In this document: in pieces, positions 1 to 64,000 of the stretch
How the letters are laid out: every line of letters starts with the position of its first letter
Position numbering within the stretch: the first letter of the stretch is position 1
DNA from: a virus
Reading direction: 5' to 3' (one strand)
IMG/VR virus record: IMGVR_UViG_3300021171_000006
Coordinates: 27,354-91,353 of that record
Length of the DNA: 64,000 bases
Translations under genes and position numbers: made by a program
The notes under the pieces: model-generated
Database searches by the model: none
What the model was told of the DNA's origin: nothing
The model's input: the letters and a program-made list of their open reading frames with translations, nothing else

Positions 1-22
1 GGCGCTCAGCGTCGACAAGCCG

Positions 23-319
23 TTGACCGAGGAACAGATCGACAGGTATCTCGCCGAGGTCAAGGCGCAGATAAAGCGCGCTCCTACGATCGTCGCGCCG
101 GGCGATTTCATGTGGTTTGTCGCCGATGACCCGGATGAATTGGCGTGGATGCCGGCGAAGACGGAACACACGACATGGCTCTATATCTTCGGCGTCGTCG
201 AGATGCCGAGATCCAGCGTGGTTGACACCAAATGGGTCAGCGAGCTTTGCCTTGTCTCGAAGACCAAGGAGCCGTTCAGGCCCTGCGATAGACACAACGA
301 CGTATACGCCGGCAGCTGA
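23..319 (+). CDS. hypothetical protein (may start upstream of the window)
   Basis: ORF in the same orientation as the downstream structural genes; no motif recognised. Confidence 0.5.
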   Translation: MTEEQIDRYLAEVKAQIKRAPTIVAPGDFMWFVADDPDELAWMPAKTEHTTWLYIFGVVEMPRSSVVDTKWVSELCLVSKTKEPFRPCDRHNDVYAGS

Positions 320-350
320 AGAGGGGGAGCGATGAACGCCCCACCCTCGC

Positions 351-440
351 CCATACCTTGCCGCGCCCCGCCGCAGCCTACCGCACCGTACCTAGGCACA
401 GCACACCGGACCGGAGCCCACCGCGCCGTAGCACGCCGGG
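351..440. repeat. degenerate pentanucleotide array (~18 units, CCGYA-like)
   Basis: ccata ccttg ccgcg ccccg ccgca gccta ccgca ccgta cctag gcaca gcaca ccgga ccgga gccca ccgcg ccgta gcacg ccggg. Confidence 0.75.
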
Positions 441-492
441 AACGGAAGAATACCGATCGGTGTGATTTTCTGTCAACATTGGGAGATCGCTG

Positions 493-1188
493 ATGGCGGC
501 CCCAAGTTTGGCGGTTTTTCAAACCGGCGGCGCGGCTGTCACCGGCGACAATTTGAACTCGATGGTGCAGTCATGCGATACGATGAGCGAGCTTCGTGCT
601 CTCGTCGGCGTCGCTGGGATGCAAATCTTTGTTCGGGGGCAGAGCGCTCCAAACGACGGGCTTCAAGGCAACTTCTACTGGAACGTCAACGGCACGGCAC
701 CCGATGACAATGGCGTGACGACGGTTGTCCCCTACGGGGCCGGGTCTGGAGAATGGACGCGGATCATCAACCTTTCCCCAAGGGGAACGTTAGCCACAAC
801 CTACCCCCCTAATCCGTCCGGAACGACCAGCCTCATAGGCGTTATGATGGGGTTGGGGATGACGTTTACGCCCACGAAATCGGGCAATTTCCTGCTCATG
901 GCCACCGCCATTATTTACAATGCGACATCGGTCGATGGCGTTACGGCTGAGTTGCGATATGGCATAGGGACCGCGCCTTCCAATGGAACCCCCCTAGCGG
1001 GCACCAACATATGCGTGGCCGGCGAAAATAATATCCCCGCCGCAACAGCATCGACTCCGGTTGCTCTAATAGCATTCGTGGGTAATTTGACGGTCGGGGT
1101 CACATATTGGCTTGATTTGTCCCTGGCGGCTATTGCGGGGGGGACAGCAAACGCTATCAATGTGACATTGACGGTCGTCGAGTTATGA
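493..1188 (+). CDS. tail/fibre adaptor protein, no signal peptide
   Basis: RGQ..NDG.QG.FYWN...DDNG...W.R motif typical of tailspike N-terminal modules; Thr/Gly-rich beta C-terminus. Confidence 0.6.
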   Translation: MAAPSLAVFQTGGAAVTGDNLNSMVQSCDTMSELRALVGVAGMQIFVRGQSAPNDGLQGNFYWNVNGTAPDDNGVTTVVPYGAGSGEWTRIINLSPRGTLATTYPPNPSGTTSLIGVMMGLGMTFTPTKSGNFLLMATAIIYNATSVDGVTAELRYGIGTAPSNGTPLAGTNICVAGENNIPAATASTPVALIAFVGNLTVGVTYWLDLSLAAIAGGTANAINVTLTVVEL

Positions 1189-1559
1189 TCCGCGCAGTCA
1201 TTATTGGGCTGTTCGTGTTTTTCGCTCTGCCAGCATTGGCGCAGCCGGGAGCCTGTCTTGATCCGTCGCAGTCCTGGTCGTGGAGTTACTCGGTTGGGCC
1301 GATCTCCTCGATCAACTATTATCTCGACAGCCAGGTTCTCGCGGTCGCGTACAATGATGGCGTCGAGCATCTGCTGAACGGCGTGCCGACCAATGTCGCG
1401 CAGCGCTTTCAGATCGGCTACGGGGTATCGCCGGCCTCGATCTGGGCCGGGATGCGATACGGCTATCTGGAGATTCTTCAAAGCCAAGTTCACTGCCCAT
1501 TACGCTCGCAGTCCGGTGAGTTTTTGCTTTCCGCTGCACAACACGACACCCCCCAATGA
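1185..1559 (+). CDS. secreted KTSC-like domain protein
   Basis: signal peptide ending ALA|Q; ISSINYYLDSQVLAVAYNDGVEHLLNGVP matches the KTSC pattern. Confidence 0.55.
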   Translation: MIRAVIIGLFVFFALPALAQPGACLDPSQSWSWSYSVGPISSINYYLDSQVLAVAYNDGVEHLLNGVPTNVAQRFQIGYGVSPASIWAGMRYGYLEILQSQVHCPLRSQSGEFLLSAAQHDTPQ

Positions 1560-1981
1560 AACGCTGGTTCCTCGTTTTCGCTCTGTTGATCCTGGCGCTT
1601 ATCACGCCCAATCGGGCGTGGTCCCAGAGCTCGTTCTACAATTGCGCGATCGTCATCCCGAACCCGCCCGCGACGCAGTTTGCCACGCCGGCCGCCAGCC
1701 CGACGATCTGCAACCTTGACCCGCAGCGCATCGTCTCCGGTGCCGGCGTTGGATTGATCCTCAATTTCTCGCCGGGCGCTGTCGCAACCGTCAGCGTGCA
1801 AGTCACCGGCGACCAGAACCCGGCAGGCGCGACGGCGGCGTGGAACAACCACGACTACATGTTCAACCTCACGAGCTCGATGAACGGCAACATCATCATG
1901 CCGCTGACGGCTGTGCGCCTTTACCTGACGAGGTACACATCGGGCACGATCACGCTCTATCTGGTGGAGGCCGCGAAATGA
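1556..1981 (+). CDS. secreted beta-sandwich protein
   Basis: MKRWFLVFALLILALITPNRAWS|Q signal peptide; AVRLYLTRYTSGTITL C-terminus; ATGA overlaps on both sides. Confidence 0.7.
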   Translation: MKRWFLVFALLILALITPNRAWSQSSFYNCAIVIPNPPATQFATPAASPTICNLDPQRIVSGAGVGLILNFSPGAVATVSVQVTGDQNPAGATAAWNNHDYMFNLTSSMNGNIIMPLTAVRLYLTRYTSGTITLYLVEAAK

Positions 1982-3837
1982 GAACGCTCGGTCGCCTCCT
2001 CCTCGCCGCTACTCTGTGGGTCGGGCTGTCGGCCGGCGCGGTCGCCCAGTACATCTCCACCCCTCCCGGCATAATTCCGGTCACGGCGTTCACCTATTAC
2101 CCCACCAACTTGGCGCTCCAGGTGGCGATTGGCGGCTCCGCCTCAACCGTGTACCGCGGCGGCTTTTTTGCGGCGGGAGACGGTGGTGCCAGTTTCTATC
2201 AATGGTCGACCAGCGCGTGCTCGCTCAATTCGGGTAGCGGCGATAACGGTAGTCAGGTTGCCCCGGCAACGGGGGTCGGTTGCTGGATTGCGGAAAAGCC
2301 GACGGGTCCATGGGATGTGCGCATTTTCGGTGCCGACGCGACGGGCGCCAACGATAGCACCGTCGCGCTCAATGCCTGTTTGGCAGCGGCTGGCCCCGGC
2401 GGAACCTGTCTGGCTAGCGGGGGTACTACGCTGAAAATTCTCGGGGCTGTTTCGCTCCCCGGCCACACGACGCTGAGTTGCGGCAATTCCTATCTGGACG
2501 CCGAGGATAACCCGGCCGCATATGCGTCGACCCCGGCAATCAAAGTAAGCAACTCGCCTGCGATCACGGCCACCGGCGAGGGAGCGGCGGTCGCCAACTG
2601 CCTCATCTACCGCAACGGCATGACGTTTCCGGCGGCGGACAGTTCAGGTTTTGCGGGTACAGGACTATCAGACGCGGGCTACGGAAATTTCACCGTCATC
2701 GGCTCTGTGATCATCGGTTTCGACACGGCCATCGATACGTCGGGGCCTCGGCCCTACATCCAGTACGTCTACGTCGACGGAACTGGGGTCACGCATCCGG
2801 TCATCTACGAGCACAACGGCAACAGTGACGGCGGTGTGTTCGACAATATCAAAATCCAGCCGCTCGCTACGGGCAATTACGGGGGTAGCATAACCTGCGC
2901 TGAGGCAACAAGGCCAGGCACCGGATTCTATATGGGGGGCATCAATTTTATCGGCAAAATCGTCTCACAAAACATGCGGACGGCTGAGTTCGATTTCGAG
3001 TTTTACACCATTGCCGACGGGATATGGGCCGATTTCCCCGTTGCTTGTTTGAGCGCGCCGAGCAGCTATACGCCGACAGGTGTATTGATCGGCAACACGC
3101 AACTAATGGCGAACCACGTTGACATCAATTCGGTCAGCGTCGGGATTATTTCCAAGAACACTGGCGCCGCAAATTGGATCGGCAGTCTGTTCCTCAACAG
3201 CGTCGGGGGGGACTGCGTTCAAATAGGAACCAGCGGCGGCGTGGCGGGCGGCGCGTTTACTATTGGCGATGTGGTGATGAATGCCGGCAACGCGTCTAAT
3301 TGCGGAGGATACGTCGTCAACTATCTGGATTCAACGCATCTGTCTTACCTGACGATTAACAGCGGTCTTTTACACGGGGCCAATAGCGGGAACCCGCCCT
3401 ACATAAACGTGCCCTCTGCCGTGAACGCTTGGCAGATAAACATTTCTCCAAAGGTCGTCACCGATCTCGCGAACCCGGCGGCGATTTATGGGGCGACGAC
3501 GGTGGGGTCATGTACCGGGTTGGGGACTTCGGGTAACGCCTGCGCGCTGATGCCGTCCAGCCTCACCGATCCGTATTCGGGGGTAGTCCTGCTCACGGTA
3601 GGGTCGGGTGGGTCGCCGGGTACGACGGGGGTGGCTGAACTGACGTGGCCGCTGACGATCTCCAACGTCAACGGCTGCACCGCAGGCATACAGGATGCCG
3701 GGAACGCGTGGGCGGTGCCTGCTGGTGTGAAGATCATCAGCATCGACAGCACGCACACTGAGTTGTCGTGGTTCGCCAATTCTGCGCTGACAGCAAGCGG
3801 CACCTACCGCATCGCCTTTACGTGCAGGCCGCAATGA
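1978..3837 (+). CDS. tailspike-like beta-helix protein with signal peptide
   Basis: start chosen at the ATGA overlap; AVA|Q; GGFFAAGDGG module; DVRIFGADATGANDSTVALNA pectate-lyase-3-like entry motif. Confidence 0.75.
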   Translation: MRTLGRLLLAATLWVGLSAGAVAQYISTPPGIIPVTAFTYYPTNLALQVAIGGSASTVYRGGFFAAGDGGASFYQWSTSACSLNSGSGDNGSQVAPATGVGCWIAEKPTGPWDVRIFGADATGANDSTVALNACLAAAGPGGTCLASGGTTLKILGAVSLPGHTTLSCGNSYLDAEDNPAAYASTPAIKVSNSPAITATGEGAAVANCLIYRNGMTFPAADSSGFAGTGLSDAGYGNFTVIGSVIIGFDTAIDTSGPRPYIQYVYVDGTGVTHPVIYEHNGNSDGGVFDNIKIQPLATGNYGGSITCAEATRPGTGFYMGGINFIGKIVSQNMRTAEFDFEFYTIADGIWADFPVACLSAPSSYTPTGVLIGNTQLMANHVDINSVSVGIISKNTGAANWIGSLFLNSVGGDCVQIGTSGGVAGGAFTIGDVVMNAGNASNCGGYVVNYLDSTHLSYLTINSGLLHGANSGNPPYINVPSAVNAWQINISPKVVTDLANPAAIYGATTVGSCTGLGTSGNACALMPSSLTDPYSGVVLLTVGSGGSPGTTGVAELTWPLTISNVNGCTAGIQDAGNAWAVPAGVKIISIDSTHTELSWFANSALTASGTYRIAFTCRPQ

Positions 3838-5531
3838 TCGCAAGGATCTTCCTCCTTGCCCTTATGCTGATCGCGCCCGCCGCATGGGCGCAGACGATTG
3901 GCGGCGCACCACCGCTGCAGCAACCGGTGCAAGCGAGCGACCAAATATTCATCTTCCGTGGTTCGGCACCGGTCTATTCGACGACGGTGGGGACGCTGCT
4001 GTCCGGTCTGACGACGGGCGTCTACGGGCCGGTGTCGAGCTCGAATGGCTACGTGCCGACTTGGAACGGTGTGGCGGGTAACAAGCTGAACGCAGGCCTT
4101 CCGGTTGGACAGACCGGCAATTCGACGATCGTCGAGACAGGCGTTTCGGGGCTGATCTCGTCGTCAATCCTGCCGATCATAGGTGGGGCAAATGGTGGAA
4201 CCGGAGTCAACAACGGCAGTTATACCGAGACTTTTGGGGGCAACCTCGTTACCGGCGGGGCACTGACGACGACCGGGCTCGGCCCTGTGACGCTCGCCTT
4301 CCCTAGCATCCCGGTAACCTTCACCTTCCCGAGCACATCGAAGACGCTCTTGGCGAGCGATGCCAGCAACGTGTCGCTGCCCACTGCGCTCAACAACCTC
4401 GGCCTCGGATCGGGCAATACTCCTATTTTTGCGGGTGTGACGCTCGGTACGGCACCGAGTAGCCTCGGGGCAATCCTGAGCAGTGAGTGGGCCGGTCCTA
4501 ACTGGACCAGTTATACCGGCAATCAGGACATGATGCGAATCATGGTCAACAATTATCCGCTGTCCGACGAGTACCTGGGCGGTACGGTTCCGCTCGTGAG
4601 TGGCCTCGTCGTTGGGATGGTCGTTCCAAGCGGCGCGATCGGAGGGGCGACCGTCGGGGATCAGGTGCTCATCGCCTACGGCAAAACCCTGTCATCGACC
4701 AAAGGTGTTGCTGCTACTACCGGGTTCTCCTTCATGGGAGCTGCAGGATCACAGGCGTGGGGTCTTGTAGGCAATGTCATCAACTGCCAGGACTTCCCCT
4801 GTACCGGTGGGGGGTTTGGCGGCGGCGGCGTCCTGTATAGCGCCGAGCTGGACATGAACGTGGTCCCCAAGACCGGCAGCGTCGCTCCGGACCTCACCGC
4901 GATCGGGCTCCATATCGTCAACAATAGCCTGACGGACGTGGCTGGCGGGTATTTGGAGGCCGCAATCAACATTTCTGCGACGCAGCAGCCGTGGGATGTC
5001 GGCATAAGTTTCTCGGACGGCGCGAGCAGGACTGCCGCGATGAACCTCGGCCGCGCAGCGACTGGCGTGAGTCAGCCCTCGCAGGTGCTTGCGTTCAACG
5101 CAGAGAACAGCGGCGGCTCCAATCTAACGGATACTCTCTTTGAGACAGCGTTCGGTACGCTACAGCTCAACCTGCCTACGACATCTTCATTTTTCCAGGT
5201 CGTCGGCGGTGCGATTGCGGTCGCGCAGCCCGCTAATGGTAGTACGACGGGCGCTCTTTACCTAAGCCGGGCTACAGACAGCGGGCCGACGGGGAATTTG
5301 ATCGAGGCGGTCAACGCTGCGCAAAACTCCACGCTGTTTAATATCGACGTTAACGGGGTGGCAAATTATTCGGCGGCGGTCGCCCGGTCTGGTGCGCCGA
5401 CTGTAGCGGCTGGGCAGATAGGATATGGCAGTACGGTAGCCGCCGCAAGCAACTGTGGATCTTTAGCCAGTTCGGTGGGGTGTATCATCGTGAATATCGC
5501 CGGTTCAGTGCACTATTTTCCTTATTACTAA
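3834..5531 (+). CDS. tail fibre-like protein with signal peptide
   Basis: AWA|Q; GGANGGTG and ALNNLGLG fibre motifs; C-terminal IIVNIAGSVHYFPYY. Confidence 0.7.
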   Translation: MIARIFLLALMLIAPAAWAQTIGGAPPLQQPVQASDQIFIFRGSAPVYSTTVGTLLSGLTTGVYGPVSSSNGYVPTWNGVAGNKLNAGLPVGQTGNSTIVETGVSGLISSSILPIIGGANGGTGVNNGSYTETFGGNLVTGGALTTTGLGPVTLAFPSIPVTFTFPSTSKTLLASDASNVSLPTALNNLGLGSGNTPIFAGVTLGTAPSSLGAILSSEWAGPNWTSYTGNQDMMRIMVNNYPLSDEYLGGTVPLVSGLVVGMVVPSGAIGGATVGDQVLIAYGKTLSSTKGVAATTGFSFMGAAGSQAWGLVGNVINCQDFPCTGGGFGGGGVLYSAELDMNVVPKTGSVAPDLTAIGLHIVNNSLTDVAGGYLEAAINISATQQPWDVGISFSDGASRTAAMNLGRAATGVSQPSQVLAFNAENSGGSNLTDTLFETAFGTLQLNLPTTSSFFQVVGGAIAVAQPANGSTTGALYLSRATDSGPTGNLIEAVNAAQNSTLFNIDVNGVANYSAAVARSGAPTVAAGQIGYGSTVAAASNCGSLASSVGCIIVNIAGSVHYFPYY

Positions 5532-5547
5532 AGGGACAAGATTGGGA

Positions 5548-6036
5548 ATGAAACTCTTCACCGGCATTCTGATCTCCGCCGCGCTGCTAGTTTCGATGCC
5601 GTGCTTTGCTCAAGAGTTATCTCAGGTTCGGCCGGAGAGACTTGCTGGGGCGCCTCCGCCGCCCGCCCCGGCACCGCCGCCGCCACCATCCACAAAGCCC
5701 CCCGTGACGAAAGAGCCAACAGCGACGAGTGCGGCACAAGCGTCGGAGCCACCGGCACCGATCAATCCGTGCGCTCGCGGGCCGTCGCGGATAAAGCTTG
5801 GCGGGGTCGATCTTGACGCTCTGAAATGCCTAAACATCGTTCTGGCCCAGCAGCGCGACGCCCAGGTGCAGCAGGTCAGCAACAAGGAAGCGATTGTGTC
5901 CGTGGAGCTCCTGTTGGCGAGGGACGATCTAGAGAAGGCCTCGGCTCAATTAAAAGACGTAAGCGCGCGGGAGGGGTGGTGGCAGCACTGTATCACTGAC
6001 CCGGCATGTGTGACATGGGCCAACCAGGGGCACTGA
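5548..6036 (+). CDS. secreted Pro-rich/coiled-coil protein, possible fibre chaperone
   Basis: CFA|Q signal peptide; Pro linker; coiled coil; position between two fibre genes. Confidence 0.6.
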   Translation: MKLFTGILISAALLVSMPCFAQELSQVRPERLAGAPPPPAPAPPPPPSTKPPVTKEPTATSAAQASEPPAPINPCARGPSRIKLGGVDLDALKCLNIVLAQQRDAQVQQVSNKEAIVSVELLLARDDLEKASAQLKDVSAREGWWQHCITDPACVTWANQGH

Positions 6037-6049
6037 GAGGATCGTGAAA

Positions 6050-8641
6050 ATGAAGCGTTTAGCAATAGCGCTTCTCGCGCTGTTTTTATTCGGCCACGCG
6101 GCGCTCGCGCAGCTTACCAATTATGCTAACACGACGCTATCGAATGCTGCGCTGCCCAACGCGCGCGCCAACCTTGGCTTCCTCAACTACGTCTCCGTCA
6201 CGGACCCGGCCTATGGGGCGAAGTGCGACGGGGCGACGGACGACTCGGCGGCGATCCAGACGGCGGCGAATGCCGTCCCGGCAGGCGGCATCTTGCTGCT
6301 CCCCGCCGGGAAGCAATGCAATTACGGCACGACACTGACCCTCGCCCTCGGGATCAATATCAAGAGCGACGGCCCGCAATCGTCGGGGCAACTCTTCTGG
6401 ACCGGCGACGCGACCTCCGATCATATCGTCATCGCGAGTGGCATCGGTCCGTTCCAGGCGGCGGATGTCCGCATGGTCGCGACGGCGGGGGCGACCTACT
6501 CCGTCAACGACACGATCACGCTGAACGATGGTTGTGGCACTCATGCCATTGTGAAGGTTGCCAGAGTGTCGGGTACAGGCGTCGCCGATGCCCGGATCAC
6601 CACGGTTGGTTCTTGCACGAGCCAGCCATCCCCGACGACCGCAATTACGCAATTGTCGTCATCCGGCTCCGGCACCGGGGCGACGTTCAAGGTCTTCTAC
6701 GGTTCGCAGACGACGAAAGTCTATGAGCCGGAATTTCATAACGTCATCCTCGGCAGCACGACGACGATGACCTCGGGCTGCGTGATCCGCGCCGATTACG
6801 CCGGGTATCTCGTCTTCGACAACTCGCGGATTTACGGAGCCAGAAAGACGTGGCGCGGCATCTGCATGTCGCGGGTCATCACCGCGCACATCGGGCACAA
6901 TTCCTTGATCGACAACCTGCTTGGCGAATCCATCGTCATGTCAGGGACGGATACGGCTGGAAATCAGTCATCCGACGTCATGCTCGACCATTTGGAGTTG
7001 CAGGGGTGCAATCTTGCCATCGCGTCGAAGGCCGCCGCGCTACTGACCGGGTGTATCCTGCACGGGGATAATACGGACGGGATCTTTGTCACGCATACGG
7101 AGGTATACGGGTCATTCCTGGGGTACGCTGTCTACTTTGGCGCTGTGAACGGAGCGGCAAGCACACATTCGCTGTACTTCTTCAACGACTTCAATGTCGA
7201 GGCGGCGGGAACGTGGTCGGGCTCAATCAGCGGGACGAACTATAATAACATCTACCTCTCGGGCGGCTCCTGGATCGGGGCGAACAACATCGACGCCATC
7301 CACTTTCCCGCTGGAGCGACGCAACTCCAGATCGACCCGAGCGTCCTCATCTACTCGAACACGACCGATGCGTCGTCGCCAAACGGCATCTATGTGAACG
7401 GGACGGATGTCAGCATCGCCGGGACGATCATCGGAAACTATAACGGGGGCGGTGTGCTGGGCGCGGGCGTCTATCTCGACAGCTCGTCCAGCTACGTCTT
7501 CATCGGATCGACGGCCTCGATCCGCCAGTTCGCAGCCGGAGTGCAGGGCAATAGCGCGGTCGGCGTCTACACGCTCGATGCGGTCATGCAGAGCAATACG
7601 GCGGATCTGTCTGGCATTACCTGCACCGCTTTCGCCCGCCCGCTCACGAACGCGATCTCGTCGAGCGTGACCTCGCTCTGCCCGAACTGGTCCACGACCG
7701 GGACGCTCGCGGCCGGCGGGGCGGTCTCGCTCGGGTCCACGACGAACTTCCTCGGTGGTGCGACGGGAGTCACGATCACCGGGGCCAATTCCGGCGTCAC
7801 CTTTGCCACCGTAAATCAATATCTGGCGAGCAACATCTACTATAACGGCGGCTGGAAATATGCCGCCAACGGCACGGGTCTTGTGTTCGCCTTGTCAACC
7901 ACCTCGACGAATGCGATGGACATCTACACGGCGGCGAACAACGCGGGCGGAGCGGGTGCCGCCGCGTCGCTGACGACAGCGGCTCATGTCATCGCGAGCA
8001 GCAACGAGTGGGATTTCCCTGGCATCGTGACTGCTGGCGGTACGATCACGGGGACCAACCTCATTCCATCGGGGTCGGCGGCTCCGACCGTGGGCATGGG
8101 GCTGCCGGCGGCAGGTAAGCTCGGCCTCTACGGCACGACGAGCGAGTTGTTTTCCGGTGCGACGGACATCTGGGACTATGGCGTGACGACAGCGAGCGTG
8201 CTGACCCTGCCGGTGGCGACGACGCTTTCGAGCGCAAACGTGCTGCTGACGGGCATCACAACCGGGACGAATGCCGATTTCCTGTGCCGAGCCGCCACCG
8301 GGGCGGTCCTTTTGCAGACCTCAGCCTGCACGATTTCGTCGATGCGGTTCAAGAACCTGATGGGAAACTATCTCGACGATCCGCTCAAGGCTATCGGGGG
8401 ATTGCACCCCATCGTCTTCACACGCAAGCGTGACGTGGAACACCCCGATCCTGATTGGAATGCATATCAGCCGCAGATTGGTCTCTCCGCCGAGAATGTA
8501 GCGGCAATCGAGCCCAAATGTGCGATCTATGAGCAGGATGGGAAGACGCCAAAATCCTATCGGCAGGAATGCCTAATCGCAGTTTTAGTTTCTGCCGTGC
8601 AAAGACAGCAGGCAGAAATCGCCGAACTCAAACATCATTAA
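6050..8641 (+). CDS. tailspike/fibre with signal peptide and C-terminal peptidase S74 intramolecular chaperone
   Basis: ALA|Q; ARANLG; VSVTDPAYGAKCDGATDDSAAIQ beta-helix entry; SSMRFKN...GLSAENV...LVSAVQRQQAEIAELK S74 pattern. Confidence 0.8.
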   Translation: MKRLAIALLALFLFGHAALAQLTNYANTTLSNAALPNARANLGFLNYVSVTDPAYGAKCDGATDDSAAIQTAANAVPAGGILLLPAGKQCNYGTTLTLALGINIKSDGPQSSGQLFWTGDATSDHIVIASGIGPFQAADVRMVATAGATYSVNDTITLNDGCGTHAIVKVARVSGTGVADARITTVGSCTSQPSPTTAITQLSSSGSGTGATFKVFYGSQTTKVYEPEFHNVILGSTTTMTSGCVIRADYAGYLVFDNSRIYGARKTWRGICMSRVITAHIGHNSLIDNLLGESIVMSGTDTAGNQSSDVMLDHLELQGCNLAIASKAAALLTGCILHGDNTDGIFVTHTEVYGSFLGYAVYFGAVNGAASTHSLYFFNDFNVEAAGTWSGSISGTNYNNIYLSGGSWIGANNIDAIHFPAGATQLQIDPSVLIYSNTTDASSPNGIYVNGTDVSIAGTIIGNYNGGGVLGAGVYLDSSSSYVFIGSTASIRQFAAGVQGNSAVGVYTLDAVMQSNTADLSGITCTAFARPLTNAISSSVTSLCPNWSTTGTLAAGGAVSLGSTTNFLGGATGVTITGANSGVTFATVNQYLASNIYYNGGWKYAANGTGLVFALSTTSTNAMDIYTAANNAGGAGAAASLTTAAHVIASSNEWDFPGIVTAGGTITGTNLIPSGSAAPTVGMGLPAAGKLGLYGTTSELFSGATDIWDYGVTTASVLTLPVATTLSSANVLLTGITTGTNADFLCRAATGAVLLQTSACTISSMRFKNLMGNYLDDPLKAIGGLHPIVFTRKRDVEHPDPDWNAYQPQIGLSAENVAAIEPKCAIYEQDGKTPKSYRQECLIAVLVSAVQRQQAEIAELKHH

Positions 8642-8644
8642 CGA

Positions 8645-8770
8645 ATGGTCTCGCTAGTCGCCACGCTCGTCCTACCCTTCGCGGCGGCGGCCTGCTGCTC
8701 CCCGTTTGCCGTGCCTGTCGCGGCAGCTTTGGCTCTCGTGCTGGCGCAGTATCAGCGAATGGCGATGTAG
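8645..8770 (+). CDS. small hydrophobic peptide (41 aa)
   Basis: manual translation MVSLVATLVLPFAAAACCSPFAVPVAAALALVLAQYQRMAM; fills the gap between neighbours. Confidence 0.4.
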   Translation: MVSLVATLVLPFAAAACCSPFAVPVAAALALVLAQYQRMAM

Positions 8771-8771
8771 C

Positions 8772-9308
8772 ATGGACCCTACCGTTGAGATAGCCATCAT
8801 CGGCTCGCTGAGCGTCACGGCGGCAGCATTGTCTCCGATCGTCCAAGCTCGTATAGCGAACAGGCAGCGGCAGAGGGAGCGCGACGAGGATAGAGCCGAC
8901 CGCAAAGAAGTGGCGGCCAAGGTGGACGCGGCGGCAGATCAAGCACGGGAAGCCGCCCGCCTCCTGTCCGATGCACAGCAGGTTACGATATCGAAAACCG
9001 ATGAGGTTGCGACGGAAGCCAAGGCGGCGACGGCCGAAACCCGAAGCCAGTTGAAACAGATCCATACTCTTGTCAACAGCGACATGACCGCTGCCCGGCA
9101 GGGTGAGTTGGATCAGGTGAGGCTAAACCTTACCACGCTTCGTAAGGTGGTATTGCTTGGCGCGGAGATGGGGCGTCCGCCGGCCGATGAAGATAGCGTG
9201 GCCATCGAGACCGCCGAAGCCAGGATCAAAGAATTGGAAGGGATTTTGGCTGATCGGCTATCGCAGATGCGGGTTATTGAGGCTGAGGCCGACGTTGGCA
9301 AATCGTGA
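8772..9308 (+). CDS. N-anchored membrane coiled-coil protein
   Basis: N-terminal TM segment followed by coiled coil; lies upstream of the endolysin. Confidence 0.6.
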   Translation: MDPTVEIAIIGSLSVTAAALSPIVQARIANRQRQRERDEDRADRKEVAAKVDAAADQAREAARLLSDAQQVTISKTDEVATEAKAATAETRSQLKQIHTLVNSDMTAARQGELDQVRLNLTTLRKVVLLGAEMGRPPADEDSVAIETAEARIKELEGILADRLSQMRVIEAEADVGKS

Positions 9309-9446
9309 AAGCATCGTGATTTTCACGGAATTTTCACACAAAATCAACGACCTTGTGTTAGTAACAATGTGAGAGTCTGAGGACGGCCGATGTTCGACGG
9401 CGTTGTGATAGGGTGCGAACCGATGCGATCTGATGGGTCTCAGGAT

Positions 9447-9827
9447 ATGACCGACCCGCGCACCGTCATCGCACAGTCGGAACGTCTCGCCGTTGTGGAG
9501 ACGAAAGTGGAGGGGCTGAAGGAAGATACGGGGGTTATCAGGTCTAATATTCATGTCGTCAATAACGTATTACAGCAAATTATTTCGATGGAGCAGAGGT
9601 GCGAAACCAAACTCAGCGAGTTAATAGCATTGACGAAAGACCTTCCGACCATAGCGAGAACTGCCAATTCGTTTTCGGAAATGAAGGATGAGATTGAGGC
9701 GATGATCGACGAGCGCCAGCAGCGTCAGGGGGCGTGGAGGGCCATTGTACGGATGGGGGCCGCCCTTGTTGGTGCCGCATCAATCGGAGCCTGTGCCGCG
9801 GCGTGGTATTACGGACACTTCCATTGA
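9447..9827 (+). CDS. coiled-coil protein with C-terminal TM (XhlA/holin-accessory-like)
   Basis: ERLAVVETKVEGL...QRQGAWR plus TM segment. Confidence 0.6.
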   Translation: MTDPRTVIAQSERLAVVETKVEGLKEDTGVIRSNIHVVNNVLQQIISMEQRCETKLSELIALTKDLPTIARTANSFSEMKDEIEAMIDERQQRQGAWRAIVRMGAALVGAASIGACAAAWYYGHFH

Positions 9828-10120
9828 GCGATCCGAAGGGCGAGCCCTACGTTGTCCGCCAGCCTGTCGCCCCCGCATGGAAGCGTTTTCATCGGCGTGG
9901 CGATTTCTGGCGCAACCCCATCATCGTAGCCGTGGTCGCAGGCCTGCTGATTAACGTGGTTTGGGCGGCGGGGGTCTACGCTTGGCAGCGCGGCATCGAA
10001 ACCACCAGGGAATATTGGAGGAGTTACGGTGCCGGGCTCGCCGCCGAGGGGCACTACACCAACAGCCCCGATAAGCTGCGCGAGATCATCGCCCGCGTCC
10101 AGGAGGCTAGGCCAAAGTGA
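9824..10120 (+). CDS. membrane protein
   Basis: single TM segment; TTGA overlap with upstream stop. Confidence 0.5.
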   Translation: MSDPKGEPYVVRQPVAPAWKRFHRRGDFWRNPIIVAVVAGLLINVVWAAGVYAWQRGIETTREYWRSYGAGLAAEGHYTNSPDKLREIIARVQEARPK

Positions 10121-10351
10121 ACTCGCACAACTTCCCCGAGGGCGCTGCGTCGCCTGCGGAACCCTTCGCACGCAGTTCGAGCACGCGCCGGACAAGAGCC
10201 CGTGCCCGTATGCTAAACCGCCGAGCGGGTTGCGACCCGAGCCAGCCGAGCATCGGTACGCTGTGAATGACCAAGCGACGATCGCCGCGCGACTGATCGA
10301 ACTGCGGGCAGAGCAAGAGGCGTCTTGGAACACGATTGAAGGGGAGACAGG

Positions 10352-10795
10352 ATGACGCGCTCAATTAACTCGGACGGTCTCGAAATCATCAAATCGGGCG
10401 AAGGGTTGCGCCTCACGGCCTATCTCGACCCGGCGGGCATCTGGACGATTGGCTACGGGCATACCCCCGCTCACCAGGGGCAGGTAGTCACGCAAGACCA
10501 GGCGGACGCGCTGCTCATCTCGGATATTGCTTGGGCTTCCGCAGCGATCGACAGCGCAACCCATGATGTAAGCACGACAGACAACCAATTTTCTGCTATG
10601 GTAAGCCTTGCGTTCAACATTGGTGCCGGTGCGTTCAAGGGATCTACGGTTTTGCGGCTTCATCGGGCGATGAAATATCAGGGTGCTGCAGATGCCTTCC
10701 TCCGCTGGGACAAGGCCCACGTCGATGGGGTGCTTGTGACCCTCGCTGGCCTAGCGAAGCGCCGGGAGCAAGAACGGGAGTTGTATCTGAAATGA
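10352..10795 (+). CDS. endolysin, GH24 phage lysozyme
   Basis: EGLRLTAYLDPAGIWTIGYGHT catalytic motif; FSAMVSLAFNIG; GLAKRREQE. Confidence 0.95.
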   Translation: MTRSINSDGLEIIKSGEGLRLTAYLDPAGIWTIGYGHTPAHQGQVVTQDQADALLISDIAWASAAIDSATHDVSTTDNQFSAMVSLAFNIGAGAFKGSTVLRLHRAMKYQGAADAFLRWDKAHVDGVLVTLAGLAKRREQERELYLK

Positions 10796-11064
10796 GTGAT
10801 GCAGAACAGCACGAACCCGATGGGATGGCGGCCTACGCTTTGGCCATCAAAAACTCTAGCCGAGACGATCCGAATTGGCCCTTACCATCCTTTGATGCGA
10901 AGGATTGGGCCGAAGCGTTTTGCAAGACGGCGGCAAAGTTGGGGCATCCCGGCATCGACGAGGAGTGGATGATCGGGTGGTTCGCCAATGCTCTGATGCG
11001 CGGCTACGATGAGGCGAACATGCGAACGTCAAGGGCCGCATCGGAGGCTAAGCGCGCGCTATGA
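10792..11064 (+). CDS. hypothetical protein
   Basis: ATGA overlaps; FDAKDWAEAF...MIGWFANALMRG. Confidence 0.6.
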   Translation: MSDAEQHEPDGMAAYALAIKNSSRDDPNWPLPSFDAKDWAEAFCKTAAKLGHPGIDEEWMIGWFANALMRGYDEANMRTSRAASEAKRAL

Positions 11065-11459
11065 ACCCCTCCCAACAACAGATCAACAGCGCCGTCCGCA
11101 CGCTCCTCGCCACATTGGGCGGCTTGGTCGCCGGATGGGCAATCGCCAAGGGGTACATTACTCAATCCGAGGCGGACTCGATCCTCTCCAATCAGCAGGT
11201 TATGGATTCGGTAACGACCGTCGTTCTCACGCTGCTAGGTTCAGCCGGAGCGGCTGGCGTCGGCATCTGGGGCCTCGTCGCCCACAAGCAGGCGAACGTT
11301 GTCGCAACTGTCGCCGCGATGCCCGAGGTGAACAAGGTCGAGATGGTGTCTACCGCAGCGGGGCTCAATCTCGCGGCAGCGGTCCCTTCGGCGCCGGGGT
11401 CGGTCGTGACGGTAGCCCCGCCATCAGCGATGCCGCCCCTGGGCAGCGTGGTAGCATAG
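11061..11459 (+). CDS. putative holin
   Basis: two TM segments, VRTLLATLGG..AKGYI; next to the endolysin. Confidence 0.65.
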   Translation: MNPSQQQINSAVRTLLATLGGLVAGWAIAKGYITQSEADSILSNQQVMDSVTTVVLTLLGSAGAAGVGIWGLVAHKQANVVATVAAMPEVNKVEMVSTAAGLNLAAAVPSAPGSVVTVAPPSAMPPLGSVVA

Positions 11460-11470
11460 GAGAACCCCGT

Positions 11471-11638
11471 ATGGGTCAATTCCTCTTGGTGCTTGCTGAC
11501 GTCCTTCTACTGGTCGCGTCTTTCATCTATCGGCCAAATCCTACGCCGCTCCACCCCCTCTTCCCCCACCTGGGATGGTTCGGGCTGTTCCTCTATGTGC
11601 TGGTCGCAGCCCTCGGAGCCTTCGGCATCGGTCGATGA
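11471..11638 (+). CDS. small two-TM membrane protein
   Basis: AGGAG RBS; hydrophobic sequence; HLGWFGL. Confidence 0.65.
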   Translation: MGQFLLVLADVLLLVASFIYRPNPTPLHPLFPHLGWFGLFLYVLVAALGAFGIGR

Positions 11639-11775
11639 ACCCGCTCATTCTGATCCTGCTCGTCCTCCTCCTTGTGGGAGGCTTCGGCGGCGGCACCTAC
11701 TACGGCGGCATGCACGTCGGCGGCGGGATCGGGCTCGTGCTGCTGGTCGTGATTATCATTTTGCTGTTTCGCTGA
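11635..11775 (+). CDS. DUF3309-like small membrane protein
   Basis: LILILLVLLLVGG...YYGG...GGGIGLVLLVVIIILL. Confidence 0.75.
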   Translation: MNPLILILLVLLLVGGFGGGTYYGGMHVGGGIGLVLLVVIIILLFR

Positions 11776-11877
11776 AAGGACCAACGCCGTGCGCCAACTC
11801 CTTGAGAAGATCCGCCGCCTGCTCACAGAGAAACGGCGTGCCGCTCCCGTGGCGGCTACAGCCTGAAAGGAAATGCC

Positions 11878-12375
11878 ATGACCCAAATCTCTCGCCGTGC
11901 GCTGCTGAGTTCGACAGCAATGATCCCGGTGGCGATCGCCGTAGATGGCTGCGCCGGCCTTACCTCCCTCCCGCAGTTCGCGACCGATGTCGAGAACATC
12001 GCCGGCATGCTCAGCAACGCCGCGCCGACACTCGGGACGCTGGCCGGGATCGGATCGGCCACGATTGCGAAGGTGCAGGGGCTTATCGCCACGGCGAAGA
12101 CCGTTGCCGCCTCGGTCACGGCAGCGGCAGCGGCGGGCGGCTCCGGCATCGGAGCGCTCGTCTCGGATTTCGCTGGCGTCTTCGGCTCGATCACGGCGGC
12201 TCTGGGAGTGAACGTTCCGGGCCTGTGGGGGACGGTCATCTCTGCCGGCGTGTCGCTGCTGCCGAGCATTCTGGGCGCAGCCGGCATTCCCCTGGCTGCC
12301 GGTCCCGGTGCTCCCGCCCCCACGATGCCCGTAGCGCAGGCGCGGGCGATCGCTGCGGCGCTGGCGGGTAAATGA
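11878..12375 (+). CDS. putative Tat-exported lipoprotein
   Basis: SRRALL twin-arginine motif, then AVDG|C. Confidence 0.65.
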   Translation: MTQISRRALLSSTAMIPVAIAVDGCAGLTSLPQFATDVENIAGMLSNAAPTLGTLAGIGSATIAKVQGLIATAKTVAASVTAAAAAGGSGIGALVSDFAGVFGSITAALGVNVPGLWGTVISAGVSLLPSILGAAGIPLAAGPGAPAPTMPVAQARAIAAALAGK

Positions 12376-12572
12376 TCCGCGCGCTCGTCCTGCTCGCCCC
12401 GCTGGCGCTCAGCGGGTGCGGGCTCGCACCAACGCTGATCCTGTCCATCGTCGGAGCCGGGTTGGAGTTCGGCGACAAGGTTCTGCAATTGGACCTGAGC
12501 GTGCAGCAGAACCAGCCGAACAAGTTGCCGATCTCCGCCATCGTCGCGCCGCAGCCGATGAGGACGCCATGA
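12372..12572 (+). CDS. small lipoprotein
   Basis: LSG|C lipobox. Confidence 0.65.
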   Translation: MIRALVLLAPLALSGCGLAPTLILSIVGAGLEFGDKVLQLDLSVQQNQPNKLPISAIVAPQPMRTP

Positions 12573-12778
12573 GTGCACCTGTGGTCTGGTTTATCGTGAT
12601 GAGCAGTTGTAGCAACTGCGCTGGTGATCCAGGAATTTTCCCCGGTTTCCAGGCACACTACGACAAGACCTATGTCGAAATGCCGTCGCAAGAAGCCTGC
12701 CTGGAAGCGCAGAAGCTGAATACCGGATCAGAGTGCTGGGCACGGCCAGGCACACCCAACGACATCAAATCTCGGTGA
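12569..12778 (+). CDS. small Cys-containing protein
   Basis: ATGA overlap; hydrophobic N-terminus; four Cys. Confidence 0.5.
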   Translation: MSAPVVWFIVMSSCSNCAGDPGIFPGFQAHYDKTYVEMPSQEACLEAQKLNTGSECWARPGTPNDIKSR

Positions 12779-12782
12779 TGCC

Positions 12783-12998
12783 ATGAACCCCGACATCCTC
12801 GGCACGGAGGCGGCTACGACGGTCGCCCGCACCGTTGCGCTTGCCCTGCTGCTCGCCCTTGCGGCATGTCAGGCGACGACGCCTGCCCCTCGTGGTCCCG
12901 ATATGCCGCAGGCTACCGGTGCGGGGCAGTATGAGCCGGGGTTCCATGCGTTTTGTCTCGCAAACCCGGCCGAGCCAGCCTGTCACTTAGGAAGGTAG
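12783..12998 (+). CDS. lipoprotein resembling the N-terminal segment of BTLCP
   Basis: LAA|C lipobox; PGFHAFCLANPAEPAC resembles the P.G...FC...P.EC motif. Confidence 0.6.
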   Translation: MNPDILGTEAATTVARTVALALLLALAACQATTPAPRGPDMPQATGAGQYEPGFHAFCLANPAEPACHLGR

Positions 12999-13002
12999 GT
13001 CA

Positions 13003-13030
13003 TGCGTTTTTATTGTGTCTTAATGGAGAC
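13003..13030 (+). other. dif-like 11-6-11 site S1
   Basis: tgcgtttttat tgtgtc ttaatggagac; 13011-13029 is identical to 32921-32939. Confidence 0.55.
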
Positions 13031-13038
13031 GTTACCCC

Positions 13039-13425
13039 ATGAGCACCCCTCAATGGTTCGCCGAGTTTGAGCGGCAAGAGGCGATGCGCGATGAACGTAT
13101 AGATATCATCCGAGGCGATATGGAGCGTCGGAAGAGCCTGCGCCATTTTGGCGATCCATGCGTTCATTGTGGAATAACTCACGACGACGTTGCACCAGGC
13201 CCGTGTCTCGGCGATCCCACCAAAGCGGTAGTGGTTGCCTATTGCGTATGGCGGCAAGCGTACCAAAACCCAGGAAGCGGCTGCGATACGATACGGTGCG
13301 CAATGAGCGATGGAACCATTAAAGACGACGCGAGGCACCCGGCCGAACACTGGCCATACAACGTTTGGTTTGCGCGAGCCCGCGTGCTCTCTCGCACCGA
13401 ATTTCAAAAGTTATATCCCCGTTAA
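13039..13425 (+). CDS. cassette-like hypothetical protein
   Basis: flanked by S1 and S2; CxxC motif; stop codon lies inside S2. Confidence 0.65.
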   Translation: MSTPQWFAEFERQEAMRDERIDIIRGDMERRKSLRHFGDPCVHCGITHDDVAPGPCLGDPTKAVVVAYCVWRQAYQNPGSGCDTIRCAMSDGTIKDDARHPAEHWPYNVWFARARVLSRTEFQKLYPR

Positions 13426-13442
13426 GGTCCATTAAAATGCCC
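13415..13442 (-). other. dif-like site S2 (inverted)
   Basis: reverse complement gggcattttaa tggacc ttaacggggat. Confidence 0.5.
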
Positions 13443-13835
13443 GCTTCCCAAGAGCAACTGTCCCAACTCACGGCCACCAACGCGAGCGTGAACGCTGTGC
13501 CCTACGTTGCGGATAATCCGGCATTCGGCGAGTTGCCAGATACGTGGAAGGTCCGCCCCGATGGAAAGGGGTTTTTATGTCGGGACTACGCCATCGCCAA
13601 AGCGACTGAGTTGGTCGACCAGGGGTGGCCGAAAGCTGATCTCTCGGTCGTGCTCTGCTACGACGAGTTGGGGGATTATCACGCTGTCTTGGCTGCCGAG
13701 GCTGGCGGAGAGACATGGATCCTCGACAACCGCTACCCGAAGCCGTATCGCTGGGACGAGCCCCCGTACCCGTACAAATGGGCGCTGCGCCAAGTTGCGG
13801 GAACGGACGAGTTCCGGGATATATCGCAGGCATGA
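13437..13835 (+). CDS. transglutaminase-like cysteine peptidase (BTLCP / peptidase C93) catalytic domain
   Basis: NASVN..., CRDYAIAK, HAVL, ILDN give a Cys-His-Asp triad. Confidence 0.85.
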   Translation: MPASQEQLSQLTATNASVNAVPYVADNPAFGELPDTWKVRPDGKGFLCRDYAIAKATELVDQGWPKADLSVVLCYDELGDYHAVLAAEAGGETWILDNRYPKPYRWDEPPYPYKWALRQVAGTDEFRDISQA

Positions 13836-14515
13836 AGCGTCCCCTCGCCATCTTCCTCCTCGCTGCGCTCGCCGGCTGTGGCAGCGGCGGCGGCCCTCCA
13901 CCTCCCCCTCCGCCCGTCGTCACCATCCCGGATCTCTCCGTGTACCTGGTGGGAGACGGCGCCTTCTCGGACGGCCAGGATCAGGTCGAGTACAGCTTTT
14001 CGGACCCTCGCGGTTTCTGGGTCACGGCATGGACCTACCCGACCCATCCGGCAGATAACGGGGGCGAGGTCTACGTGAGCGACGGCACGACCGTCTCGAT
14101 TTGCTGCACCCAGGACGGCAGTCAGCCGGGCATCCAGCGCTTCGCCGAGTGGGGCTTGTTCAACAAATACACGATCCCTTGCTCGCAAGGCTGGACGCAG
14201 GTGGATTCCCTCGGGCGCGCGTGCGAGGCTACCGTGACATATCCGGGCGGCCTCGTCGCCGACTCGATCATCAGCGAGCACTACAGCCAGCCTACTCAAG
14301 GCGGCGATATGGAGCGGTTCTACTTCGCCAGGGGGCGTAAAACCTGGGAGGCGTATAACTTCGCCGCACCGCGTGATGGAATGCCGCTTGTTGGGCCGAC
14401 TGGTGGGCCGCCGGTCGATGCCGGTGTCAGGCCGTTGTCGGATCGCCGGGTGCTCACTATTCCGGTCGCCGGGACTCCGGGAACGGACTGGCCGCCGACG
14501 GGATTCGTGCCGTGA
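13832..14515 (+). CDS. lipoprotein
   Basis: MKRPLAIFLLAALAG|C followed by a poly-Pro linker. Confidence 0.7.
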   Translation: MKRPLAIFLLAALAGCGSGGGPPPPPPPVVTIPDLSVYLVGDGAFSDGQDQVEYSFSDPRGFWVTAWTYPTHPADNGGEVYVSDGTTVSICCTQDGSQPGIQRFAEWGLFNKYTIPCSQGWTQVDSLGRACEATVTYPGGLVADSIISEHYSQPTQGGDMERFYFARGRKTWEAYNFAAPRDGMPLVGPTGGPPVDAGVRPLSDRRVLTIPVAGTPGTDWPPTGFVP

Positions 14516-14736
14516 GCGTCATCCTACAATCGTGGCCGCTGCAACTCACCATCGTGTTCGTGATCGCCGGCAGCGTCTTTGCAGCGCATGAGGGTTGGGC
14601 ACTCATCACCCATCGCCAGACCCTCACCGAATGGATCAGGGCGACGACCAAGCGCTTCCCGATCTTCATTTTTTTGACGGGCGCTTTCGTAGGATGGTTT
14701 TTCCAGCACTTATGGGGTTCTCCGCCTTGCCAATGA
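14512..14736 (+). CDS. small membrane protein
   Basis: two TM segments. Confidence 0.6.
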   Translation: MSVILQSWPLQLTIVFVIAGSVFAAHEGWALITHRQTLTEWIRATTKRFPIFIFLTGAFVGWFFQHLWGSPPCQ

Positions 14737-15503
14737 TCGACAAATTGCCAACGTCAATGACGGCGGCAAAGGCAATAAAGGCACCATTTTACTATACGGG
14801 CAGACCCTGCTCGCGCGGGCATTTAGCTAAACGCCGCACGGGGAATGGCACATGCAGTGCATGTAAAAATGCGTGGCGACCAACAGTGTTTCGGGATGCT
14901 GTCGCTAAAGCCTGTGCAAAATGTGGAGAAGTTAAACCGCCCAGCGAATTTTATGATCATCCGGTAGCTAAAGATCGGAAACAAGGGAGTTGTCGGCAAT
15001 GTGTTGCCATCGCTCATCGATTGCGGATGGAACGCCCCGGCATTCGAGAAAAACGCAATGCATATTTTCGGGAATATGGGAGGACGCCGCATAGGCGGGA
15101 GCGGCAGGCTATTGCTGTGCGAAAGCCCGAGAGACTTGCGAAGGTCAAAGAATATAATCAACGTCCAGAGGTGAAAGAGAGGGTGGCTAGGGGAGCGCGC
15201 GCGAGACGTGCTCTAAATCCCCTCCCGCATCGGGCGGATAGTAAAAACCGTAAGGCGCTTAAGCGGGCTGGGCGCAGTAGTGTCTCAACGAAGCAGATAG
15301 TTGAGCTTCTGGCCCTCGCCAAAAAGTGCCCCGACTGCGGTCGGCGGTTCTGCAAAGCGCGACCAAAGACCATCGATCATGTGATGGCGCTCTCGCGTGG
15401 CGGAGAGCACCGGATCGATAACCTCCGGGTGATCTGCGGCTCCTGTAATTCAAGCAAGAGCGCGAGAGCATTCTCATCAAATGGTCAGGGGATTCTCCTT
15501 TGA
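14733..15503 (+). CDS. HNH endonuclease
   Basis: YYTGRPCSRGH zinc motif; CPDC...TIDHVMALSRGGEHRIDNLRVICGSCNSSK. Confidence 0.9.
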   Translation: MIDKLPTSMTAAKAIKAPFYYTGRPCSRGHLAKRRTGNGTCSACKNAWRPTVFRDAVAKACAKCGEVKPPSEFYDHPVAKDRKQGSCRQCVAIAHRLRMERPGIREKRNAYFREYGRTPHRRERQAIAVRKPERLAKVKEYNQRPEVKERVARGARARRALNPLPHRADSKNRKALKRAGRSSVSTKQIVELLALAKKCPDCGRRFCKARPKTIDHVMALSRGGEHRIDNLRVICGSCNSSKSARAFSSNGQGILL

Positions 15504-17576
15504 CACATCTCTATGGCGGGATGCCTTGCACATGACGATCTTCGACGGCGCAGAGGACGACTGGACCGAAACCGAGCGCCGGGATCACAGCGGGTCGATC
15601 CCCGCTTCGTCGGCCATCATAAGCCAATCACGGATAGCCTCTCGACTATCGAGGCGGTCGATCCATGCGCGAAGTTCGTCAATGCTAGGCCCCCGCCACG
15701 ACGGCGCAGCAATCCACTGCCGAAGGTATGCCCGCATCGCGGCGACGTGGGTGCTCGACATTTCGGTGCCCGTGAGATAGGCCTCGACGGCGGGGCGCAA
15801 AGCTCCGCTTGTTTCGTTCATCCAATAGCCCGGCGCATCGATCACGCCAACCCGCCGATCCTGGCGCACCATTCCCTCCGGTGCTCCTCGCTGAAGAACC
15901 AGAAGGTCACCGCCGAGTCGCTGTCGTCGAGCGCATTCGGCGCGGTTAGATCTTCCGGGGATTTGAGGAAGATCCTGATGCCGACGAAATCGCCGGATTG
16001 GGTGCGCTTCGATACGAGCTCGACGCGACCTGTGATCTCCTCGGCGTAGCAATTCAGACGGCTCATTTTCGGCCCTCCTCAGACTTTTGTGGTTGAGCGT
16101 CCGGCGGAATATGAATGTGTTGCCGATCCGCGATGCTCCTCACTGTCCGACAGACAGATTCGGGATCATCGTCCCCCATTACTACGTCTCGGTCATCATG
16201 GGCAGTGTTTCGGATCACCAGCGTAATCTTGATGTCGTCTCGGAATAGTTTGCGGATATCATCCAATCGCCAGCCAAGTTCGGCGCGGAGAACCCGCAGG
16301 CTTTCGGCTGTAGAGGCCATAGGATTTTTCCTTTTACGGTTGAGTATGAGCGATTGTGCGGTAGATCTCGCGAGCCCGCCGCTCGCATCCGGCGGGCACC
16401 GGCCTGCGCCTATCGGGCCAAAGGTAGCCGTGGAAGAAGATTTCTGCCGCTCGGGCCGGGTCGCGTTCGGCCAGGAGCCGATCCAGCGTGCCGAACTCGC
16501 GGAGCTCGGTGAAGATGTGGCCGATCTGCGCCTGCCCGTCGCTCCAATGGCGACCGAGGACAGCGCGGGCACGTTTGCGCCGCTTGCCGGTCCACGCCCC
16601 GAAGCCCTCTCCGAGACGGCTGCTCGCGGTGGGATCGAGGCCGGGCCCGACTTCTCGTTCGAAATGTGCGATCAGGCCGGCAGAGCAGGCCAGATGGCAA
16701 TGATGCACGGCGAGGGCCGCGACGAGGGCGAGCATCTTCATTTCGCAGCGATGGGCGGTTAATCCGCGAGCGCCGCGTCGATCATCGCGCGCCAGAGATG
16801 GGCAGCCTTCTCTCGCGTATCGCCGACATCGGCCCAGATCGCCAGCATAGTCTCGGTCGGCTCGCGCATCGCCGCGATGGCCGCGCGGGCATCGGCACGA
16901 TAGTATTCTTGTCCTCTTTTTGGTAACGCATCCCATGTCCTGACAAAGCTACCGCGTCGTTTAGCTAGGCGCTCGTAAGGCGCTCGTGCGACGCGCTCGA
17001 CCATCTCGTTCATCACGGCACTCCCTTGTGTCTGAGACCTGGGGTGTGCTGTTTCCCGCGCGATCCGGGCGATGGCCTGGCGCTCGGGCTCGGCGATCGT
17101 GCTGCCCTCAACACGACCATCCGCCAACCCCCGCGCATAGCCTTTCTCTTCTTCTCTTTGCAGAGCGATAACGTGCTCAGATTGCTGGCGGTAATAGCGC
17201 CGGTCGGCATCGCTATCTTCGGCAAGGTGGCGTTCGTGGAGTTCAGACATTTCGCGATACTTGGCGATGTCGATCTGACATGCCGCATATGCCATCTCGT
17301 CTCGCCCGAAGTGAAGGGTGGCGGCCTCTCGATCCGTAAAGGTTTCCCCGCAGTGGAAACACGTCCACCTCTCGATGATGCTGCCCTCCTTATCCGGCGG
17401 AGGAATAAACTCTCCGATTTTAGAAAAGTGATCGTCACCTAGTGTTATTCCGTGATCTCTCGCACACAACGACCATTCACCGAGATGGGACCAATAAGCA
17501 ACCTGAGGCCAACCCTCACCGACCGTTACCCAGTAGAATCCGGCCGATCTCTCTGAGGGTCTATCGTTACGTTCGC

Positions 17577-18767
17577 TCATCGCTTAGGTCCTCCGCTCTC
17601 AATCGCTATCACGGTCGCGCTGATATCGGGATGCGTCGCATGTGCTCGTGCCCACCACGCGCAGCGCTGACGCTCCCGCTCAGTGCCCTCGATGACGCCG
17701 GCAGCGTGGGCCTCGCGCCGGTTTGCAGCGACAGCCTCCTCCCGAAGCCTGCGGGATTCCTCCACATATCCCGCTCGGGCCTCGCGCTCGGCCTGCTCGA
17801 CGAGGCGGGCATAGTAGGCAAGCGTATCCGGTAAGCTCCCGCGAGCTACTTCGTCTTCGGCTGCATCACGATAAGCCTTGTAGACGCGCTCCATCGCCGA
17901 GGTGCCGGGCGGGGCCGTCTCCGCAGGCACATCAAACGCAGGATTTAGCGCTTTGTCCGACAAGTCTTCAGTCAAATGTAAAAATGTTGGGAGATCAACA
18001 AATCGACAGAAGACAGCGACGTTCATTTTACGGGCAATCTCTAGCAACGTTCTAAGGCTCCACCCGCTATATGCCGGATTCTCCAGGCGCCCAATGATCG
18101 TTTTTTGCGTGTCAAGGTTCGCGGCAAATTCTTCCTGTGAACGATTACCACGAAAATTACGCATCTGCTGTGCGAGGACGCCTCGCGTATGTGAGGCCAC
18201 ATAGCCATCGCGATAGGTCTTGTCGCTAAAGTTTTCCGTGAGGATAGCAATGCGACGCGAGGCGCCGGGCTGGGCCGCCACCCGCCGATCTTTGCCACCC
18301 CGACGCTCGGTCCCATCGTCGCGCGGCACGATCCCCTGTCGGCGCCCTTGGCCTATTCGGCGGTCTTTCGTCTTCCAAGGGGCCAACGGCTCGTATACGT
18401 CGAGTTTGGCCGTCTCTGCTTTGATACGGACCTTCAGCGTCTCGCAGTCCTTCGTCAGCCGCGCGATCTCCCCGACCAGCCACTCGGTCATCTGCGCCAT
18501 GTCCGGCAGGACCAACTCGTTGCCGGGGTGCGCCGCGCGCCACGCCTCGACGCCCCGCATCTGTGCCTCCCAGAAGCGGTCGAAGCGCTGCCGCCAATCG
18601 GCGACCTCGGCTCGCTCCGTATCGAGGAGGCGGAGCAAAAAATGACACGCACCACAAGAGTCGCCCGCACTTTCCCCCTTTTCCCTGACACCGGGCATAA
18701 GTAGCCACTCGCGAATCTGCGCCTCATGCTCTGCGTCGACCGTCTCCGGGGTGGGGTCAGCCGGCAT
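17577..18767 (-). CDS. mosaic protein with internal XRE-type HTH
   Basis: LAQQMRNFRGNRSQEEFAANLDTQKTIIGRLENPAYSGWSLRTLLEIA. Confidence 0.6.
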   Translation of the reverse strand: MPADPTPETVDAEHEAQIREWLLMPGVREKGESAGDSCGACHFLLRLLDTERAEVADWRQRFDRFWEAQMRGVEAWRAAHPGNELVLPDMAQMTEWLVGEIARLTKDCETLKVRIKAETAKLDVYEPLAPWKTKDRRIGQGRRQGIVPRDDGTERRGGKDRRVAAQPGASRRIAILTENFSDKTYRDGYVASHTRGVLAQQMRNFRGNRSQEEFAANLDTQKTIIGRLENPAYSGWSLRTLLEIARKMNVAVFCRFVDLPTFLHLTEDLSDKALNPAFDVPAETAPPGTSAMERVYKAYRDAAEDEVARGSLPDTLAYYARLVEQAEREARAGYVEESRRLREEAVAANRREAHAAGVIEGTERERQRCAWWARAHATHPDISATVIAIESGGPKR

Positions 18768-19936
18768 CGTCGGCTCCTGTTTTCGGTGCGCGATGATCCA
18801 TCAGTTTCAGCCGCGGTGCTGGTGTCGGCGCCTTGACATCGGCCGCCTCCCGTTTCCGCCAGCGCCGCGTGTCGTGCGACCACTCGTAATCCTCGATTCG
18901 GATCAGGCCACGCATGAACGGCTCGCCGGCGAGTTGCACTTCGTACTTCCCAGCCGGATCCTTCGTCATGATCTTGGCGATCATGGTCTGCGATGGAGCG
19001 TCTACCGAGTGCGCCGTGATCTCGACGAGATCGCCTGCTGCGGCGTGGACATCAGGCATATCATTTCCTCCAGAGGGCGGCATCGCGCAGCAGTGGTGCG
19101 AGCCGGGCGGCGGCTTGGGTTTGCATTGGCATGGTCATTTACTCCGCTTGATATGTGCACGATCGGCCTTGCCATCGAGAGGCGCAAGCACCCGCTGGGG
19201 GATGCCCTGGCAATGCCAGATGATCCGCAGGCAGTCGGCGCAGTTGATCTTGCCGCGCGCTACGGGCTCGACGCCGCTGTCGCCCTCGCCCTCAACACAA
19301 GATCCCTCATAGGCGTAGCCGCACAGGGTCGCGTCGAAAGCGGCATTATCCGCATGGATCACCCAACCCCCCTCTGTGCGCTCCCGAAGTCGCTGGAAGG
19401 TCATCTTAGGTTATCAATCTGCCGTTGGATATCGGCCTCACTCCTTGAATGCGGCTCGTATCGTGGCGACGAGAGCGGGGACGAGCATCCGCGCCAACTC
19501 ATCATCGCTGACCGCGCTGCCAGCCTCGACCGGGGCCGGCTCCGGTATGTCGGTGCGCTCCCGCAGGCTGTACGACAGGGCGATATAGAGGCAATCGACG
19601 GCGCGCTGGGTCAGCCTCAGATCCCATGACCTCCCCGCCGGCATGGGGCGGCCGGCGATGGTGGCAGGGAGTCCGTCCATGAGGGCGCGGCAGTCGCGAT
19701 CCCACTCGGCGCTGCGGATGTTCTTGCTCATGCTGATACTCTCTACCGGAGAGCGTCGATCCGGCGCTGGATCTCGGCCTCGCCAAGGATCAGCCAAGCC
19801 GGATCGTTGAAGGCGTGAAAGGCAAAGGCGGCCTTCGCATGGTCGAGATCGGGCGCCAACTCTAGGCATGAGGGCCAGAGGATCTCCATGTCGATCGCGC
19901 GCTGCCGAGCGGCCCACCAGGCGCGGAGCCAGCGGA

Positions 19937-20350
19937 TCATGCTGATCGAGCCCGGAGCGCGGCAATGCAGATGGCGAGCGCGGGGGTTGAGGGGGGTCCA
20001 TTATGATCGCGGTGCCATCCAAACTCATTGTGTCCAGGGTCGCCATGATCGGGATGCGTCTTATGAACAAGTGCCCACGCCTGGAAAATCGACGTGCGAC
20101 CACAACGCCAGAACCACCCCTCGGGCACGAGGGTCAGAGCCGCGTCGAGCTAACGGCTGAATCGCAACTCGGTCCCCTGCGACATATCGGGATAACGCCA
20201 CATCGGGATTGCGGTTTGGCTAGGATCACCGTCAAGGACGACATATTCGATCGGCTCGCCCATAGTGGCCGTAGCGATAGCGCGATCTAGTTCTTCGCTC
20301 CCCTCGCTCGCGGCCTCAAGCCGTCGGATCAGATCGTCGATGTCGGTCAT
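19937..20350 (-). pseudogene. conserved phage protein interrupted by an in-frame TAG
   Basis: FSR*LDAALTLVPEGW...TPALAICIAAL reads continuously across the stop at 20150-20152. Confidence 0.65.
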
Positions 20351-20587
20351 GGCGTTCCCCCTGATTTGCGGTTCGGCTTATCCTCAAAAACCTGCGGTTG
20401 TGTTGCCGCCCACCTGCCTGCACACATTCCCGCCGGTCCGAGCCATGACGCGCTCACCATAACCTTCGCTATCGTGTTATAGCCTTCTGGCCATTCGCGA
20501 CATTTGTAATACGCAAGCACGCCACAGAACCAAAAACTCATCGCGAGGGCGAACAGAATTGCGACGCTCATGCTGCTATCCTCATCC

Positions 20588-20986
20588 TCAAATGCTCGGG
20601 GAGCGCGAACGCAACTCGATAGCCTGCCGCGCGCGTTCGATGATTCGGATGCCGGCGGTCACGTCACCCGAGACGGTCCATAGTCGGAGTGAGACGTTGA
20701 GCGGGTCGATGCCGAGTTGACCCCAGAACGCGACCTCGCCGATTTGGTGTTGCCTCATGTGGCAGGCGTGATCGCCAGGGACGGAGAACTTGTCGCTCGG
20801 CTTCATGCCGGTGCCCCCATCGGTCCCGCCGCGAACGTGCATCGCCTCGACCGGGCCGCGCGCCCCGCAGGCTAGGCAGATCCCAAGCGAACGCACGAAG
20901 GCAAGATGCTGCGCCGCCCGCCGTAGGTTCGGCTTTCGCTTCCCCTTGGGGACGGTGCGGGGGATGCGGGGCGAGGCGCGGGTCAT
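20588..20986 (-). CDS. DUF968 / putative HNHc nuclease
   Basis: HLAFVRSL..CLACG...AMH...GTGMKPSDKF..P..HACH..QH. Confidence 0.8.
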   Translation of the reverse strand: MTRASPRIPRTVPKGKRKPNLRRAAQHLAFVRSLGICLACGARGPVEAMHVRGGTDGGTGMKPSDKFSVPGDHACHMRQHQIGEVAFWGQLGIDPLNVSLRLWTVSGDVTAGIRIIERARQAIELRSRSPSI

Positions 20987-21370
20987 CGCGGCGCGCTCTC
21001 GATGTTCTCGCTCACCCGACCGCCATCGCCTTCGACACAGTAAGTTTTGGACGGAAGAGAGCCGCCGTGGGTAAATCCCCATAGCATGGAAGGTGATGGA
21101 TGCTTCAAATCATCTGTGATGTGCCTCGCAACGTCCTCGCACATCGCGATGTCATCATGCCAGATAACCCGTTCAACGTACCCATCGGGCCACTCGTGAA
21201 CCAGGAACACCAAGGCCAGAGGCAGCGTGAGGCATACACCGAGGCGGCGCGCCAAGCGGGGATTGCGGTGGATCTCGGTCATGGGGTCTCAGAATGTTGG
21301 GTAACAGCGGCAAGTTGACGAGCGAGGTCAGTTGCCGCTTTGTCTGTGGTACGCCATTCCATTTGTTCCA

Positions 21371-22933
21371 TCATCCAGCCTTTCCGATTTCGTCCCATTG
21401 CTTCGTAATGGCCGCGTCCAGTTCTTTCAGGTCGGCGACGTCGATCTCCTTGCGAGCCGCTTTCAGGTGCTCGTCATTGTCCCCGATCATGGTGGCTAAA
21501 TCATCGCTGTTGGTCATCTTCCGCAATTCCGGCAGGAAGACAGAGACCGTCCAGATGTGCCATTCCGGCTCCCCGCGCACCATGACGGGCGGTAATTCCA
21601 GGCTCGGGTGCATGCGCTCGTCAGCCGGGACGCCGAACCCGAGGCGCTGCTGGCCGGGTTCTGCCGGCGGTGCTGCCTTGGGCGGCGGTGGCCCCCGTTT
21701 TACCGGGGGCGCCGTTTTATCGGTGGGGTCGGGTTCCACGGCTGCATTGGGCATCATCTCCTTTCCAAGTTCCGCAGCCTGGGGGGGCTTGGCAGTCGAA
21801 TGCGGTTCCTCCCCAGGCCGCTCCGCCTCGGTCTGAGGCGAAGCTTGTTGCGTCTTTTTCTCCTCGGCCTCGCGCGCAGCTGCTTCCCGAGCCGCCATTG
21901 CCTGCCGCGCCAGTCCGTATTCGGTGCTCAGTTCCTTCGACAGCGCGTCGTGCCCGGTCTCGTCCAACCGCTGCATGAGGCCCTGGTTGTTGTCCCACAC
22001 CGTCGTCAAGGCCGCTTCGTTCTTGGCCTCTTCCAGCGCGGCTCGGTAGGCAAAGACCGCTGTCTCCACGGTCTCGTAGAGGACGACGTTGCCGACCATG
22101 TCGATCACTTCGAAGGGGTCGGGATGTTGCTCTGTCTCGGTGATGGCATCGCTGACCAATTCGGCCGGATCTTTGAAGTCCGACCGTTTCGGCCGCGGGG
22201 GCGGTGTCACGTCGGTTGCGAGTTCGGAGGCGTCGATCAACTCGTCGTGATCGAACGGCATGCCACCGAGGATGCCCGGCGCCACGCCCGTCGCGAACCG
22301 ACGCATCGCGAGATAGCGGATTTGTGTTTTTGGGTCGCTGCCCCAGAGCGGGCTGTTGAGAGGGAAGCATTGCACGAGATAGAACGGCTCATCCTCGCCG
22401 GGCCATACGCGGGGCTCATCCTCGCCCTTCACTCGCCAGCTGATGATGATGCCGAGCCCCTTCGCATCTTCCGGCGTCCATGTCGCCTTGATGAACTCGT
22501 TGCCCTTCTGGCTGGTCTGTTTCTGGAACTTGCCGATCACCTTCGACCAGTCGCCGACATAGGTAGCCTTCGGGGCACCGATGAACCGACCAGATTGCTC
22601 CAAGATCGCCTGCACCAGCTTGCCCTCGAAGCCGACCGAGCCGCCCGGTGTCTGGTATGTGCTCCGGGCGACGAAGCTTGGATCAATGTTCCACGTCACC
22701 GCTTGCGTAATCACCGTGAAACACGCCTCGGCCTTGCCGGCAAGGTGACGCGGCGTGAAGACCGAGTCTCTGGACATGATTCCGCTCAACCTCTTGATCG
22801 ACTCGTAAAGCCGCTCGTCGAGCAGGATGCGCAGCGATGGCGCGAGTTCGCGCTTCGGGCTGAGCAGGTCGCCGATAGAAGTCTCTTGAGCGAGATCAGC
22901 CGGAAGGGCGGGGACCGGTGCGGTGTCGTTCAT
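21371..22933 (-). CDS. RecT/Redbeta-like ssDNA annealing protein with long C-terminal extension
   Basis: PRHLAGKAEACF.V..QAVTW..DP..VA..TY; SPLW.SDPKTQI.YLA.RRFA. Confidence 0.75.
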   Translation of the reverse strand: MNDTAPVPALPADLAQETSIGDLLSPKRELAPSLRILLDERLYESIKRLSGIMSRDSVFTPRHLAGKAEACFTVITQAVTWNIDPSFVARSTYQTPGGSVGFEGKLVQAILEQSGRFIGAPKATYVGDWSKVIGKFQKQTSQKGNEFIKATWTPEDAKGLGIIISWRVKGEDEPRVWPGEDEPFYLVQCFPLNSPLWGSDPKTQIRYLAMRRFATGVAPGILGGMPFDHDELIDASELATDVTPPPRPKRSDFKDPAELVSDAITETEQHPDPFEVIDMVGNVVLYETVETAVFAYRAALEEAKNEAALTTVWDNNQGLMQRLDETGHDALSKELSTEYGLARQAMAAREAAAREAEEKKTQQASPQTEAERPGEEPHSTAKPPQAAELGKEMMPNAAVEPDPTDKTAPPVKRGPPPPKAAPPAEPGQQRLGFGVPADERMHPSLELPPVMVRGEPEWHIWTVSVFLPELRKMTNSDDLATMIGDNDEHLKAARKEIDVADLKELDAAITKQWDEIGKAG

Positions 22934-25900
22934 TGGGTTGTGTCCTCGGGTTCGGGGAACTCTTCGGGGAACTGCTCCTGGCCATGGGCCTGTTCCCATT
23001 GCGCATTCCAGCACGGATAGCAGAGACCGTGATCGGGATCGCCCTCGGGCCAAATCTTCGCCCCGCAATTCCCGCAGAGGGTTTCGGTCCAACCGGGCTG
23101 AAGCCACCAGAAGCTCATCTCCGGTGTCCTCCTACAATCGCGTTGTAGATGGAATCGTGAATGGTCCCGGAGAGCCGGTCGATCGTCAGGTTCACGCCAT
23201 CGCCGTTGAGCCAGCCGGCGATCTGCTCCGTGGCGTCGGCAATCCGCTTGAGGCTGATTGCGATCGACGCCAAGGCCGCGCCCTGGTCGATCATGGCGAT
23301 GTTCTCTTCCAGCCGAGCGATAGTGCCTTGGTACACGTCGCCCCGGAGACCCTCAAGGGCATCCCATCCGCAGGGGCAATGCTGCAGGTCATAGCCTGCG
23401 CCTCGTAGCGGCTTGTGGCAGTCGGGACAGGATTCGTGTTTCTCGGCCATTGTCACTCATCCACGTCATCGAAGATTGATCGGTTGCCGTTCTCGTCGAG
23501 GAGCATGCCGTCATCGGACCACATATGCTGGCCGTTCGGGTGCCGCTCGGTCGCCTCCCGCTCATAGAGCGCGCGCGTTTCCTCGCCGTAGTTCGGCGGA
23601 TCGTCGACGGCCCCATGGTGGCCGGAGGCCCATGCTTCGCAGGTCATGCGCCCGCTCACGTACTTTCCGTGGTTTGGGCCGGTCTCGCTGAGGCAAAGAG
23701 CCTGCACCGAGCCGCCGCCTTCGGATTTCGCGATCATCTCAGACCAGAAGCGGCAGCCGTAACAATCCTTGGTCTCGCCGAAACTGCGGGGCATCAGAAC
23801 GGCTCCTCATCGTCGAGGGGGTTGTAGCGAGGCGCAGGCTCGACGGGCGGCAAAGCGGCCAGCGGGATTGTCGCGAAAATCGTCGGCGGCAATTCATACT
23901 GCCGCCTCGCCTGCCGGTCCCATGCGACGACAGGAGAGCATGGCGTCAGGCGATAGATCGCAGCGCCGCCGTGAAAGACGGCGGGTAGCAGCACGCGATT
24001 GAACAGCGGCTCGATCGCCAGCATTTTCGATCCGAAGCGCTCGACTTCGGCAATGCGGCCGATCAGCGTCGTGTGTCCGAATAACTCGACGATCGCGTAC
24101 TCGCCGGGCGGGAGCGCCTCAGCATTTTCGAGTTGCTCGGTCATGCGGTGCCACCAATATCGGGTTGGCCTTCGAAGCGTTTGATCTGCTCCTTGAACAT
24201 CACAACGATATCCCGGCGATCGGCGCCGTTGCTGATGTAGTTGCAGCGCCCCTCGTGCTCGCCGAAGGGGAAAACGAGCAGGACGAAGCCGGTCTTGCGC
24301 TCTTTGCCTTTGGGCCCCTTGTTGAAGGCGTTGTCGAGCATCCGCGCGATTTGGTTCATCATCTCGCGATATGCGTCCTCGATCGGAGCGTCGCCCAATC
24401 TCTCAACCATCACACCAACCCCTTCTCTGTCGCCAGCGATTCGTCCATCGTCATCGTGCCCGCCTCCTCGTCCCATTGGCACTGGCTCTTGGGGAGCCAG
24501 ACGGTCGTCCTGCCGTCATAGAACCGATACGCTTTCTCGGTTTCTCGCGGCGGCACGAGCTCGCCCTCGATATCAACGAGTTTGCTGCGGCTGGTCATGG
24601 TCGCATCCTCACGGTCGGCTTTGTAGCGGCGTATTTCGTATCGACGACAAAGCCGCAGATCGCGCACCGTTTTAGCGTCTCGTCAGGCTGGCAAGCGTCA
24701 CCACTTGCAAGCGCCGATAAACAAGGCGTCTGCTGGCTATCCCGATCTATGAGCGCGGCGGCGCATGCCGCTACCATCGCTTCACGGATCGATATCTTGC
24801 GGATGATTGCCTGACCAAATTCGGCAAGCACCACATCGACTATCCGTTCCGCGCGCATCGTTCGATTGTCGACGAGTTTGCTACGGGCCATCGGGCAAGT
24901 CCCCTTGCTCGATCGGCTCAACCGCAATCTCGCCGATGCCGTCACACTCGGGGCAGATGTCGACCGAAATGATCTCGCCGCGATAAGGGTCATGGCCGTG
25001 CGAGATTTCGACCCTGCCGATGCCCGCGCATTCTGGGCATTTGATCGCCGTCCACATATCTTCGATCATCACACGACGCTCTTGATGATGGTGGTCGAAT
25101 CCTCGATCACCCGTGCGCCAGGCAAGGTACGGACGCCAGCCTTCACCTGCCGGTCGAATATCTGCTGCACGGCAGCGCGGACGGTTGCCTCGTCCACCTT
25201 GCGAGCGTGGCGGATCGCAGCGGTGAGGTCGTAGATCTCGACCTTCCAGACCTTCCGACCGCTCGCTTTGACGCCGAGACCGCTGTCGATCGCCTTCGCC
25301 GTCACGGCGGCGGCTTGGCGATCAAGCTCGGCGGACGCTACCGCAGCGCGGCGCGCCTCGATGTCTGCGGCTAGGCGGCGTTCGGATGCTTCCGCTTCGG
25401 CCTTGGCTTGTTCGGCGCGGGCCTGGGCAGCTTTGGCTGCTGCCTCGCGATCACCGGCCCGGCGCGCTTCTTCCTCCGCCCGCCGTACACGCTCGGCGGC
25501 TTCGCGGGCGGCAGCGGCTTCGCGCTCCTCAGCTTCACGGCGAGCACGTTCCGCAGCGGCGGCCTTCTCGCGCTCGACCCGGGCGGCTTCCTCCAGCCGA
25601 CGCCGCTCGGCCTCAGCTTTGGCTTCCTCGTCGCGGCGGAATTTGTCCACCATACCAAGTACGGTGAACAGCGGGCCGCCTATCACCTTCTTTTCCGGAT
25701 CGAATATGGCGAGGCGAGCGGCGATGCCGTTGAAATGCGCGTCGACTGCGCGTCCGGCCTCAAGGTAGGGACGCTTGCGGGATGCGCGGGCGTCGTCGAT
25801 CGTGGCGAGATGGCTCTTGATCATCCCTGCTAATAAGGTAGCGCGTCCCGCGCTCTCCTGGTCGGTGACCTTGGCGCGCTCTACACCACCGATCAGATCC

Positions 25901-28900
25901 CCGGCTTTCTTTTCGATTTCCGCTGTCTCGACCGGCAGCAATTCAGCGAGAGGCGGAAGGTTACCACCGATTACAGCCCTGGGATTGGCGTCAAGCGCGT
26001 CGGACATGATGTGCTCCTCTAAAACGGGATTGGGAGTTGGTCGAGGCGAATACGCTCTTTCGGCCGCACCTTCGGCTCTTCAGGGCGCCATTTCTGCGCA
26101 TGTTCCAAATCTGCAATTTCGTATCGCCAGTCAGCCTCGGTGATCCGACGCGCTCGTTCTTGCCGCCACTTCGCCATCGGGGCTGTCTGAAGCGCCTGCT
26201 GGCGACCGCTGCGTGGAGCGCGATCTGCCGGCGGCGGGTTCGCCATGCGCCGTTGTTCTGCTGGGGTCGCTTCGACGAACTCCAACATCGCCCAAATTTC
26301 GTATGGGTCGGCGAGGTCGGTGCCGATCTGCCCTTGAAGGTATGGCATGGGCCATCTATCGAGCTTGTTCTCAGGTATTCCCGGCTCATGGTCGCACCAG
26401 AATAGTCGCGCTGGCACTTCGGGCCCGTCACGCCTGAGTCTGACCATCCAGTAGCCCTCGCGAGGCTCAGCCATCCCCTATCTCCTTGGCGATCCGGTCC
26501 CGCTCGTACTCCAGCCAGTCCTCGATCCGCTGCTGGACCTCCTGAGCGAGCCGATCAGCGAGCGCGTGCAGTTCCGGCCCGTTACCGAGAAAGTGTTGGG
26601 CCAGCTTGTAGCATTCCTCGTCATAGCTCATCGCTCGGTCACGTCCGACAGCGCGAACACGATGCCCCGACAATATTTTTCGCCGTCCTCCAAAATGTCG
26701 AAGGAAACGTGAGGAATGGTAGTCTCATAGACCCACGAATAGCCCTCCGTGTCCCACTTGGCGTCAATGGTGGACGCCGCCTTCATTAACCGCTTGAAAT
26801 GGGGGCAATCCTCATTATCGCATTCGTTCACCAAGAGACCGGATTTTGTGAAGTACGCCGTCGCACCTTCCCATGCGCCGATTTCATCGTTGACGGCACC
26901 CCGAAACTCCATGAGGTCATCGCTAGCGCCGAAGACAATCACAAGGCCGTTGAGTTTGGCTTCGTATTCCTCGGCGTCGGTGGTTTCGTCGCGGTACTCT
27001 CGACCATGCAGTTGTACGGCCAACTCTCTCGCGTCCATGTGGTTTAACTCCCTATGTGTTCGATGGAGAGGCAGGCAGAGTCCCCCCTTCCGAGGGGATC
27101 TGCGTGTTCGACGGAGCCGGCTTCGCAGTGCGCTCTTGCTCGCCCTGGTGTTTGGCGGAGGCGGTCATCCTGTACCTCGCTTACGGCTGTTCCACATACG
27201 ACGGTTACGACATCCCCGGAGCCGAGCGCATCGACAGCCGGGTTGTCCGCGGATACACCATCCGCGTCTTTGGCCTGCGTTGCCGCGCGTTCGCGCCCCC
27301 AGCGGCCGTTCCCCCGAACGGTCGCATCTGCGCTCGCCAGAGCGGCTATGCGCTCGGCGGCATCGAGTTTGTTCCTGCGAGGGGTTGCCCTTCACGCCGG
27401 GCCGCGCTATAAAACCCGCAGGAAATCGCCGGTCGCCGCCGAGCGAAGTCCAGAGGGCGGGTCGAGAGTTTACACCTCTCCCCGCCTTCGCCATTTCAGG
27501 GTGGCGCATCTGCCGGGCCTCTGTCAATAAGTTTTCGCCGGGCTGCATTAATCCGCGCCTTCCGTTTTTCATACCTGACCGGATCAGCCTTGATGGTCTG
27601 GAAGTAGCGCCGCATATGTGCGGAATAGCACTGTCGGCATCTCCGTTGCCCATTCGGTAAGGGTGCGGCGTCCTCAAGCGAGTGGCCACGTTTGCAGTGC
27701 GTTTGCCGGGGCCTGCCGGGCTTGCGCTTCTCGCTCATGGCGTGGCCCAAGCCATCAGCGCGACGACCATCAGCGCGCACGCGAGGACACAGAGCCAGCC
27801 GATGACCGCCCGCGCGATGGACCTGTCGCCTGCCGCAGCCTCAGCGTAGGCCACACCCGTAGCGTCGGGCACGGCGAGGCGGTCCAGCGTCTCCATCGCC
27901 TCGTCGAACTCGGCCTCGTGCGACTCCAATTCGGTCGGCCATCGGATTATATTATTCATCATCTTCACTTTGGCGCAACTTTAGGGCCTCAATCTCATCG
28001 GCGATGTCTCGTTCAATTTCTACCGAGTAATCGTTCGTCAGTTTGGCTAATAGAGAGCCAATCTTGATGGGGTCATCTGTGCGACATTGACGTTGCGCTT
28101 CCTCTATAAGACGCTCGCGCCATTGGCGGCAGATAGAAGCGCGAATAATATCGGTGTTCATGGCTTCCTCCACCAAAGACCAGCCGCGTTGAACTCAGGG
28201 AGAAGATCCGCCCAACGACCAAACCACGGAGCCTGTCGATGCACGTTCTCGTCACGCGCAAACTCAACAATCTCGCTGGGATTCGGCAGATCGCCCTCAG
28301 CCACTGAGTGCCATCCCTCTGCGCGCAGTTCGGCGCCAGTCACGGCGTCACCAATACCGGCACAACCAACCCGGCCAGGATCTCTGCCTCGGTGAAGCCG
28401 CTATCCGCCCCGAAGGCTCGGGCGCGCGCTTCGAGAGCGCAGAGTTCGTCATGGAGCCGCCGCACCCCGCAGCCGTCGCCGTGGTAGACCTCAGCCAAGG
28501 CTGCGGCGAGCTCCGCGTGCCCGTGGAGCCCGGCCCGGCGCAGATGCCCGGCGGCGACAAGGCAATAATCCGAGCGCAGGAGCGATCCGTTCGCTTCGAG
28601 GCTTCGGTCAAGGGCGATGATCGCTTCGGTGAGGTGGGTCATCACTTTTCCGAGAAATCAATAATTTCCTGCGGCAATCCCCGTTTTGATTGGCCGGCGA
28701 TCTGCATTTGGGTCTTGATCGTGCGCAGGATTTCACGGGATTGCGCCGCAACAGCGTCCGCCCGATTCGGGAGCATCTGTTCGGTCTTCACGTCGTTCAG
28801 TGTCTCCCATAGGATGTCTTTGAGGCTACTCGCTGTCAGCGGCCTTATAAGAGTCGTCGCGTTTCGGCCCTTCTGAACGGCGGTCCCGCTCTTGCGCTTT

Positions 28901-29377
28901 GTTCCCGGTTTGGTTTTGGCGACGGATTTCATAGTTGCTGCTCCTCGTTTTAATCTCTCGGTTGAGTTCGATCGTCAGCCTCGCGGCCTCAGCAAACTCG
29001 CCGTACTGAGCATCGCGCCGTGCTTGATCGTATTTGGCTTTCTTCGCTCGATAGGCCGGCTGGCGACAATACTCCACATGCTGCGGCATCCGTGCTTTCC
29101 GGATTACCGCTGCCGCCACCGGGTCATAGGTGCGCTGGAAGTGGTCTGCCTTTTTCCGCTTAAGTAGCGCGTGATTCCGCTCACGATATTTCTTATCGTA
29201 GGTGGCCTTCTCAGCTTTCTTTTGAGCATCGGTCTTCGGCGGCTTGCGGCGCGCCAACCCTGCACAAATCTGGCCGCAATATAGCGGCGCTCCAATTCCC
29301 CGAGCGCGATTGACCGCTCCTGCTTCCCTAAAGCAGGATTTGCCGCATTGCTGACAGGTGAATGGCAATAGGGCCAA
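22930..29377 (-). other. cluster of leftward hypothetical genes, including a 312-aa coiled-coil protein (25069-26007) and zinc-finger proteins (27496-27737, 28826-29377)
   Basis: contiguous overlapping ORFs; THCKRGH...RRCRQC; CxxC motifs. Confidence 0.65.
27065..27495 (-). ncRNA. candidate structured non-coding RNA
   Basis: ~430-nt gap with several stems, e.g. cgctcggcggc/gccgccgagcg, ttcctgcg/cgcaggaa, cgcggat/atccgcg. Confidence 0.45.
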
Positions 29378-29379
29378 TC

Positions 29380-29530
29380 TAAAATCTCCCCGCCGCCGCG
29401 ATCTCTATTCCGGTGGGGACCGGCGACCGCCGGGGTGGGGCGGGAGACGCGGCGGCGAGGGAGATAATAAGCCACTTTGGTTGAATGTCAACCGGGATGC
29501 TTGATTTTTTCAAAGTAGCATCCTATGCTC
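29380..29530. promoter_or_regulatory. divergent early control region
   Basis: ~22-bp inverted repeat (29383-29405 / 29443-29465); ggatgct...agcatcc palindrome just upstream of the HTH gene. Confidence 0.5.
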
Positions 29531-29537
29531 CTTCCCC

Positions 29538-29828
29538 ATGAGCGATATCGGTATGTCTCCGGGCGAGGCGATGACCTTGGCGCGGCGTCGCCTCGGTCTG
29601 CCGCAAAAGGCTATAGCGGATATCTGGGGCGTCTCGACGGCATACGTCTCGGCGGTGGAAACTGGCGACAAACGATTCCCGAGAGAGAGGGTGGCCAATC
29701 TGCCCATCGAAATCCGGCGCGAGATTGTGACGGCGCTGATCGCCGATCACGAGCGCGCTATCGCAGAATTGCGCGAGTTGGTCGCCGAGGGCGGCCTTGA
29801 ACCCGTCCAGTTGGAGGCTGGCGACTAA
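29538..29828 (+). CDS. Cro-like XRE HTH regulator
   Basis: ARRRLGLPQKAIADIWGVSTAYVSAVETG. Confidence 0.85.
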   Translation: MSDIGMSPGEAMTLARRRLGLPQKAIADIWGVSTAYVSAVETGDKRFPRERVANLPIEIRREIVTALIADHERAIAELRELVAEGGLEPVQLEAGD

Positions 29829-29839
29829 GGAGAAAACAG

Positions 29840-30223
29840 ATGGCACGCACACGCAAACGGAAAAACGGCGCGGACGCGGAATGGGGCGACGATAGCGGCG
29901 AATCTCCGCCGACCGATCACAACGCAAAAAGCCGCGCGGAGACAATTCAGCACTGCTGTCGTGAGATCACAAATCTGGAAGCCGAGCGGTCTTCGATCAG
30001 CGAGCAGGTTCGCGAGATCAAGCAGATCCGCATCAAGGGCGAACTCGGTATGAAGATTGGCGATTTTAACGCCGCCCTACGCTTATACGCGCTCGAAGGC
30101 GATGATCGCGATCAGTTCTTCGACAGGCTCCGGGAAACGTTCGAAGCCCTCGGCGTGGGAGCACAACTCGATTTCATCGATGCGTTGCGGGGCGAGGCCG
30201 AACATGCTGATCGCGGGGATTGA
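29840..30223 (+). CDS. GapR/DUF2312-like DNA-binding protein
   Basis: ITNLEAERSSISEQVREI...G......ALRL......R......L.....ALG. Confidence 0.65.
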   Translation: MARTRKRKNGADAEWGDDSGESPPTDHNAKSRAETIQHCCREITNLEAERSSISEQVREIKQIRIKGELGMKIGDFNAALRLYALEGDDRDQFFDRLRETFEALGVGAQLDFIDALRGEAEHADRGD

Positions 30224-30746
30224 TCCCGGGCTGTCCGGCGCCATCGCTCTGCGGGATACCGACGACGGCAGCATGAGGGTGGTGGACATCCCCACCTTCT
30301 CGCTGTCGCGTAACGGCAAGAACAAGCGAGAGATCGACGCCGTAACGCTGTCGATCATGCTCGACCTGTCTATCGGACATGCCTTTGTCGAGCAGGTCGG
30401 CGCAATGCCACATCAGGGCGTCTCTGGCGTGTTCGCCTTCGGTAAATCCTACGGCATCATCATCGGCGTTCTGGCGGCTCGTGGTGTGCCGATGACTTTC
30501 GTCAATCCTCGGGTGTGGAAGAAGTCTCTAGGTGTGCCGGCAGCAAAGGATGGTGCTCGTGCGAGGGCTTCACAATTGATGCCGTCGAGCGCGGAGTGGT
30601 GGACGCGGGTGAAAGATGACGGGCGCGCCGAGGCTGCATTGATCGCGTATTGGGGCATCCGCTCGCTCGCTGGCATTGGAAAGACGATGCCGGCCAAACT
30701 AGCCCCGCCGCACAAGCTGGGGCCGCTCTTCGCCGAGAGGTCGTGA
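30204..30746 (+). CDS. RuvC-like Holliday junction resolvase
   Basis: IAGIDPGLSGA; VEQVGAMPHQGVSGVFAFG; PRVWKK; DDGRAEAALIA. Confidence 0.85.
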   Translation: MLIAGIDPGLSGAIALRDTDDGSMRVVDIPTFSLSRNGKNKREIDAVTLSIMLDLSIGHAFVEQVGAMPHQGVSGVFAFGKSYGIIIGVLAARGVPMTFVNPRVWKKSLGVPAAKDGARARASQLMPSSAEWWTRVKDDGRAEAALIAYWGIRSLAGIGKTMPAKLAPPHKLGPLFAERS

Positions 30747-31283
30747 TGAACTTCGCCCCCGTCACGACGAAAGCCGACCTGATGACGCTTGATCCCGACG
30801 AGATCACGGCGGGGTACATGGATGCGCAACGAGGTGATCCCGAACCCGGCGTTAACCGGGGGCGCGCCTATTGGCACGGCTGGCGGAATCGAATGATGGA
30901 TCTCGGCGAGATCGAGATCGACGCAGGCCATCGCCGACTTGTTCACGAGATCGCGCCGAATGGCGTGTTCGACGACGAGGTGGTCGGGCGGCGCAGCGAG
31001 AGAGTGCGACGGTGATGCCCTACGCCGTCGGCGAGACAGTTCGCATCGACTTCCCCGCAGACGAGTGGCATGGCCGCGCGGTCGAGGTCGTGCGCGATGA
31101 TCCGGCGGTCGAGGTCGGGCACGAGGACGGCACCAGCATGATCGCTCGGGTGATATTCGTCCGGGGCCCCGGTATCCCGCATGCGGTGGGTTTCCACGCC
31201 TCTCACATAGCCGGGACGGTGGAGGCTCAGCAGCGCCGGCGGTGGGATGCTGAGGGTGACGATCGACAGGGAATGCTCGGATT

Positions 31284-31640
31284 ATGAACTCGGGAGCCTG
31301 GAATGCCGAATCCATCGCCCGCCTTAAGGATCTGGTCGAGGCCGGAGAGGCGAGCTTTAAAGAGATCGGCCAGGAGATGGGCCTATCGAAAAACATCGTC
31401 ATCGGGAAGGCGCGGCGGGAGGGGTTTGTCGGGCCTAAAACGCTCGGCCCTCGGGACGATGGTGTCCTGACCCTCACGCAGCGCTTGGACGCTCTTGATG
31501 TGTTCCCCGGACCTCGGAAGTGCGTGTTCCCGATCGGGCACCCGAGAGCGCCCAATTTCCATTTCTGCGCCGCGCGGGCGGATGAAGGGGCGCCCTACTG
31601 CCCAGAGCATCGGCGGATCGCGCTGGTGAAGGTGCTGTGA
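31284..31640 (+). CDS. gcrA: GcrA-family regulator
   Basis: W....RLK.L...G.S..EIG..MG.SKN.VIGKARR; CVFPIGHP....FHFC......GAPYCPEH. Confidence 0.85.
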   Translation: MNSGAWNAESIARLKDLVEAGEASFKEIGQEMGLSKNIVIGKARREGFVGPKTLGPRDDGVLTLTQRLDALDVFPGPRKCVFPIGHPRAPNFHFCAARADEGAPYCPEHRRIALVKVL

Positions 31641-32099
31641 GCGACCTTTTCGGCAACCCCGTCATCCCTGACGGCCCCGCGATGACGCCCGCCGAGCGAC
31701 GACAGGCGCTCCGTAAGGAGCCGAAGCCGAACGGGTACGCCGCACCTCCGGGGAGCGGACCCGCTGGAGAGACCTGCGGATCGTGCCGCAACCATACCGT
31801 CGTCAGGTACGCCAAGACCTACCACAAGTGCGAACTGACCCGGCAGGGGTGGACAGGCGGTCGGGCGACGGACATCCTCGTGCGGTCGCCGGCGTGTAGC
31901 CAGTGGGAGGCGAAATGATCGAGGTTCGCCGCTGCCGGGTATCAGCCGATTGGACGATGCGCAAAGACGGCACGCCCGGAAGCTCCAAGACCACGCTGAC
32001 CTACTGGCGCGTCCTTGTGGACGGGAGGATCGTGGACAGCTTCCTCGACCAGAAGCGGGCAGAGGCGAGGGCGGCTGAGTTGCGCGGGGAGGATGCGGC

Positions 32100-32852
32100 A
32101 TGAGCGTTCGCGTCGAGCATATCGGCGATGCGACTCTCTATCTCGGGGATTGCCAAGAATTGCTGCCTCGGTTCGATGGGGACGTAGCGGTCGTCGCAGA
32201 TCCGCCCTATGGGATTTGGTTTCGGCATTCTGGCTGCGGCAACCAGTTCCCGGTCGATCGCGGGGGACGCAAATCGCGCGTGCCACGCTTCGCAAAAATA
32301 TCAATAGTCGGTGACAAGGAGGGTTGCGATCCGGGACCGATGCTACGCTTCGAAGAGGTAATCATCTGGGGAGCCAATCACTTCGCCGACCAGCTTCCGG
32401 CATCCTCGCGCTGGCTCGTCTGGGACAAACGTGACGGAATGGCCTCAAATACCTTCTCCGACTGCGAGTTGGCGTGGTGCAAAAAGCCTGGCGCAGCGCG
32501 ACTCATCCACTACCTGTGGAACGGCATTTGCCGTGCCGGCGAGAAAGAATCTCGCGTCCATCCGATGCAGAAACCGATAGAGGTCATGGCGTGGTCGATC
32601 GGATTCACCGCCGGCGACACCATTTGTGACCCCTTCATGGGCTCCGGCACAACCGGCGTCGCCGCACTGCGTCTTGGCCGCAAATTCATCGGCATCGAGA
32701 TCGATGAGCGCTGGTTCGATATCGCCTGTCGCCGCATCGAGGCCGAAGCGCGACAAGGGCGGCTGGACATTCCCGAGATTGCGCAGCGCCCTCCCCCGAG
32801 GGAAGATCCGGTGCCGCCGCTCTTGGCCGCGATGGAGGGGGATGGGGAATGA
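32100..32852 (+). CDS. DNA N6A/N4C methyltransferase (beta class)
   Basis: DPPY motif precedes HPMQKP and DPFMGSGTTG. Confidence 0.9.
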   Translation: MSVRVEHIGDATLYLGDCQELLPRFDGDVAVVADPPYGIWFRHSGCGNQFPVDRGGRKSRVPRFAKISIVGDKEGCDPGPMLRFEEVIIWGANHFADQLPASSRWLVWDKRDGMASNTFSDCELAWCKKPGAARLIHYLWNGICRAGEKESRVHPMQKPIEVMAWSIGFTAGDTICDPFMGSGTTGVAALRLGRKFIGIEIDERWFDIACRRIEAEARQGRLDIPEIAQRPPPREDPVPPLLAAMEGDGE

Positions 32853-32912
32853 GCAAGGGCAGCGAGGCCGTCAATGCCCTCTTGAGGGACGCCAAGGCGA
32901 CACAGGCCGCAA

Positions 32913-32940
32913 TCCCCTCATATTGTGTCTTAATGGAGAA
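32913..32940 (+). other. dif-like site S3
   Basis: tcccctcatat tgtgtc ttaatggagaa. Confidence 0.6.
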
Positions 32941-32968
32941 GCGCTGATGCGCGGTCGCGGGTGCGCGA

Positions 32969-33220
32969 ATGAAATCTCTCAATGATCTTACGCCCGCCGC
33001 CCTACGAGCGGCCCTGACTGGCGGGACGGAGTCATGGGGCCAATGGGGTTCAGCCGATCAGCACGTTCGCTATGTTCAGCCCGCGCCCGCTACCGTCAGG
33101 CGTCGCTGTCATTGCGGATGCAAGCGGCGAGCGTCCCATAGCGGCATGGCGAATGGTGTCTGCCTCACAATGGGATGCGAATTATCCATGAGGCGATGGG
33201 TCGCCGATCCTCACCGTTAA
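32969..33220 (+). CDS. cassette-like hypothetical protein
   Basis: lies between S3 and S4; stop codon inside S4. Confidence 0.6.
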   Translation: MKSLNDLTPAALRAALTGGTESWGQWGSADQHVRYVQPAPATVRRRCHCGCKRRASHSGMANGVCLTMGCELSMRRWVADPHR

Positions 33221-33237
33221 CAAGTAATTGTAAGGGG
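33210..33237 (-). other. dif-like site S4 (inverted)
   Basis: reverse complement ccccttacaat tacttg ttaacggtgag. Confidence 0.55.
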
Positions 33238-33305
33238 AATCCATGCGCGGCTTGCCGGAGTGAGCCGGTGCCCGAGTTCTTCCTACCCATTGATGGGAAT
33301 AAGCG

Positions 33306-34085
33306 ATGAGCGACACGGTTCTGAGGCTAGCCGATCACCGACCGAAGCCCGAAAACGAGCCGCCAGCATGGGAATACCTGCCGTGCGCGCTGATCGTCGT
33401 TCATGGCATCGCGTGGGAGGAGTGGGTCTCGCTTTGGAACACGGTCGAGCAGCTGGACAAAAGCTCGAAATGGTACGTCGGCGACGCTCTCCTTGCGGGC
33501 CAGCGGGAGTTCAACGAGCGATTCTCCCAGGTGGTTGATGCGCAATATATCCACCAGCAACGCGGGGCGCTGTGGGTATCGAGCCGCATTCCGCCGGCCG
33601 AACGTCGCGAAGGGTTGAGTTGGTCCGTCCACCGAGAGGCTGCAAGTCTCTCCCCGGCCCGGCGGAAGAAGATGCTCGACCTGGCCGAAGCAAACGGCTG
33701 GGGCTCGAAGGAGGTCATCGAGGAGATCAACCGGCGCTACCCCGATGCCCGGCAGAAGCACGCCCCACGGAAGCAGAGTGAAATGTTCCAGGTGGAACAA
33801 TCCGAGTTAGATGCGGGATCAACCGATAAGCCGCGCCATGTTCATGTGCTGGATGAAGTGAGCGATCGCGACCCGATGACCCTGGACGAGGCGGTGGACC
33901 TTCTCACCAATTTGCCCGTGGGGGCCTTGCCGGACAACATCACGGAAGCGATTGCGCTGGTGCTGGACGAGCGGGCGAAGCTGCTCCGGGTGCTCGCGGT
34001 GGCGCGGGAGACCGTGTTGCAATACCACCTGCCCGACTTGGCTGCGGCGGTCGAGGCGCTGGAAACCCCTCATATCGTAACTTAA
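33306..34085 (+). CDS. LmbU-like regulator
   Basis: WEEW........SSKWYVGD; VSSRIPPAERREGLSWSVHREAA. Confidence 0.7.
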   Translation: MSDTVLRLADHRPKPENEPPAWEYLPCALIVVHGIAWEEWVSLWNTVEQLDKSSKWYVGDALLAGQREFNERFSQVVDAQYIHQQRGALWVSSRIPPAERREGLSWSVHREAASLSPARRKKMLDLAEANGWGSKEVIEEINRRYPDARQKHAPRKQSEMFQVEQSELDAGSTDKPRHVHVLDEVSDRDPMTLDEAVDLLTNLPVGALPDNITEAIALVLDERAKLLRVLAVARETVLQYHLPDLAAAVEALETPHIVT

Positions 34086-34092
34086 ACGGAAC
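34065..34092 (+). other. dif-like site S5
   Basis: acccctcatat cgtaac ttaaacggaac. Confidence 0.6.
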
Positions 34093-34100
34093 CCATCCTC

Positions 34101-34511
34101 ATGCTGTGTCCAAAATGCGGCGCGCCAGTTTATCCCTCAGCACCCGATGGTGATTTCCGTTATCGGCCGCCTCCGGCACGCAAGATTACAGGAAAGACAA
34201 GCGATGGCTACCATACGTTCGATGAACTGTACGAGCATCGGCACGCCCTGTTCATAACCCTTTGCCGCACCGTCGCGCGCGAACTATCAGATGAGCGTGT
34301 TGTCCGATCCCAACATCACTACGATGGAACCATGATCAACGGGTGGTTCATTCTTATGATCGATGGTGATCGAAGAGGCGAGCAGATTTCCTATCATCTG
34401 CCTCTGCGTCTTTGGGACCAAACGAATTTCGCAAATACGCTTGATCGAGCACCTGATTGGGATGGGCATTTGTCACAAGATGTGCTCGCGCGTCTTGCGG
34501 TTCTCCGTTAA
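34101..34511 (+). CDS. WDGH-motif phage protein (cassette-like)
   Basis: SDGYHTFDELYEHR...QISYHLP...W...WDGH. Confidence 0.75.
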   Translation: MLCPKCGAPVYPSAPDGDFRYRPPPARKITGKTSDGYHTFDELYEHRHALFITLCRTVARELSDERVVRSQHHYDGTMINGWFILMIDGDRRGEQISYHLPLRLWDQTNFANTLDRAPDWDGHLSQDVLARLAVLR

Positions 34512-34528
34512 GCAAGGCAGGACGGCTT
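34501..34528 (-). other. dif-like site S6 (inverted, outer arm degenerate)
   Basis: inner arm reverse complement ttaacggagaa, 10/11 identical to the S3 inner arm. Confidence 0.5.
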
Positions 34529-34809
34529 GTGGCGCAGGGGAAGAAGCACGGCATTATCCACCCGGCGAGCGAATGATGAAACCTCATCCAGATTGGCAAC
34601 TTGACCCACTTAAGGGCATGTGGTGGGCCACGCTTTTCTTCCGCGTATGGTTTTGGGTCGACCGGAGATGATGGACGATCACTTCATTCTCAGTGCGGCG
34701 CGCAATCACCTTGCCGATGCGCTCAAAGCGTTGTTGGTTGCGGACACCATGACAGAGAGAGACTTCCGTGCCGCTCGGTGGTCTGCGCGAGAAGCAATCG
34801 AGAAACTTG

Positions 34810-35493
34810 ATGTTCTGCTACGCGAGTCGGACGGGCACCGGACGTAACTTGGCCGCGCTTCGGGCGCACGGCTGGGGTCTTCTGGTCTCTCGGGCCGGTG
34901 TCTGGCGCACTGAGGGCTTTGAGCGGTGGGGTTCCGACAATGGCGCGTGGGCAGATTTCCAGGCTGGACGCAGTTTTGATGAGGATGCTTACGAGCACTT
35001 TCTCGATTGGGTTGGCGCTCAACCGGTTCATCCTGATTGGATCGTGCTCCCTGATATTGTGGCAGGCGGTCTTCCGTCGCTGAGGCTGTCGATGCGCTAC
35101 CTCAACCGGTGTTTGTCGCTGGCGCCGCTTGTGCTGATCGCTGTCCAGGACGGCATGGAGACGACCGATCTCGCGGCCTTAGTTGGGACCGCCGTCGGGG
35201 TCTTCCTCGGCGGCTCGACGGAATGGAAGTTGGCGACGATGCGCGCCTGGGGCGAGTTCTGCGCCGAGCGCGGCATCCACTACCACGTCGCTCGCGTCAA
35301 CAGCACCAAACGGATGAACCTCGCGGCTAGCTGTGGGACTCAATCGGTCGATGGCTCCTCGGTCAGCCGCTACGCCGTGACCTGCCCGAAACTGACTTCG
35401 GCATCGCGACAAGCCGATCTTTGGTCGCCGCGCCGCGTCGTCGACAACGGCATTGTCCACCCGCCGCTACAAAGCGATGGAGCCGAAACTTAA
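34810..35493 (+). CDS. TGT/DpdA-like TIM-barrel protein
   Basis: DNGAW, LPD, AVQDG, FLGG, HVAR, SVDGS in TGT-like order. Confidence 0.55.
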   Translation: MFCYASRTGTGRNLAALRAHGWGLLVSRAGVWRTEGFERWGSDNGAWADFQAGRSFDEDAYEHFLDWVGAQPVHPDWIVLPDIVAGGLPSLRLSMRYLNRCLSLAPLVLIAVQDGMETTDLAALVGTAVGVFLGGSTEWKLATMRAWGEFCAERGIHYHVARVNSTKRMNLAASCGTQSVDGSSVSRYAVTCPKLTSASRQADLWSPRRVVDNGIVHPPLQSDGAET

Positions 35494-35510
35494 TCTTTTA
35501 CGTGAAGGGG
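35483..35510 (-). other. dif-like site S7 (inverted)
   Basis: reverse complement ccccttcacgt aaaaga ttaagtttcgg. Confidence 0.4.
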
Positions 35511-35695
35511 AAAGCCGCTGGCCCGTCATGCCTCTGCAGCAAGGGGTCTTGACGATGCGGCGGCGGCGGGAGCACGATGCGTCTCCCGAACGAAGTCACC
35601 CGGCCGCGAGGGCCAGGTGCTGCTTCTAGGGGATCGAGGGGCCAAAGCCGCGTGGGGTCGGCAGAGGCCGGGACACAACGAAGGACGAGTTCGTT

Positions 35696-36055
35696 ATGCC
35701 AGACACCGAAGTAACCTTTCCCGATCAAAAAATCAAGTCGCATCATCATCTGCGCCACGACTTCGATTGGGCGTCTCGCCCCGAGCCGTGGAATTGGATC
35801 GGGCCGCAGTTCCGCGCCGAGTGCGAGAGGATCGGGCCGCGCGTCGAGATCAAGGCTCCGCCCCGGTGGAAGGAGATCAAGCGGCGGCGCGAGGCCTTGG
35901 GCATGTCGCAACTCGATTTGGCTCGGGAAGCGAAGTGTCGCCAGCCCGTATTGTCCAATATCGAATTGAACAGAGGCGGCAATCCCTCTGCAGCGGCGGC
36001 TACGGTTCGCGTCCTCTCGGCTCTCGACCGGATCGAGAAGGAGCCAACACCGTGA
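35696..36055 (+). CDS. XRE HTH protein
   Basis: IKRRREALGMSQLDLAREAKCRQPVLSNIE. Confidence 0.75.
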   Translation: MPDTEVTFPDQKIKSHHHLRHDFDWASRPEPWNWIGPQFRAECERIGPRVEIKAPPRWKEIKRRREALGMSQLDLAREAKCRQPVLSNIELNRGGNPSAAAATVRVLSALDRIEKEPTP

Positions 36056-36284
36056 GCGCCTGGGTCTCTGCCGCCGATGAGGCAAAGCGTAGGCTGACCC
36101 CCCGGCCAGGAGCCTCGCCTTTGGTCGAGCCGGAAAGCACCGTCGATGAGGTATTCGCTGTGCTCGCCGAACCCGATGGCGACATGATCCGCGCAGGCAT
36201 GCGGGCTCTCGCAGACGAAGGGCGCCAGGCTACGGCCCGACAAATTGTCCTTGCCGTTTGGGAAGCAATGCTGAGGGCCGCGTC

Positions 36285-36671
36285 GTGATCGAGGGCCAGC
36301 ACATCACCCTCCGCGAACTCAAGGAGTTGGTGAGAACGGCGCGCATTGCCATTGATGCGGCCGCCCCCAAGATCATCGACATTCAGCAAGCCGTTGCCGA
36401 GGCGTTTGGTATCCGGCTCATCGACATGACGTCTGCACGCCGCGCCCGGTCGGTAGCTCGCCCCCGCCAGGTCGCGATGTACCTCGCCCGGCAGCTGACG
36501 CTTAAATCCCTCCCGCAGATCGGTCGAGCCTTCGGCGACCGTGACCACACGACAGTGATGCACGCGATCAAACAGGTGGAGATCCTGGCCTCTCTCGACC
36601 CGGACTTCGGCGAGCGCATCGTCATCCTGCGCGAGCGTCTCGGGGTAGCGCGGGATATCGTGATCGGCTAG
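36285..36671 (+). CDS. stand-alone DnaA C-terminal (domain IV) DNA-binding protein
   Basis: RRARSVARPRQVAMYLARQLTLKSLPQIGRAFGDRDHTTVMHA. Confidence 0.9.
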   Translation: MIEGQHITLRELKELVRTARIAIDAAAPKIIDIQQAVAEAFGIRLIDMTSARRARSVARPRQVAMYLARQLTLKSLPQIGRAFGDRDHTTVMHAIKQVEILASLDPDFGERIVILRERLGVARDIVIG

Positions 36672-36686
36672 CTGCCGGTGGCAGGG

Positions 36687-36716
36687 TTGATTGTCGAACC
36701 TGACCCCTGATATAAT
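36687..36716 (+). promoter_or_regulatory. sigma70-type promoter
   Basis: TTGATT-N18-TATAAT with extended -10 (TGn). Confidence 0.6.
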
Positions 36717-36721
36717 CTGCA

Positions 36722-36811
36722 TCGAGCGCGGGCCAGCTTGGGGTAGCTCCCCAGGTTTGACCCGGTTGCGCCTGACCCCGGCCTCTATGTTTGGTCGCGG
36801 CCCGCGCTCGA
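36722..36811 (+). ncRNA. cloverleaf leader / C4-like antisense RNA candidate
   Basis: 13-bp closing stem tcgagcgcgggcc/ggcccgcgctcga; tgggg-tagct-cccca hairpin; loop cctgaccc. Confidence 0.55.
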
Positions 36812-36847
36812 CACTCTCCGAGGGGTCGTAGGGTCAGGGATCTCGGT

Positions 36848-37663
36848 GTGACCATCGAAGCAATGGTTTGGGCCTTTGAGCAAAAGTGCCCCTCTCCCGC
36901 CGCTAAGCTGGTCTTGCTCAGGATCGCCAATCACGCAAACGAAGACGGTGAATGCTGGCCCTCGCAGAGCCGTCTCGCTGAGGTTTGCGGCATCAGTCGG
37001 CAACACGCCAATGAGCAGATTCAGCGGCTGGTCGCGGCGGGTCTTCTGCGCGTCGAGCATCGTTACAACGGCACCGGACAGGTCGCAAATCGTTATTTTA
37101 TACCGTGTCAACTATCCCGTCACCCCCCTGCAACTATGGTTGACACCCCCCAGACGGCCGAGTTGACACCCCCTGTCGGCGGGGTTGACACGGAACCTTC
37201 AATAGAACCTTCAAAGGTAGAAAGAGAGGCTATCGCCTCTCCAAAGAAATCGGCCGCTAGATGGAGCGGCCAGGTCTGCGATCAGTGGATAGAGGAAGCG
37301 GACGAGATTCGCCTTGTGGCCAAACTTCAGCCGATCGACGCCAAACTTGAGGCGCAGAAATTCGCCGATTATTGGATGGCGCGAGCGGCTGGCGGAGCGA
37401 AGATGGATTGGCACGCAACTTGGCGAAATTGGGTGCGTAATGCGAGGTCGCCAGCAACAAACGGGAACGGCGGTCATCCGGGCACTTACCGGCCGAGCCC
37501 GGCGGCGGCACTTTTTGAGGGAGCGATGCGTGCAGCAGACAAACTCGACCAACAGGAGAGAGATCGCCGCGATCGTGTCGCGGCTGCTCAACCATTATTG
37601 GACGGCGGCCGATCCGGTGGAGATGCGCCAAGCGCAGATCGAGGATTGGATCGTCGACCTTGA
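36848..37663 (+). CDS. replication initiator (HTH_36 N-terminus)
   Basis: KLVLLRIANHANEDGECWPSQSRLAEVCG; KFADYW...K.DWHATWRNW. Confidence 0.85.
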   Translation: MTIEAMVWAFEQKCPSPAAKLVLLRIANHANEDGECWPSQSRLAEVCGISRQHANEQIQRLVAAGLLRVEHRYNGTGQVANRYFIPCQLSRHPPATMVDTPQTAELTPPVGGVDTEPSIEPSKVEREAIASPKKSAARWSGQVCDQWIEEADEIRLVAKLQPIDAKLEAQKFADYWMARAAGGAKMDWHATWRNWVRNARSPATNGNGGHPGTYRPSPAAALFEGAMRAADKLDQQERDRRDRVAAAQPLLDGGRSGGDAPSADRGLDRRP

Positions 37664-38054
37664 GGAGTTTCCGCCGGCAATCGTCGAGGACGCCTGCGCG
37701 GAATGGCGCCGGATGCCGAGCGCGCATAGGCCGACACCGGGCGATATTCGTACACGTTGTGCCAGGATGAAGGCCGAACGCGCCGGGTCGGAATCGAAGC
37801 CGATCGACATGGAGGCTTACGCGCGATCTGTGGGGTTTTCTTCGCACCTTGAGCGCATGGACGCCATCGCCGCTGCGGAGCGGAAGAAGCTGAATGGCGA
37901 CTGGAACCATCCCGAGCGCTGGCACCCGGACGAGCGACCGACGGCGGTGCGGGGCTTCAAATCGCTGGCGGCGTCGATGGGCGTCAGGGCCAAGGAATTC
38001 ACGCCGGAGCAGCTGGCGGCCGGTCGGCGCGAACTCGGTCTGGAGGAACCCTGA
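37530..38054 (+). CDS. helicase loader-like protein (start uncertain)
   Basis: follows the initiator; DWIVDLEEFP..IVEDAC.EWRR...RPTPGDI. Confidence 0.55.
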   Translation: MQQTNSTNRREIAAIVSRLLNHYWTAADPVEMRQAQIEDWIVDLEEFPPAIVEDACAEWRRMPSAHRPTPGDIRTRCARMKAERAGSESKPIDMEAYARSVGFSSHLERMDAIAAAERKKLNGDWNHPERWHPDERPTAVRGFKSLAASMGVRAKEFTPEQLAAGRRELGLEEP

Positions 38055-38428
38055 TGCGCGTGTCCGGTGTTGGAGGATAAATCTGATGCCTACTGAGGCA
38101 AATTGGTATTTGGCGGCGGTTACGCTGCGTGGCGGTAAAATGGAAATCCTTGATGTGAGGCCGTGCGGGGCCGCCGGGTACGTCGAGGCTTGGCGGGAAG
38201 CTGGTCGCGTGCGTCGTGACACTGATGCGCCTTGCGTCGTGGTAATTGACGCAGCGAGCGCCCGATTGTGGCGTGGGGCCTGATGCCCTGGCCGCTTTTC
38301 CTAGCGTTGCTATGGTCGGCGCTCGCGGCGGCTCTGCTCGGGCTTGCCGTGGGGTTCTGGACGCGTCGGGAGCCTCCCCGCTACCGTCCCCGGCGGTGTC
38401 AGGGACCGAAGATGCCACGGAGGGCGTT

Positions 38429-39037
38429 TTGACTCTCGATTTCTGGCCTCACCCAGCACTGGCGAAGAAGCCCAATCCGCCACAGATCCAAGGCAGCGCC
38501 AAATTTGCGCGGGATCACACGATCCGCTATGAGATTCGCCGGTGGTGGGTCGCCCGCCCCATGCGATGGGCGGCGTGGTTGATGTTGAACCCGAGTTTGG
38601 CGAGTGCGGAGCGAGGCGACCCGACAGCGGCTCGGGTAACACACTTCACGCGGTCCTGGGGATTTGATGGCTGGATCGGGGTCAACCTCTATCCCTTCGT
38701 GTCGAGCACGCCCGCTGAGATGTGGCGCTGGGCCGATTGGGAGAGGAACGGGCCGGACTGGTACGCCCGCGACGATCTCGGCCACAATCTCAGCGTACTC
38801 GACGATGTAGGGCGCGAGGCGTCAATTCGGATCGCCGCTTTCGGTGCCGCACCGATCGAGCGTGATCAGGTCTGGCTTGAAGAGTGTCTTGAGCAGTTTC
38901 AGCAACCCTCGCTCTGCGGTGCCGGAGAGGCGCTTCATTGCCTCGGGACAACGAAGTTCGGTCAGCCGCTCCACCCTTTAGCGCGAGGGAAATGGCGCGT
39001 GTCTGACGATCAGAGACCCATCCTCTGGCGCGACTAG
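38429..39037 (+). CDS. DUF1643 family protein
   Basis: RYEIRRWW; MLNPS.A....DPT; VNLYP..STP; GQPLHPL. Confidence 0.85.
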   Translation: MTLDFWPHPALAKKPNPPQIQGSAKFARDHTIRYEIRRWWVARPMRWAAWLMLNPSLASAERGDPTAARVTHFTRSWGFDGWIGVNLYPFVSSTPAEMWRWADWERNGPDWYARDDLGHNLSVLDDVGREASIRIAAFGAAPIERDQVWLEECLEQFQQPSLCGAGEALHCLGTTKFGQPLHPLARGKWRVSDDQRPILWRD

Positions 39038-39406
39038 AGCCTACTCTGATGCCCGACACTAGCGCAGACCGATCGCCAGTAGGCGAGCCAGGCGGCATTT
39101 ACCTCGGCGGGCGTCGGTGGCAAAACCGGAGCTGACGCGGCGATCTTGGCCGCAGGCTTCCGCACCCTGACGCGTCGAGGCTTCGGCGCCGGGGGCTCGG
39201 GCCCGCGGAGCGGCATTGTCCTGCTTTCCGCCTCGGCGTCGGCGAAGCGCTCGTGGAGCGTCTTGGCGACGCGGCTCGTCAGGCCGCAAGGACACCTGAT
39301 TTGAGCCCGGTATCCTGCCGTAGCCTTGTCGTAGATGACGTGGGCGCTCAGCTTGTGGCTGCAGTTGACGTGCGGCTGCTGGCTCATTGTGGTAACCTCC
39401 GAAGCT

Positions 39407-39847
39407 ATGGTTGATCGCCGTTCCACCGCTGATGAGCAGCTCGCCCGCCATCTCGCGACAGCGAAGCGGCAGATGCAGGCGCGCGGGCAAACGCGCGACG
39501 ACATGGGGCGGATCACCGCGCCGCAGGAATCACCCCTCGCTGAATGGGCAGAGCCGAAACGGCAATACGGCGAAGTCGCCCGCTACAGCGGCGGGGGTCG
39601 GATGCGGATGCGAAGTTTTGCCCTCCCGGTGCGCGCCGACGCTGCCCTACGAAACATTGCTGATCAGCGCGGCGTGAGTGTCAGTTTTATTCTCTGCGAA
39701 AAAGTCGCGGAACTCCTAGCGCCGTTGATAGAGGCTCCGATTCGCGGTCTCACGGACGCGCAGATTCCGTTCCGCCAACCGGACAAGGTTCATTCGCCGG
39801 AACCGCCCCAACTCAAGCGCCGCGGCTACCTCACCGATCGACGGTGA
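39407..39847 (+). CDS. ribbon-helix-helix protein
   Basis: RSFALPVRADAALRNIADQRGVSVSFIL. Confidence 0.55.
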   Translation: MVDRRSTADEQLARHLATAKRQMQARGQTRDDMGRITAPQESPLAEWAEPKRQYGEVARYSGGGRMRMRSFALPVRADAALRNIADQRGVSVSFILCEKVAELLAPLIEAPIRGLTDAQIPFRQPDKVHSPEPPQLKRRGYLTDRR

Positions 39848-40445
39848 TTTGGCCCCGGAGATCCCCGTCGCGGGCCCGGTGGTCGGCGAGAATGCGGGCG
39901 ATTGATCTGGGGCTGATCTTGAGAGCGGCGGCGATCTCGCGCGTCTTCTTGCCCTCCTTGCGCATCTCCAGCACTTGGGGTGCCTTGCGCTTGGCGTGGG
40001 GAGGTTGTCCGGGGTATTTGCCCTCACCCTTGGCCCGGGCGATCCCCTCTCGCTGCCGCTCCAGCATGAGGTCGCGCTCGAACTGCGCGATTGCCGCGAG
40101 GACGGAGAAGATCAGCTGCCCGGTCGGCGTCGTCATGTCGAGCGGGGAGTCGAGCACCTTCAGCGCCGCTCCCTTTTCCCGCAGCCGCTCGACAATCTCC
40201 AAGGCGTCGTGCACCGACCGGGCGAGGCGATCGAGTTTGCATACCACAAGGGTATCCCCGTCGCCGTCGCGGATGTAGTCGAGGGCGCGCTCCAACTCGG
40301 GCCGCTCGGTCGACCGGCTGGACATCTGTTCGGAGAAGATGCGCCCGCACTTCTCGTTGCGCAGGCGGCCGATCTGCGCCTCGAAGCCGGCGGCCTGGTC
40401 CTGAGTGCTCACCCGGGCGTAGCCTATCTGGATACCCACGATCAT
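39831..40445 (-). CDS. small serine recombinase (resolvase/invertase)
   Basis: IGYARVSTQDQ; DTLVVCKLDRLARS; AQFERDLMLERQREG; C-terminal HTH. Confidence 0.95.
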   Translation of the reverse strand: MIVGIQIGYARVSTQDQAAGFEAQIGRLRNEKCGRIFSEQMSSRSTERPELERALDYIRDGDGDTLVVCKLDRLARSVHDALEIVERLREKGAALKVLDSPLDMTTPTGQLIFSVLAAIAQFERDLMLERQREGIARAKGEGKYPGQPPHAKRKAPQVLEMRKEGKKTREIAAALKISPRSIARILADHRARDGDLRGQITVDR

Positions 40446-43400
40446 TGCTCCCCGTATCGTCTCACCGTGGCCTCGCCATCGGTGATGTGGTGGACGTGAA
40501 TCCACTGCCGACGCTCCATGCTCTCGTCGTAGTGGTCGGTATCGGGCCAGACCGGCGAGATGATGAGCGCGCCGGTCTGGCCGTGTTGGCATGGCGCCGT
40601 TTGGCCCCACCCGATCACGAACCAATCAGCGTCTTCGTGGTCTGTGATGACGGTCCCGATGGGGAAAGCGCGGGCGAGCGCGAGCACTTCCGGCGGGCGA
40701 TCCTCGCGCCACGCGATGAAATCCTCCCCGTCCGGCTCCGGCTGCGGTGACAGACGAGTTTGCATGGTGGATTTCATTTTCACTCCTCCTCGAACAAATC
40801 CGGGTGCGCTGGAGTTTGCACGGCAAAGAGGTCGCCCGGCGGCAGCTGGGGTTTGCGCGCCCTCAACTTGCCGCTTCCGGTGGCCTCGCGCGCTGCAGCG
40901 GCTTGCCGGGCCGATCGCTCGGCGCCGGGCAGCACGATCTGCTCCCCTTGGTCGGTTCGCTCGGTGGTCATGTACCCTCCTTTGCTTGCCTGATCGCCTC
41001 TCGCAACCGCGATCTGGCGCAATGCGCATTGCGAGGAAAGCCGTTAGAGACTGGCCGCAAATCCGCGAGCGCTGCCTCAGCGGCGGCGATTAGTTCGAGC
41101 AAAGCGGCGCGCTCGGTCGTCATTGCACCCGCTCCCCTGTCCATCCTTGTTGCGCCATGCACTCATCCCGCGCGGTGTCGATGATCTGGCCGCGGTTCGG
41201 GTCGCCCATCGTGCTCCCCAGCAGCAGCGTTGGCAGCAGTCCCGGCAGGACGGGCGGCGGGTGAGCCTGAGCCGCCGCGACCGTAGCCCCGATACAGTTC
41301 CACAAGGCGGCATGCACGTTTGCCGCCGGCGGGTGTAGCGGGTCCGGGTGGTAGACCGTGACGGTGCACCCTCCCAGCGCCAGAGATGCGACGGCGAGCG
41401 CCGCGAGGGGAGATAGTCGGGTCATTCTGCAGCCTCCTTGGTTGCGGTCGGCAATGTTCCACCTGGAACATTTCGGCGGCATAGTGTGACGGGCCCGGAC
41501 GCGATGCCGGGCCCGCTGCGCTAGGTCGTCAATGCAAGGCGTCGCCAAACCCTAAGCGGGTGAACGCCTCGGTGATTTTCTCGGTCGTCGGGCGGTCGGG
41601 CCAGCCGGGATCAATGCCGAGCCAGTATCCGGCCTCCCTGTTCCACTCGATCGTTTTCGTCATCTCGGCGACGAAATCGGCCGCGCTGTCGCATTTGGTG
41701 AGCGTCGTGTCGCCCTCGCAGTAATTGAAAATCTCGAAGGTGATCGGGTTCGCCCAGGTGCCGTAATAGCTGGCGTCCTGTTTGGTGTCGACTTGCGCCC
41801 ATCCCGTCGCCGGCGAAAGGCGCTCGTCGTACTTGTACCGCTCGCCGCCGAAGTCTGAGCCGCGTGTGATTGTTGCCATTGGTCAAACCTCCTTTAGCAG
41901 CATGTCCTCGGCGTCCTGCACAAACAGGAATCCGAGCTCCTCGGTCTTGATGACGCAACCGCGCCGTTGCCGCGCATTGTCGGGCAGGCAAAAGAGGCCG
42001 ATCAGCGCCGATGACGAGGTGTAGGCGGTCTGTCGATAGCCAAGATGCTTAGCCATGCGCTCGGCTTCTGCGAAGTCGTCGCCCGAAAATTCAAGCTGGG
42101 TAAGAGTGGTCATCGTTCCCATCCTCCTGTTGAACTGTTCAGCCGAGATCGCGCGGGCTGTCGTCGTGCGTCAGAAACTCGCCGTCGATCATCGGCACTC
42201 CCCACGCGACGCACCCGTGACCATTGGCGACCGGGACATAGATCGCCCCGACCCCGTACCGTGCCCGTCGCTCAGCGACGCGCGCCCACGTCCAGCCTGC
42301 AGGGAGGGTGAACCCCTGCGCCACGTACCCTTCCTCGATCTTTGTCATTCTCGAACCCCTCCCTAAACCCTGCGCCAATCGGAATAGGCGCGCGCCTCGT
42401 ACCCCTCGCGCCGGCAATCCTCACAGAACCCGCACTCAAACGGGTATGGCTTGGGCAGACCTAACCCCGGACAGGCAGGCGCCATCTTGCGCCCGACCCA
42501 AACCGCCGGCTTGCCGCACTCATGGCCATAGGTGCCAAGCTCCGCATTGTGGCAGCGCCCATCTGTCGCATAGAGGTTCGCCATCGTCTCAGCCCTCCCT
42601 CGCGCCGTTGACCATCGAGCGCGGCCCGTACTGCATAGCGATGCGCTCGGCGTCGTCGACCGTCTGCAAATGCGGGTTGCCTTGTCCGTGGTCGCGCATG
42701 AACTCTGCCCCGCGTTTGGTGCGGAAAGGCCCGACAACGGCGTTATAGGAGCTTCCGTGGGTTTCCCACGTCGGGACATAGGCGCAGCGAAACACTTCCC
42801 GCACATAGCGGTGCGGCTGCACGGCAAGCCCGAGATAGAATTTTGTCGCCATCTCTTCAGCCCTCCAACATCTCGGCGCCATTGTCGCGCGCCCATTCCT
42901 TCGCCAGTTTTCGGGCGCTCGCCTCGGTACGGCAGAACCGCTCGCTCAGCCGTCGCCCCATCGCGTTCCAATCTCGCGGCGTCGCAGGCTGATAGAGCGA
43001 CACCCGCCACCCGCGCCTTCCCCAATCGTTGCAGGTCACGATCAGCCTCGGCGCAGACACGTCCCCCGCTACTCCCTCGCTCCGTGTCGTCATTGGCTGA
43101 TTTCCTCCATGATGCGCGCGTATTCCGCGTCGCGATCTTCCTTCGCCTTGCGATAGGCCGCGACCTTCTCGCCGAGCGTCGAGCCGCGCCAGTAGAGCTT
43201 TGCGGCCTCGTATCGCCGATCAGCCGCCCGAAGCCGCTTCGCCACTTCCGGGTCATTCGTGACCCAACCGGGTGTCGCCATCCCTCATCCCTCCCTGCTG
43301 CTGTACGCGTCCGCTAGCGGATAACCAACCGCCAGACCCCTTCACGTCGAGCGCTCGCGCCAGGTCGCCTTGCCACGCCGACCCGAAGCAAGCCTCACCC

Positions 43401-43480
43401 ACCGCACACAGCAACGACGCCCCTGAGGGCGCCGCGCCGTGGTCTGTTGCCCGCTCAGTCATGCGGGTTGCCATCCTCTC
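40442..43480 (-). other. cluster of small leftward early genes, including a lipoprotein (41120-41425, LGG|C) and a truncated HTH (43253-43474)
   Basis: packed ORFs with clear RBSs. Confidence 0.65.
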
Positions 43481-43701
43481 ATTCCCATTTCGCGCTCTAC
43501 GATCCCGAGCGTGGAACCGCGTCGCGTTCCATCTGTCGCTCCCTCGTGTGTGATGCGGAGAAATTCGCCTCTCCCCGGAAAATCCGCGCGGTGCCCGGAA
43601 TCCGGGAGTTTGCATGGCGTAGCGGCCAGTCTGAGTCGGAAACGGTGCCGGCGATGCTCGACATGGTGCCCTCAGACCGTAACGCCACATGAACCTATGA
43701 C

Positions 43702-43730
43702 TATATGGCACCTGTGCGCCATGATATCAA
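43702..43730 (-). promoter_or_regulatory. leftward promoter with operator palindrome in the spacer
   Basis: reverse complement TTGATA-N17-CATATA; ATGGCGC-N4-GTGCCAT. Confidence 0.55.
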
Positions 43731-43953
43731 TATCAAAACCATGTGGCAGCGAAAATAATCTCTGTCGGGCTCGCCGCATGGGGAGGGTCACCTGTCACCC
43801 TGCCGGGCGCCCTCAGCGGTGCACCAAGCCGGCATCCCGTCGCCGCAGCGTCGCGGCCCCGTCAAGATCGTGCGGATCGATGGGACGCGCGCGCCGTATT
43901 CGAGAGGGACGCTAGCGTTTCGTTTCCCGGGGATTTTTGGGTTTCCTGGCATC

Positions 43954-43997
43954 GTTAGATTTACGTTAGACAATGCGGTTAGAGTGTGTTAGACAAT
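43954..43997 (+). repeat. four GTTAGA direct repeats
   Basis: at 43954, 43965, 43978 and 43988. Confidence 0.7.
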
Positions 43998-44001
43998 AGG
44001 G

Positions 44002-44673
44002 ATGTTATCGCAGAAATGCAGGATTTGCGGCGAGCGTCATCCGTTGGGTCCGTGTCCCAATCCGAAGGCGCGTCGTTCGAGGGCAGCGGGGAAACGTCCT
44101 GTTCCCAGCGTGAGGCCCCAAACCTCCAAGCCGGCGCCGGCCTTGGGAGCGAGTAGGGTCGAGCAACAGCGCAACACCAAGGGCGTGACCAGGCCGGGAG
44201 AGCAGCGGCCACCTATTACCGAGATGATTGAGCGGCAACCGGAACCGGGATCTGCGTCGGCGGCGGTCTCCGCCAAGTTCGACAAGAAGGCGTATCAGCG
44301 CGAGTACATGCGCAGGTGGAGACTGGAACATTCTGACGATGCCCCGAAAGCGCTCTATCGGCATTTTGCCGCCAGCGGACAGTTGCTATACGTTGGGGTG
44401 TCTGAAAACGTCGAGCGGCGAAACGCGGAACACGCGCGGTCATCCCCTTGGTGGAAAGATGTGGTGCAGAGCGAGGTTGAGTATTTCGGAACCACGATTG
44501 AAGCACTTGCGGCCGAGAGTAGGGCGGTAGCTGCCGAAGCGCCCCTTCACAACCAGCTTCTTGCTGCGGCGACGCTTGCTCCTCACGGAGAGTGTTCCGC
44601 CTGTGACACCAAGCGCACGCTTGACGCGGCGCGGCAGCAGCGGATGCGAGACAAGCGAAAGGGGAAGGCATGA
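44002..44673 (+). CDS. GIY-YIG domain protein
   Basis: ALYRHFAASGQLLYVGVS...R...H...WW. Confidence 0.75.
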   Translation: MLSQKCRICGERHPLGPCPNPKARRSRAAGKRPVPSVRPQTSKPAPALGASRVEQQRNTKGVTRPGEQRPPITEMIERQPEPGSASAAVSAKFDKKAYQREYMRRWRLEHSDDAPKALYRHFAASGQLLYVGVSENVERRNAEHARSSPWWKDVVQSEVEYFGTTIEALAAESRAVAAEAPLHNQLLAAATLAPHGECSACDTKRTLDAARQQRMRDKRKGKA

Positions 44674-45104
44674 CGCACATCTATGTGGCGGGGTCGAGCC
44701 GAGACGGACCGTTAAAGATCGGGATTACGACCAATACGAAAAAGCGGCTTGCCCAACTGCAAACTGGCTGCGCTGTGTCGCTGCGAATCTACTGGTCGCT
44801 TGATGTGCCTCCATCTCAGGCGGCTCGGGTCGAACGTGAGGCTCATACCTGTTTTTCGCCAGAGTGATTGTCGGGCGAGTGGTTCTTGATCCCGGTTGAG
44901 ATGGCCGTCGAGGCGATTATGCGCCTCACGGAACGCCAGCGCCCTCAGCGGATGACAGAGGTCTACCCCGGGCTATACGCCATCGGGGAGATCTTTCTGG
45001 CGTCCGAGGCCGATACATCGCCACCCCATAACGGATATTGGGGCGCAGACTGGCATTGGTTTCCGCCGACAGCGAAGCCAGTTGATCTTTTGGGGATCTG
45101 GTGA
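44670..45104 (+). pseudogene. GIY-YIG (T5orf172/Mug113-like) with in-frame TGA
   Basis: IYV...LKIGIT...RLAQLQTG...PE*LSGEWF. Confidence 0.7.
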
Positions 45105-45171
45105 TGCGGCAGTATCGCCAGCGCCTGCGGGAGGATCGTCTCCGGGAGCGATCCGAGACGGAGGAAGACTG

Positions 45172-45348
45172 ATGCGCCAAGAGCCGCCGTCGAAGGTCCG
45201 AATTGTTCATGTGCCGACGGGGATTGTCGTCGAATGCGAAGGCAGGTCCACGGCACGCGAGAACCGGAGCGAGGCAATGCGGATGCTGAGGAGCCGATTG
45301 TGGCTGCGTCATTTGGTTGACCAGCAAAGGCCGGAGAACGCCCAGTGA
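45172..45348 (+). CDS. class I release-factor domain-3 fragment lacking GGQ
   Basis: SKVRIVHVPTGIVVECEGRSTARENRSEAMRMLRSRL. Confidence 0.7.
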   Translation: MRQEPPSKVRIVHVPTGIVVECEGRSTARENRSEAMRMLRSRLWLRHLVDQQRPENAQ

Positions 45349-47473
45349 TGCGCCAGCGCCGGGCGAAGCAACGGGAGGGTGGCTGATGATCGAGACCATT
45401 GTAGAGCGGGTTGCCAGGGTTTTGTGGGAATTGCGCCCGCGCGCCCTTGCCGCGCTGCATTGGGACGACGCTGGCGAGGGTTGGCGATCGGAGTACCGCC
45501 TTAAGGCAGAACGCGCTATCGCCGAGTACGAGGTGGCACTCGCCGGGGCGGGTATGGTCATTCGCCCAAGAGCGCCAACCGAGAAGATGATCTCGGATGT
45601 GGTCGACAATTTCGACTTTGGCCCGGATCGGGATGCTAGAAATTGGGCTGTTGGTGTGTGGGAGACGATGGTCGATGCCTACGAGAGGGGCGGGTCATGA
45701 GGTTCCAACGTCGAGCGCACCGAGGATCGCGACCGGAAGGCTTAGGCCACCCTAAGCCGACGCTGTATACGGCGGAGAGCTACCGGGCGAGATTTGTGCG
45801 GCCGGGGCCGAACGCGTCGCTCAACAGGTTAATGCGTTGGGTGAGGATGAGGCGGCAAGAGATTGAAGGGAAAGGGGAGACGGCATGAGAAAGGCCAAAA
45901 AGCTACGACACTGCGAATGGCCGTTCGGTGAGATCTTCCTTCGACGCTGCGGAGGCGAGTGCGATGGCCGGCATGTGCACGTGCAAATCGGCCAAGAAGG
46001 CGAAATACCGCTCGGCGATCACGTGACCGACGCAGCTGGCGCGCGGGAGATCGCCGCCCATCTCTGTGAACTCGCTGAGGAAATTGAGGCCGCTGGCCTG
46101 CAACCAAAGGTGCATTGAGCCATGAGCAAGGAGATCCAGATCGAGGAAGGGCCGCCGCCCGATCCCCTCCGCTGTCCTGTTCATGGCGGCTTCGTGGTGG
46201 ATCTGTATGGTGGCCGGCATTGCAACTTTACAGACTGCGATTGGACGGTCCTACCGAAAGAACGACCGTGTACCCGCCACCCGAGCGAAGCCCCGGTTCC
46301 GTGCCAGCACAAGGGGGCGTTTTCAGAATGCGCTCCTGCCGCCTTTCGTGATGCGGTGATCGCCGGGTTGCGGGAGCGCGGGTGGCCCGAGCCGAGCGAA
46401 AACTCGTCGCTGACATGCCCTATGTGGCAATCTGTCGAGTATGGGCCTCCCGTAGTTGAGTGCGAACTTCAAGATGCGCCAGACAACATCTTGATTTCGT
46501 TTGAGGCTAGCGACAGATGGGTCGGCGAGATGACGCTTGGCGCCGGGATGGCTGCGCCGGAGATAGTCGAGGCGATCGACCGGCTGCGCTGGGTGATCGG
46601 GCTGCCGCCCTTGGTTGCGCCGATCAAGAAACCGGAGCCGGCCCGGCGCGGTACGCGTGGCAGACCCGTGCTATGAGCGGCGGGATGCTTGAACTCTACA
46701 AGGCTTCTCCGGCCATGCTCGCGTTGCTCAAGAACGCCTACCGAGCCAAAGAGCCGTTCCTGACGCCCCGACAGCAGGCGGCTCTGGACGACTATTGGGC
46801 CGCCAAAACGCACCAGGAAGAGCACTGGGCCTATGTTCGGTATCTGCGCGCGGGTGGCGCGCCGGCGTGGGGCGAGACGGCTGAAGAGGCCGAGCGGATC
46901 AAGAACTGCCCGGGGTGCCCGCCGCCTCTCGTCGCTGATGCTATCCCAGGAGGCATCTTCAACCCGGTCGGCAGCGCCGAGAAGCGGCGAGAGACCGACC
47001 AACAGGCCGGGCCGCGACCCTCACCGGAGCCGGATCATCCCGACGTACCGCCCAGCGAGCGGGGGTTCGGCACATGACCGGGCAGCGCATCCCGAGTTTC
47101 GGGGCAGATGTCGGACGCGGGCCTGGGGGCCGGTTTGTCAAGCTCGATCTGCCGAAGCCTGCTAGGCGCCCAACGCTGCAGCAGCGCTTCGACAAAGCCA
47201 AGGCGAGACAACCCATCGATGAGCCGCCGGTCCAGCGCTATCGAACGACGTTCACCGAGATGTGGCGGAAGGTGTTCGGGTAATGCTGATCCCCGACGGC
47301 GACCTACAGTACCATCTGGTCATGCAGATCATGCGCGGGCGTATGCTGATGTCCTATTGGCGCGCGTACCGGGGCGGTGAGTTGGTCAGCGATTTCTGGG
47401 TCTGGGACCCGGCGGATCCGCCTCCGACCGCCGAGCCGGCCAACAACAACGATTTCGAGGAAAGGGTCGCAGC

Positions 47474-48733
47474 ATGACCGTCCGCATCGAGAAGTTGCCA
47501 AGCGGTCTCAGGATCGTTACCGATTCGTTCGATAGCCCGCTCGCCGTCCTCCAGGTCTCGGTTGAGGTCGGCACCCGGTGGGAGCCGCCGCACCTCAATG
47601 GTCTGGCACATTTCCTTGAACACATGGCGTTCAAGGGCACCCTCCGGCGCACGGCAAGCGATATCAGCGAAGCGATTGAGAACCGGGGCGGCTGGATCAA
47701 TGCCGGAACCGGGAAGGACATCACCAACTATTATACCGGCGTCCTGGCGGAAGACGCGCCCGTAGCACTCGACGTGCTTGCGGACATCGTGTGCAACTCC
47801 ACGCTACCGGAGGAGGAATTCGAGCGCGAGCGCGGTGTGATCTTGCAGGAGATCGCCGACCTTGAAGACGAGCCAATGAGTTGGCTCGCTGATCGCATGA
47901 TGGAAATTACGTTCATCGGTGGCCTGGGAATGCCGGGGCTCGGCTCTCCCGAAACGCTGAGAAGGATTGAGGTCAGCGATCTTGCCAACCTAGTGGCGGC
48001 TCATTACGAGCCGGGCACGATCATCGTTTCGGCTGCAGGCGGGGTCGACCATGACGCTATCACGCGGGCTGCCGAGCAATTGTTCGACCTCGGCCACCGC
48101 GAGGTTTCCAAACGGCACGAAAGCCGCAAGTCCGAATTCTTCGGTGGGAACAGTTTTCGTCAGGCCCGCAAAACCGATCAGGTGCAGATCATTGTTGCCT
48201 TTCCGTCGTTCTCGCTCGGCGACCCCGATCTCTATGCCGATTGCGTCCTGCAAAAAATCATCGGGGGATGTAGCACAAGCCGTCTGTGGCGGGCGCTGCG
48301 GGAAGATCGCGGGCTCTGCTATGATGTCTATTCCTCAGCCCAGGCATGGCGCGAGGCCGGCATTGTCGGCGTAAAATTGTCAACTGGAGCCGACTCGGCG
48401 GCTGAGGCGATCTCCGCGCTCGTCACCGAATTGCAAAAGGTACGGGATGCCGGCCTCACCGACGAGGAGTTGGCGCGCGGTAAAAAGCTGATGCGCGCCG
48501 AAATCGTCATGGAGAATGAATCGGCGGCGTCCCGTGTTGGCGCTGTCGCGCACCATCTGGCAATCCATGATCGCGCTTACGATCTGAATGAGGAGTTGGA
48601 CCGGTTCGCCGCAGTCGATCATCGCGCCATCGGTCGGTGTATCGAGCGGATGTGGTCAACGCCGGCGGCTGTCGCGATCCGCGGCCCGAAGCGCATCGTC
48701 GAAACTGACATTCAGGAAATGCTGCGTGCCTGA
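47474..48733 (+). CDS. M16 family (pitrilysin/MPP-like) zinc peptidase
   Basis: GLAHFLEHMAFKGT; INAGT; EFERERGVILQE; SRLW..LREDRGLCY. Confidence 0.95.
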   Translation: MTVRIEKLPSGLRIVTDSFDSPLAVLQVSVEVGTRWEPPHLNGLAHFLEHMAFKGTLRRTASDISEAIENRGGWINAGTGKDITNYYTGVLAEDAPVALDVLADIVCNSTLPEEEFERERGVILQEIADLEDEPMSWLADRMMEITFIGGLGMPGLGSPETLRRIEVSDLANLVAAHYEPGTIIVSAAGGVDHDAITRAAEQLFDLGHREVSKRHESRKSEFFGGNSFRQARKTDQVQIIVAFPSFSLGDPDLYADCVLQKIIGGCSTSRLWRALREDRGLCYDVYSSAQAWREAGIVGVKLSTGADSAAEAISALVTELQKVRDAGLTDEELARGKKLMRAEIVMENESAASRVGAVAHHLAIHDRAYDLNEELDRFAAVDHRAIGRCIERMWSTPAAVAIRGPKRIVETDIQEMLRA

Positions 48734-49373
48734 TCTCTACGCGACCATAGGCGTCCCGCGCAGCGCCACCAAGGCGGAGATCCGCAAGGCCTACCGCAAG
48801 GCGGCAAAACGCGCCCACCCTGACGGGGGAGGCTCGCCCGAAGCCTTTCGCCGGGTGCAGACCGCGCAACTGGTGCTGATCGACGACGCTCGCCGCGCCC
48901 GCTACGACGAGACCGGGAAATTCGAGGATGACCCGCCCGTCGATATCCGCGAGGCCATGGCGCTCGAACAGGTGTCGCTCGCGCTGGATATCGCGCTGGC
49001 GAACGTGATGCGGTTCAACGGCGACCCTCGCCAAGCCGATATGACGGCCGAGACCAAGAAGGTGATCGGCGAACTGCGGCGCAAGGTGGACCAGGAAATC
49101 GCGGCCTTTGAAAAGGCGGCGACGCAATGGGAGAAGCTGCGCAACCGGTTCGCCGCAAAGAAAGAGGGTGTCCCGAATCGGCTTGAGGCGCTCGTCGCCG
49201 GTAAGCTGAGCCAGATCACGATGATGACGGCGCAGGCAAAGAGCCGGCACGAATCGCTGGGTGCCGCTGAAGCGATCCTCGACGCCCATACCTATCGCCG
49301 GGACAAAGCGGAGTCGGCTCCGCAGGGGCCGATGAATATGAGCCTCGCGCAACTCATGGGAAGGGGATTCTGA
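48726..49373 (+). CDS. J-domain (DnaJ-like) protein
   Basis: DLYATIGV...AT..EIRKAYRK.AKR.HPD...RARYDETG. Confidence 0.9.
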   Translation: MPDLYATIGVPRSATKAEIRKAYRKAAKRAHPDGGGSPEAFRRVQTAQLVLIDDARRARYDETGKFEDDPPVDIREAMALEQVSLALDIALANVMRFNGDPRQADMTAETKKVIGELRRKVDQEIAAFEKAATQWEKLRNRFAAKKEGVPNRLEALVAGKLSQITMMTAQAKSRHESLGAAEAILDAHTYRRDKAESAPQGPMNMSLAQLMGRGF

Positions 49374-50364
49374 TGGCTGATAACCTACACAACATCATGA
49401 AATTCCATGACATCGTGGAGGGGGAAGACCCCGATTGGTCCGAATGCGGGCAGGCGTGTTATGAGCAAATCCCCTTCCCCTCCGGAACACTTGTACCAGC
49501 AGGCATTTTGGGCGAAGGAAAATGGGCTGACCGAACCACGCTCATAGCGATCCATGCTGGCACCCGCTTTTGGCGAAAGAACGTCACGCTGGCCGCATAC
49601 GGGCCGCCGCAGCGATATAAAATGTGTCCGGAGTTGCAGGAAATTATCGACCGTTGGTTTGCCACGCGAGGCGGCTAAGACCACGATTGGGACGAGAACG
49701 AGACTTCGATCAAGGACGATATCCTGTCACCGAAGATTTGGTGGCACCGGAAATGATTAGCGCCGAAGAGGCAAGAGCCAGGTTGGCCGCCCACATCGCC
49801 GAACAAGATGCCATTCGTGGTCGCCCTCTGACCGAGACGGAGAAAGTTCGTAACCTATTCCGGGCTATTTATTCGGATGAGATTGATGCCGCTCGCGCAG
49901 AGGTACTTCAAGACGTATTGAAAATCATTGATGAAGAGGGATTTATTGACACCAAACGCGGGTGGAAACGAGTTCGGGAACGCATCTTCTCTTTAGCGGA
50001 GAAATAGAATGTCCGACGACAAGCCCACAGTGAACGGCTCGGCACCGAAGTCCGCCGTATCGCCCCATATGATCCTCCAAGCTGCCGCCACGTCAGCGAT
50101 CGGCGCTCAGGCTAATCTCCTGATGGCCTTCGGCGTCGATCTGCCGGGGACGATCAACCTGTTGTGCGAGGTGGCCTGCAATCTGATCGCGAGCATTGAA
50201 CCCCGCGAGCAGCGCGACCGGGTGATCAACGAGATCCGCCGGAACCTGCCCGATGTTGTCGCACGGCAGTATGACGCCCGTCATATGAGGGCGAGCGGGC
50301 TGGTGGTGCCGGGGAGACCGGGAGGGTCATAGACCCGTCACAGAATAAGGCGTACCCTGCGCGC

Positions 50365-50982
50365 GTGAGAACTCCGCCAATCAGACCCGATCAGCATTCC
50401 TCGTTTGACGATGCGCCTATTTGGGCGATCGAGCTTGCGTGGCGGATAGAGGCCAACCGTGAGCGGCTCGACGACAATCGCGAGCTGCTCGACTGGATCG
50501 TCGCAGAGCTTCGAGGCGAGCATAAGCTGCGCATCGCGGTTACCGACGACGTCATAACGATCCAGTCGGAACCAACGGCACCGGGGCCGACATCCCGGAT
50601 CAACTCCAAGGAGATCACCATGCCGCAGACCAGGACGATTACCCTCACCGCCACCCAGGTACACCTTCTCAGCCTCGGGCTCGTCAGCGATGCCAACGGG
50701 ACACCGGTTCCGATCCCCGCCGGCACCACGTTCGCGGCAACTTCGCCAAGCCCGGCGATCGGCGTCGTGGTCGACAACGCAGCGGACACGGTGGCCATCA
50801 ACGCGCTGACCCTCCCGAGCCCCAACACAGCGTCGATGGCATTTGACGTGACCGACGCCACCGATCCCACGGTCGTCGCACTTCACGTCGTTGTTCTTTA
50901 CCCCGTGCCCGTGGTCGACGACATCACGGTTACCGGCGATGTGGTGACCGCTCAGCCGGCGCCGACCACGCCCGGCCCCTAA
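50365..50982 (+). CDS. hypothetical protein with C-terminal Ig-like beta domain; possible internal start at 50620
   Basis: AAGGAG-N6-ATG in frame. Confidence 0.55.
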   Translation: MRTPPIRPDQHSSFDDAPIWAIELAWRIEANRERLDDNRELLDWIVAELRGEHKLRIAVTDDVITIQSEPTAPGPTSRINSKEITMPQTRTITLTATQVHLLSLGLVSDANGTPVPIPAGTTFAATSPSPAIGVVVDNAADTVAINALTLPSPNTASMAFDVTDATDPTVVALHVVVLYPVPVVDDITVTGDVVTAQPAPTTPGP

Positions 50983-51674
50983 CGTCGACGCAGGATATTG
51001 GAGAGCGCGCTTCTCAGGGACCCCGCGAGATTGGGTTCCGGCGCGCTCCCCAAATGGGGAACGGCCACTCGCCCCGTTCGGAATGAGACCGGGTGGTAGG
51101 CGGGCGTCGCGACCGACGGCCCCGGCGGGGTGATGATGGGCGTCAACTGGCGATTGGGAACGGGCGCGGCGAAGGGCGCTCCCCCTGTCTGCGGCGCAAC
51201 GATCTCCGGGGTGGCGGGCGGTGGTGCCGGCGGACCTGCGGCGCCGGGTATGCGCAGCGACATCATGCGGGATGATCCGGCCCCGACCGTCTCGACGGGT
51301 TGGCTATGGTAAGGGTCGCGCGGACCCAGAGGAAAGGCGATGCCGTATTCCGGCCCGGCGGCTTTGAGGTATGCCCATGCGCGAGGGGTGGCCCGGTTCC
51401 AATCGACCGCCATCCCATGATAGCGCTCATGCCAGGACGTTCCAGGCTTCGCCGCGAGGCCGCCGCCCGCGAGGTGATTGAGGTAGGCCTTCGTCTGCTG
51501 TTCCCAATCCCGGTAGCCGCTGGTGATCGCGTGGCGGAGTTCAGCCTGAAGGTCGGCGGGTGCGGCGGCGATCAACGCATTGACCCGGCCGGCCATGACC
51601 GTGTTCACTTTGAAGCCCGTTCCGATAATCGGGGCGACGCCGGCTTCCTCAAAGGGTAGGAGTTTGTCAGCCAT
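50979..51674 (-). CDS. M15 family zinc peptidoglycan peptidase with Pro-rich tail
   Basis: ITSGYR..EQQ; AKPGTSWH; AVD; DPYH. Confidence 0.8.
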   Translation of the reverse strand: MADKLLPFEEAGVAPIIGTGFKVNTVMAGRVNALIAAAPADLQAELRHAITSGYRDWEQQTKAYLNHLAGGGLAAKPGTSWHERYHGMAVDWNRATPRAWAYLKAAGPEYGIAFPLGPRDPYHSQPVETVGAGSSRMMSLRIPGAAGPPAPPPATPEIVAPQTGGAPFAAPVPNRQLTPIITPPGPSVATPAYHPVSFRTGRVAVPHLGSAPEPNLAGSLRSALSNILRRR

Positions 51675-51967
51675 GACCACCAAGAAAGATATCAGCGATG
51701 CCCGCCGCCTTTGGGATGAACGGGGATGGGACTACGCGACCCTCGGATGCGATCCGGGGACAGGTAGCGATGAATGCTTCGTCTGGATCTACGACTTCGC
51801 GGGACAGATAGCGTGGAGCGGCAGCCACGCCGAATTCGTAGCGTGGTCCGAACGCATGAGGGCGCATGATGGCGAGCGCATGATGGCGGCTGTTCGCGAT
51901 ATCGCCGAAGGGTTGTAATTTATCGACCATGGGCGTAATCATAGACCGCTACTGAAGGGGTAAGCAA

Positions 51968-52195
51968 ATGGCTGGAGTTCTGTTCAAGCTCGACAAGTCT
52001 GGGCACGGTGAGGTCGCGAAGTGGGGCGAGGACGCCGAGAGCCGCGCTGCCGGCGATGCGGCGTTCAAGGCGCTCGCCGACAAAGGGTTCACGATGTTCG
52101 ACACCAGCGACAAGCTGGTCGGCAAGCCGGCGATGCACGCGTTTGACCCTGAGGCGACGGAAATCGTGGCGGTTCCGAGGCTCGTCGCCGGCTGA
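51968..52195 (+). CDS. small conserved protein
   Basis: LDKSGH...W...FDPEATEIVAVPRLVAG. Confidence 0.65.
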   Translation: MAGVLFKLDKSGHGEVAKWGEDAESRAAGDAAFKALADKGFTMFDTSDKLVGKPAMHAFDPEATEIVAVPRLVAG

Positions 52196-52201
52196 TCTCT
52201 C

Positions 52202-53515
52202 GTGACCCACGTCTGCATCGAAGAGCGCGGCGCGCCGAAGATCGTCGGGTGGACATCGGCCATACCTGGCACCGAGCGGACAATGACGCGTGTCGCTCGC
52301 GGCCCGGTGCCGGCGCTACCGAAGGGCTGGAAACGGCGATTTCGGAACAAGCCCTTCCCGGTGGCGCAGATCGTCTACCACACCTTTGCGGTGCGCACGG
52401 TGTACCGCGACAACATCCCGACGCGCGTCATCATGCTCGGAACCGGGAATGACCCAACCGCTCTGCCGGACTGGCGGAAGGCGTGGGACTATTCGATCCT
52501 CTACCCGAACATCTTTGGGAGAGAGGTCCACTTCCGTCGCCGAGAGCAACCAGATGGGCCGGTCTATCCGATACGGTTGGTCCGACCTTCGTATTTCGAA
52601 ATGCGTCGCGACTCGACCATCGGCATGCCGTTGATGGGTTGCGACGATGAAGGGGGCGGCATCACCGTCTGGCCCGAGCCGAGCGATGAATGGGAGATCG
52701 TGCCGACGACGGAAGATCGTCGCACCTACTCGTTCGAGCCGCCACGACCACGACCAGTAAATTTCTTTCACGGCAGGAGCGCGCTCGGCAATCTGGCGAG
52801 CGGTATAGTCCGACAGACCACCCTTAACGGCGGAGAGGCTCCAGTTGGTGTGCGCGCCTCGCCCGACACTTACGCCGCCCTACAGAGACAGTTCATTGAT
52901 GTAGGGTCGCGGGCGTTTGCTGACGCGCGTGGCTTGACGGTCATGGGCATCCCTGTCGTCTCCGATCCGTTCGTCCCGCCCGGTCAGGCGTTTATCATTG
53001 GCGCAGACCCGGCTCACGATCGCGGCGCAGTGGCTGTTGCCAGAATTGAAGCCGGTCAGATTACCGCAATCAACGTCACGAATGCTGGTGCAGGCTATAC
53101 AGCGCCGCCCGATTTGGTCTTTGGTCAACGACGCGCTTTCGTTCCTCGGGTTTTTGCGGATCTGTACAGCACCGGTGTCATAATAGACCCCGAGACGGCG
53201 CAGCGTTCGAGAGAACGGGCGCGTGGTCTACTGAAATCGCTACTGACCACGCAGCAATGGGCCGAGTTCGAAGCGGTGGGGGCGGTCACCGAGCACATCG
53301 ACGGGTGCGAGTTCAAGCTGCGGCCCTGCCACATGATCGAGGCAACGAAGCCACGCCTTATAGGAAAGGTGCGCGAGCGCTGGTGCGTCACGCCGCAACC
53401 CTACACGGTCGGTGAGGACTGGATGCCCGAGGAGGACAAGCTGATCGGGCAACTGCTGCATCTGCGCGCCGGGCCTGACAAGCTGCGCGCGGCGGCGAAC
53501 ATCTTCCCCGCCTAG
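52202..53515 (+). CDS. mosaic hypothetical protein
   Basis: long ORF with capsid-like, terminase-like and fibre-like segments. Confidence 0.6.
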   Translation: MTHVCIEERGAPKIVGWTSAIPGTERTMTRVARGPVPALPKGWKRRFRNKPFPVAQIVYHTFAVRTVYRDNIPTRVIMLGTGNDPTALPDWRKAWDYSILYPNIFGREVHFRRREQPDGPVYPIRLVRPSYFEMRRDSTIGMPLMGCDDEGGGITVWPEPSDEWEIVPTTEDRRTYSFEPPRPRPVNFFHGRSALGNLASGIVRQTTLNGGEAPVGVRASPDTYAALQRQFIDVGSRAFADARGLTVMGIPVVSDPFVPPGQAFIIGADPAHDRGAVAVARIEAGQITAINVTNAGAGYTAPPDLVFGQRRAFVPRVFADLYSTGVIIDPETAQRSRERARGLLKSLLTTQQWAEFEAVGAVTEHIDGCEFKLRPCHMIEATKPRLIGKVRERWCVTPQPYTVGEDWMPEEDKLIGQLLHLRAGPDKLRAAANIFPA

Positions 53516-55461
53516 ACTAGGCCGCGATCTTCCATCCAAGATGACGGGACGTAAGGATTTTCGGCTCGTTCTTCTGCCGTTCTGAAAAAATCGTAAACCA
53601 TCCGCCGAACGATGGTTCCCATCACGGTCGTCTCGCCGGCCTCGGCGGCGCTCACGTTCTCGTAGGTCGCCCCTTCCTGTAGAAGCGAGTTCCGTAGGTG
53701 GTCGATCCACGCCCGGTTCGCCAGCGCGGCGGCAAACACCCGGTCATCCTTTTGCTTGCCCGGCGCTTCGGGGGCGATGTCGGAGCGGGTCTGCCGCATC
53801 GTGCTCATTTCGTCGAGCAGCGGCATCGAGCGGATATCGAGAACGTCGGTGGTGAACGAATCGCGGAATTGGTTCATCAACTCCATCTTCGTCCGCCAGG
53901 TCGTTTCGAAATTTAACACATAGCCCGCCCCCATGCTGTCGGGCCGGTGGTAGAGATACCAGCGCGCTTGGTCGAGGAAGTCCTCCCATTCGAGGCCGCG
54001 CACCCTGTTCGCGTAGATCTCGGCGCGCAGCCGCTCCTTCAGCTGGTCGAACTCGCGCATGATGGCCCGGCCTGGCCCACCTAATTCGACGTTGACCACG
54101 CAGTTGCGATAGGCCCCGGCGAGATAGGCCAGTATCCACGCCGCCTGGTGGGTTTCGAGGTCGGCGTCGGCGAACTCGGCGCATTGCACGAGACGGTCGG
54201 CATACGCTCGCCAAACGGAGATTGCTGAACGATCCGCCCACTCTGTGCGTCCGTAAGCCGGATCGCAGCCGATAACGTAGATCCCCTCCGGGTGCGGCTC
54301 ATGCCAGACGCGGAGCGTCACCTGGTCAATGAGGGCGGCGTCGATCACCTCGCTCATCTCGGTCTGGAAGATGTTGGTGCCGATGTTGAACGTGTATCCC
54401 CGGAAATAGATCGCCTCGGGGTTCTCGTGATCGGTGTGGGCAAGGCGCTGCCGGCGATCGATGTCCTCCGCCCATTTCTGGATCACCCGGCTCAGGAAGA
54501 ACGAATACCCCTGGACCTGAAAGGCTTGGGTCTCGGTCCAGGGTTGCGACGCCTCTAATGAGCCATCGGCCAGCGCGCGGTCGGATTGACGCCAGCGATA
54601 CCATGCCAGCTGCTCCATCGAGACCGAGTAGCCGTACATCTGCGCGACCTGGCGGATCAGTTCGCCCTCTTCGGCGTTTGGCATGATCGTGCCGAAAAGA
54701 CGGAACCGGCGATCGGTGCGTTCGATGCGGTTTTGCGGCTTTGCCCACCAGCCGATAAAGCAGGTGCGCTTCGTGTACGGATCGTCCTTCGCCGAGATCC
54801 ACATATCGTGCCACGGCGTTCCGTGCCCATAGGCGCGCGACTCAAAGATGAACAGCCGATCAGGGTGGCCCTGCGAGAGGGTTTCGCGGAAGCTGTCGAT
54901 ACCTTCCTGCGTCCCGTAAGCCCCGACCTCGCTGCACCACGCAAGGACATAGCCCTTCGAGTCGGCCCAGCTTTTCTTGTGCTGACCGGCGACCAGGAAA
55001 TCGAGCCGCGCGCCGTTCGAGAAACTCATATAGAACCGGTTGTCCTTGACGATCTCAAACGAAGAGCCAAGAAAATCCTCGGGGAAGGATTCCATCATCT
55101 TGTTGATTTGATCGCGGAACCCGGCAGAGTTCTTGTCGTCATCGGCGACAAGGCATCCAATAATACGGGGGTGGACTGCGAGCCAGAAAATGAGGATGGC
55201 CAGGCCGATCGTGGTCAGACCAAGCTGCCGGCTCTTGAGATTGTAGAATTCGTGGATGTCGTCTTCGAGGGCGTCGCATAGCGCTTCAAGGAACATCTGC
55301 TGCGACAGCCAAAGGTCAAGATCCGAGCCGCCGCGCTCGTCGTCGATGCTCTCGGATTCCTTGGACTGGATGCGCAGCTTCGAGATGAACTCAAGCAGCA
55401 GCGGCAGCCATTTCTGCTTTTTCGCCTTCTTCCGCAGTGATGGGGTGAGTTTTGTCGCCAT
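53512..55461 (-). CDS. terL: terminase large subunit
   Basis: LKSRQLGLTT Walker A variant; CSEVG; FIFES; YVIGCDPAYG; KDDRVFA. Confidence 0.9.
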   Translation of the reverse strand: MATKLTPSLRKKAKKQKWLPLLLEFISKLRIQSKESESIDDERGGSDLDLWLSQQMFLEALCDALEDDIHEFYNLKSRQLGLTTIGLAILIFWLAVHPRIIGCLVADDDKNSAGFRDQINKMMESFPEDFLGSSFEIVKDNRFYMSFSNGARLDFLVAGQHKKSWADSKGYVLAWCSEVGAYGTQEGIDSFRETLSQGHPDRLFIFESRAYGHGTPWHDMWISAKDDPYTKRTCFIGWWAKPQNRIERTDRRFRLFGTIMPNAEEGELIRQVAQMYGYSVSMEQLAWYRWRQSDRALADGSLEASQPWTETQAFQVQGYSFFLSRVIQKWAEDIDRRQRLAHTDHENPEAIYFRGYTFNIGTNIFQTEMSEVIDAALIDQVTLRVWHEPHPEGIYVIGCDPAYGRTEWADRSAISVWRAYADRLVQCAEFADADLETHQAAWILAYLAGAYRNCVVNVELGGPGRAIMREFDQLKERLRAEIYANRVRGLEWEDFLDQARWYLYHRPDSMGAGYVLNFETTWRTKMELMNQFRDSFTTDVLDIRSMPLLDEMSTMRQTRSDIAPEAPGKQKDDRVFAAALANRAWIDHLRNSLLQEGATYENVSAAEAGETTVMGTIVRRMVYDFFRTAEERAENPYVPSSWMEDRGLV

Positions 55462-55464
55462 GGA

Positions 55465-55803
55465 TTACGGGTTGTCGCGCCGCCAGCGCCGAACCTGGTC
55501 GACGCAATCCGGTTCCATGGAGGTGAAGCCAAGCACCAAATAGATATGTAGCGGATCGTCTTCGAAATAGATCTCCATCCCAACCTGGAACTTTGGGATA
55601 AGCGACTGTGCAAATACGCCGTCGGTGTAGGGCGGCAAGGCTTCCCCACTGAAGGGATGCCGAGAGACCCCCATGGGGACATCATCGCCTACCGGCCGAT
55701 GCTGATAGGCCCCCTCGTTAACGACCTCACGTTCCGCCCTCAACTCAGCAAGTCGAGAGGAAATGCTGTCGTAATCGTTAACCAAAACGGGAAGGTTGGA
55801 CAT
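55465..55803 (-). CDS. hypothetical protein between portal and TerL
   Basis: ORF fills the gap between the two genes. Confidence 0.55.
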   Translation of the reverse strand: MSNLPVLVNDYDSISSRLAELRAEREVVNEGAYQHRPVGDDVPMGVSRHPFSGEALPPYTDGVFAQSLIPKFQVGMEIYFEDDPLHIYLVLGFTSMEPDCVDQVRRWRRDNP

Positions 55804-55815
55804 GGCGTTACCCTA

Positions 55816-57684
55816 TCAGTGGCGCCGGCCGCCGTGCTGCCCCTTCTCCAGCATTTGCGGATGGGCCTGGATAAAGGCGGCGTGCTCGGCCTCGCGTGTT
55901 TCGAGCGCTTCGACGAGCTCGTCCTCGCGGGGCGGGTGGGTCAATTCTATCGTCTCCCGCGGACTGACCGCCTGGAGCTTCGCCAGCGCGAAGATCAGAT
56001 CACGCGCCTCTTTGCTGAACATCGGCGATGAGGAATGAGCGTCGACCGATACGCGCTGGTTGTCGTCGAGTTGGGCGAGCACGAAGGGGATGGGGACGAG
56101 ACCGGGGGCCGGCGGCTCGTAGATATCCGCGTCCAGCTTTTGCCCTTTCCACAACCCGGCATACTTCTCAGGAACCCAGGCGACCATCTCCTCGCCGGAT
56201 TTCACCTTCAGTATATCGAGAGCAAGCCCAGCTACCGCGTCGACGCAGCGCTCAGCGGCGAGCGCCTTGTCCTTGAACCTGGGGCTCGCCATGCGAACGA
56301 GGGTCTCGGCGTGGGCCTGCGCCCTGACGCCCGATTCTCCCTCGCCGCGAACCGTCGCCGGCATTCCGCCGATGTCGTTGAACATCTGCATCAACTCATG
56401 CAGCGAGCGCCACGAGTCGGCGGGGACCGTTGTAGCAAGGGCCTGAGCCTTTGCGTTTGGGTTCTGATCGGTCAGATACCCGCCGGGCTTGTTCTGCTTG
56501 GCATAGAGGTTCTGGTTGATCGACGAGCCCGAGATAAGGCGAGGCGGGTTTTCCTCCTTCCGGAGCATCTTGTTGATGCCGTCCATGCGCCTGTTGAGGG
56601 CCGCCTGGATCGATCCGACGATCCGAATTTCGGAGTCTCCCCAGAAATATTTCGGCATGCGGTCGATGCAGAATTCAACGAACGGGTGCCGGCCGCGCAG
56701 CGGGTTGTTCTCGCGCTTCCGCTTGGCCTCGGCCTCCTCGTCGCTACCGCTCCGTCGCCCGGGTTGCACCGGGACGCCTGGCTGGAAATTGTCGGCGAGC
56801 GCGTTGTAGAGCATCTTGTTGGGGATGAGGACGCAATCGGGGCCGACCAGCTGGATCGTTACCCAATCGTCGACGGCGCTGTCCCACACCCATAATTCAT
56901 CGAGTGCGATGAGGTTGACGCGCGTCTCCGGCGAAAGTTGCGGCTGCGGCGCGGTGAGCCAATCGACGATCCCGCGATTGCTCTTTTGTCCGGGGATCGG
57001 CGCGCCCGACACCTGATAGGGATAGAGGCCGCCGAGCATGACCATCCGTGTCGTGGCGTAGTTGTCGACCTCGCCACGGTCTTTCCCCGGTGCGCCGATC
57101 AGGTATTGTTTCGCCGCTTGGAGGATCGCCTTCTCCTTGCGCGGCACCATCTTCAGATACGTCACCCTGTCGCGGAAATCGTCGAAGGTGATCCATGTCC
57201 GGTGAAAGAATGCCTTCTGAGAGGCCAGGGTTGGGCGTCCTTCCTCCAATACCCCAAACTGCTCCGGCATGATGAGGCGCGGCTCAAGCCCACTCTTCGT
57301 CGAGTGCAATTCGATAAAGGTCTTGCCCTTGATGAGCGCCCAGAGAACGGCGTCCTCGATCATCGAATCGCAATCGGAGCGGCGAAATTCGAGATTGAGT
57401 TCAGCCGCGGCGGCGTGACCAAGAGCGCGCTCGATGGGGCCGGCGCGCCCATGCGGGGCAACATTGAGCTTCAGTTCGATCGGGCTGTAGATCATCGACG
57501 CCAGATCGTCGATGTAGGCGTAGGTCTTTTTGTAGATCTGCGGCGCCCCGTCGGCGGAGCCGGTCAGGAAAACGTTCTGGTACATCGCCCCGCGCTCTAG
57601 GCGGGACTGCATGGAAACCGCACAGCGGCCGATCAACTCCGTCGCAAAGTCGCCGATCTCGGTGAGTTTGGTGGGAACGAACAT
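55816..57684 (-). CDS. portal protein
   Basis: 622 aa; HPFV....FWG.SEI......Q..LN pattern of P22-like portals; adjacent to TerL. Confidence 0.75.
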   Translation of the reverse strand: MFVPTKLTEIGDFATELIGRCAVSMQSRLERGAMYQNVFLTGSADGAPQIYKKTYAYIDDLASMIYSPIELKLNVAPHGRAGPIERALGHAAAAELNLEFRRSDCDSMIEDAVLWALIKGKTFIELHSTKSGLEPRLIMPEQFGVLEEGRPTLASQKAFFHRTWITFDDFRDRVTYLKMVPRKEKAILQAAKQYLIGAPGKDRGEVDNYATTRMVMLGGLYPYQVSGAPIPGQKSNRGIVDWLTAPQPQLSPETRVNLIALDELWVWDSAVDDWVTIQLVGPDCVLIPNKMLYNALADNFQPGVPVQPGRRSGSDEEAEAKRKRENNPLRGRHPFVEFCIDRMPKYFWGDSEIRIVGSIQAALNRRMDGINKMLRKEENPPRLISGSSINQNLYAKQNKPGGYLTDQNPNAKAQALATTVPADSWRSLHELMQMFNDIGGMPATVRGEGESGVRAQAHAETLVRMASPRFKDKALAAERCVDAVAGLALDILKVKSGEEMVAWVPEKYAGLWKGQKLDADIYEPPAPGLVPIPFVLAQLDDNQRVSVDAHSSSPMFSKEARDLIFALAKLQAVSPRETIELTHPPREDELVEALETREAEHAAFIQAHPQMLEKGQHGGRRH

Positions 57685-57917
57685 TTATCGGAGCCGCCAC
57701 CCCCAACTGCCGCCAGTTCGCCCGGCAGGGAACCCACGTCGGGCCAATTCCTCGATGGTGAGCGACCAATTCAACCGGGGGCGGGGTAATAACCAGAGAT
57801 GCCAAGCAACCCTGTGCGTTGCACCGATGATACCCACGACAAGCGGAGGATAGCGCTCAATGATCAGGCCGAGTTCAAGGCCAAGGAAGTTCGATGTAAA
57901 GCCGCAGCGCATGCCGA

Positions 57918-58490
57918 TCAGCCCCGAGGCGGGCCGTTACCGGCGACAATCCGTATCGGCGGTTGGATCTGCTCGCGCACCTCCGGCGATGCCGAGTGCA
58001 GATTTTCGACCGGCTGGTATCCTTGCGGTTGCCGGAAAGCCCCGGACAGAGCGGCCCGGCGCAGGAAGGCGGGGCTGAGCGTCGCCTTGTCGGGTAGGCC
58101 TGGATGCCGCTTGCGACCGCCGACGAAGAAACTGTCGGCTTGCTGCTGTAGTGCCGGGGCCAGCTTTGGTGCCGCCGTCTCGCTGGGTCGGACATCGGTG
58201 CGCAGGTCGGTCATGCCGTAATCCTGCATGACGATTTTCGCGGTCTCGTCGATCGCCTTCACTTGTAGGGACGCGCCGATGGTCGCTGGGGCGCGGGCGA
58301 TCGAGAGATCCATCCCGATCGGGGCTTGGATATGGCCGCAATCAAGATTGGGGCATTTGGGCGTACCGTTCATTTCGAGGCGGAAAGCGGCGTCCTCATC
58401 GGGCGTGCGTCCCTCGCCGGCCCTGACGCTGGTGCCTTTCCAGCGCATCCCGCACGCGGAGCATTGGAAAATTGGCCGGTAACGCTGCAT
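57918..58490 (-). CDS. zinc-finger hypothetical protein
   Basis: CSAC...CPNLDC; KAIDETAKIVMQDYGMTDL. Confidence 0.6.
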   Translation of the reverse strand: MQRYRPIFQCSACGMRWKGTSVRAGEGRTPDEDAAFRLEMNGTPKCPNLDCGHIQAPIGMDLSIARAPATIGASLQVKAIDETAKIVMQDYGMTDLRTDVRPSETAAPKLAPALQQQADSFFVGGRKRHPGLPDKATLSPAFLRRAALSGAFRQPQGYQPVENLHSASPEVREQIQPPIRIVAGNGPPRG

Positions 58491-58828
58491 CAGGCCGCTT
58501 CCTCGGACTTCTCGGGAAAATGCAGTTCGGCCTGGGCCCACTCTCTCCACTCGATCGGGCGCAATTGGACGGCTCCAGCTGTCTCTGCGGCATGCCAGAC
58601 GCCGCCATCGACCCATTCATGGCCGACGCGACGCCGGCTGTTGCGCCAACGGATCGGGCGACCGACTTCCTCTTCGGGTGAAAAGCGCCCCTCGACGATG
58701 CGGTCATGCGGCCCCTCGTCGATCGGTCGCCACGGGTTCTCGACCGCAGCAGGCTCCGATTGGGCTTCTTCAGGCGGCTCGGGCGGGTTTTGTTTCCGGG
58801 GCGGCGGTGAGGTCCGGTGGCTGTCCAT
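58490..58828 (-). CDS. hypothetical protein
   Basis: RBS present; PWRPID...P.EWRE. Confidence 0.55.
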   Translation of the reverse strand: MDSHRTSPPPRKQNPPEPPEEAQSEPAAVENPWRPIDEGPHDRIVEGRFSPEEEVGRPIRWRNSRRRVGHEWVDGGVWHAAETAGAVQLRPIEWREWAQAELHFPEKSEEAA

Positions 58829-59294
58829 AAGGAGTCATCCCGTGATTTATTGCTGCCATCGCGAGTGCCAAAATGCGATTTGGCTCTTTTTCGCCTTGGT
58901 CGTAGACCTTGAGTTGCCTTATCGAATAACCTAGAACGCGAGCGGCCTCTGCTTGTGTCAGATTATGCCCCAACCGCCAAGCACGGAATTTTGACACCGG
59001 CTCTGACGATCGATTTATAGGTTTTGAAAATATTGCCGAGCGATCGATATCGACGTTTGGGTCGATGATAAGCATGGTTTCATCGTATCGAAACCATTCT
59101 CCACGTAATAGTAAATGTCTGTAATGGAAATGCAGTAATTTTTCTGTTGTGCGGTCCCCGTCTGATATTATCCTAACAATAATCAATTGCTCAGGAACAT
59201 AGGTTTGGATGTCTCGTATCCGAGACGCCGGCACTTTGGCGAACCCAATTTTCACGGGGCCATCTTCGCCGCGCCGGATAAAGTAGACGCTCAT
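58770..59294 (-). CDS. GIY-YIG plus C-terminal HTH protein, AT-rich
   Basis: VYFI...VKIGFA...R...IQT...GEWF; LTQAEAARVLGYS. Confidence 0.8.
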   Translation of the reverse strand: MSVYFIRRGEDGPVKIGFAKVPASRIRDIQTYVPEQLIIVRIISDGDRTTEKLLHFHYRHLLLRGEWFRYDETMLIIDPNVDIDRSAIFSKPINRSSEPVSKFRAWRLGHNLTQAEAARVLGYSIRQLKVYDQGEKEPNRILALAMAAINHGMTPYGQPPDLTAAPETKPARAA

Positions 59295-59434
59295 AGCAAC
59301 GCTATTATCACGAAAGGTGCGGAATATCGAAGGGAAGAAACTGCACCTTTGGCCAATTGACAATGGACGGCACCGAAATAGCCCCTACTGTGATCTACGC
59401 CCGACGTGGGCTTATCCCTGATCAGGAGGATCAC

Positions 59435-59488
59435 ATGATTCGCTATCGCGGCAAGCGGCACATGGGCCGCCACTCGAAGCGCAAGTAG
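59435..59488 (+). CDS. 17-aa basic peptide MIRYRGKRHMGRHSKRK
   Basis: AGGAGG RBS; first ORF of the head operon. Confidence 0.55.
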   Translation: MIRYRGKRHMGRHSKRK

Positions 59489-59551
59489 CTTCAACGCAGG
59501 AACGCGCGGGCCGCACGCCCCTTCAGCTAGCGACCCGCGCACCTCCGCCTC

Positions 59552-60046
59552 GTGCCTGATCCCATTTCTCTTCCGACTGCCGGCCCGCCGAGTGCGGCGG
59601 GTGGCGCAGGTGGCCCGCAAGGCCTTATGGCGCTGCTACAGGCGCGCCAAGCCGCTGGCGGTGCCCCAGGCGGGCCTCCCGGTCCCGGCGGCCCCGTCTC
59701 CCCTCCAGGTCAACTCGGCGGCGGAACGATGCCAAGCGGCAACGCCGGTCTCGCCGTCAAGGCGATGAGCGATGTCCGCAACGCCGTGACCATGCTGGAA
59801 TCCGCCCTGCCGCATATCCCGATGGGTTCCGAGCTTCACGGCGAAGTGCTGAATGCGACGAAGGGGCTTTTGAAGCACCTCCAGTCCGGCGACCAGAACC
59901 AATCGATCGACTTGATGTCGCTCTTGCAGATGGCGCGCCAGAACGCGCAGTCGCAACCGATGCAGGCATTGATGAAGGCCTATCCCCAAAACCCAGGCGC
60001 GCCGCCGGCTCCCGGAGCGGGTGGCGGCCTAGCCATGGCAGCGTGA
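59552..60046 (+). CDS. Pro/Gly-rich head-module protein
   Basis: position in the head operon; LESALPHIPMGSELH core. Confidence 0.6.
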   Translation: MPDPISLPTAGPPSAAGGAGGPQGLMALLQARQAAGGAPGGPPGPGGPVSPPGQLGGGTMPSGNAGLAVKAMSDVRNAVTMLESALPHIPMGSELHGEVLNATKGLLKHLQSGDQNQSIDLMSLLQMARQNAQSQPMQALMKAYPQNPGAPPAPGAGGGLAMAA

Positions 60047-60049
60047 ACG

Positions 60050-61342
60050 ATGACGCGAAACTGGCTCTCCTATCCCTCGGCGGAATTCGCCAACTGCACC
60101 GTCTATCTGCCGGACGTGGATAACAACGGGCACGCAATCATGGCCGTCCGTGAGACGATGGACGGTCACAGCGTCATTCTGTTTGCGGGTGGCAACGAAG
60201 TTCCGGTTATGCGGACGGCCAAGACGGTCATGGCCGATCTCGTGCCGCCGCCAGATCCGCCGGTATTCGTCGGGCGGCTCAACCCCGACGCCCCGACCGC
60301 GACATTCTCCGGCGCTGCCGATCCCGGCTCGACGGTCGTTATCCGAGATGGCGCGGTATTGGCCGCGACGGCGCAGACCGATGCGACCGGGCAATGGGAG
60401 ACGACCTCCCCCGTGGACCTCACGCCCGGTCCCCACACGATGATCGCCATCCAGACCGACATCTTCGGCCGTGAGAGTAAGTCGTCCACGCCGTGCCTTC
60501 TTGACGTGCCGGAGCCGAAGCCCTTGCCGGAGCCCCCGACCCTTGTCGTTCCGGAAACCGCAAGCGGCCCAGCAGGCACCCCGATCGCGCTCCCCATTAC
60601 CGCCTCATTGGCGGGGGCCGACGCGAGCGATCCCGACGCCGTGCTGTCGATCGGTATTTTGGGTGTGCCGAGCGACGCCACCCTGTCAGCCGGAACACGC
60701 AACAGCGACGGCAGCTACACGCTGACCGAGCCGCAGCTTTCCGGCCTCACCATCACCACGACAGCGGCGCCCACAGCCTTTCCCCTGTCGGTCTCTGCCG
60801 CCAGCACCTCCCGCGGCAACACCGCAGCGGCCGGCGGCGTCATCAACGTCACCACCAGCGCACCTGTTCCGCTGCCCGCAACCGCCCCGACCATCGCCGA
60901 AAACAAGCCGCTGTCCGTTATCGTCGGGGCCGCAGGGACAATTACCTCGGGCGACTTGAGCGCCAATGAGCCGGGCGCCTCTCCCTCGCAGTTGACCTAC
61001 ACGGTTACCGGTGGACCATCGAACGGCACCCTGCTGAAAGGTGGCTCGCCGGTCACCCAGTTCACTCAAGCTGACATCGACAGTGGAGCTGTCAGCTACC
61101 AGGAGAACGGCAGCGGCGCCACGGCGGACGAGTTCGCTTTCCAGGTCGCCGACCCGGCGGGCGGCACCACAACCGGAACCTTCGGCATCACGATCTCGCC
61201 AGCAGAGCCGGTTACCACCGGGGTTACGGCGACGGCTGGTGGCCCAGGCTTCGCCACCCCGCCTCCCGTGACGATCACCGGTGGGGGCACGACAACTGCG
61301 GCCGATCCCGCCAACCCCGCACCACAACAGCAACCGGAGTAA
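60050..61342 (+). CDS. Ig-like/cadherin-like domain protein (possible decoration)
   Basis: FSGAADPGSTV...D.TGQW...G.H; LTYTVTGGPSNGTL...FTQADIDSGAVSY. Confidence 0.7.
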   Translation: MTRNWLSYPSAEFANCTVYLPDVDNNGHAIMAVRETMDGHSVILFAGGNEVPVMRTAKTVMADLVPPPDPPVFVGRLNPDAPTATFSGAADPGSTVVIRDGAVLAATAQTDATGQWETTSPVDLTPGPHTMIAIQTDIFGRESKSSTPCLLDVPEPKPLPEPPTLVVPETASGPAGTPIALPITASLAGADASDPDAVLSIGILGVPSDATLSAGTRNSDGSYTLTEPQLSGLTITTTAAPTAFPLSVSAASTSRGNTAAAGGVINVTTSAPVPLPATAPTIAENKPLSVIVGAAGTITSGDLSANEPGASPSQLTYTVTGGPSNGTLLKGGSPVTQFTQADIDSGAVSYQENGSGATADEFAFQVADPAGGTTTGTFGITISPAEPVTTGVTATAGGPGFATPPPVTITGGGTTTAADPANPAPQQQPE

Positions 61343-61348
61343 CGTCCG

Positions 61349-61543
61349 ATGGCCAAGTCAAACTTCCCGGGCCCGTACCCGAACGAAACCACGGAAGACG
61401 ATTCCATGATGGTCCGCCGCCCGTCCGACCACCTGGAGATCGCCTCCCGCCCGTCAACGCTGCGCTCCACCCATGACAAGTCAAAAATCATGGGAATTTC
61501 CCACGTCGGCGACATGAACTCGTCGACCCGGAAGGGCCGCTAA
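61349..61543 (+). CDS. small head-module protein
   Basis: GGAG RBS; position in the head operon. Confidence 0.55.
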   Translation: MAKSNFPGPYPNETTEDDSMMVRRPSDHLEIASRPSTLRSTHDKSKIMGISHVGDMNSSTRKGR

Positions 61544-61546
61544 CCG

Positions 61547-62212
61547 ATGCCCGATCCGTTCGAGGGGGTCGAGTTCACCCCCGAGCAGAAGAACGAACTC
61601 CTTCTCCTGCGGCGTGGCTTCGCACTGTTGAACTCGGTGTCCGGCGACGTCGATGTGCGCCGCAAATTGCGCGCCGCCAACCCGACCGCCGGCATCTCCG
61701 TTCCCGAGGACGACATCGCCGAGCCGCTCTTGAAGCCGCTGCGCGAACGCCTCGACGCGATCCAGACCGACCACACCGAAACGCTGGCAAAGATCGACGA
61801 GAAAACGGCAGCCTTCGACAGCAAGGTCGCCGAATGGGAGCAGAAGCATAGGGACGCCGCCGATCTCGGTGACCTGCAGAAGAAGATCGCCGCAGCCGCG
61901 AAGCACTACCGGTTCACCGACGAAGGCACCACCGCGCTCATCGAGCACATGAAGACGACCGGCACCGCCGATCCGATGACCGCCGGCGCCTACCTCGTGC
62001 AGAACATGGAGCGCCCGGCCCCGGTGGCCGAGACCGGCCTCGCGCCCGAGCAAGCTCGCCGCAACGGCGCCCCCGACGTTGACCTGTTCAACATCTCGAC
62101 GGGCCAAGACGACGAGTCGATGAAGCTGCTCCACAGCGGACCCAAGGGCGCCGAAAAGTGGATGCAGACCGAGATCAACAAGATCATCGCCGAGGGGCAA
62201 GAAGCAGCCTGA
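61547..62212 (+). CDS. putative scaffolding protein
   Basis: acidic coiled coil upstream of the capsid gene. Confidence 0.6.
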   Translation: MPDPFEGVEFTPEQKNELLLLRRGFALLNSVSGDVDVRRKLRAANPTAGISVPEDDIAEPLLKPLRERLDAIQTDHTETLAKIDEKTAAFDSKVAEWEQKHRDAADLGDLQKKIAAAAKHYRFTDEGTTALIEHMKTTGTADPMTAGAYLVQNMERPAPVAETGLAPEQARRNGAPDVDLFNISTGQDDESMKLLHSGPKGAEKWMQTEINKIIAEGQEAA

Positions 62213-63141
62213 TGTCGCTCGGCCCCGCCCACAACCCCGAGTATACTCCCCGCTCAATCGGAGCGGCGGAGGCGGGTATGGCGCGCGGAGACACCTACGA
62301 GAAATTCTGTCCGGATTGCCGGAAGGTCTTCTACACAACGAACAACCGGGATGTGCGCTGTCCATCGTGCACCCCAGAGTGCGCGGTCAACGGCTGTACC
62401 AATCCATCGAGACCGCATTCGCGTGGTCTGTGCGGAGCGCACGCCTCGCGGCTGTGGAAACATGGAACACCGACCAGCAAGAGGCTGCGCAACTGGCAGA
62501 CCGGGCCGTGCTCGGCTGATGGTTGCGATGAGGCGGCTGTCAAACGCGGGTTCTGCGAACTCCACTATTCGCGAGTGAGGCGTACCGGATCGCCTGGGCC
62601 AGCGAAGAGCACAAAGAAGCCGCGCGGCGTCCCGTGTGAGGTCGCGGGATGCACGCGCATGACTCACGCGAACGGCCTGTGCAGCATGCACGGAAGCCGG
62701 CTGCGGTTCAGGAACGATCTTGGTCCGGCCGAGCCACTGATCGCGCCCGATGGCAGCGGCCACTTCACCAAGAAGGGCTACAAGATCATCCATGTCGATG
62801 GTCGGCGTATCCTTGAACATCGGTACGTGATGGAGCAGCACCTCGGGCGGCGACTGACCGCCGAAGAGACGGTGCACCACGTCCGCGACGAAATGGAAAA
62901 GCCGAACAACGACATCACCAATCTCGAACTCTGGTCGTCGCGCCATCCAAGCGGGCAGCGGGTTACCGACAAGGTGGCCTTCGCCGTCGAGATGGCAAAG
63001 CTGTATCCGGGGGAACTCGCCAAGCAGGGCTTTCGGTTGATGCCGCTCGAAAGCGCGGAATCCACTCAAACCCTCCTCGGTGAGCCGTCTTATCGCGACT
63101 TCGATCCGGCCGCCGTTATTAGGCGGTGGACGAACGCATAG
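62212..63141 (+). CDS. HNH homing endonuclease
   Basis: repeated C...GC......GLC..H motifs; LEHRYVMEQHLGRRL...E.VHH......N...NLELW. Confidence 0.9.
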   Translation: MSLGPAHNPEYTPRSIGAAEAGMARGDTYEKFCPDCRKVFYTTNNRDVRCPSCTPECAVNGCTNPSRPHSRGLCGAHASRLWKHGTPTSKRLRNWQTGPCSADGCDEAAVKRGFCELHYSRVRRTGSPGPAKSTKKPRGVPCEVAGCTRMTHANGLCSMHGSRLRFRNDLGPAEPLIAPDGSGHFTKKGYKIIHVDGRRILEHRYVMEQHLGRRLTAEETVHHVRDEMEKPNNDITNLELWSSRHPSGQRVTDKVAFAVEMAKLYPGELAKQGFRLMPLESAESTQTLLGEPSYRDFDPAAVIRRWTNA

Positions 63142-63157
63142 GTAGAGGGGCGACCTG

Positions 63158-64000
63158 ATGGCATTCCCAAGTACAATCGTCTCGCCCGTAAGTTCAGGAA
63201 TATTTCCTGGTGGGGTTATCGGGGCTCAACTAAGTGAAATGACGAGGCGTGCCGTAGTCCCTACAGTATTCGTCCAAATATATCAGTCTCACCCCCTCTT
63301 GTCATTACTTCTGTCGAACGCCACCCCGGCTCGCGGAGGCGCACCACAGGTGGTTATTCCTGCCCAGGGCGCTAGCTATGTTGCGTTTAATTGGGGCTCG
63401 TTTGCCGGCGACTTTCCAATGCCGAGTGACGAAGCGGCGATCGAGAACGCGCAGTTCAACCTCAAGCTGGGGATGGTCCCGATCGGGTTCTTCGGGATGG
63501 AAGCGATCATCCAGTCGAGCGAGGTGATCATCCCGAAACTGCGGGCGGTGACGAGCGATGCGGCGACGGTGATCCGGCAGGCGCTGGCGTCGTCGATCTA
63601 CACGAACAATTCGAACAACGGGCTGGCGCTGGACTCGCTGTACCAGGCGTATGACAGCGGGACGAACGCGCCGTCGTATGGCGGGATCCCGCGGGCTCAG
63701 GCGCTGTGGTGGCAGGGTCAGCTGCTGGCGGGGATCGGTGCTGTATCGAACCGGGCCGGGATGGCGACGACGTTGACCCGCGTCATGACGGGGGCGGCGG
63801 GCGAGGCGCCTGATTTCGCGGTGATGAACCCGGCGGACTGGGCGACGCTGTTGCAGGACTTCATGGCCTCCGAGCAGTACTACAACACGGCGAATTCGCG
63901 GTGGGGCCGTGACGACGTGGCGAATGCGGGTTTCCGGGCGATCCGGGTGCTCGACACGCCGGTCTTCGCCGATCCGTTCTGCCCGAGGGGCGAGGCCTAC
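63158..64000 (+). CDS. major capsid protein (3' truncated)
   Basis: manual translation MAFPSTIV...TRRAVVPTVFVQIYQSHPLL...SYGGIPR...NAGFRAIRVLDTPVFADPFCP (HK97-like C-terminal motif). Confidence 0.8.
   Translation, partial: MAFPSTIVSPVSSGIFPGGVIGAQLSEMTRRAVVPTVFVQIYQSHPLLSLLLSNATPARGGAPQVVIPAQGASYVAFNWGSFAGDFPMPSDEAAIENAQFNLKLGMVPIGFFGMEAIIQSSEVIIPKLRAVTSDAATVIRQALASSIYTNNSNNGLALDSLYQAYDSGTNAPSYGGIPRAQALWWQGQLLAGIGAVSNRAGMATTLTRVMTGAAGEAPDFAVMNPADWATLLQDFMASEQYYNTANSRWGRDDVANAGFRAIRVLDTPVFADPFCPRGEAY

What the first reader, a model, noticed from the sequence alone, without database searches (positions are those of the whole stretch)
1185..8641. Six consecutive tail-region proteins, including two tailspikes, appear to be Sec-exported and disulfide-bonded
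Seen: six adjacent genes start with a basic n-region, a hydrophobic core and a cleavage motif followed by Gln: 1185 ALA|Q, 1556 AWS|Q, 1978 AVA|Q, 3834 AWA|Q, 5548 CFA|Q, 6050 ALA|Q. Their predicted mature chains have 2, 2, 14, 4, 4 and 14 Cys (hand count), always even and mostly in local pairs (CLAAAGPGGTC, CTGLGTSGNAC, CQDFPC, CGSLASSVGC, plus a pair inside the S74 domain). They also carry fibre hallmarks: beta-helix entry motif, ARANLG, S74 chaperone. The preceding gene (493) shares the GG-FYW module but has no signal peptide. Established: tailed-phage fibres normally fold and attach in the reducing cytoplasm, and disulfides form in the periplasm via DsbA. Inference: the receptor-binding apparatus is exported, folded oxidatively and docked on the particle at or after lysis. 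Alternatively these are secreted adhesins or depolymerases acting on the host surface. The +1 Gln could be cyclised to pyroglutamate.
Basis: partly seen in the sequence, partly recalled or inferred. Interest (0 to 1): 0.92.

Follow-up and report, generated by a model that had tools for sequence, protein, structure and literature searches.

The report
Phage tail fibres carrying export signals
In this complete ~91-kb phage genome, ten of twelve neighbouring late genes in the slot where tail fibres are normally encoded, including two tailspike-like enzymes, begin with ordinary bacterial secretion signals. They are therefore probably made outside the cytoplasm where the virus particle is built, but it is unknown whether they then join the particle or act on the host surface.

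Summary
All six genes start with a Sec-type signal peptide ending in a small-x-small site followed by Gln. Mature Cys counts are 2, 2, 14, 4, 4 and 14.

The block is larger than reported. Four more signal-bearing genes lie just upstream, one of them a paralogue of gene 2. That makes 10 of 12 consecutive genes, all with even Cys counts.

Homologues keep the signal even where the N-terminal sequence has diverged. In the gene-3 family (1330 representatives), about half of the usable members carry one, and 57 of 87 of those have Gln at +1. An alphaproteobacterial control gave 3 of 29.

Gene 3 models confidently as a beta-helix, closest to phage tailspikes.

Three claims weaken:
- The S74 match is below Pfam's cut-off.
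- The module said to be shared with gene 493 is not detectable.
- On a tree, the cysteine pairs do not track gain or loss of the signal.

Export is likely (~0.8). Docking on the virion at lysis is one of two live readings (~0.35). The other is free exported enzymes or adhesins (~0.3).

This scan has met the same pattern before on other DNA (449 findings in at least 426 genomes). GenBank already notes a 'possible signal peptide' on the possible tail fibre gp49 of cultured Burkholderia phage Bcep781, so the question is testable.

The parts
1..319 (+). u4. This is the 3' part of a 166-aa gene that starts 181 bases before the window (genome 27172-27672). It has an N-terminal hydrophobic segment that looks more like a membrane anchor than a cleaved signal, and 2 Cys.
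493..1188 (+). g0, 231 aa, no signal peptide, 2 Cys. It is tail-fibre-like only by language-model and structure look-alikes (a DUF2793/Phage_tail_beta cluster at 0.92). It is a candidate cytoplasmic anchor or small fibre.
1185..1559 (+). g1, 124 aa, signal peptide cleaved ALA|Q, 2 mature Cys, no known family.
1556..1981 (+). g2, 141 aa, signal peptide cleaved AWS|Q, 2 mature Cys, small beta-sandwich. It is a paralogue of u1, which lies upstream of the window (42% identity, E 3e-27). Its nearest structural clusters are ~110-aa viral proteins that align to residues 27-141 only.
1978..3837 (+). g3, 619 aa, signal peptide cleaved AVA|Q, 14 mature Cys. It has a variable N-terminal module at residues 24-110, a right-handed beta-helix at about 112-500, and a C-terminal beta-sandwich. 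It is tailspike-like.
3834..5531 (+). g4, 565 aa, signal peptide cleaved AWA|Q, 4 mature Cys in two local pairs. It is a Gly/Ser/Thr-rich fibre. Its first ~100 mature residues are conserved with a homologue that has a different C-terminal part, so it is mosaic.
5548..6036 (+). g5, 162 aa, signal peptide cleaved CFA|Q, 4 mature Cys. It has a Pro-rich linker followed by a helical C-terminal part, and lies between the two large genes. It could be an assembly helper, but that is inference only.
6050..8641 (+). g6, 863 aa, signal peptide cleaved ALA|Q, 14 mature Cys. Only about 25 residues, including ARANLG, come before a pectate-lyase-like start. The C-terminal region is S74-like and carries a Cys pair.
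8706..11775 (+). Lysis region directly downstream. It holds membrane and coiled-coil proteins, a soluble GH24 endolysin at 10352-10795, and small membrane proteins. This is the event that would merge cytoplasm and periplasm.

Best explanation
The six genes belong to a block of about 10.8 kb (genome 25203-35994). In it, 10 of 12 co-oriented, often translationally coupled late genes encode proteins with Sec-type signal peptides.

Step 1: the precursors are exported through SecYEG and cut by signal peptidase I, mostly leaving an N-terminal Gln that can cyclise. This is inferred from sequence and I put it at about 0.8.

Step 2: they fold and trimerise in the periplasm, where their even-numbered cysteines can be oxidised. 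This is inference, about 0.6.

Step 3, my preferred reading: they are the phage's branched receptor-binding set, made of two beta-helix spikes, one fibre and small beta-sandwich accessories. They attach to DNA-filled particles that carry a signal-less anchor when holin, endolysin and spanin merge the compartments at lysis. This is inference with no direct evidence, about 0.35.

The stated confidence is for the whole chain.
For: Signals:
- They are canonical and clustered, against a 9% background in a bacterial control.
- They are kept in homologues despite divergent N-terminal sequence. These are the 69% homologue of g6, most g3 homologues, and both g4 homologues.
- Gln at +1 occurs in 8 of 9 sites in the block and 57 of 87 in the family, against 3 of 29 in the control.

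Genome position:
- The block sits between the giant ejection protein with its tRNA array and the lysis genes. This is where podovirus-like genomes place fibres.
- The genome has no signal-less paralogue of g3, g4 or g6.

Architecture:
- g3 is structurally a tailspike.
- g4 is mosaic, with a conserved N-terminal part.
- The same N-terminal modules occur directly after the signal in some family members and at the very start of signal-less members.
- A short signal-less fibre gene precedes signal-bearing spikes in Shewanella phage vB_Sb_QDWS and in IMG/VR loci L021 and L022. In the Shewanella phage and L022 these follow baseplate genes.
- Bdellovibrio MAT fibres show that a signal peptide and an S74 domain occur together on cell-exported fibres.
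Against: - I found no tailed phage in print that attaches exported parts.
- No anchor or docking partner was identified, and g0 shows no detectable homology to g3.
- Signal-less relatives keep the conserved cysteine pairs. On a tree, signal status changes at least 17 times without the pairs following: about 2 pairs go the same way, 0.3 the opposite way and 7.8 do not change, out of 10 independent pairs.
- Bcep781, the Shewanella phage and L022 each also have signal-less fibre genes, so the signal-bearing proteins could be accessory.
- g6 has almost no N-terminal domain before the beta-helix.
- A weakly glycosyltransferase-like gene sits inside the block, which hints at envelope chemistry.
- No trained signal-peptide predictor and no experiment were available.
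Confidence: 0.35

Rival explanations
1. The proteins are exported but never become part of the virion. They act as free periplasmic or released proteins: polysaccharide depolymerases, lectin-like binders and a fibre-like adhesin. They would work on the infected cell's capsule, EPS or O-antigen, or on neighbouring cells after the burst. Possible roles are receptor destruction, blocking superinfection, or freeing progeny from the matrix. The real receptor-binding protein would be a signal-less protein such as g0 or the 943-aa Ig-repeat protein.
For: - Cellular precedents exist. Pantoea WceF is a Tat-exported, tailspike-like stewartan glycanase, and it appears among the fold matches.
- Matrishin et al. 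2023 read signal-bearing phage genes as envelope modifiers.
- In the family, the signal peptide is gained or lost often.
- A glycosyltransferase-like gene lies in the block and recurs beside signal-bearing small proteins in another 93-kb phage contig.
- An O-acyltransferase gene lies next to the Shewanella phage homologue.
- Bcep781, L022 and the Shewanella phage have separate signal-less fibres.
Against: - About 3,000 codons of a late, translationally coupled operon would be spent on non-virion proteins.
- These proteins have fibre-type N-terminal modules, mosaicism and an S74-like chaperone.
- Lysis releases cytoplasmic enzymes anyway, so a signal is not needed for release.
- No signal-less copy of either beta-helix exists in the genome to arm the virion.
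Confidence: 0.3
2. The hydrophobic N-termini do not direct productive export during infection. They might be uncleaved membrane tethers that hold fibres at the inner membrane until lysis. They might be propeptides removed by another protease. They might be bypassed by internal starts that yield cytoplasmic isoforms, which then assemble in the ordinary way.
For: - u4's hydrophobic segment is long and lacks a clean cleavage site.
- Matrishin et al. suggest that some phage capsid 'signal peptides' are removed by the prohead protease.
- Signal-less family members keep the same cysteines.
- No trained predictor was run.
Against: - The hydrophobic cores are 12-16 residues long, each followed by a -3/-1 small-residue site. 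That is the length of a signal peptide, not of a transmembrane segment.
- Gln at +1 is conserved far above background, which implies that this exact cut matters.
- The signals are confined to fibre-like proteins and are absent from head and ejection proteins.
Confidence: 0.12
3. The finding is an artefact of gene calling or chance. On this view the true starts lie downstream of the hydrophobic stretches.
For: Two ORFs can be extended to upstream GTG starts at 1840 and 3768. My gene calls are crude.
Against: - ATGA stop-start overlaps fix four of the starts.
- Homologues from independent assemblies begin with the same kind of signal.
- The g2/u1 paralogue alignment runs into the signal region.
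- The chance estimate is about 5e-7.
Confidence: 0.02

Closest known systems
Burkholderia phage Bcep781 gp49 (also Bcep43 gp48 and Bcep1 gp51), a cultured virulent myophage
   Same: It is annotated 'possible tail fiber; possible signal peptide domain' in GenBank. Its N-terminus is a Sec-type signal cut before Gln, and it has 14 mature Cys. It shares the Cys-pair module that precedes the beta-helix in g3, matched through the Shewanella phage homologue at 47-48% identity.
   Different: It is one gene in a myophage tail operon, and signal-less 'possible tail fibers' (gp31, gp65) sit elsewhere in that genome. Here a whole block of ten genes carries signals in a podovirus-like genome. The depositors' note was never followed up in any paper I could read, and the 2006 genome paper is not held.
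Bdellovibrio bacteriovorus MAT fibres (Caulton et al. 2024, PMC10769870)
   Same: These are phage-tail-fibre-like trimeric fibres made with a signal peptide. Thirteen of the 21 carry a self-cleaving S74 chaperone, and their tips are mosaic. They show that Sec export and fibre folding are compatible.
   Different: They are cellular proteins of a predator and are displayed on its own surface. They share a ~130-aa N-terminal domain that I did not test for here. They are not encoded by a virus and have no virion to join.
Pantoea stewartii WceF (PDB 6tgf; PMC7949094)
   Same: It is an exported, trimeric, tailspike-like beta-helix glycanase. It is a structural match of the g3 model with E 1.2e-4.
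   Different: It has a Tat signal and is exported already folded. It is encoded in a bacterial EPS gene cluster and is not notably Cys-rich. The signals here have no twin-arginine motif.
Classical beta-helix tailspikes (Dettilon gp208 6f7k, Klebsiella K2-2 TSP 8iqe, Sf6 2vbk/4urr)
   Same: These are the best fold matches of g3, with Foldseek E values of 1e-8 to 1e-5. They also share the same genome slot and the same modular evolution.
   Different: From my own knowledge, these proteins are made, folded and attached in the cytoplasm, have no signal peptide, and carry an N-terminal particle-binding domain or adaptor peptide.
Signal-peptide genes of Porphyromonas phages obeying the Bacteroidetes Q-rule (Matrishin et al. 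2023, PMC10367356)
   Same: These are phage genes with signal peptidase I sites that expose an N-terminal Gln.
   Different: Those genes are of unknown function and are read as envelope modifiers. No tail parts are named. The Q-rule is described as specific to Bacteroidetes, whereas this phage's host-like gene is nearest to Alphaproteobacteria.

Membership tests
Sec-type (signal peptidase I) signal peptide | Positively charged n-region, an uncharged hydrophobic core of about 7-16 residues, and small residues at -3 and -1 | tested here: met
   All six genes, plus u1, u2 and u3, meet this by my own heuristic.
Sec-type (signal peptidase I) signal peptide | Positive call by a trained predictor (SignalP, DeepTMHMM) | not testable with these tools
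Sec-type (signal peptidase I) signal peptide | Experimental cleavage and extracytoplasmic location | not testable with these tools
   This needs mass spectrometry or reporter fusions.
Tat signal peptide | Twin-arginine motif (S/T-R-R-x-F-L-K) in the n-region | tested here: not met
   None of the six has RR. An unrelated ORF at 11878-12375 does.
Beta-helix tailspike / depolymerase | Right-handed parallel beta-helix fold | tested here: met
   The g3 AlphaFold2 model has pLDDT 87.7, and its top Foldseek matches are phage tailspikes. g6 has only a sub-threshold PF12708 match and was not modelled.
Beta-helix tailspike / depolymerase | N-terminal particle-binding or adaptor domain, and presence in the virion | tested here: inconclusive
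   The N-terminal modules are also found at the start of signal-less relatives, but none matches a known head- or tail-binding family. Presence in the virion cannot be tested here.
Peptidase_S74 intramolecular chaperone (PF13884) | Score at or above Pfam's gathering threshold | tested here: not met
   g6 scores 12.8 bits against a cut-off of 22, with E 0.15. The match covers profile positions 1-55 of 58.
Peptidase_S74 intramolecular chaperone (PF13884) | Ser...Lys catalytic motif at the C-terminal end of a fibre, and homology to confirmed members | tested here: met
   An S-x-x-R-x-K motif is present. tblastn of g6 residues 553-861 hits fibres (24-28% identity) that score 42-55 bits on PF13884.
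Bdellovibrio MAT fibre family | Signal peptide followed by the conserved ~130-aa beta-rich N-terminal domain | not tested
   The signal is present. No MAT sequence was compared. The resemblance is one of architecture only.
Bacteroidetes Q-rule substrates | Gln at +1 of the signal peptidase I site | tested here: met
   8 of 9 sites in the block and 57 of 87 in the family, against 3 of 29 in the control.
Bacteroidetes Q-rule substrates | Host belongs to Bacteroidetes | tested here: not met
   The phage's M16 peptidase gene is nearest to Alphaproteobacteria at 38-42% identity. This is indirect evidence.

The most novel reading that the evidence does not exclude
A tailed phage finishes its particle outside the cytoplasm. 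The whole receptor-binding set (spikes, fibre and accessories) is exported by Sec, trimmed to an N-terminal Gln or pGlu, and folded with disulfides in the periplasm. It is then captured by a signal-less anchor on DNA-filled particles in the short interval when the holin has opened the inner membrane.
Probability: 0.3. Interest if true: 0.9.

Novelty: new variant of a known kind. Interest (0 to 1): 0.64.

Why it matters
Textbook assembly of tailed phages is entirely cytoplasmic. If receptor-binding proteins are routinely exported in some lineages, several things follow:
- Assembly would gain a post-lysis or at-lysis step.
- Sec, DsbA and signal peptidase would become host factors for infectivity.
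- Signal peptides on 'hypothetical' late proteins would need re-annotation. At least one cultured phage has such an ORF truncated by its annotators.
- Engineering or expressing such spikes as depolymerases would need periplasmic expression.

If instead the proteins are free secreted enzymes, they would be a large and unrecognised class of phage-encoded envelope or matrix modifiers.

Either way, cultured carriers make the question directly testable. These are Bcep781, Bcep43, Bcep1 and Shewanella phage vB_Sb_QDWS.

Tried and rejected
- **Complex prediction.** I modelled g0 (3 copies) with g4 residues 20-120 (3 copies). The tool gave no verdict, so this is not evidence either way.
- **g0 structure.** AlphaFold2 on the single g0 sequence gave pLDDT 44, too poor for a fold search.
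- **g0 versus g3.** BLASTP found no shared module.
- **The look-up of encoding contigs.** The 35.8-kb Logan contig that carries the closest homologues of g3 and g6 could therefore not be read.
- **Related loci, genome contigs.** A scan with the g3 family found no relative.
- **Related loci, viral contigs.** Scans with g3, P0012, g0 and g2 found nothing. The g2/u1 alignment found one locus.
- **PDB sequence searches.** g4, g6 and the g3 family gave nothing significant.
- **Promoter and terminator scans.** Counts across the block were at chance level, so there is no sign of an independent moron cassette.
- **Signal versus cysteine pairs.** The raw association looked strong: 59 of 73 signal-bearing members have at least one conserved pair, against 21 of 56 signal-less members. 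It vanished under independent-pairs control on a tree, so I do not use it as evidence for oxidative folding.
- **Literature.** Three searches found no description of exported tail fibres in tailed phages. Two candidate papers were irrelevant.
- **Summer et al. 2006 (Bcep781).** The paper is not held. A paper on a related Ralstonia phage has no proteomics.
- **M16 peptidase.** I considered it as a signal-peptide-degrading helper. It has no signal peptide and no link to the block, so I dropped the idea.
- **Cys-Cys distances.** These could not be measured because the structure tool returns no coordinates.

Full report
**Setting**

The window is bases 27354-91353 of a 91,353-bp IMG/VR virus record. 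The two ends of the record overlap by about 142 bases with three mismatches, so the genome is in effect closed. GC content is about 60%.

- The major capsid gene starts at window 63158 and wraps to the start of the record. It resembles the capsid genes of Mx8-like and other podovirus-type phages.
- The portal is at 55816-57684 on the minus strand.
- After the capsid gene come Ig-rich structural proteins and a 2408-aa DarB-like giant protein.
- Next is an array of 25 tRNA genes found by ARAGORN, then an HNH endonuclease.
- Then comes the block studied here, followed by membrane proteins and a soluble GH24 endolysin.

This is the T7-like order (my own knowledge), so the block sits where tail fibres are expected. 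An M16 peptidase gene elsewhere in the window is nearest to Alphaproteobacteria at 38-42% identity, which suggests a diderm alphaproteobacterial host.

**Checking the observation**

The six ORFs, their N-termini and their cleavage motifs are as described.

- Four starts overlap the preceding stop codon as ATGA.
- My simple von Heijne-type score puts the six among the best nine of 128 ORFs.
- Head, ejection and replication proteins score nothing comparable.
- The same score flags 9% of ORFs in 400 kb of an alphaproteobacterial genome. That is a believable rate, and it makes six in a row very unlikely by chance.
- Mature Cys counts are 2, 2, 14, 4, 4 and 14.

**The block is larger than the finding**

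Just upstream of the window I found further genes:

| Gene | Genome position | Notes |
|---|---|---|
| u1 | 25203-25640 | Signal cut before Gln. Paralogue of g2 at 42% identity, E 3e-27 |
| u2 | 25645-25926 | Signal cut before Gln |
| GT-like gene | 25910-26650 | Cytoplasmic. phrog_1574; Pfam GT2 only at E 0.003 |
| u3 | 26647-27168 | Has a signal. Start overlaps the previous stop as ATGA |
| u4 | 27172-27672 | Has an N-terminal hydrophobic anchor |

So 10 of 12 consecutive genes have hydrophobic, signal-like N-termini. All ten have an even number of mature cysteines. Outside the block, counts are even in 40 ORFs, odd in 49 and zero in 27.

**What the proteins are**

- **g3.** Its N-terminal part matches a PHROG tail-fibre family. 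With a 50-sequence alignment, AlphaFold2 gives a confident model (pLDDT 87.7). The model has a signal helix, a poorly defined module at residues 22-110, a beta-helix, and a C-terminal beta-sandwich. Foldseek ranks phage tailspikes first (Dettilon gp208, K2-2 TSP, Sf6). Lower down it lists Pantoea WceF, a bacterial exported tailspike-like glycanase.
- **g6.** It has a sub-threshold pectate-lyase-like start. Its C-terminal region is below Pfam's S74 cut-off, but it covers the whole profile, keeps a Ser...Lys motif, and aligns with fibres that are confirmed S74 members.
- **g4.** It is a Gly/Ser/Thr-rich fibre. Its first ~100 mature residues are 73% identical to a homologue whose remainder is unrelated.
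- **g2.** It is a small beta-sandwich. Its nearest structural clusters are ~110-aa viral proteins that align only with its mature part.
- **g0.** It has no signal. Only language-model and structure look-alikes suggest it is tail-fibre-like.

**Conservation of the signal**

- The only homologue of g6 (69% identity) has a quite different N-terminal sequence, but it is again a signal cut before Gln.
- Nearly all first-round homologues of g3 begin with a signal and have 12-15 Cys.
- A profile search found 1330 representatives with E of 1e-3 or better.
- Of 145 usable members, 87 score as signal-bearing, and 57 of those have Gln at +1. The bacterial control gave 3 of 29.
- The Gln is therefore a property of this class of proteins and not of the presumed host's secretome. 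The Bacteroidetes Q-rule does not explain it.

**Cysteines**

Seven Cys are invariant in a nine-sequence alignment of g3 homologues. The raw association between the signal and the conserved pairs is strong. However, the signal status changes at least 17 times on a tree of 111 members. In about 8 of 10 independent contrasts the pairs stay put. Signal-less members with classic fibre N-termini keep the pairs. The cysteines are therefore compatible with periplasmic oxidation, but they do not prove it.

**The same pattern elsewhere**

- Distant relatives of g6 on IMG/VR contigs include signal-bearing spikes. In L006, L011, L016 and L022 the spike sits at or near the end of a run of co-oriented structural genes, and L022 has four signal-bearing genes together.
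- Shewanella phage vB_Sb_QDWS has a 687-aa ORF with a signal cut before Gln. Its annotated CDS is truncated, and the homology to g3 lies upstream of the annotated start.
- Burkholderia phage Bcep781 gp49 is annotated in GenBank as 'possible tail fiber; possible signal peptide domain'. It has a signal cut before Gln and 14 mature Cys.
- In the Shewanella phage, L021 and L022, homologous short signal-less fibre genes precede the signal-bearing spikes.
- A second contig of about 93 kb (L128) pairs a similar GT-like gene with signal-bearing small proteins, one of them g2-like.
- Earlier notes of this scan report the same pattern: 449 findings in at least 426 genomes. Later checks of some follow-ups priced the virion-docking reading at 9-30%.
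- I checked two papers cited in those notes. Matrishin 2023 describes Q-rule signal peptides on Porphyromonas phage genes but names no tail parts. Caulton 2024 describes Bdellovibrio fibres that combine a signal peptide with an S74 domain.

**Interpretation**

Export and cleavage are the simplest reading of canonical, conserved, clustered signals with a selected +1 residue (about 0.8). The destination is open.

For virion docking (about 0.35):
- The block occupies the fibre slot.
- The genome has no signal-less copy of the spikes.
- The architecture is fibre-type and mosaic.
- The N-terminal modules are shared with signal-less fibres.
- A short signal-less fibre recurs upstream of signal-bearing spikes.
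- From established knowledge, tailspikes and fibres can be added to finished particles in vitro.

For free exported enzymes or adhesins (about 0.3):
- I found no description of a tailed phage attaching exported parts.
- WceF is a cellular precedent for an exported tailspike-like enzyme.
- The GT-like and O-acyltransferase neighbours hint at envelope chemistry.
- Other carriers have separate signal-less fibres.
- g6 has only a very short N-terminus before the beta-helix.

A non-export role for the hydrophobic N-termini gets about 0.12. An artefact gets about 0.02.

**Novelty**

The pattern is not new to this scan, and annotators of Bcep781 flagged it. I found no paper that describes or explains it. 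I class it as a new variant of a known kind. Its value lies in the size of the block here (ten genes), the Gln-at-+1 rule, and the pointer to cultured phages in which virion mass spectrometry would decide the matter.

Noticed in passing
genome 25203-27672, i.e. 2150 bases before the window up to window 319: Four further signal-bearing genes (u1-u4) and a weakly glycosyltransferase-like gene extend the exported block upstream of the finding. u1 is a paralogue of the gene at 1556.
   Followed up: yes
L025:5494-7557 (Shewanella phage vB_Sb_QDWS, OK094664.1 14007-16067, minus strand): The deposited CDS vBSbQDWS_23 starts at an internal Met. The full 687-aa ORF has a signal peptide cut before Gln and a fibre-like shaft. 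A probably spurious opposite-strand CDS (vBSbQDWS_24) overlaps its 5' part. An identical 47,902-bp record is deposited as Hujiaoplasma phage zrk29-1.
   Followed up: partly
record ends: genome 1-142 and 91212-91353 (window 63859-64000): The ends overlap by about 142 bases with three mismatches, inside the capsid gene. The 'linear, 59% complete' record is probably a closed genome assembled from two strain variants.
   Followed up: partly
genome 20208-22901 (L002:1208-3901): An array of 25 tRNA genes by ARAGORN lies inside the virion module. An earlier first-reader note counted 33.
   Followed up: partly
window 11878-12375 (+): A 165-aa ORF has a twin-arginine-like motif followed by a lipobox-like Cys, so it may be a Tat-exported lipoprotein. 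It lies just after the lysis genes.
   Followed up: no
window 47474-48733 (+): A full-length M16 (insulinase-type) peptidase without a signal peptide, nearest to alphaproteobacterial genes at 38-42% identity. This is an unusual auxiliary gene for a phage.
   Followed up: partly
window 13832-14515 (+) and 41120-41425 (-): Two ORFs have lipoprotein-type signals (a lipobox ending in Cys). The first is followed by a poly-Pro stretch.
   Followed up: no
L128:5734-6490 (IMG/VR contig of 93,069 bases): A g2-like domain is in one frame and a signal peptide lies just upstream in another frame. This is either a frameshift or an assembly error. It sits in a cluster of signal-bearing small proteins beside a GT-like gene, the terminase and the portal.
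   Followed up: partly
window 1636-1848 (-): An antisense ORF inside the gene at 1556 has a higher third-position GC (0.85) than the sense frame, and it misled my GC3-based gene caller. The sense gene is supported by its paralogue.
   Followed up: partly
window 62158-63141 (+) and genome 22913-23485 (+): Two HNH endonuclease genes are inserted in the structural region, one directly before the capsid gene.
   Followed up: no

Follow-up and report, generated by a model that had tools for sequence, protein, structure and literature searches.

Gain and swap of single accessory genes in tailed phages are mostly attributed to illegitimate recombination followed by selection, and to our knowledge sequence-guided gene shuffling has been documented in few phage groups only, e.g. 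through the PeSLs (promoter-early stem-loop) of T4-type phages. Among mycobacteriophages, MPMEs are ultra-small mobile elements of ~440 bp that have short inverted sequences at their ends and carry a single small ORF, the same in every copy, and the start-associated sequences of Cluster K are exact repeats with a ribosome-binding site just upstream of several genes, present in many copies and with no paired gene-end motif. The core of the integron attC site is GTTRRRY, a serine invertase/resolvase crossover site has two inverted half-sites around a 2-bp crossover, and dyad symmetry is a property of Xer sites and serine-recombinase crossover sites alike. A PeSL joins the stop of the preceding gene to an AT-rich block, a Shine-Dalgarno sequence and a start, and PeSLs are located ahead of ORFans and between the two parts of split genes (PMC2839356); they have a strong sigma-70 promoter as well as a stem-loop terminator, number ~50 per genome, and single genes are shuffled by recombination between copies (PMC2839356, PMC4122927). 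In classical dif sites the inner parts of the arms form a conserved palindrome (PMC6449649), and the core CATAA-N6-TTATG is present in nearly all proteobacterial dif sites, including those of Bradyrhizobium, Agrobacterium and Mesorhizobium (PMC2731167, Table 1).

We analysed one phage genome (91,353 bp, 61% GC, 135 genes), IMG/VR record IMGVR_UViG_3300021171_000006, whose positions 27,354-91,353 constitute the window, i.e. the whole stretch of 64,000 nt to which our coordinates refer. The host lineage is probably alphaproteobacterial, and one homologue only suggests a Bradyrhizobium-like host. An initial annotation had described seven sites, S1 to S7, as one family of dif-like sites bracketing single-gene cassettes in inverted orientation; the coordinates and strands of the seven 28-mers are exact and each occurs once. 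We tentatively favour another reading, by analogy with PeSLs, in which the repeats would be lineage-specific gene-junction and leader sequences around three acquired genes of low GC3. The genes and start-side sites concerned are:

13039..13425, + strand: cassette gene 1, 128 aa, Cys/His-rich, no Pfam or PHROG family, GC3 0.57
32969..33220, + strand: cassette gene 2, 83 aa, phrog_28528, GC3 0.60
34101..34511, + strand: cassette gene 3, 136 aa, zinc-ribbon-like N-terminus and WDGH domain (PF25311), GC3 0.49
33306-34085, + strand: ParB/Noc-like gene, 259 aa, inside the S3-S6 unit
32849-32947 and 32947-32985, + strand: two short overlapping upstream ORFs (32 and 12 codons) passing through S3
32911..32944, + strand: S3, the fullest left-junction copy ("master copy"), of which the other members each match a part
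13011..13029, + strand: S1 core, exact 19-nt copy from the right part of S3 (32921-32939)
34063..34085, + strand: S5, matching the left 23 nt of S3 at 19/23 (null maximum 14-18)
39831-40625, - strand: small resolvase-type serine recombinase, absent from the initial annotation

S3 is composed of an AT-rich block followed by CTTAA, the Shine-Dalgarno sequence GGAGA and a short GC tail. Its positions 11-29 are matched by S1, 1-23 by S5 and 19-34 by S6 (inverted); that each partial copy matches a different part, with the likeness ending at or near the CTTAA core, argues for junction sequences. The 19 bp reported as identical between S1 and S3 are indeed so, and just two copies exist in the genome even at up to 5 mismatches. 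With a composition-aware surprisal of 12.6, where 60 Markov genomes gave maxima of 8.8-11.4, this 19-mer is the top exact repeat of the genome by surprisal and lies above all 60 random genomes. For S3 and S5, the reported sharing of cccctcatat is real but understated the likeness, which extends to 19/23 nt, a level found in none of 100 random genomes (shuffle test for S5, p = 0 of 300). The left family S1/S3/S5 is beyond chance.

All three left sites have the orientation of the coding strand, and their TTAA precedes the first ATG by 17-20 nt. S5 constitutes the last 7 codons and the TAA of the ParB-like gene, 16 nt upstream of ATG 34101, and carries just the motif half without the Shine-Dalgarno sequence; the tail that it encodes, ETPHIVT, is not conserved among homologues, again in line with a junction. 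The left inner arm had been proposed to supply a GGAG/GGA ribosome-binding site. At S1 GGAGA is 9 nt upstream of ATG 13039; at S3 the GGAG precedes, by 7 nt, not the ATG of cassette gene 2 but that of the 12-codon ORF, which overlaps the start of this gene. The upstream ORFs (together 32849..32985), presumably translated, chain the methylase gene to cassette gene 2 via ATGA and TGATG overlaps, and short ORFs at S1 and S3 read the 19-mer in one frame to give the peptide YCVLME. Searches of the S1/S3/S5 regions (12600-13700 and 32600-35800) for sigma-70-like promoters returned 0 sites, though a promoter of another class may be present, the six junctions had no significant RNA fold (z-scores -0.9 to +2.0), no terminator and no Rfam matches, and genome-wide no start-associated motif was found.

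The right-hand sites behave differently from the left ones, and their positions are:

13416..13426, + strand: S2, right end of cassette 1, TCCCCGTTAAG, TAA being the stop of the 128-aa gene
33211..33221, + strand: S4, right end of cassette 2, TCACCGTTAAC, TAA being the stop of the 83-aa gene
34497..34512, - strand: S6, matching the right 16 nt of S3 in inverted orientation at 14/16, borderline
35483..35510, - strand: S7, only the ACT TAA end of a DpdA-like gene, outside the family

As stated in the initial annotation, the TAA of the right-hand TTAA is a stop codon (ORFs 13039-13425, 32969-33220, 34101-34511 and 34768-35493). Moreover, the three cassette genes all end in the 10 nt TC-N-CCGTTAA, i.e. 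an Arg codon and then TAA, and the TCNCCGTTAA decamer is present only three times in the genome on either strand, in all cases at the stops of the genes that follow S1, S3 and S5. Only 15 of 9045 gene-tail pairs share at least 9/10 positions, and among these pairs the three tails make up a 3-clique; the probability is ~1e-6 for a pre-specified triple, and ~0.2 such cliques are expected anywhere among the 135 genes (a rough estimate from the pair frequency). On the + strand S6 is the end of the WDGH gene including CGT TAA, and its Arg, added behind the Leu with which WDGH proteins usually end, is not conserved in homologues, which supports a junction; the right-end motif is also in part native coding sequence (YPR* vs YNRGGR*, DPHR* vs DPRN*), which speaks against it.

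The seven sites did not hold together as one family: S1, S3 and S5 belong together and S6 is borderline, as 14/16 was reached by 7 of 200 random genomes, but the likeness of S2 and S4 to S1/S3/S5 is at chance level only (S2 vs S1 17/29, null range 17-21). Look-alikes at 15481(-) and 16328(-) are likewise inside null ranges, and S7 was rejected as a member, ranking 66/108 among TTAA-anchored flanks. TTAA at gene boundaries is ordinary in this genome: 17/54 TTAA are at a stop or at most 40 nt upstream of a start, a boundary enrichment of about twofold, and TAA is the stop codon of about 18-22% of called genes. The left and right sites are not convincing as inverted copies, as their TTAA-anchored inner matches are 3-5/8, like those of other TTAA pairs, with S3/S6 (14/16) as the exception. 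Since TTAA is palindromic, both the +/- orientation and the division into 11-6-11 were imposed on the sequence.

The match to XerC/D dif sites and plasmid pdif modules did not withstand comparison, since the arms lack dyad symmetry and the dif core is missed by at least 3/10 positions. Specifically, arm complementarity in S1-S7 is 4, 5, 5, 3, 4, 1 and 3 of 11 (2.9 ± 1.5 in all 28-nt windows), and 0-4 of the inner five arm positions are matched. At up to 2 mismatches the core (proteobacterial consensus) is found in none of the sites, S3 and S5 being at 3/10 mismatches, and the window holds 11 core-like matches (≤2 mismatches) vs 7 ± 2.5 expected, i.e. chance level. The observation that no tyrosine recombinase is visible extends to the whole 91-kb genome, in which no Phage_integrase-family match was detected (the search control was positive in 14/14 genomes). 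XerCD dif sites were rejected on arm symmetry and core, and a serine invertase/resolvase crossover because dyad symmetry is missing, although a resolvase-type recombinase is encoded 5 kb away. No transposase was recognised; the 259-aa gene in the S3-S6 unit looks ParB/Noc-like rather than like a transposase. A RecT-like protein, also absent from the initial annotation, is encoded by the phage and favours the junction interpretation.

Compared with PeSLs, the locus has similar short repeated junctions that contain the stop of the preceding gene within an AT-rich block, together with a Shine-Dalgarno sequence and the start of the following gene; they are placed right ahead of small genes without known function and separate the cistrons of split genes. 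In both cases the repeat spans from the AT-rich block to the start of a small accessory gene in a variable region, here with a cassette 1 slot that differs in a distant relative (G001). In contrast to PeSLs, the S sites are present in three or four copies only, together with a common gene-end motif, and have neither sigma-70 promoter consensus nor stem-loop; the analogy is partial because no sigma-70-like promoter, terminator or significant RNA structure is found at the sites. As in pdif modules, short AT-rich sites are on both sides of single accessory genes and the proposed recombinase would not be encoded beside the module; however, pdif/dif sites are 28 bp with palindromic inner arms and a CATAA-N6-TTATG core, and the S sites have neither palindrome nor core, and their left and right versions differ in sequence instead of being one site in two orientations. 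Integron cassettes are likewise promoterless single-gene units with a conserved gene-end sequence, and GTTAAG at S2 and S6 superficially resembles the attC core, but the phage genome has no IntI-type tyrosine recombinase, the conserved 3' motif is within coding sequence, and the 11-85 nt gaps contain no attC-sized imperfect palindrome or structured element after the genes. Unlike in MPMEs, each unit has a different gene, and unlike the Cluster K sequences the S-site motif is in few copies and paired with a gene-end motif.

Homologues of the cassette genes are spread across >100 unrelated viral contigs and one Bradyrhizobium chromosome, as acquired genes would be. The initial annotation tied the cassettes to their flanks and gave, as the third finding that would count against it, cassette genes elsewhere without them; homologues of all three genes do occur at 105 other viral loci, where such flanks are missing. 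No close relative of the phage was found in the phage collection or IMG/VR, G001 sharing ~16 ORFs. Its cassette 1 slot is occupied by an unrelated 109-aa gene, in agreement with gene exchange at a junction. The motif was not found in IMG/VR, and metagenomes and genomes gave chance matches only, in unrelated low-GC contigs, which counts against junction repeats. GC3 in the cassettes is below the 0.69-0.76 of the methylase, ParB-like, DpdA-like and BTLCP neighbours, as expected of acquired genes; on the other side, the low-GC stretch after cassette 3 continues beyond S6 to ~34800, and only three or four junction copies exist in the genome.

Read as junction and leader sequences, the data would describe three small, compositionally atypical accessory genes, each flanked by a common start-side junction (an AT-rich block of ~19-34 nt ending in CTTAA plus the Shine-Dalgarno sequence) and a common end-side junction (TC-N-CCG-TTAA). 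The left junction may also act as a translation-initiation leader, and so drive translation. The junctions may mark joints where genes entered the genome by short-homology or illegitimate recombination, and could provide short homologies for further shuffling, for which the RecT-like protein would be a candidate annealing protein; recombination would then be the origin or the use of the repeats. Of the gene-cassette exchange idea, the host XerCD dif basis is lost but exchangeable units with conserved joints are conceivable: the three genes may be such units because at both ends they have more in common than chance predicts, they are low in GC3, and the cassette 1 slot differs in G001. The interest of the case is that three unrelated small genes have both start-side and end-side junctions in common; if true, it would be a second, differently built case of sequence-guided shuffling, in a high-GC phage.

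The main alternative, which we consider rather unlikely, gives the left motif a purely cis-regulatory role for three co-regulated small genes. It would be a promoter specific to the phage, a conserved upstream ORF, or an operator or leader that acts on translation, and the right ends would be coincidence or pair 5' to 3' in the mRNA to mask the Shine-Dalgarno sequence. The coding-strand placement and spacing of S1, S3 and S5, with the Shine-Dalgarno sequence included, would suit such a role, as would the YCVLME-encoding short ORFs that overlap the next start at S1 and S3 and a 39-bp exact repeat in G001 that spans a ribosome-binding site and ATG. The inner left and right parts are complementary, and the S3 x S6 RNA duplex (-25.4 kcal/mol) is far below the background minimum of -16.3, but the cognate duplexes S1 x S2, S3 x S4 and S5 x S6 are no better than background gene tails. 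Neither sigma-70 promoter consensus nor significant fold nor genome-wide start motif was detected, S5 lacks the Shine-Dalgarno half, and coincidence at the right ends must face the ~1e-6 above. A reading in which only the S1/S3 19-mer is real, and chance and selection by eye account for the rest, seems very unlikely to us: AT-rich stops and ribosome-binding sites do cluster at boundaries in a 61% GC genome where TTAA is readable both ways and ~twofold enriched, S2, S4, S7 and both look-alikes are within null ranges, S6 is borderline and some tail clique is not very improbable, but S5 exceeds all 100 random genomes and the clique coincides exactly with the three genes independently defined by the left motif.

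It is unlikely that a site-specific recombinase, or a transposase that targets TTAA, acts on the sites in trans (phage serine recombinase, unknown enzyme or host XerCD), with crossover or insertion at the TTAA core giving excisable cassettes of 402, 287 and 426 bp (the TTAA-to-TTAA segments) or the 1.58-kb S3-S6 unit. S3 resembles a full site and S5, S1 and inverted S6 hybrid sites, every unit has TTAA at both sides, the 11-bp ends of S3 and S6 match at 9/11 beside TTAA (14/16 with CTTAA), and a resolvase-type gene is near; yet no site has dyad symmetry, the dif core is unmatched and a tyrosine recombinase absent, the inverted ends of the single-gene units match at 3-5/8 like random TTAA pairs, the 259-aa gene is unlike a transposase, and homologous genes elsewhere lack the flanks. 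We assign a similarly small probability to CTTAA-centred sites as joints of an undescribed phage gene-cassette system with insertion, excision and swap at the TTAA core; hybrid sites would be left behind, S5 as left arm plus core and S1 and S6 as core plus right arm, and the enzyme would be encoded away from the cassettes, be it the phage resolvase-type recombinase, RecT-driven short-homology exchange or a host enzyme. Finally, the true start of cassette gene 1 may be ATG 13120, because its homologues begin near residue 30.

The sequences at issue are seven 28-mers, S1 to S7, parsed by the initial annotation as 11-6-11 dif-like sites bracketing single-gene cassettes (left sites S1, S3 and S5, right ends S2, S4 and S6, and S7 separate). 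All seven strings were found at the coordinates and strands claimed for them, and the right-hand TTAA supplies the TAA stop codon in all four cases (ORFs ending at 13425, 33220, 34511 and 35493). Our analysis shows that behind the observation stands a family of gene-junction sequences, genuine although small and lineage-specific, which surrounds three acquired accessory genes, i.e. cassette gene 1 (13039-13425, 128 aa), cassette gene 2 (the phrog_28528 protein gene) and cassette gene 3 (the WDGH gene). The region holds genuine phage genes:

13437-13835, BTLCP-like transglutaminase-fold protein
32100-32852, N6/N4 DNA methylase
32969-33220, phrog_28528 protein, 83 aa
33306-34085, orphan protein, 259 aa
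34101-34511, WDGH-domain protein
34810-35493 (+), DpdA-like protein

The genome is a single virus contig of 91,353 bp with a GC content of approximately 61%, and the window constitutes its last 64 kb. A 126-bp exact direct repeat at both contig ends (window 63875-64000, genome 18-143) points to a circular assembly or to terminally redundant ends; despite this repeat the record is classed as linear and 59% complete. No close relative was found in a collection of cultured phages, which gave only irrelevant short matches and distant protein matches. The DpdA-like gene product (phrog_15826) is homologous to tRNA-guanine transglycosylases and has annotated DpdA-like matches in actinophages, a hint that the phage DNA may carry 7-deazaguanine modifications. 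Between 32969 and 35493 five genes in a row have TAA stops, four of them as NNT-TAA, and the gene ends at 34085 and 35493 have AACTTAA in common. A lower-GC stretch (0.46-0.59) at approximately 34100-34800 extends beyond S6 and contains several very short overlapping ORFs.

Each similarity between sites was compared with those arising in random genomes of matching dinucleotide statistics. The 19-mer shared by S1 and S3 is present in exactly two copies genome-wide, even when up to 5 mismatches are allowed. Its length by itself is within the null range (maximum 16-22 in random 91-kb sequences); being AT-rich in a GC-rich genome, it has the highest surprisal of any repeat in the genome, 12.6, which exceeds the values in all 60 random genomes (8.8-11.4). 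S3 and S5 are identical at 19 of 23 positions, while 100 random genomes never gave more than 18, and shuffling of their upstream regions did not reproduce the similarity (0/300). S6, read on the minus strand, matches 14 of the right 16 nt of S3, which is borderline (reached by 7 of 200 random genomes), and the likeness of S2, S4 and S7 to the S1/S3/S5 motif is not beyond chance. As copies of one motif, S1, S3 and S5 hold and S6 is borderline, while S2, S4 and S7 fall away. Since S1, S5 and S6 each match a part of S3 (the right part, the left part and, inverted, the right end, respectively), S3 (32911-32944) behaves as a master copy, and the overlap common to the S1, S3, S5 and S6 matches is the core CTTAA.

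A further similarity, distinct from the first, is found at the right ends. The genes following S1, S3 and S5 all have TC-N-CCGTTAA as their last 10 nt, and no other decamer of this form exists in the genome on either strand. Among 9045 gene-tail pairs, 15 share at least 9 of 10 positions, and three of these 15 are all three pairs among the cassette genes; with the triple specified beforehand by the left motif, the probability that this arises by chance is on the order of 1e-6. The match spans codon boundaries and the encoded residues differ (P-R, H-R and L-R). In WDGH proteins the usual C-terminal residue is the Leu preceding the extra Arg of the cassette gene 3 product, while the cassette 1 product ends in YPR (YNRGGR in its closest homologue) and that of cassette 2 in DPHR (DPRN in one homologue). 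These comparisons with homologues show the right-end motif to be partly native coding sequence. That everything beyond the S1/S3 repeat is due to chance would agree with the behaviour of S2, S4 and S7 and of look-alikes at 15481(-) and 16328(-), which are inside the null ranges; given the S3/S5 similarity and the right-end triple, we regard this as very doubtful. Another look-alike, at 28950(-), is also inside the null range, and the region 3' of S4 is not significant as a degenerate left motif (p = 0.11).

As to mechanism, the claim that the geometry matches XerC/D dif or pdif sites does not stand. Classical dif/pdif sites are 28 bp long, with a conserved palindrome made up of the inner portions of the two arms (PMC6449649), and the proteobacterial core CATAA-N6-TTATG is near-universal in the tabulated species, including Bradyrhizobium, Agrobacterium, Mesorhizobium and Brucella (PMC2731167). 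The arms of the S sites are complementary at 1-5 of 11 positions, which is no better than random 28-mers, none of the sites is within two mismatches of this core, and core-like dif matches across the window occur at chance level. We rejected a dif/Xer identity for want of dyad symmetry and of the conserved core. The inverted orientation described for the sites is largely the reader's choice, since TTAA is a palindrome and has no orientation of its own. The observation that there is no tyrosine recombinase was confirmed, not only for the window but over the whole 91,353-bp genome. The only recombinase found in the genome is a small resolvase-type serine recombinase at 39831-40625(-) (Resolvase domain, E 4e-43, plus an HTH_7/HTH_23 domain). 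TTAA occurs at gene boundaries at twice the frequency expected from the coding fraction, and TAA is the stop codon in approximately one fifth of the called genes. A true site-specific or TTAA-targeted cassette mechanism could draw on that recombinase; crossover sites of serine recombinases are expected to show dyad symmetry, which the S sites do not have, and we consider such a mechanism quite improbable.

A purely regulatory element would fit the position of the left sites, which all lie on the coding strand and place TTAA 17-20 nt ahead of the first ATG. The suggestion that the left inner arm supplies an RBS-like sequence was partly upheld: S1 and S3 provide GGAGA, but that of S3 would serve a 12-codon upstream ORF, which overlaps the start of cassette gene 2 and is chained by overlapping stop/start codons to a 32-codon ORF and the methylase gene. 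Scans and RNA folds revealed no sigma-70 promoter, terminator, significant fold or Rfam family at any junction, and a genome-wide search for a start-associated motif found none. We consider a purely regulatory role, the main rival reading, rather unlikely. The short ORFs at 13002-13067 and 32849-32947, which overlap or abut the next start codon, read the 19-mer in the same frame (peptide YCVLME); these might be leader peptides, or the shared frame is possibly a one-in-three coincidence.

The best-supported reading, a tentative one, takes the sites to be repeats at junctions and leaders; the cassette genes would have been recombined into the genome through them, and they could mediate further gene shuffling. 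A 578-aa protein (21371-23107(-)) carries a RecT-family domain (E 9.5e-7) and, as a candidate for single-strand annealing, could use short homologies. Functionally, the junction repeats are comparable to the PeSL (promoter-early stem-loop) regulatory cassettes of T4-type phages (PMC2839356); however, those cassettes have a promoter and a stem-loop, and the phage repeats have neither.

Several observations suggest that cassette genes 1-3 are acquired units. Their GC3 values are 0.57, 0.60 and 0.49, compared to 0.69-0.76 for neighbouring genes, and homologues turn up scattered across numerous unrelated viral contigs as well as in a Bradyrhizobium chromosome; for cassette gene 1 a protein atlas gave no function. 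This gene is located between a small lipoprotein ORF (12783-12998), residues 51-68 of which could be aligned with the motif at the N-terminus of 200-aa BTLCPs (hhalign probability 67%), and the catalytic BTLCP-like ORF at 13437-13835. We rejected a recent insertion splitting an intact gene, as TTAA-to-TTAA excision would not give back a single ORF. The proteins most closely related to the catalytic half stand alone, at 125-150 aa, so the split is not recent. A distant relative, the 91,268-bp contig G001, has approximately 16 ORFs in common with the phage and almost no DNA identity. Here the same two ORFs (locus L010, 2471-2616 and 2992-3378) are split by an unrelated 109-aa coiled-coil gene, with no TTAA sites or repeats at its junctions.

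Viral loci encoding homologues of cassette genes 1-3 were collected (9, 80 and 17, respectively), and 105 were scorable. The best S3-motif match upstream of the start did not surpass those in randomly chosen windows of these loci, and in none of the 105 does a gene end in CGTTAA; the homologues thus occur without such flanks, contrary to the idea that these travel with the cassette genes. Neither the exact 19-mer nor a degenerate left-arm pattern had any match in IMG/VR. Searching metagenome and genome collections for the motif gave three matches, in contigs of 34-43% GC, which we ascribe to chance since these low-GC contigs are unrelated and tblastx showed no similarity to the phage. Within public data, the motif is thus specific to this phage lineage. 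G001 itself carries a 39-bp exact inverted repeat (46747 and 58708, locus L013) ending in a ribosome-binding site and ATG, so repeated leader sequences do occur in this phage group; it also has a 48-bp direct repeat (73827/79580).

The S5 motif encodes the final seven codons of the 259-aa gene, and these are not conserved in homologues, which also speaks for acquisition of the cassette genes. An identical copy of this protein, found in a protein collection, is encoded on a 91,789-bp contig. The 259-aa gene was rejected as one for a transposase or recombinase: there was no family or PDB sequence match, and the weak fold matches are to ParB/Noc/Spo0J DNA-binding domains. A 20-bp perfect palindrome at 41453-41472 (9-nt arms around CC), situated upstream of the start of a leftward gene at a distance of approximately 30 nt, has two more copies of 18 nt, one inside the 259-aa gene (33782-33799) and one preceding the window (genome 13840-13857). 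Over the central 16 nt it agrees with the parS consensus TGTTNCACGTGAAACA (PMC7022226) at 14 positions, and the 259-aa protein and the palindromes may represent a phage ParB-parS-like pair.
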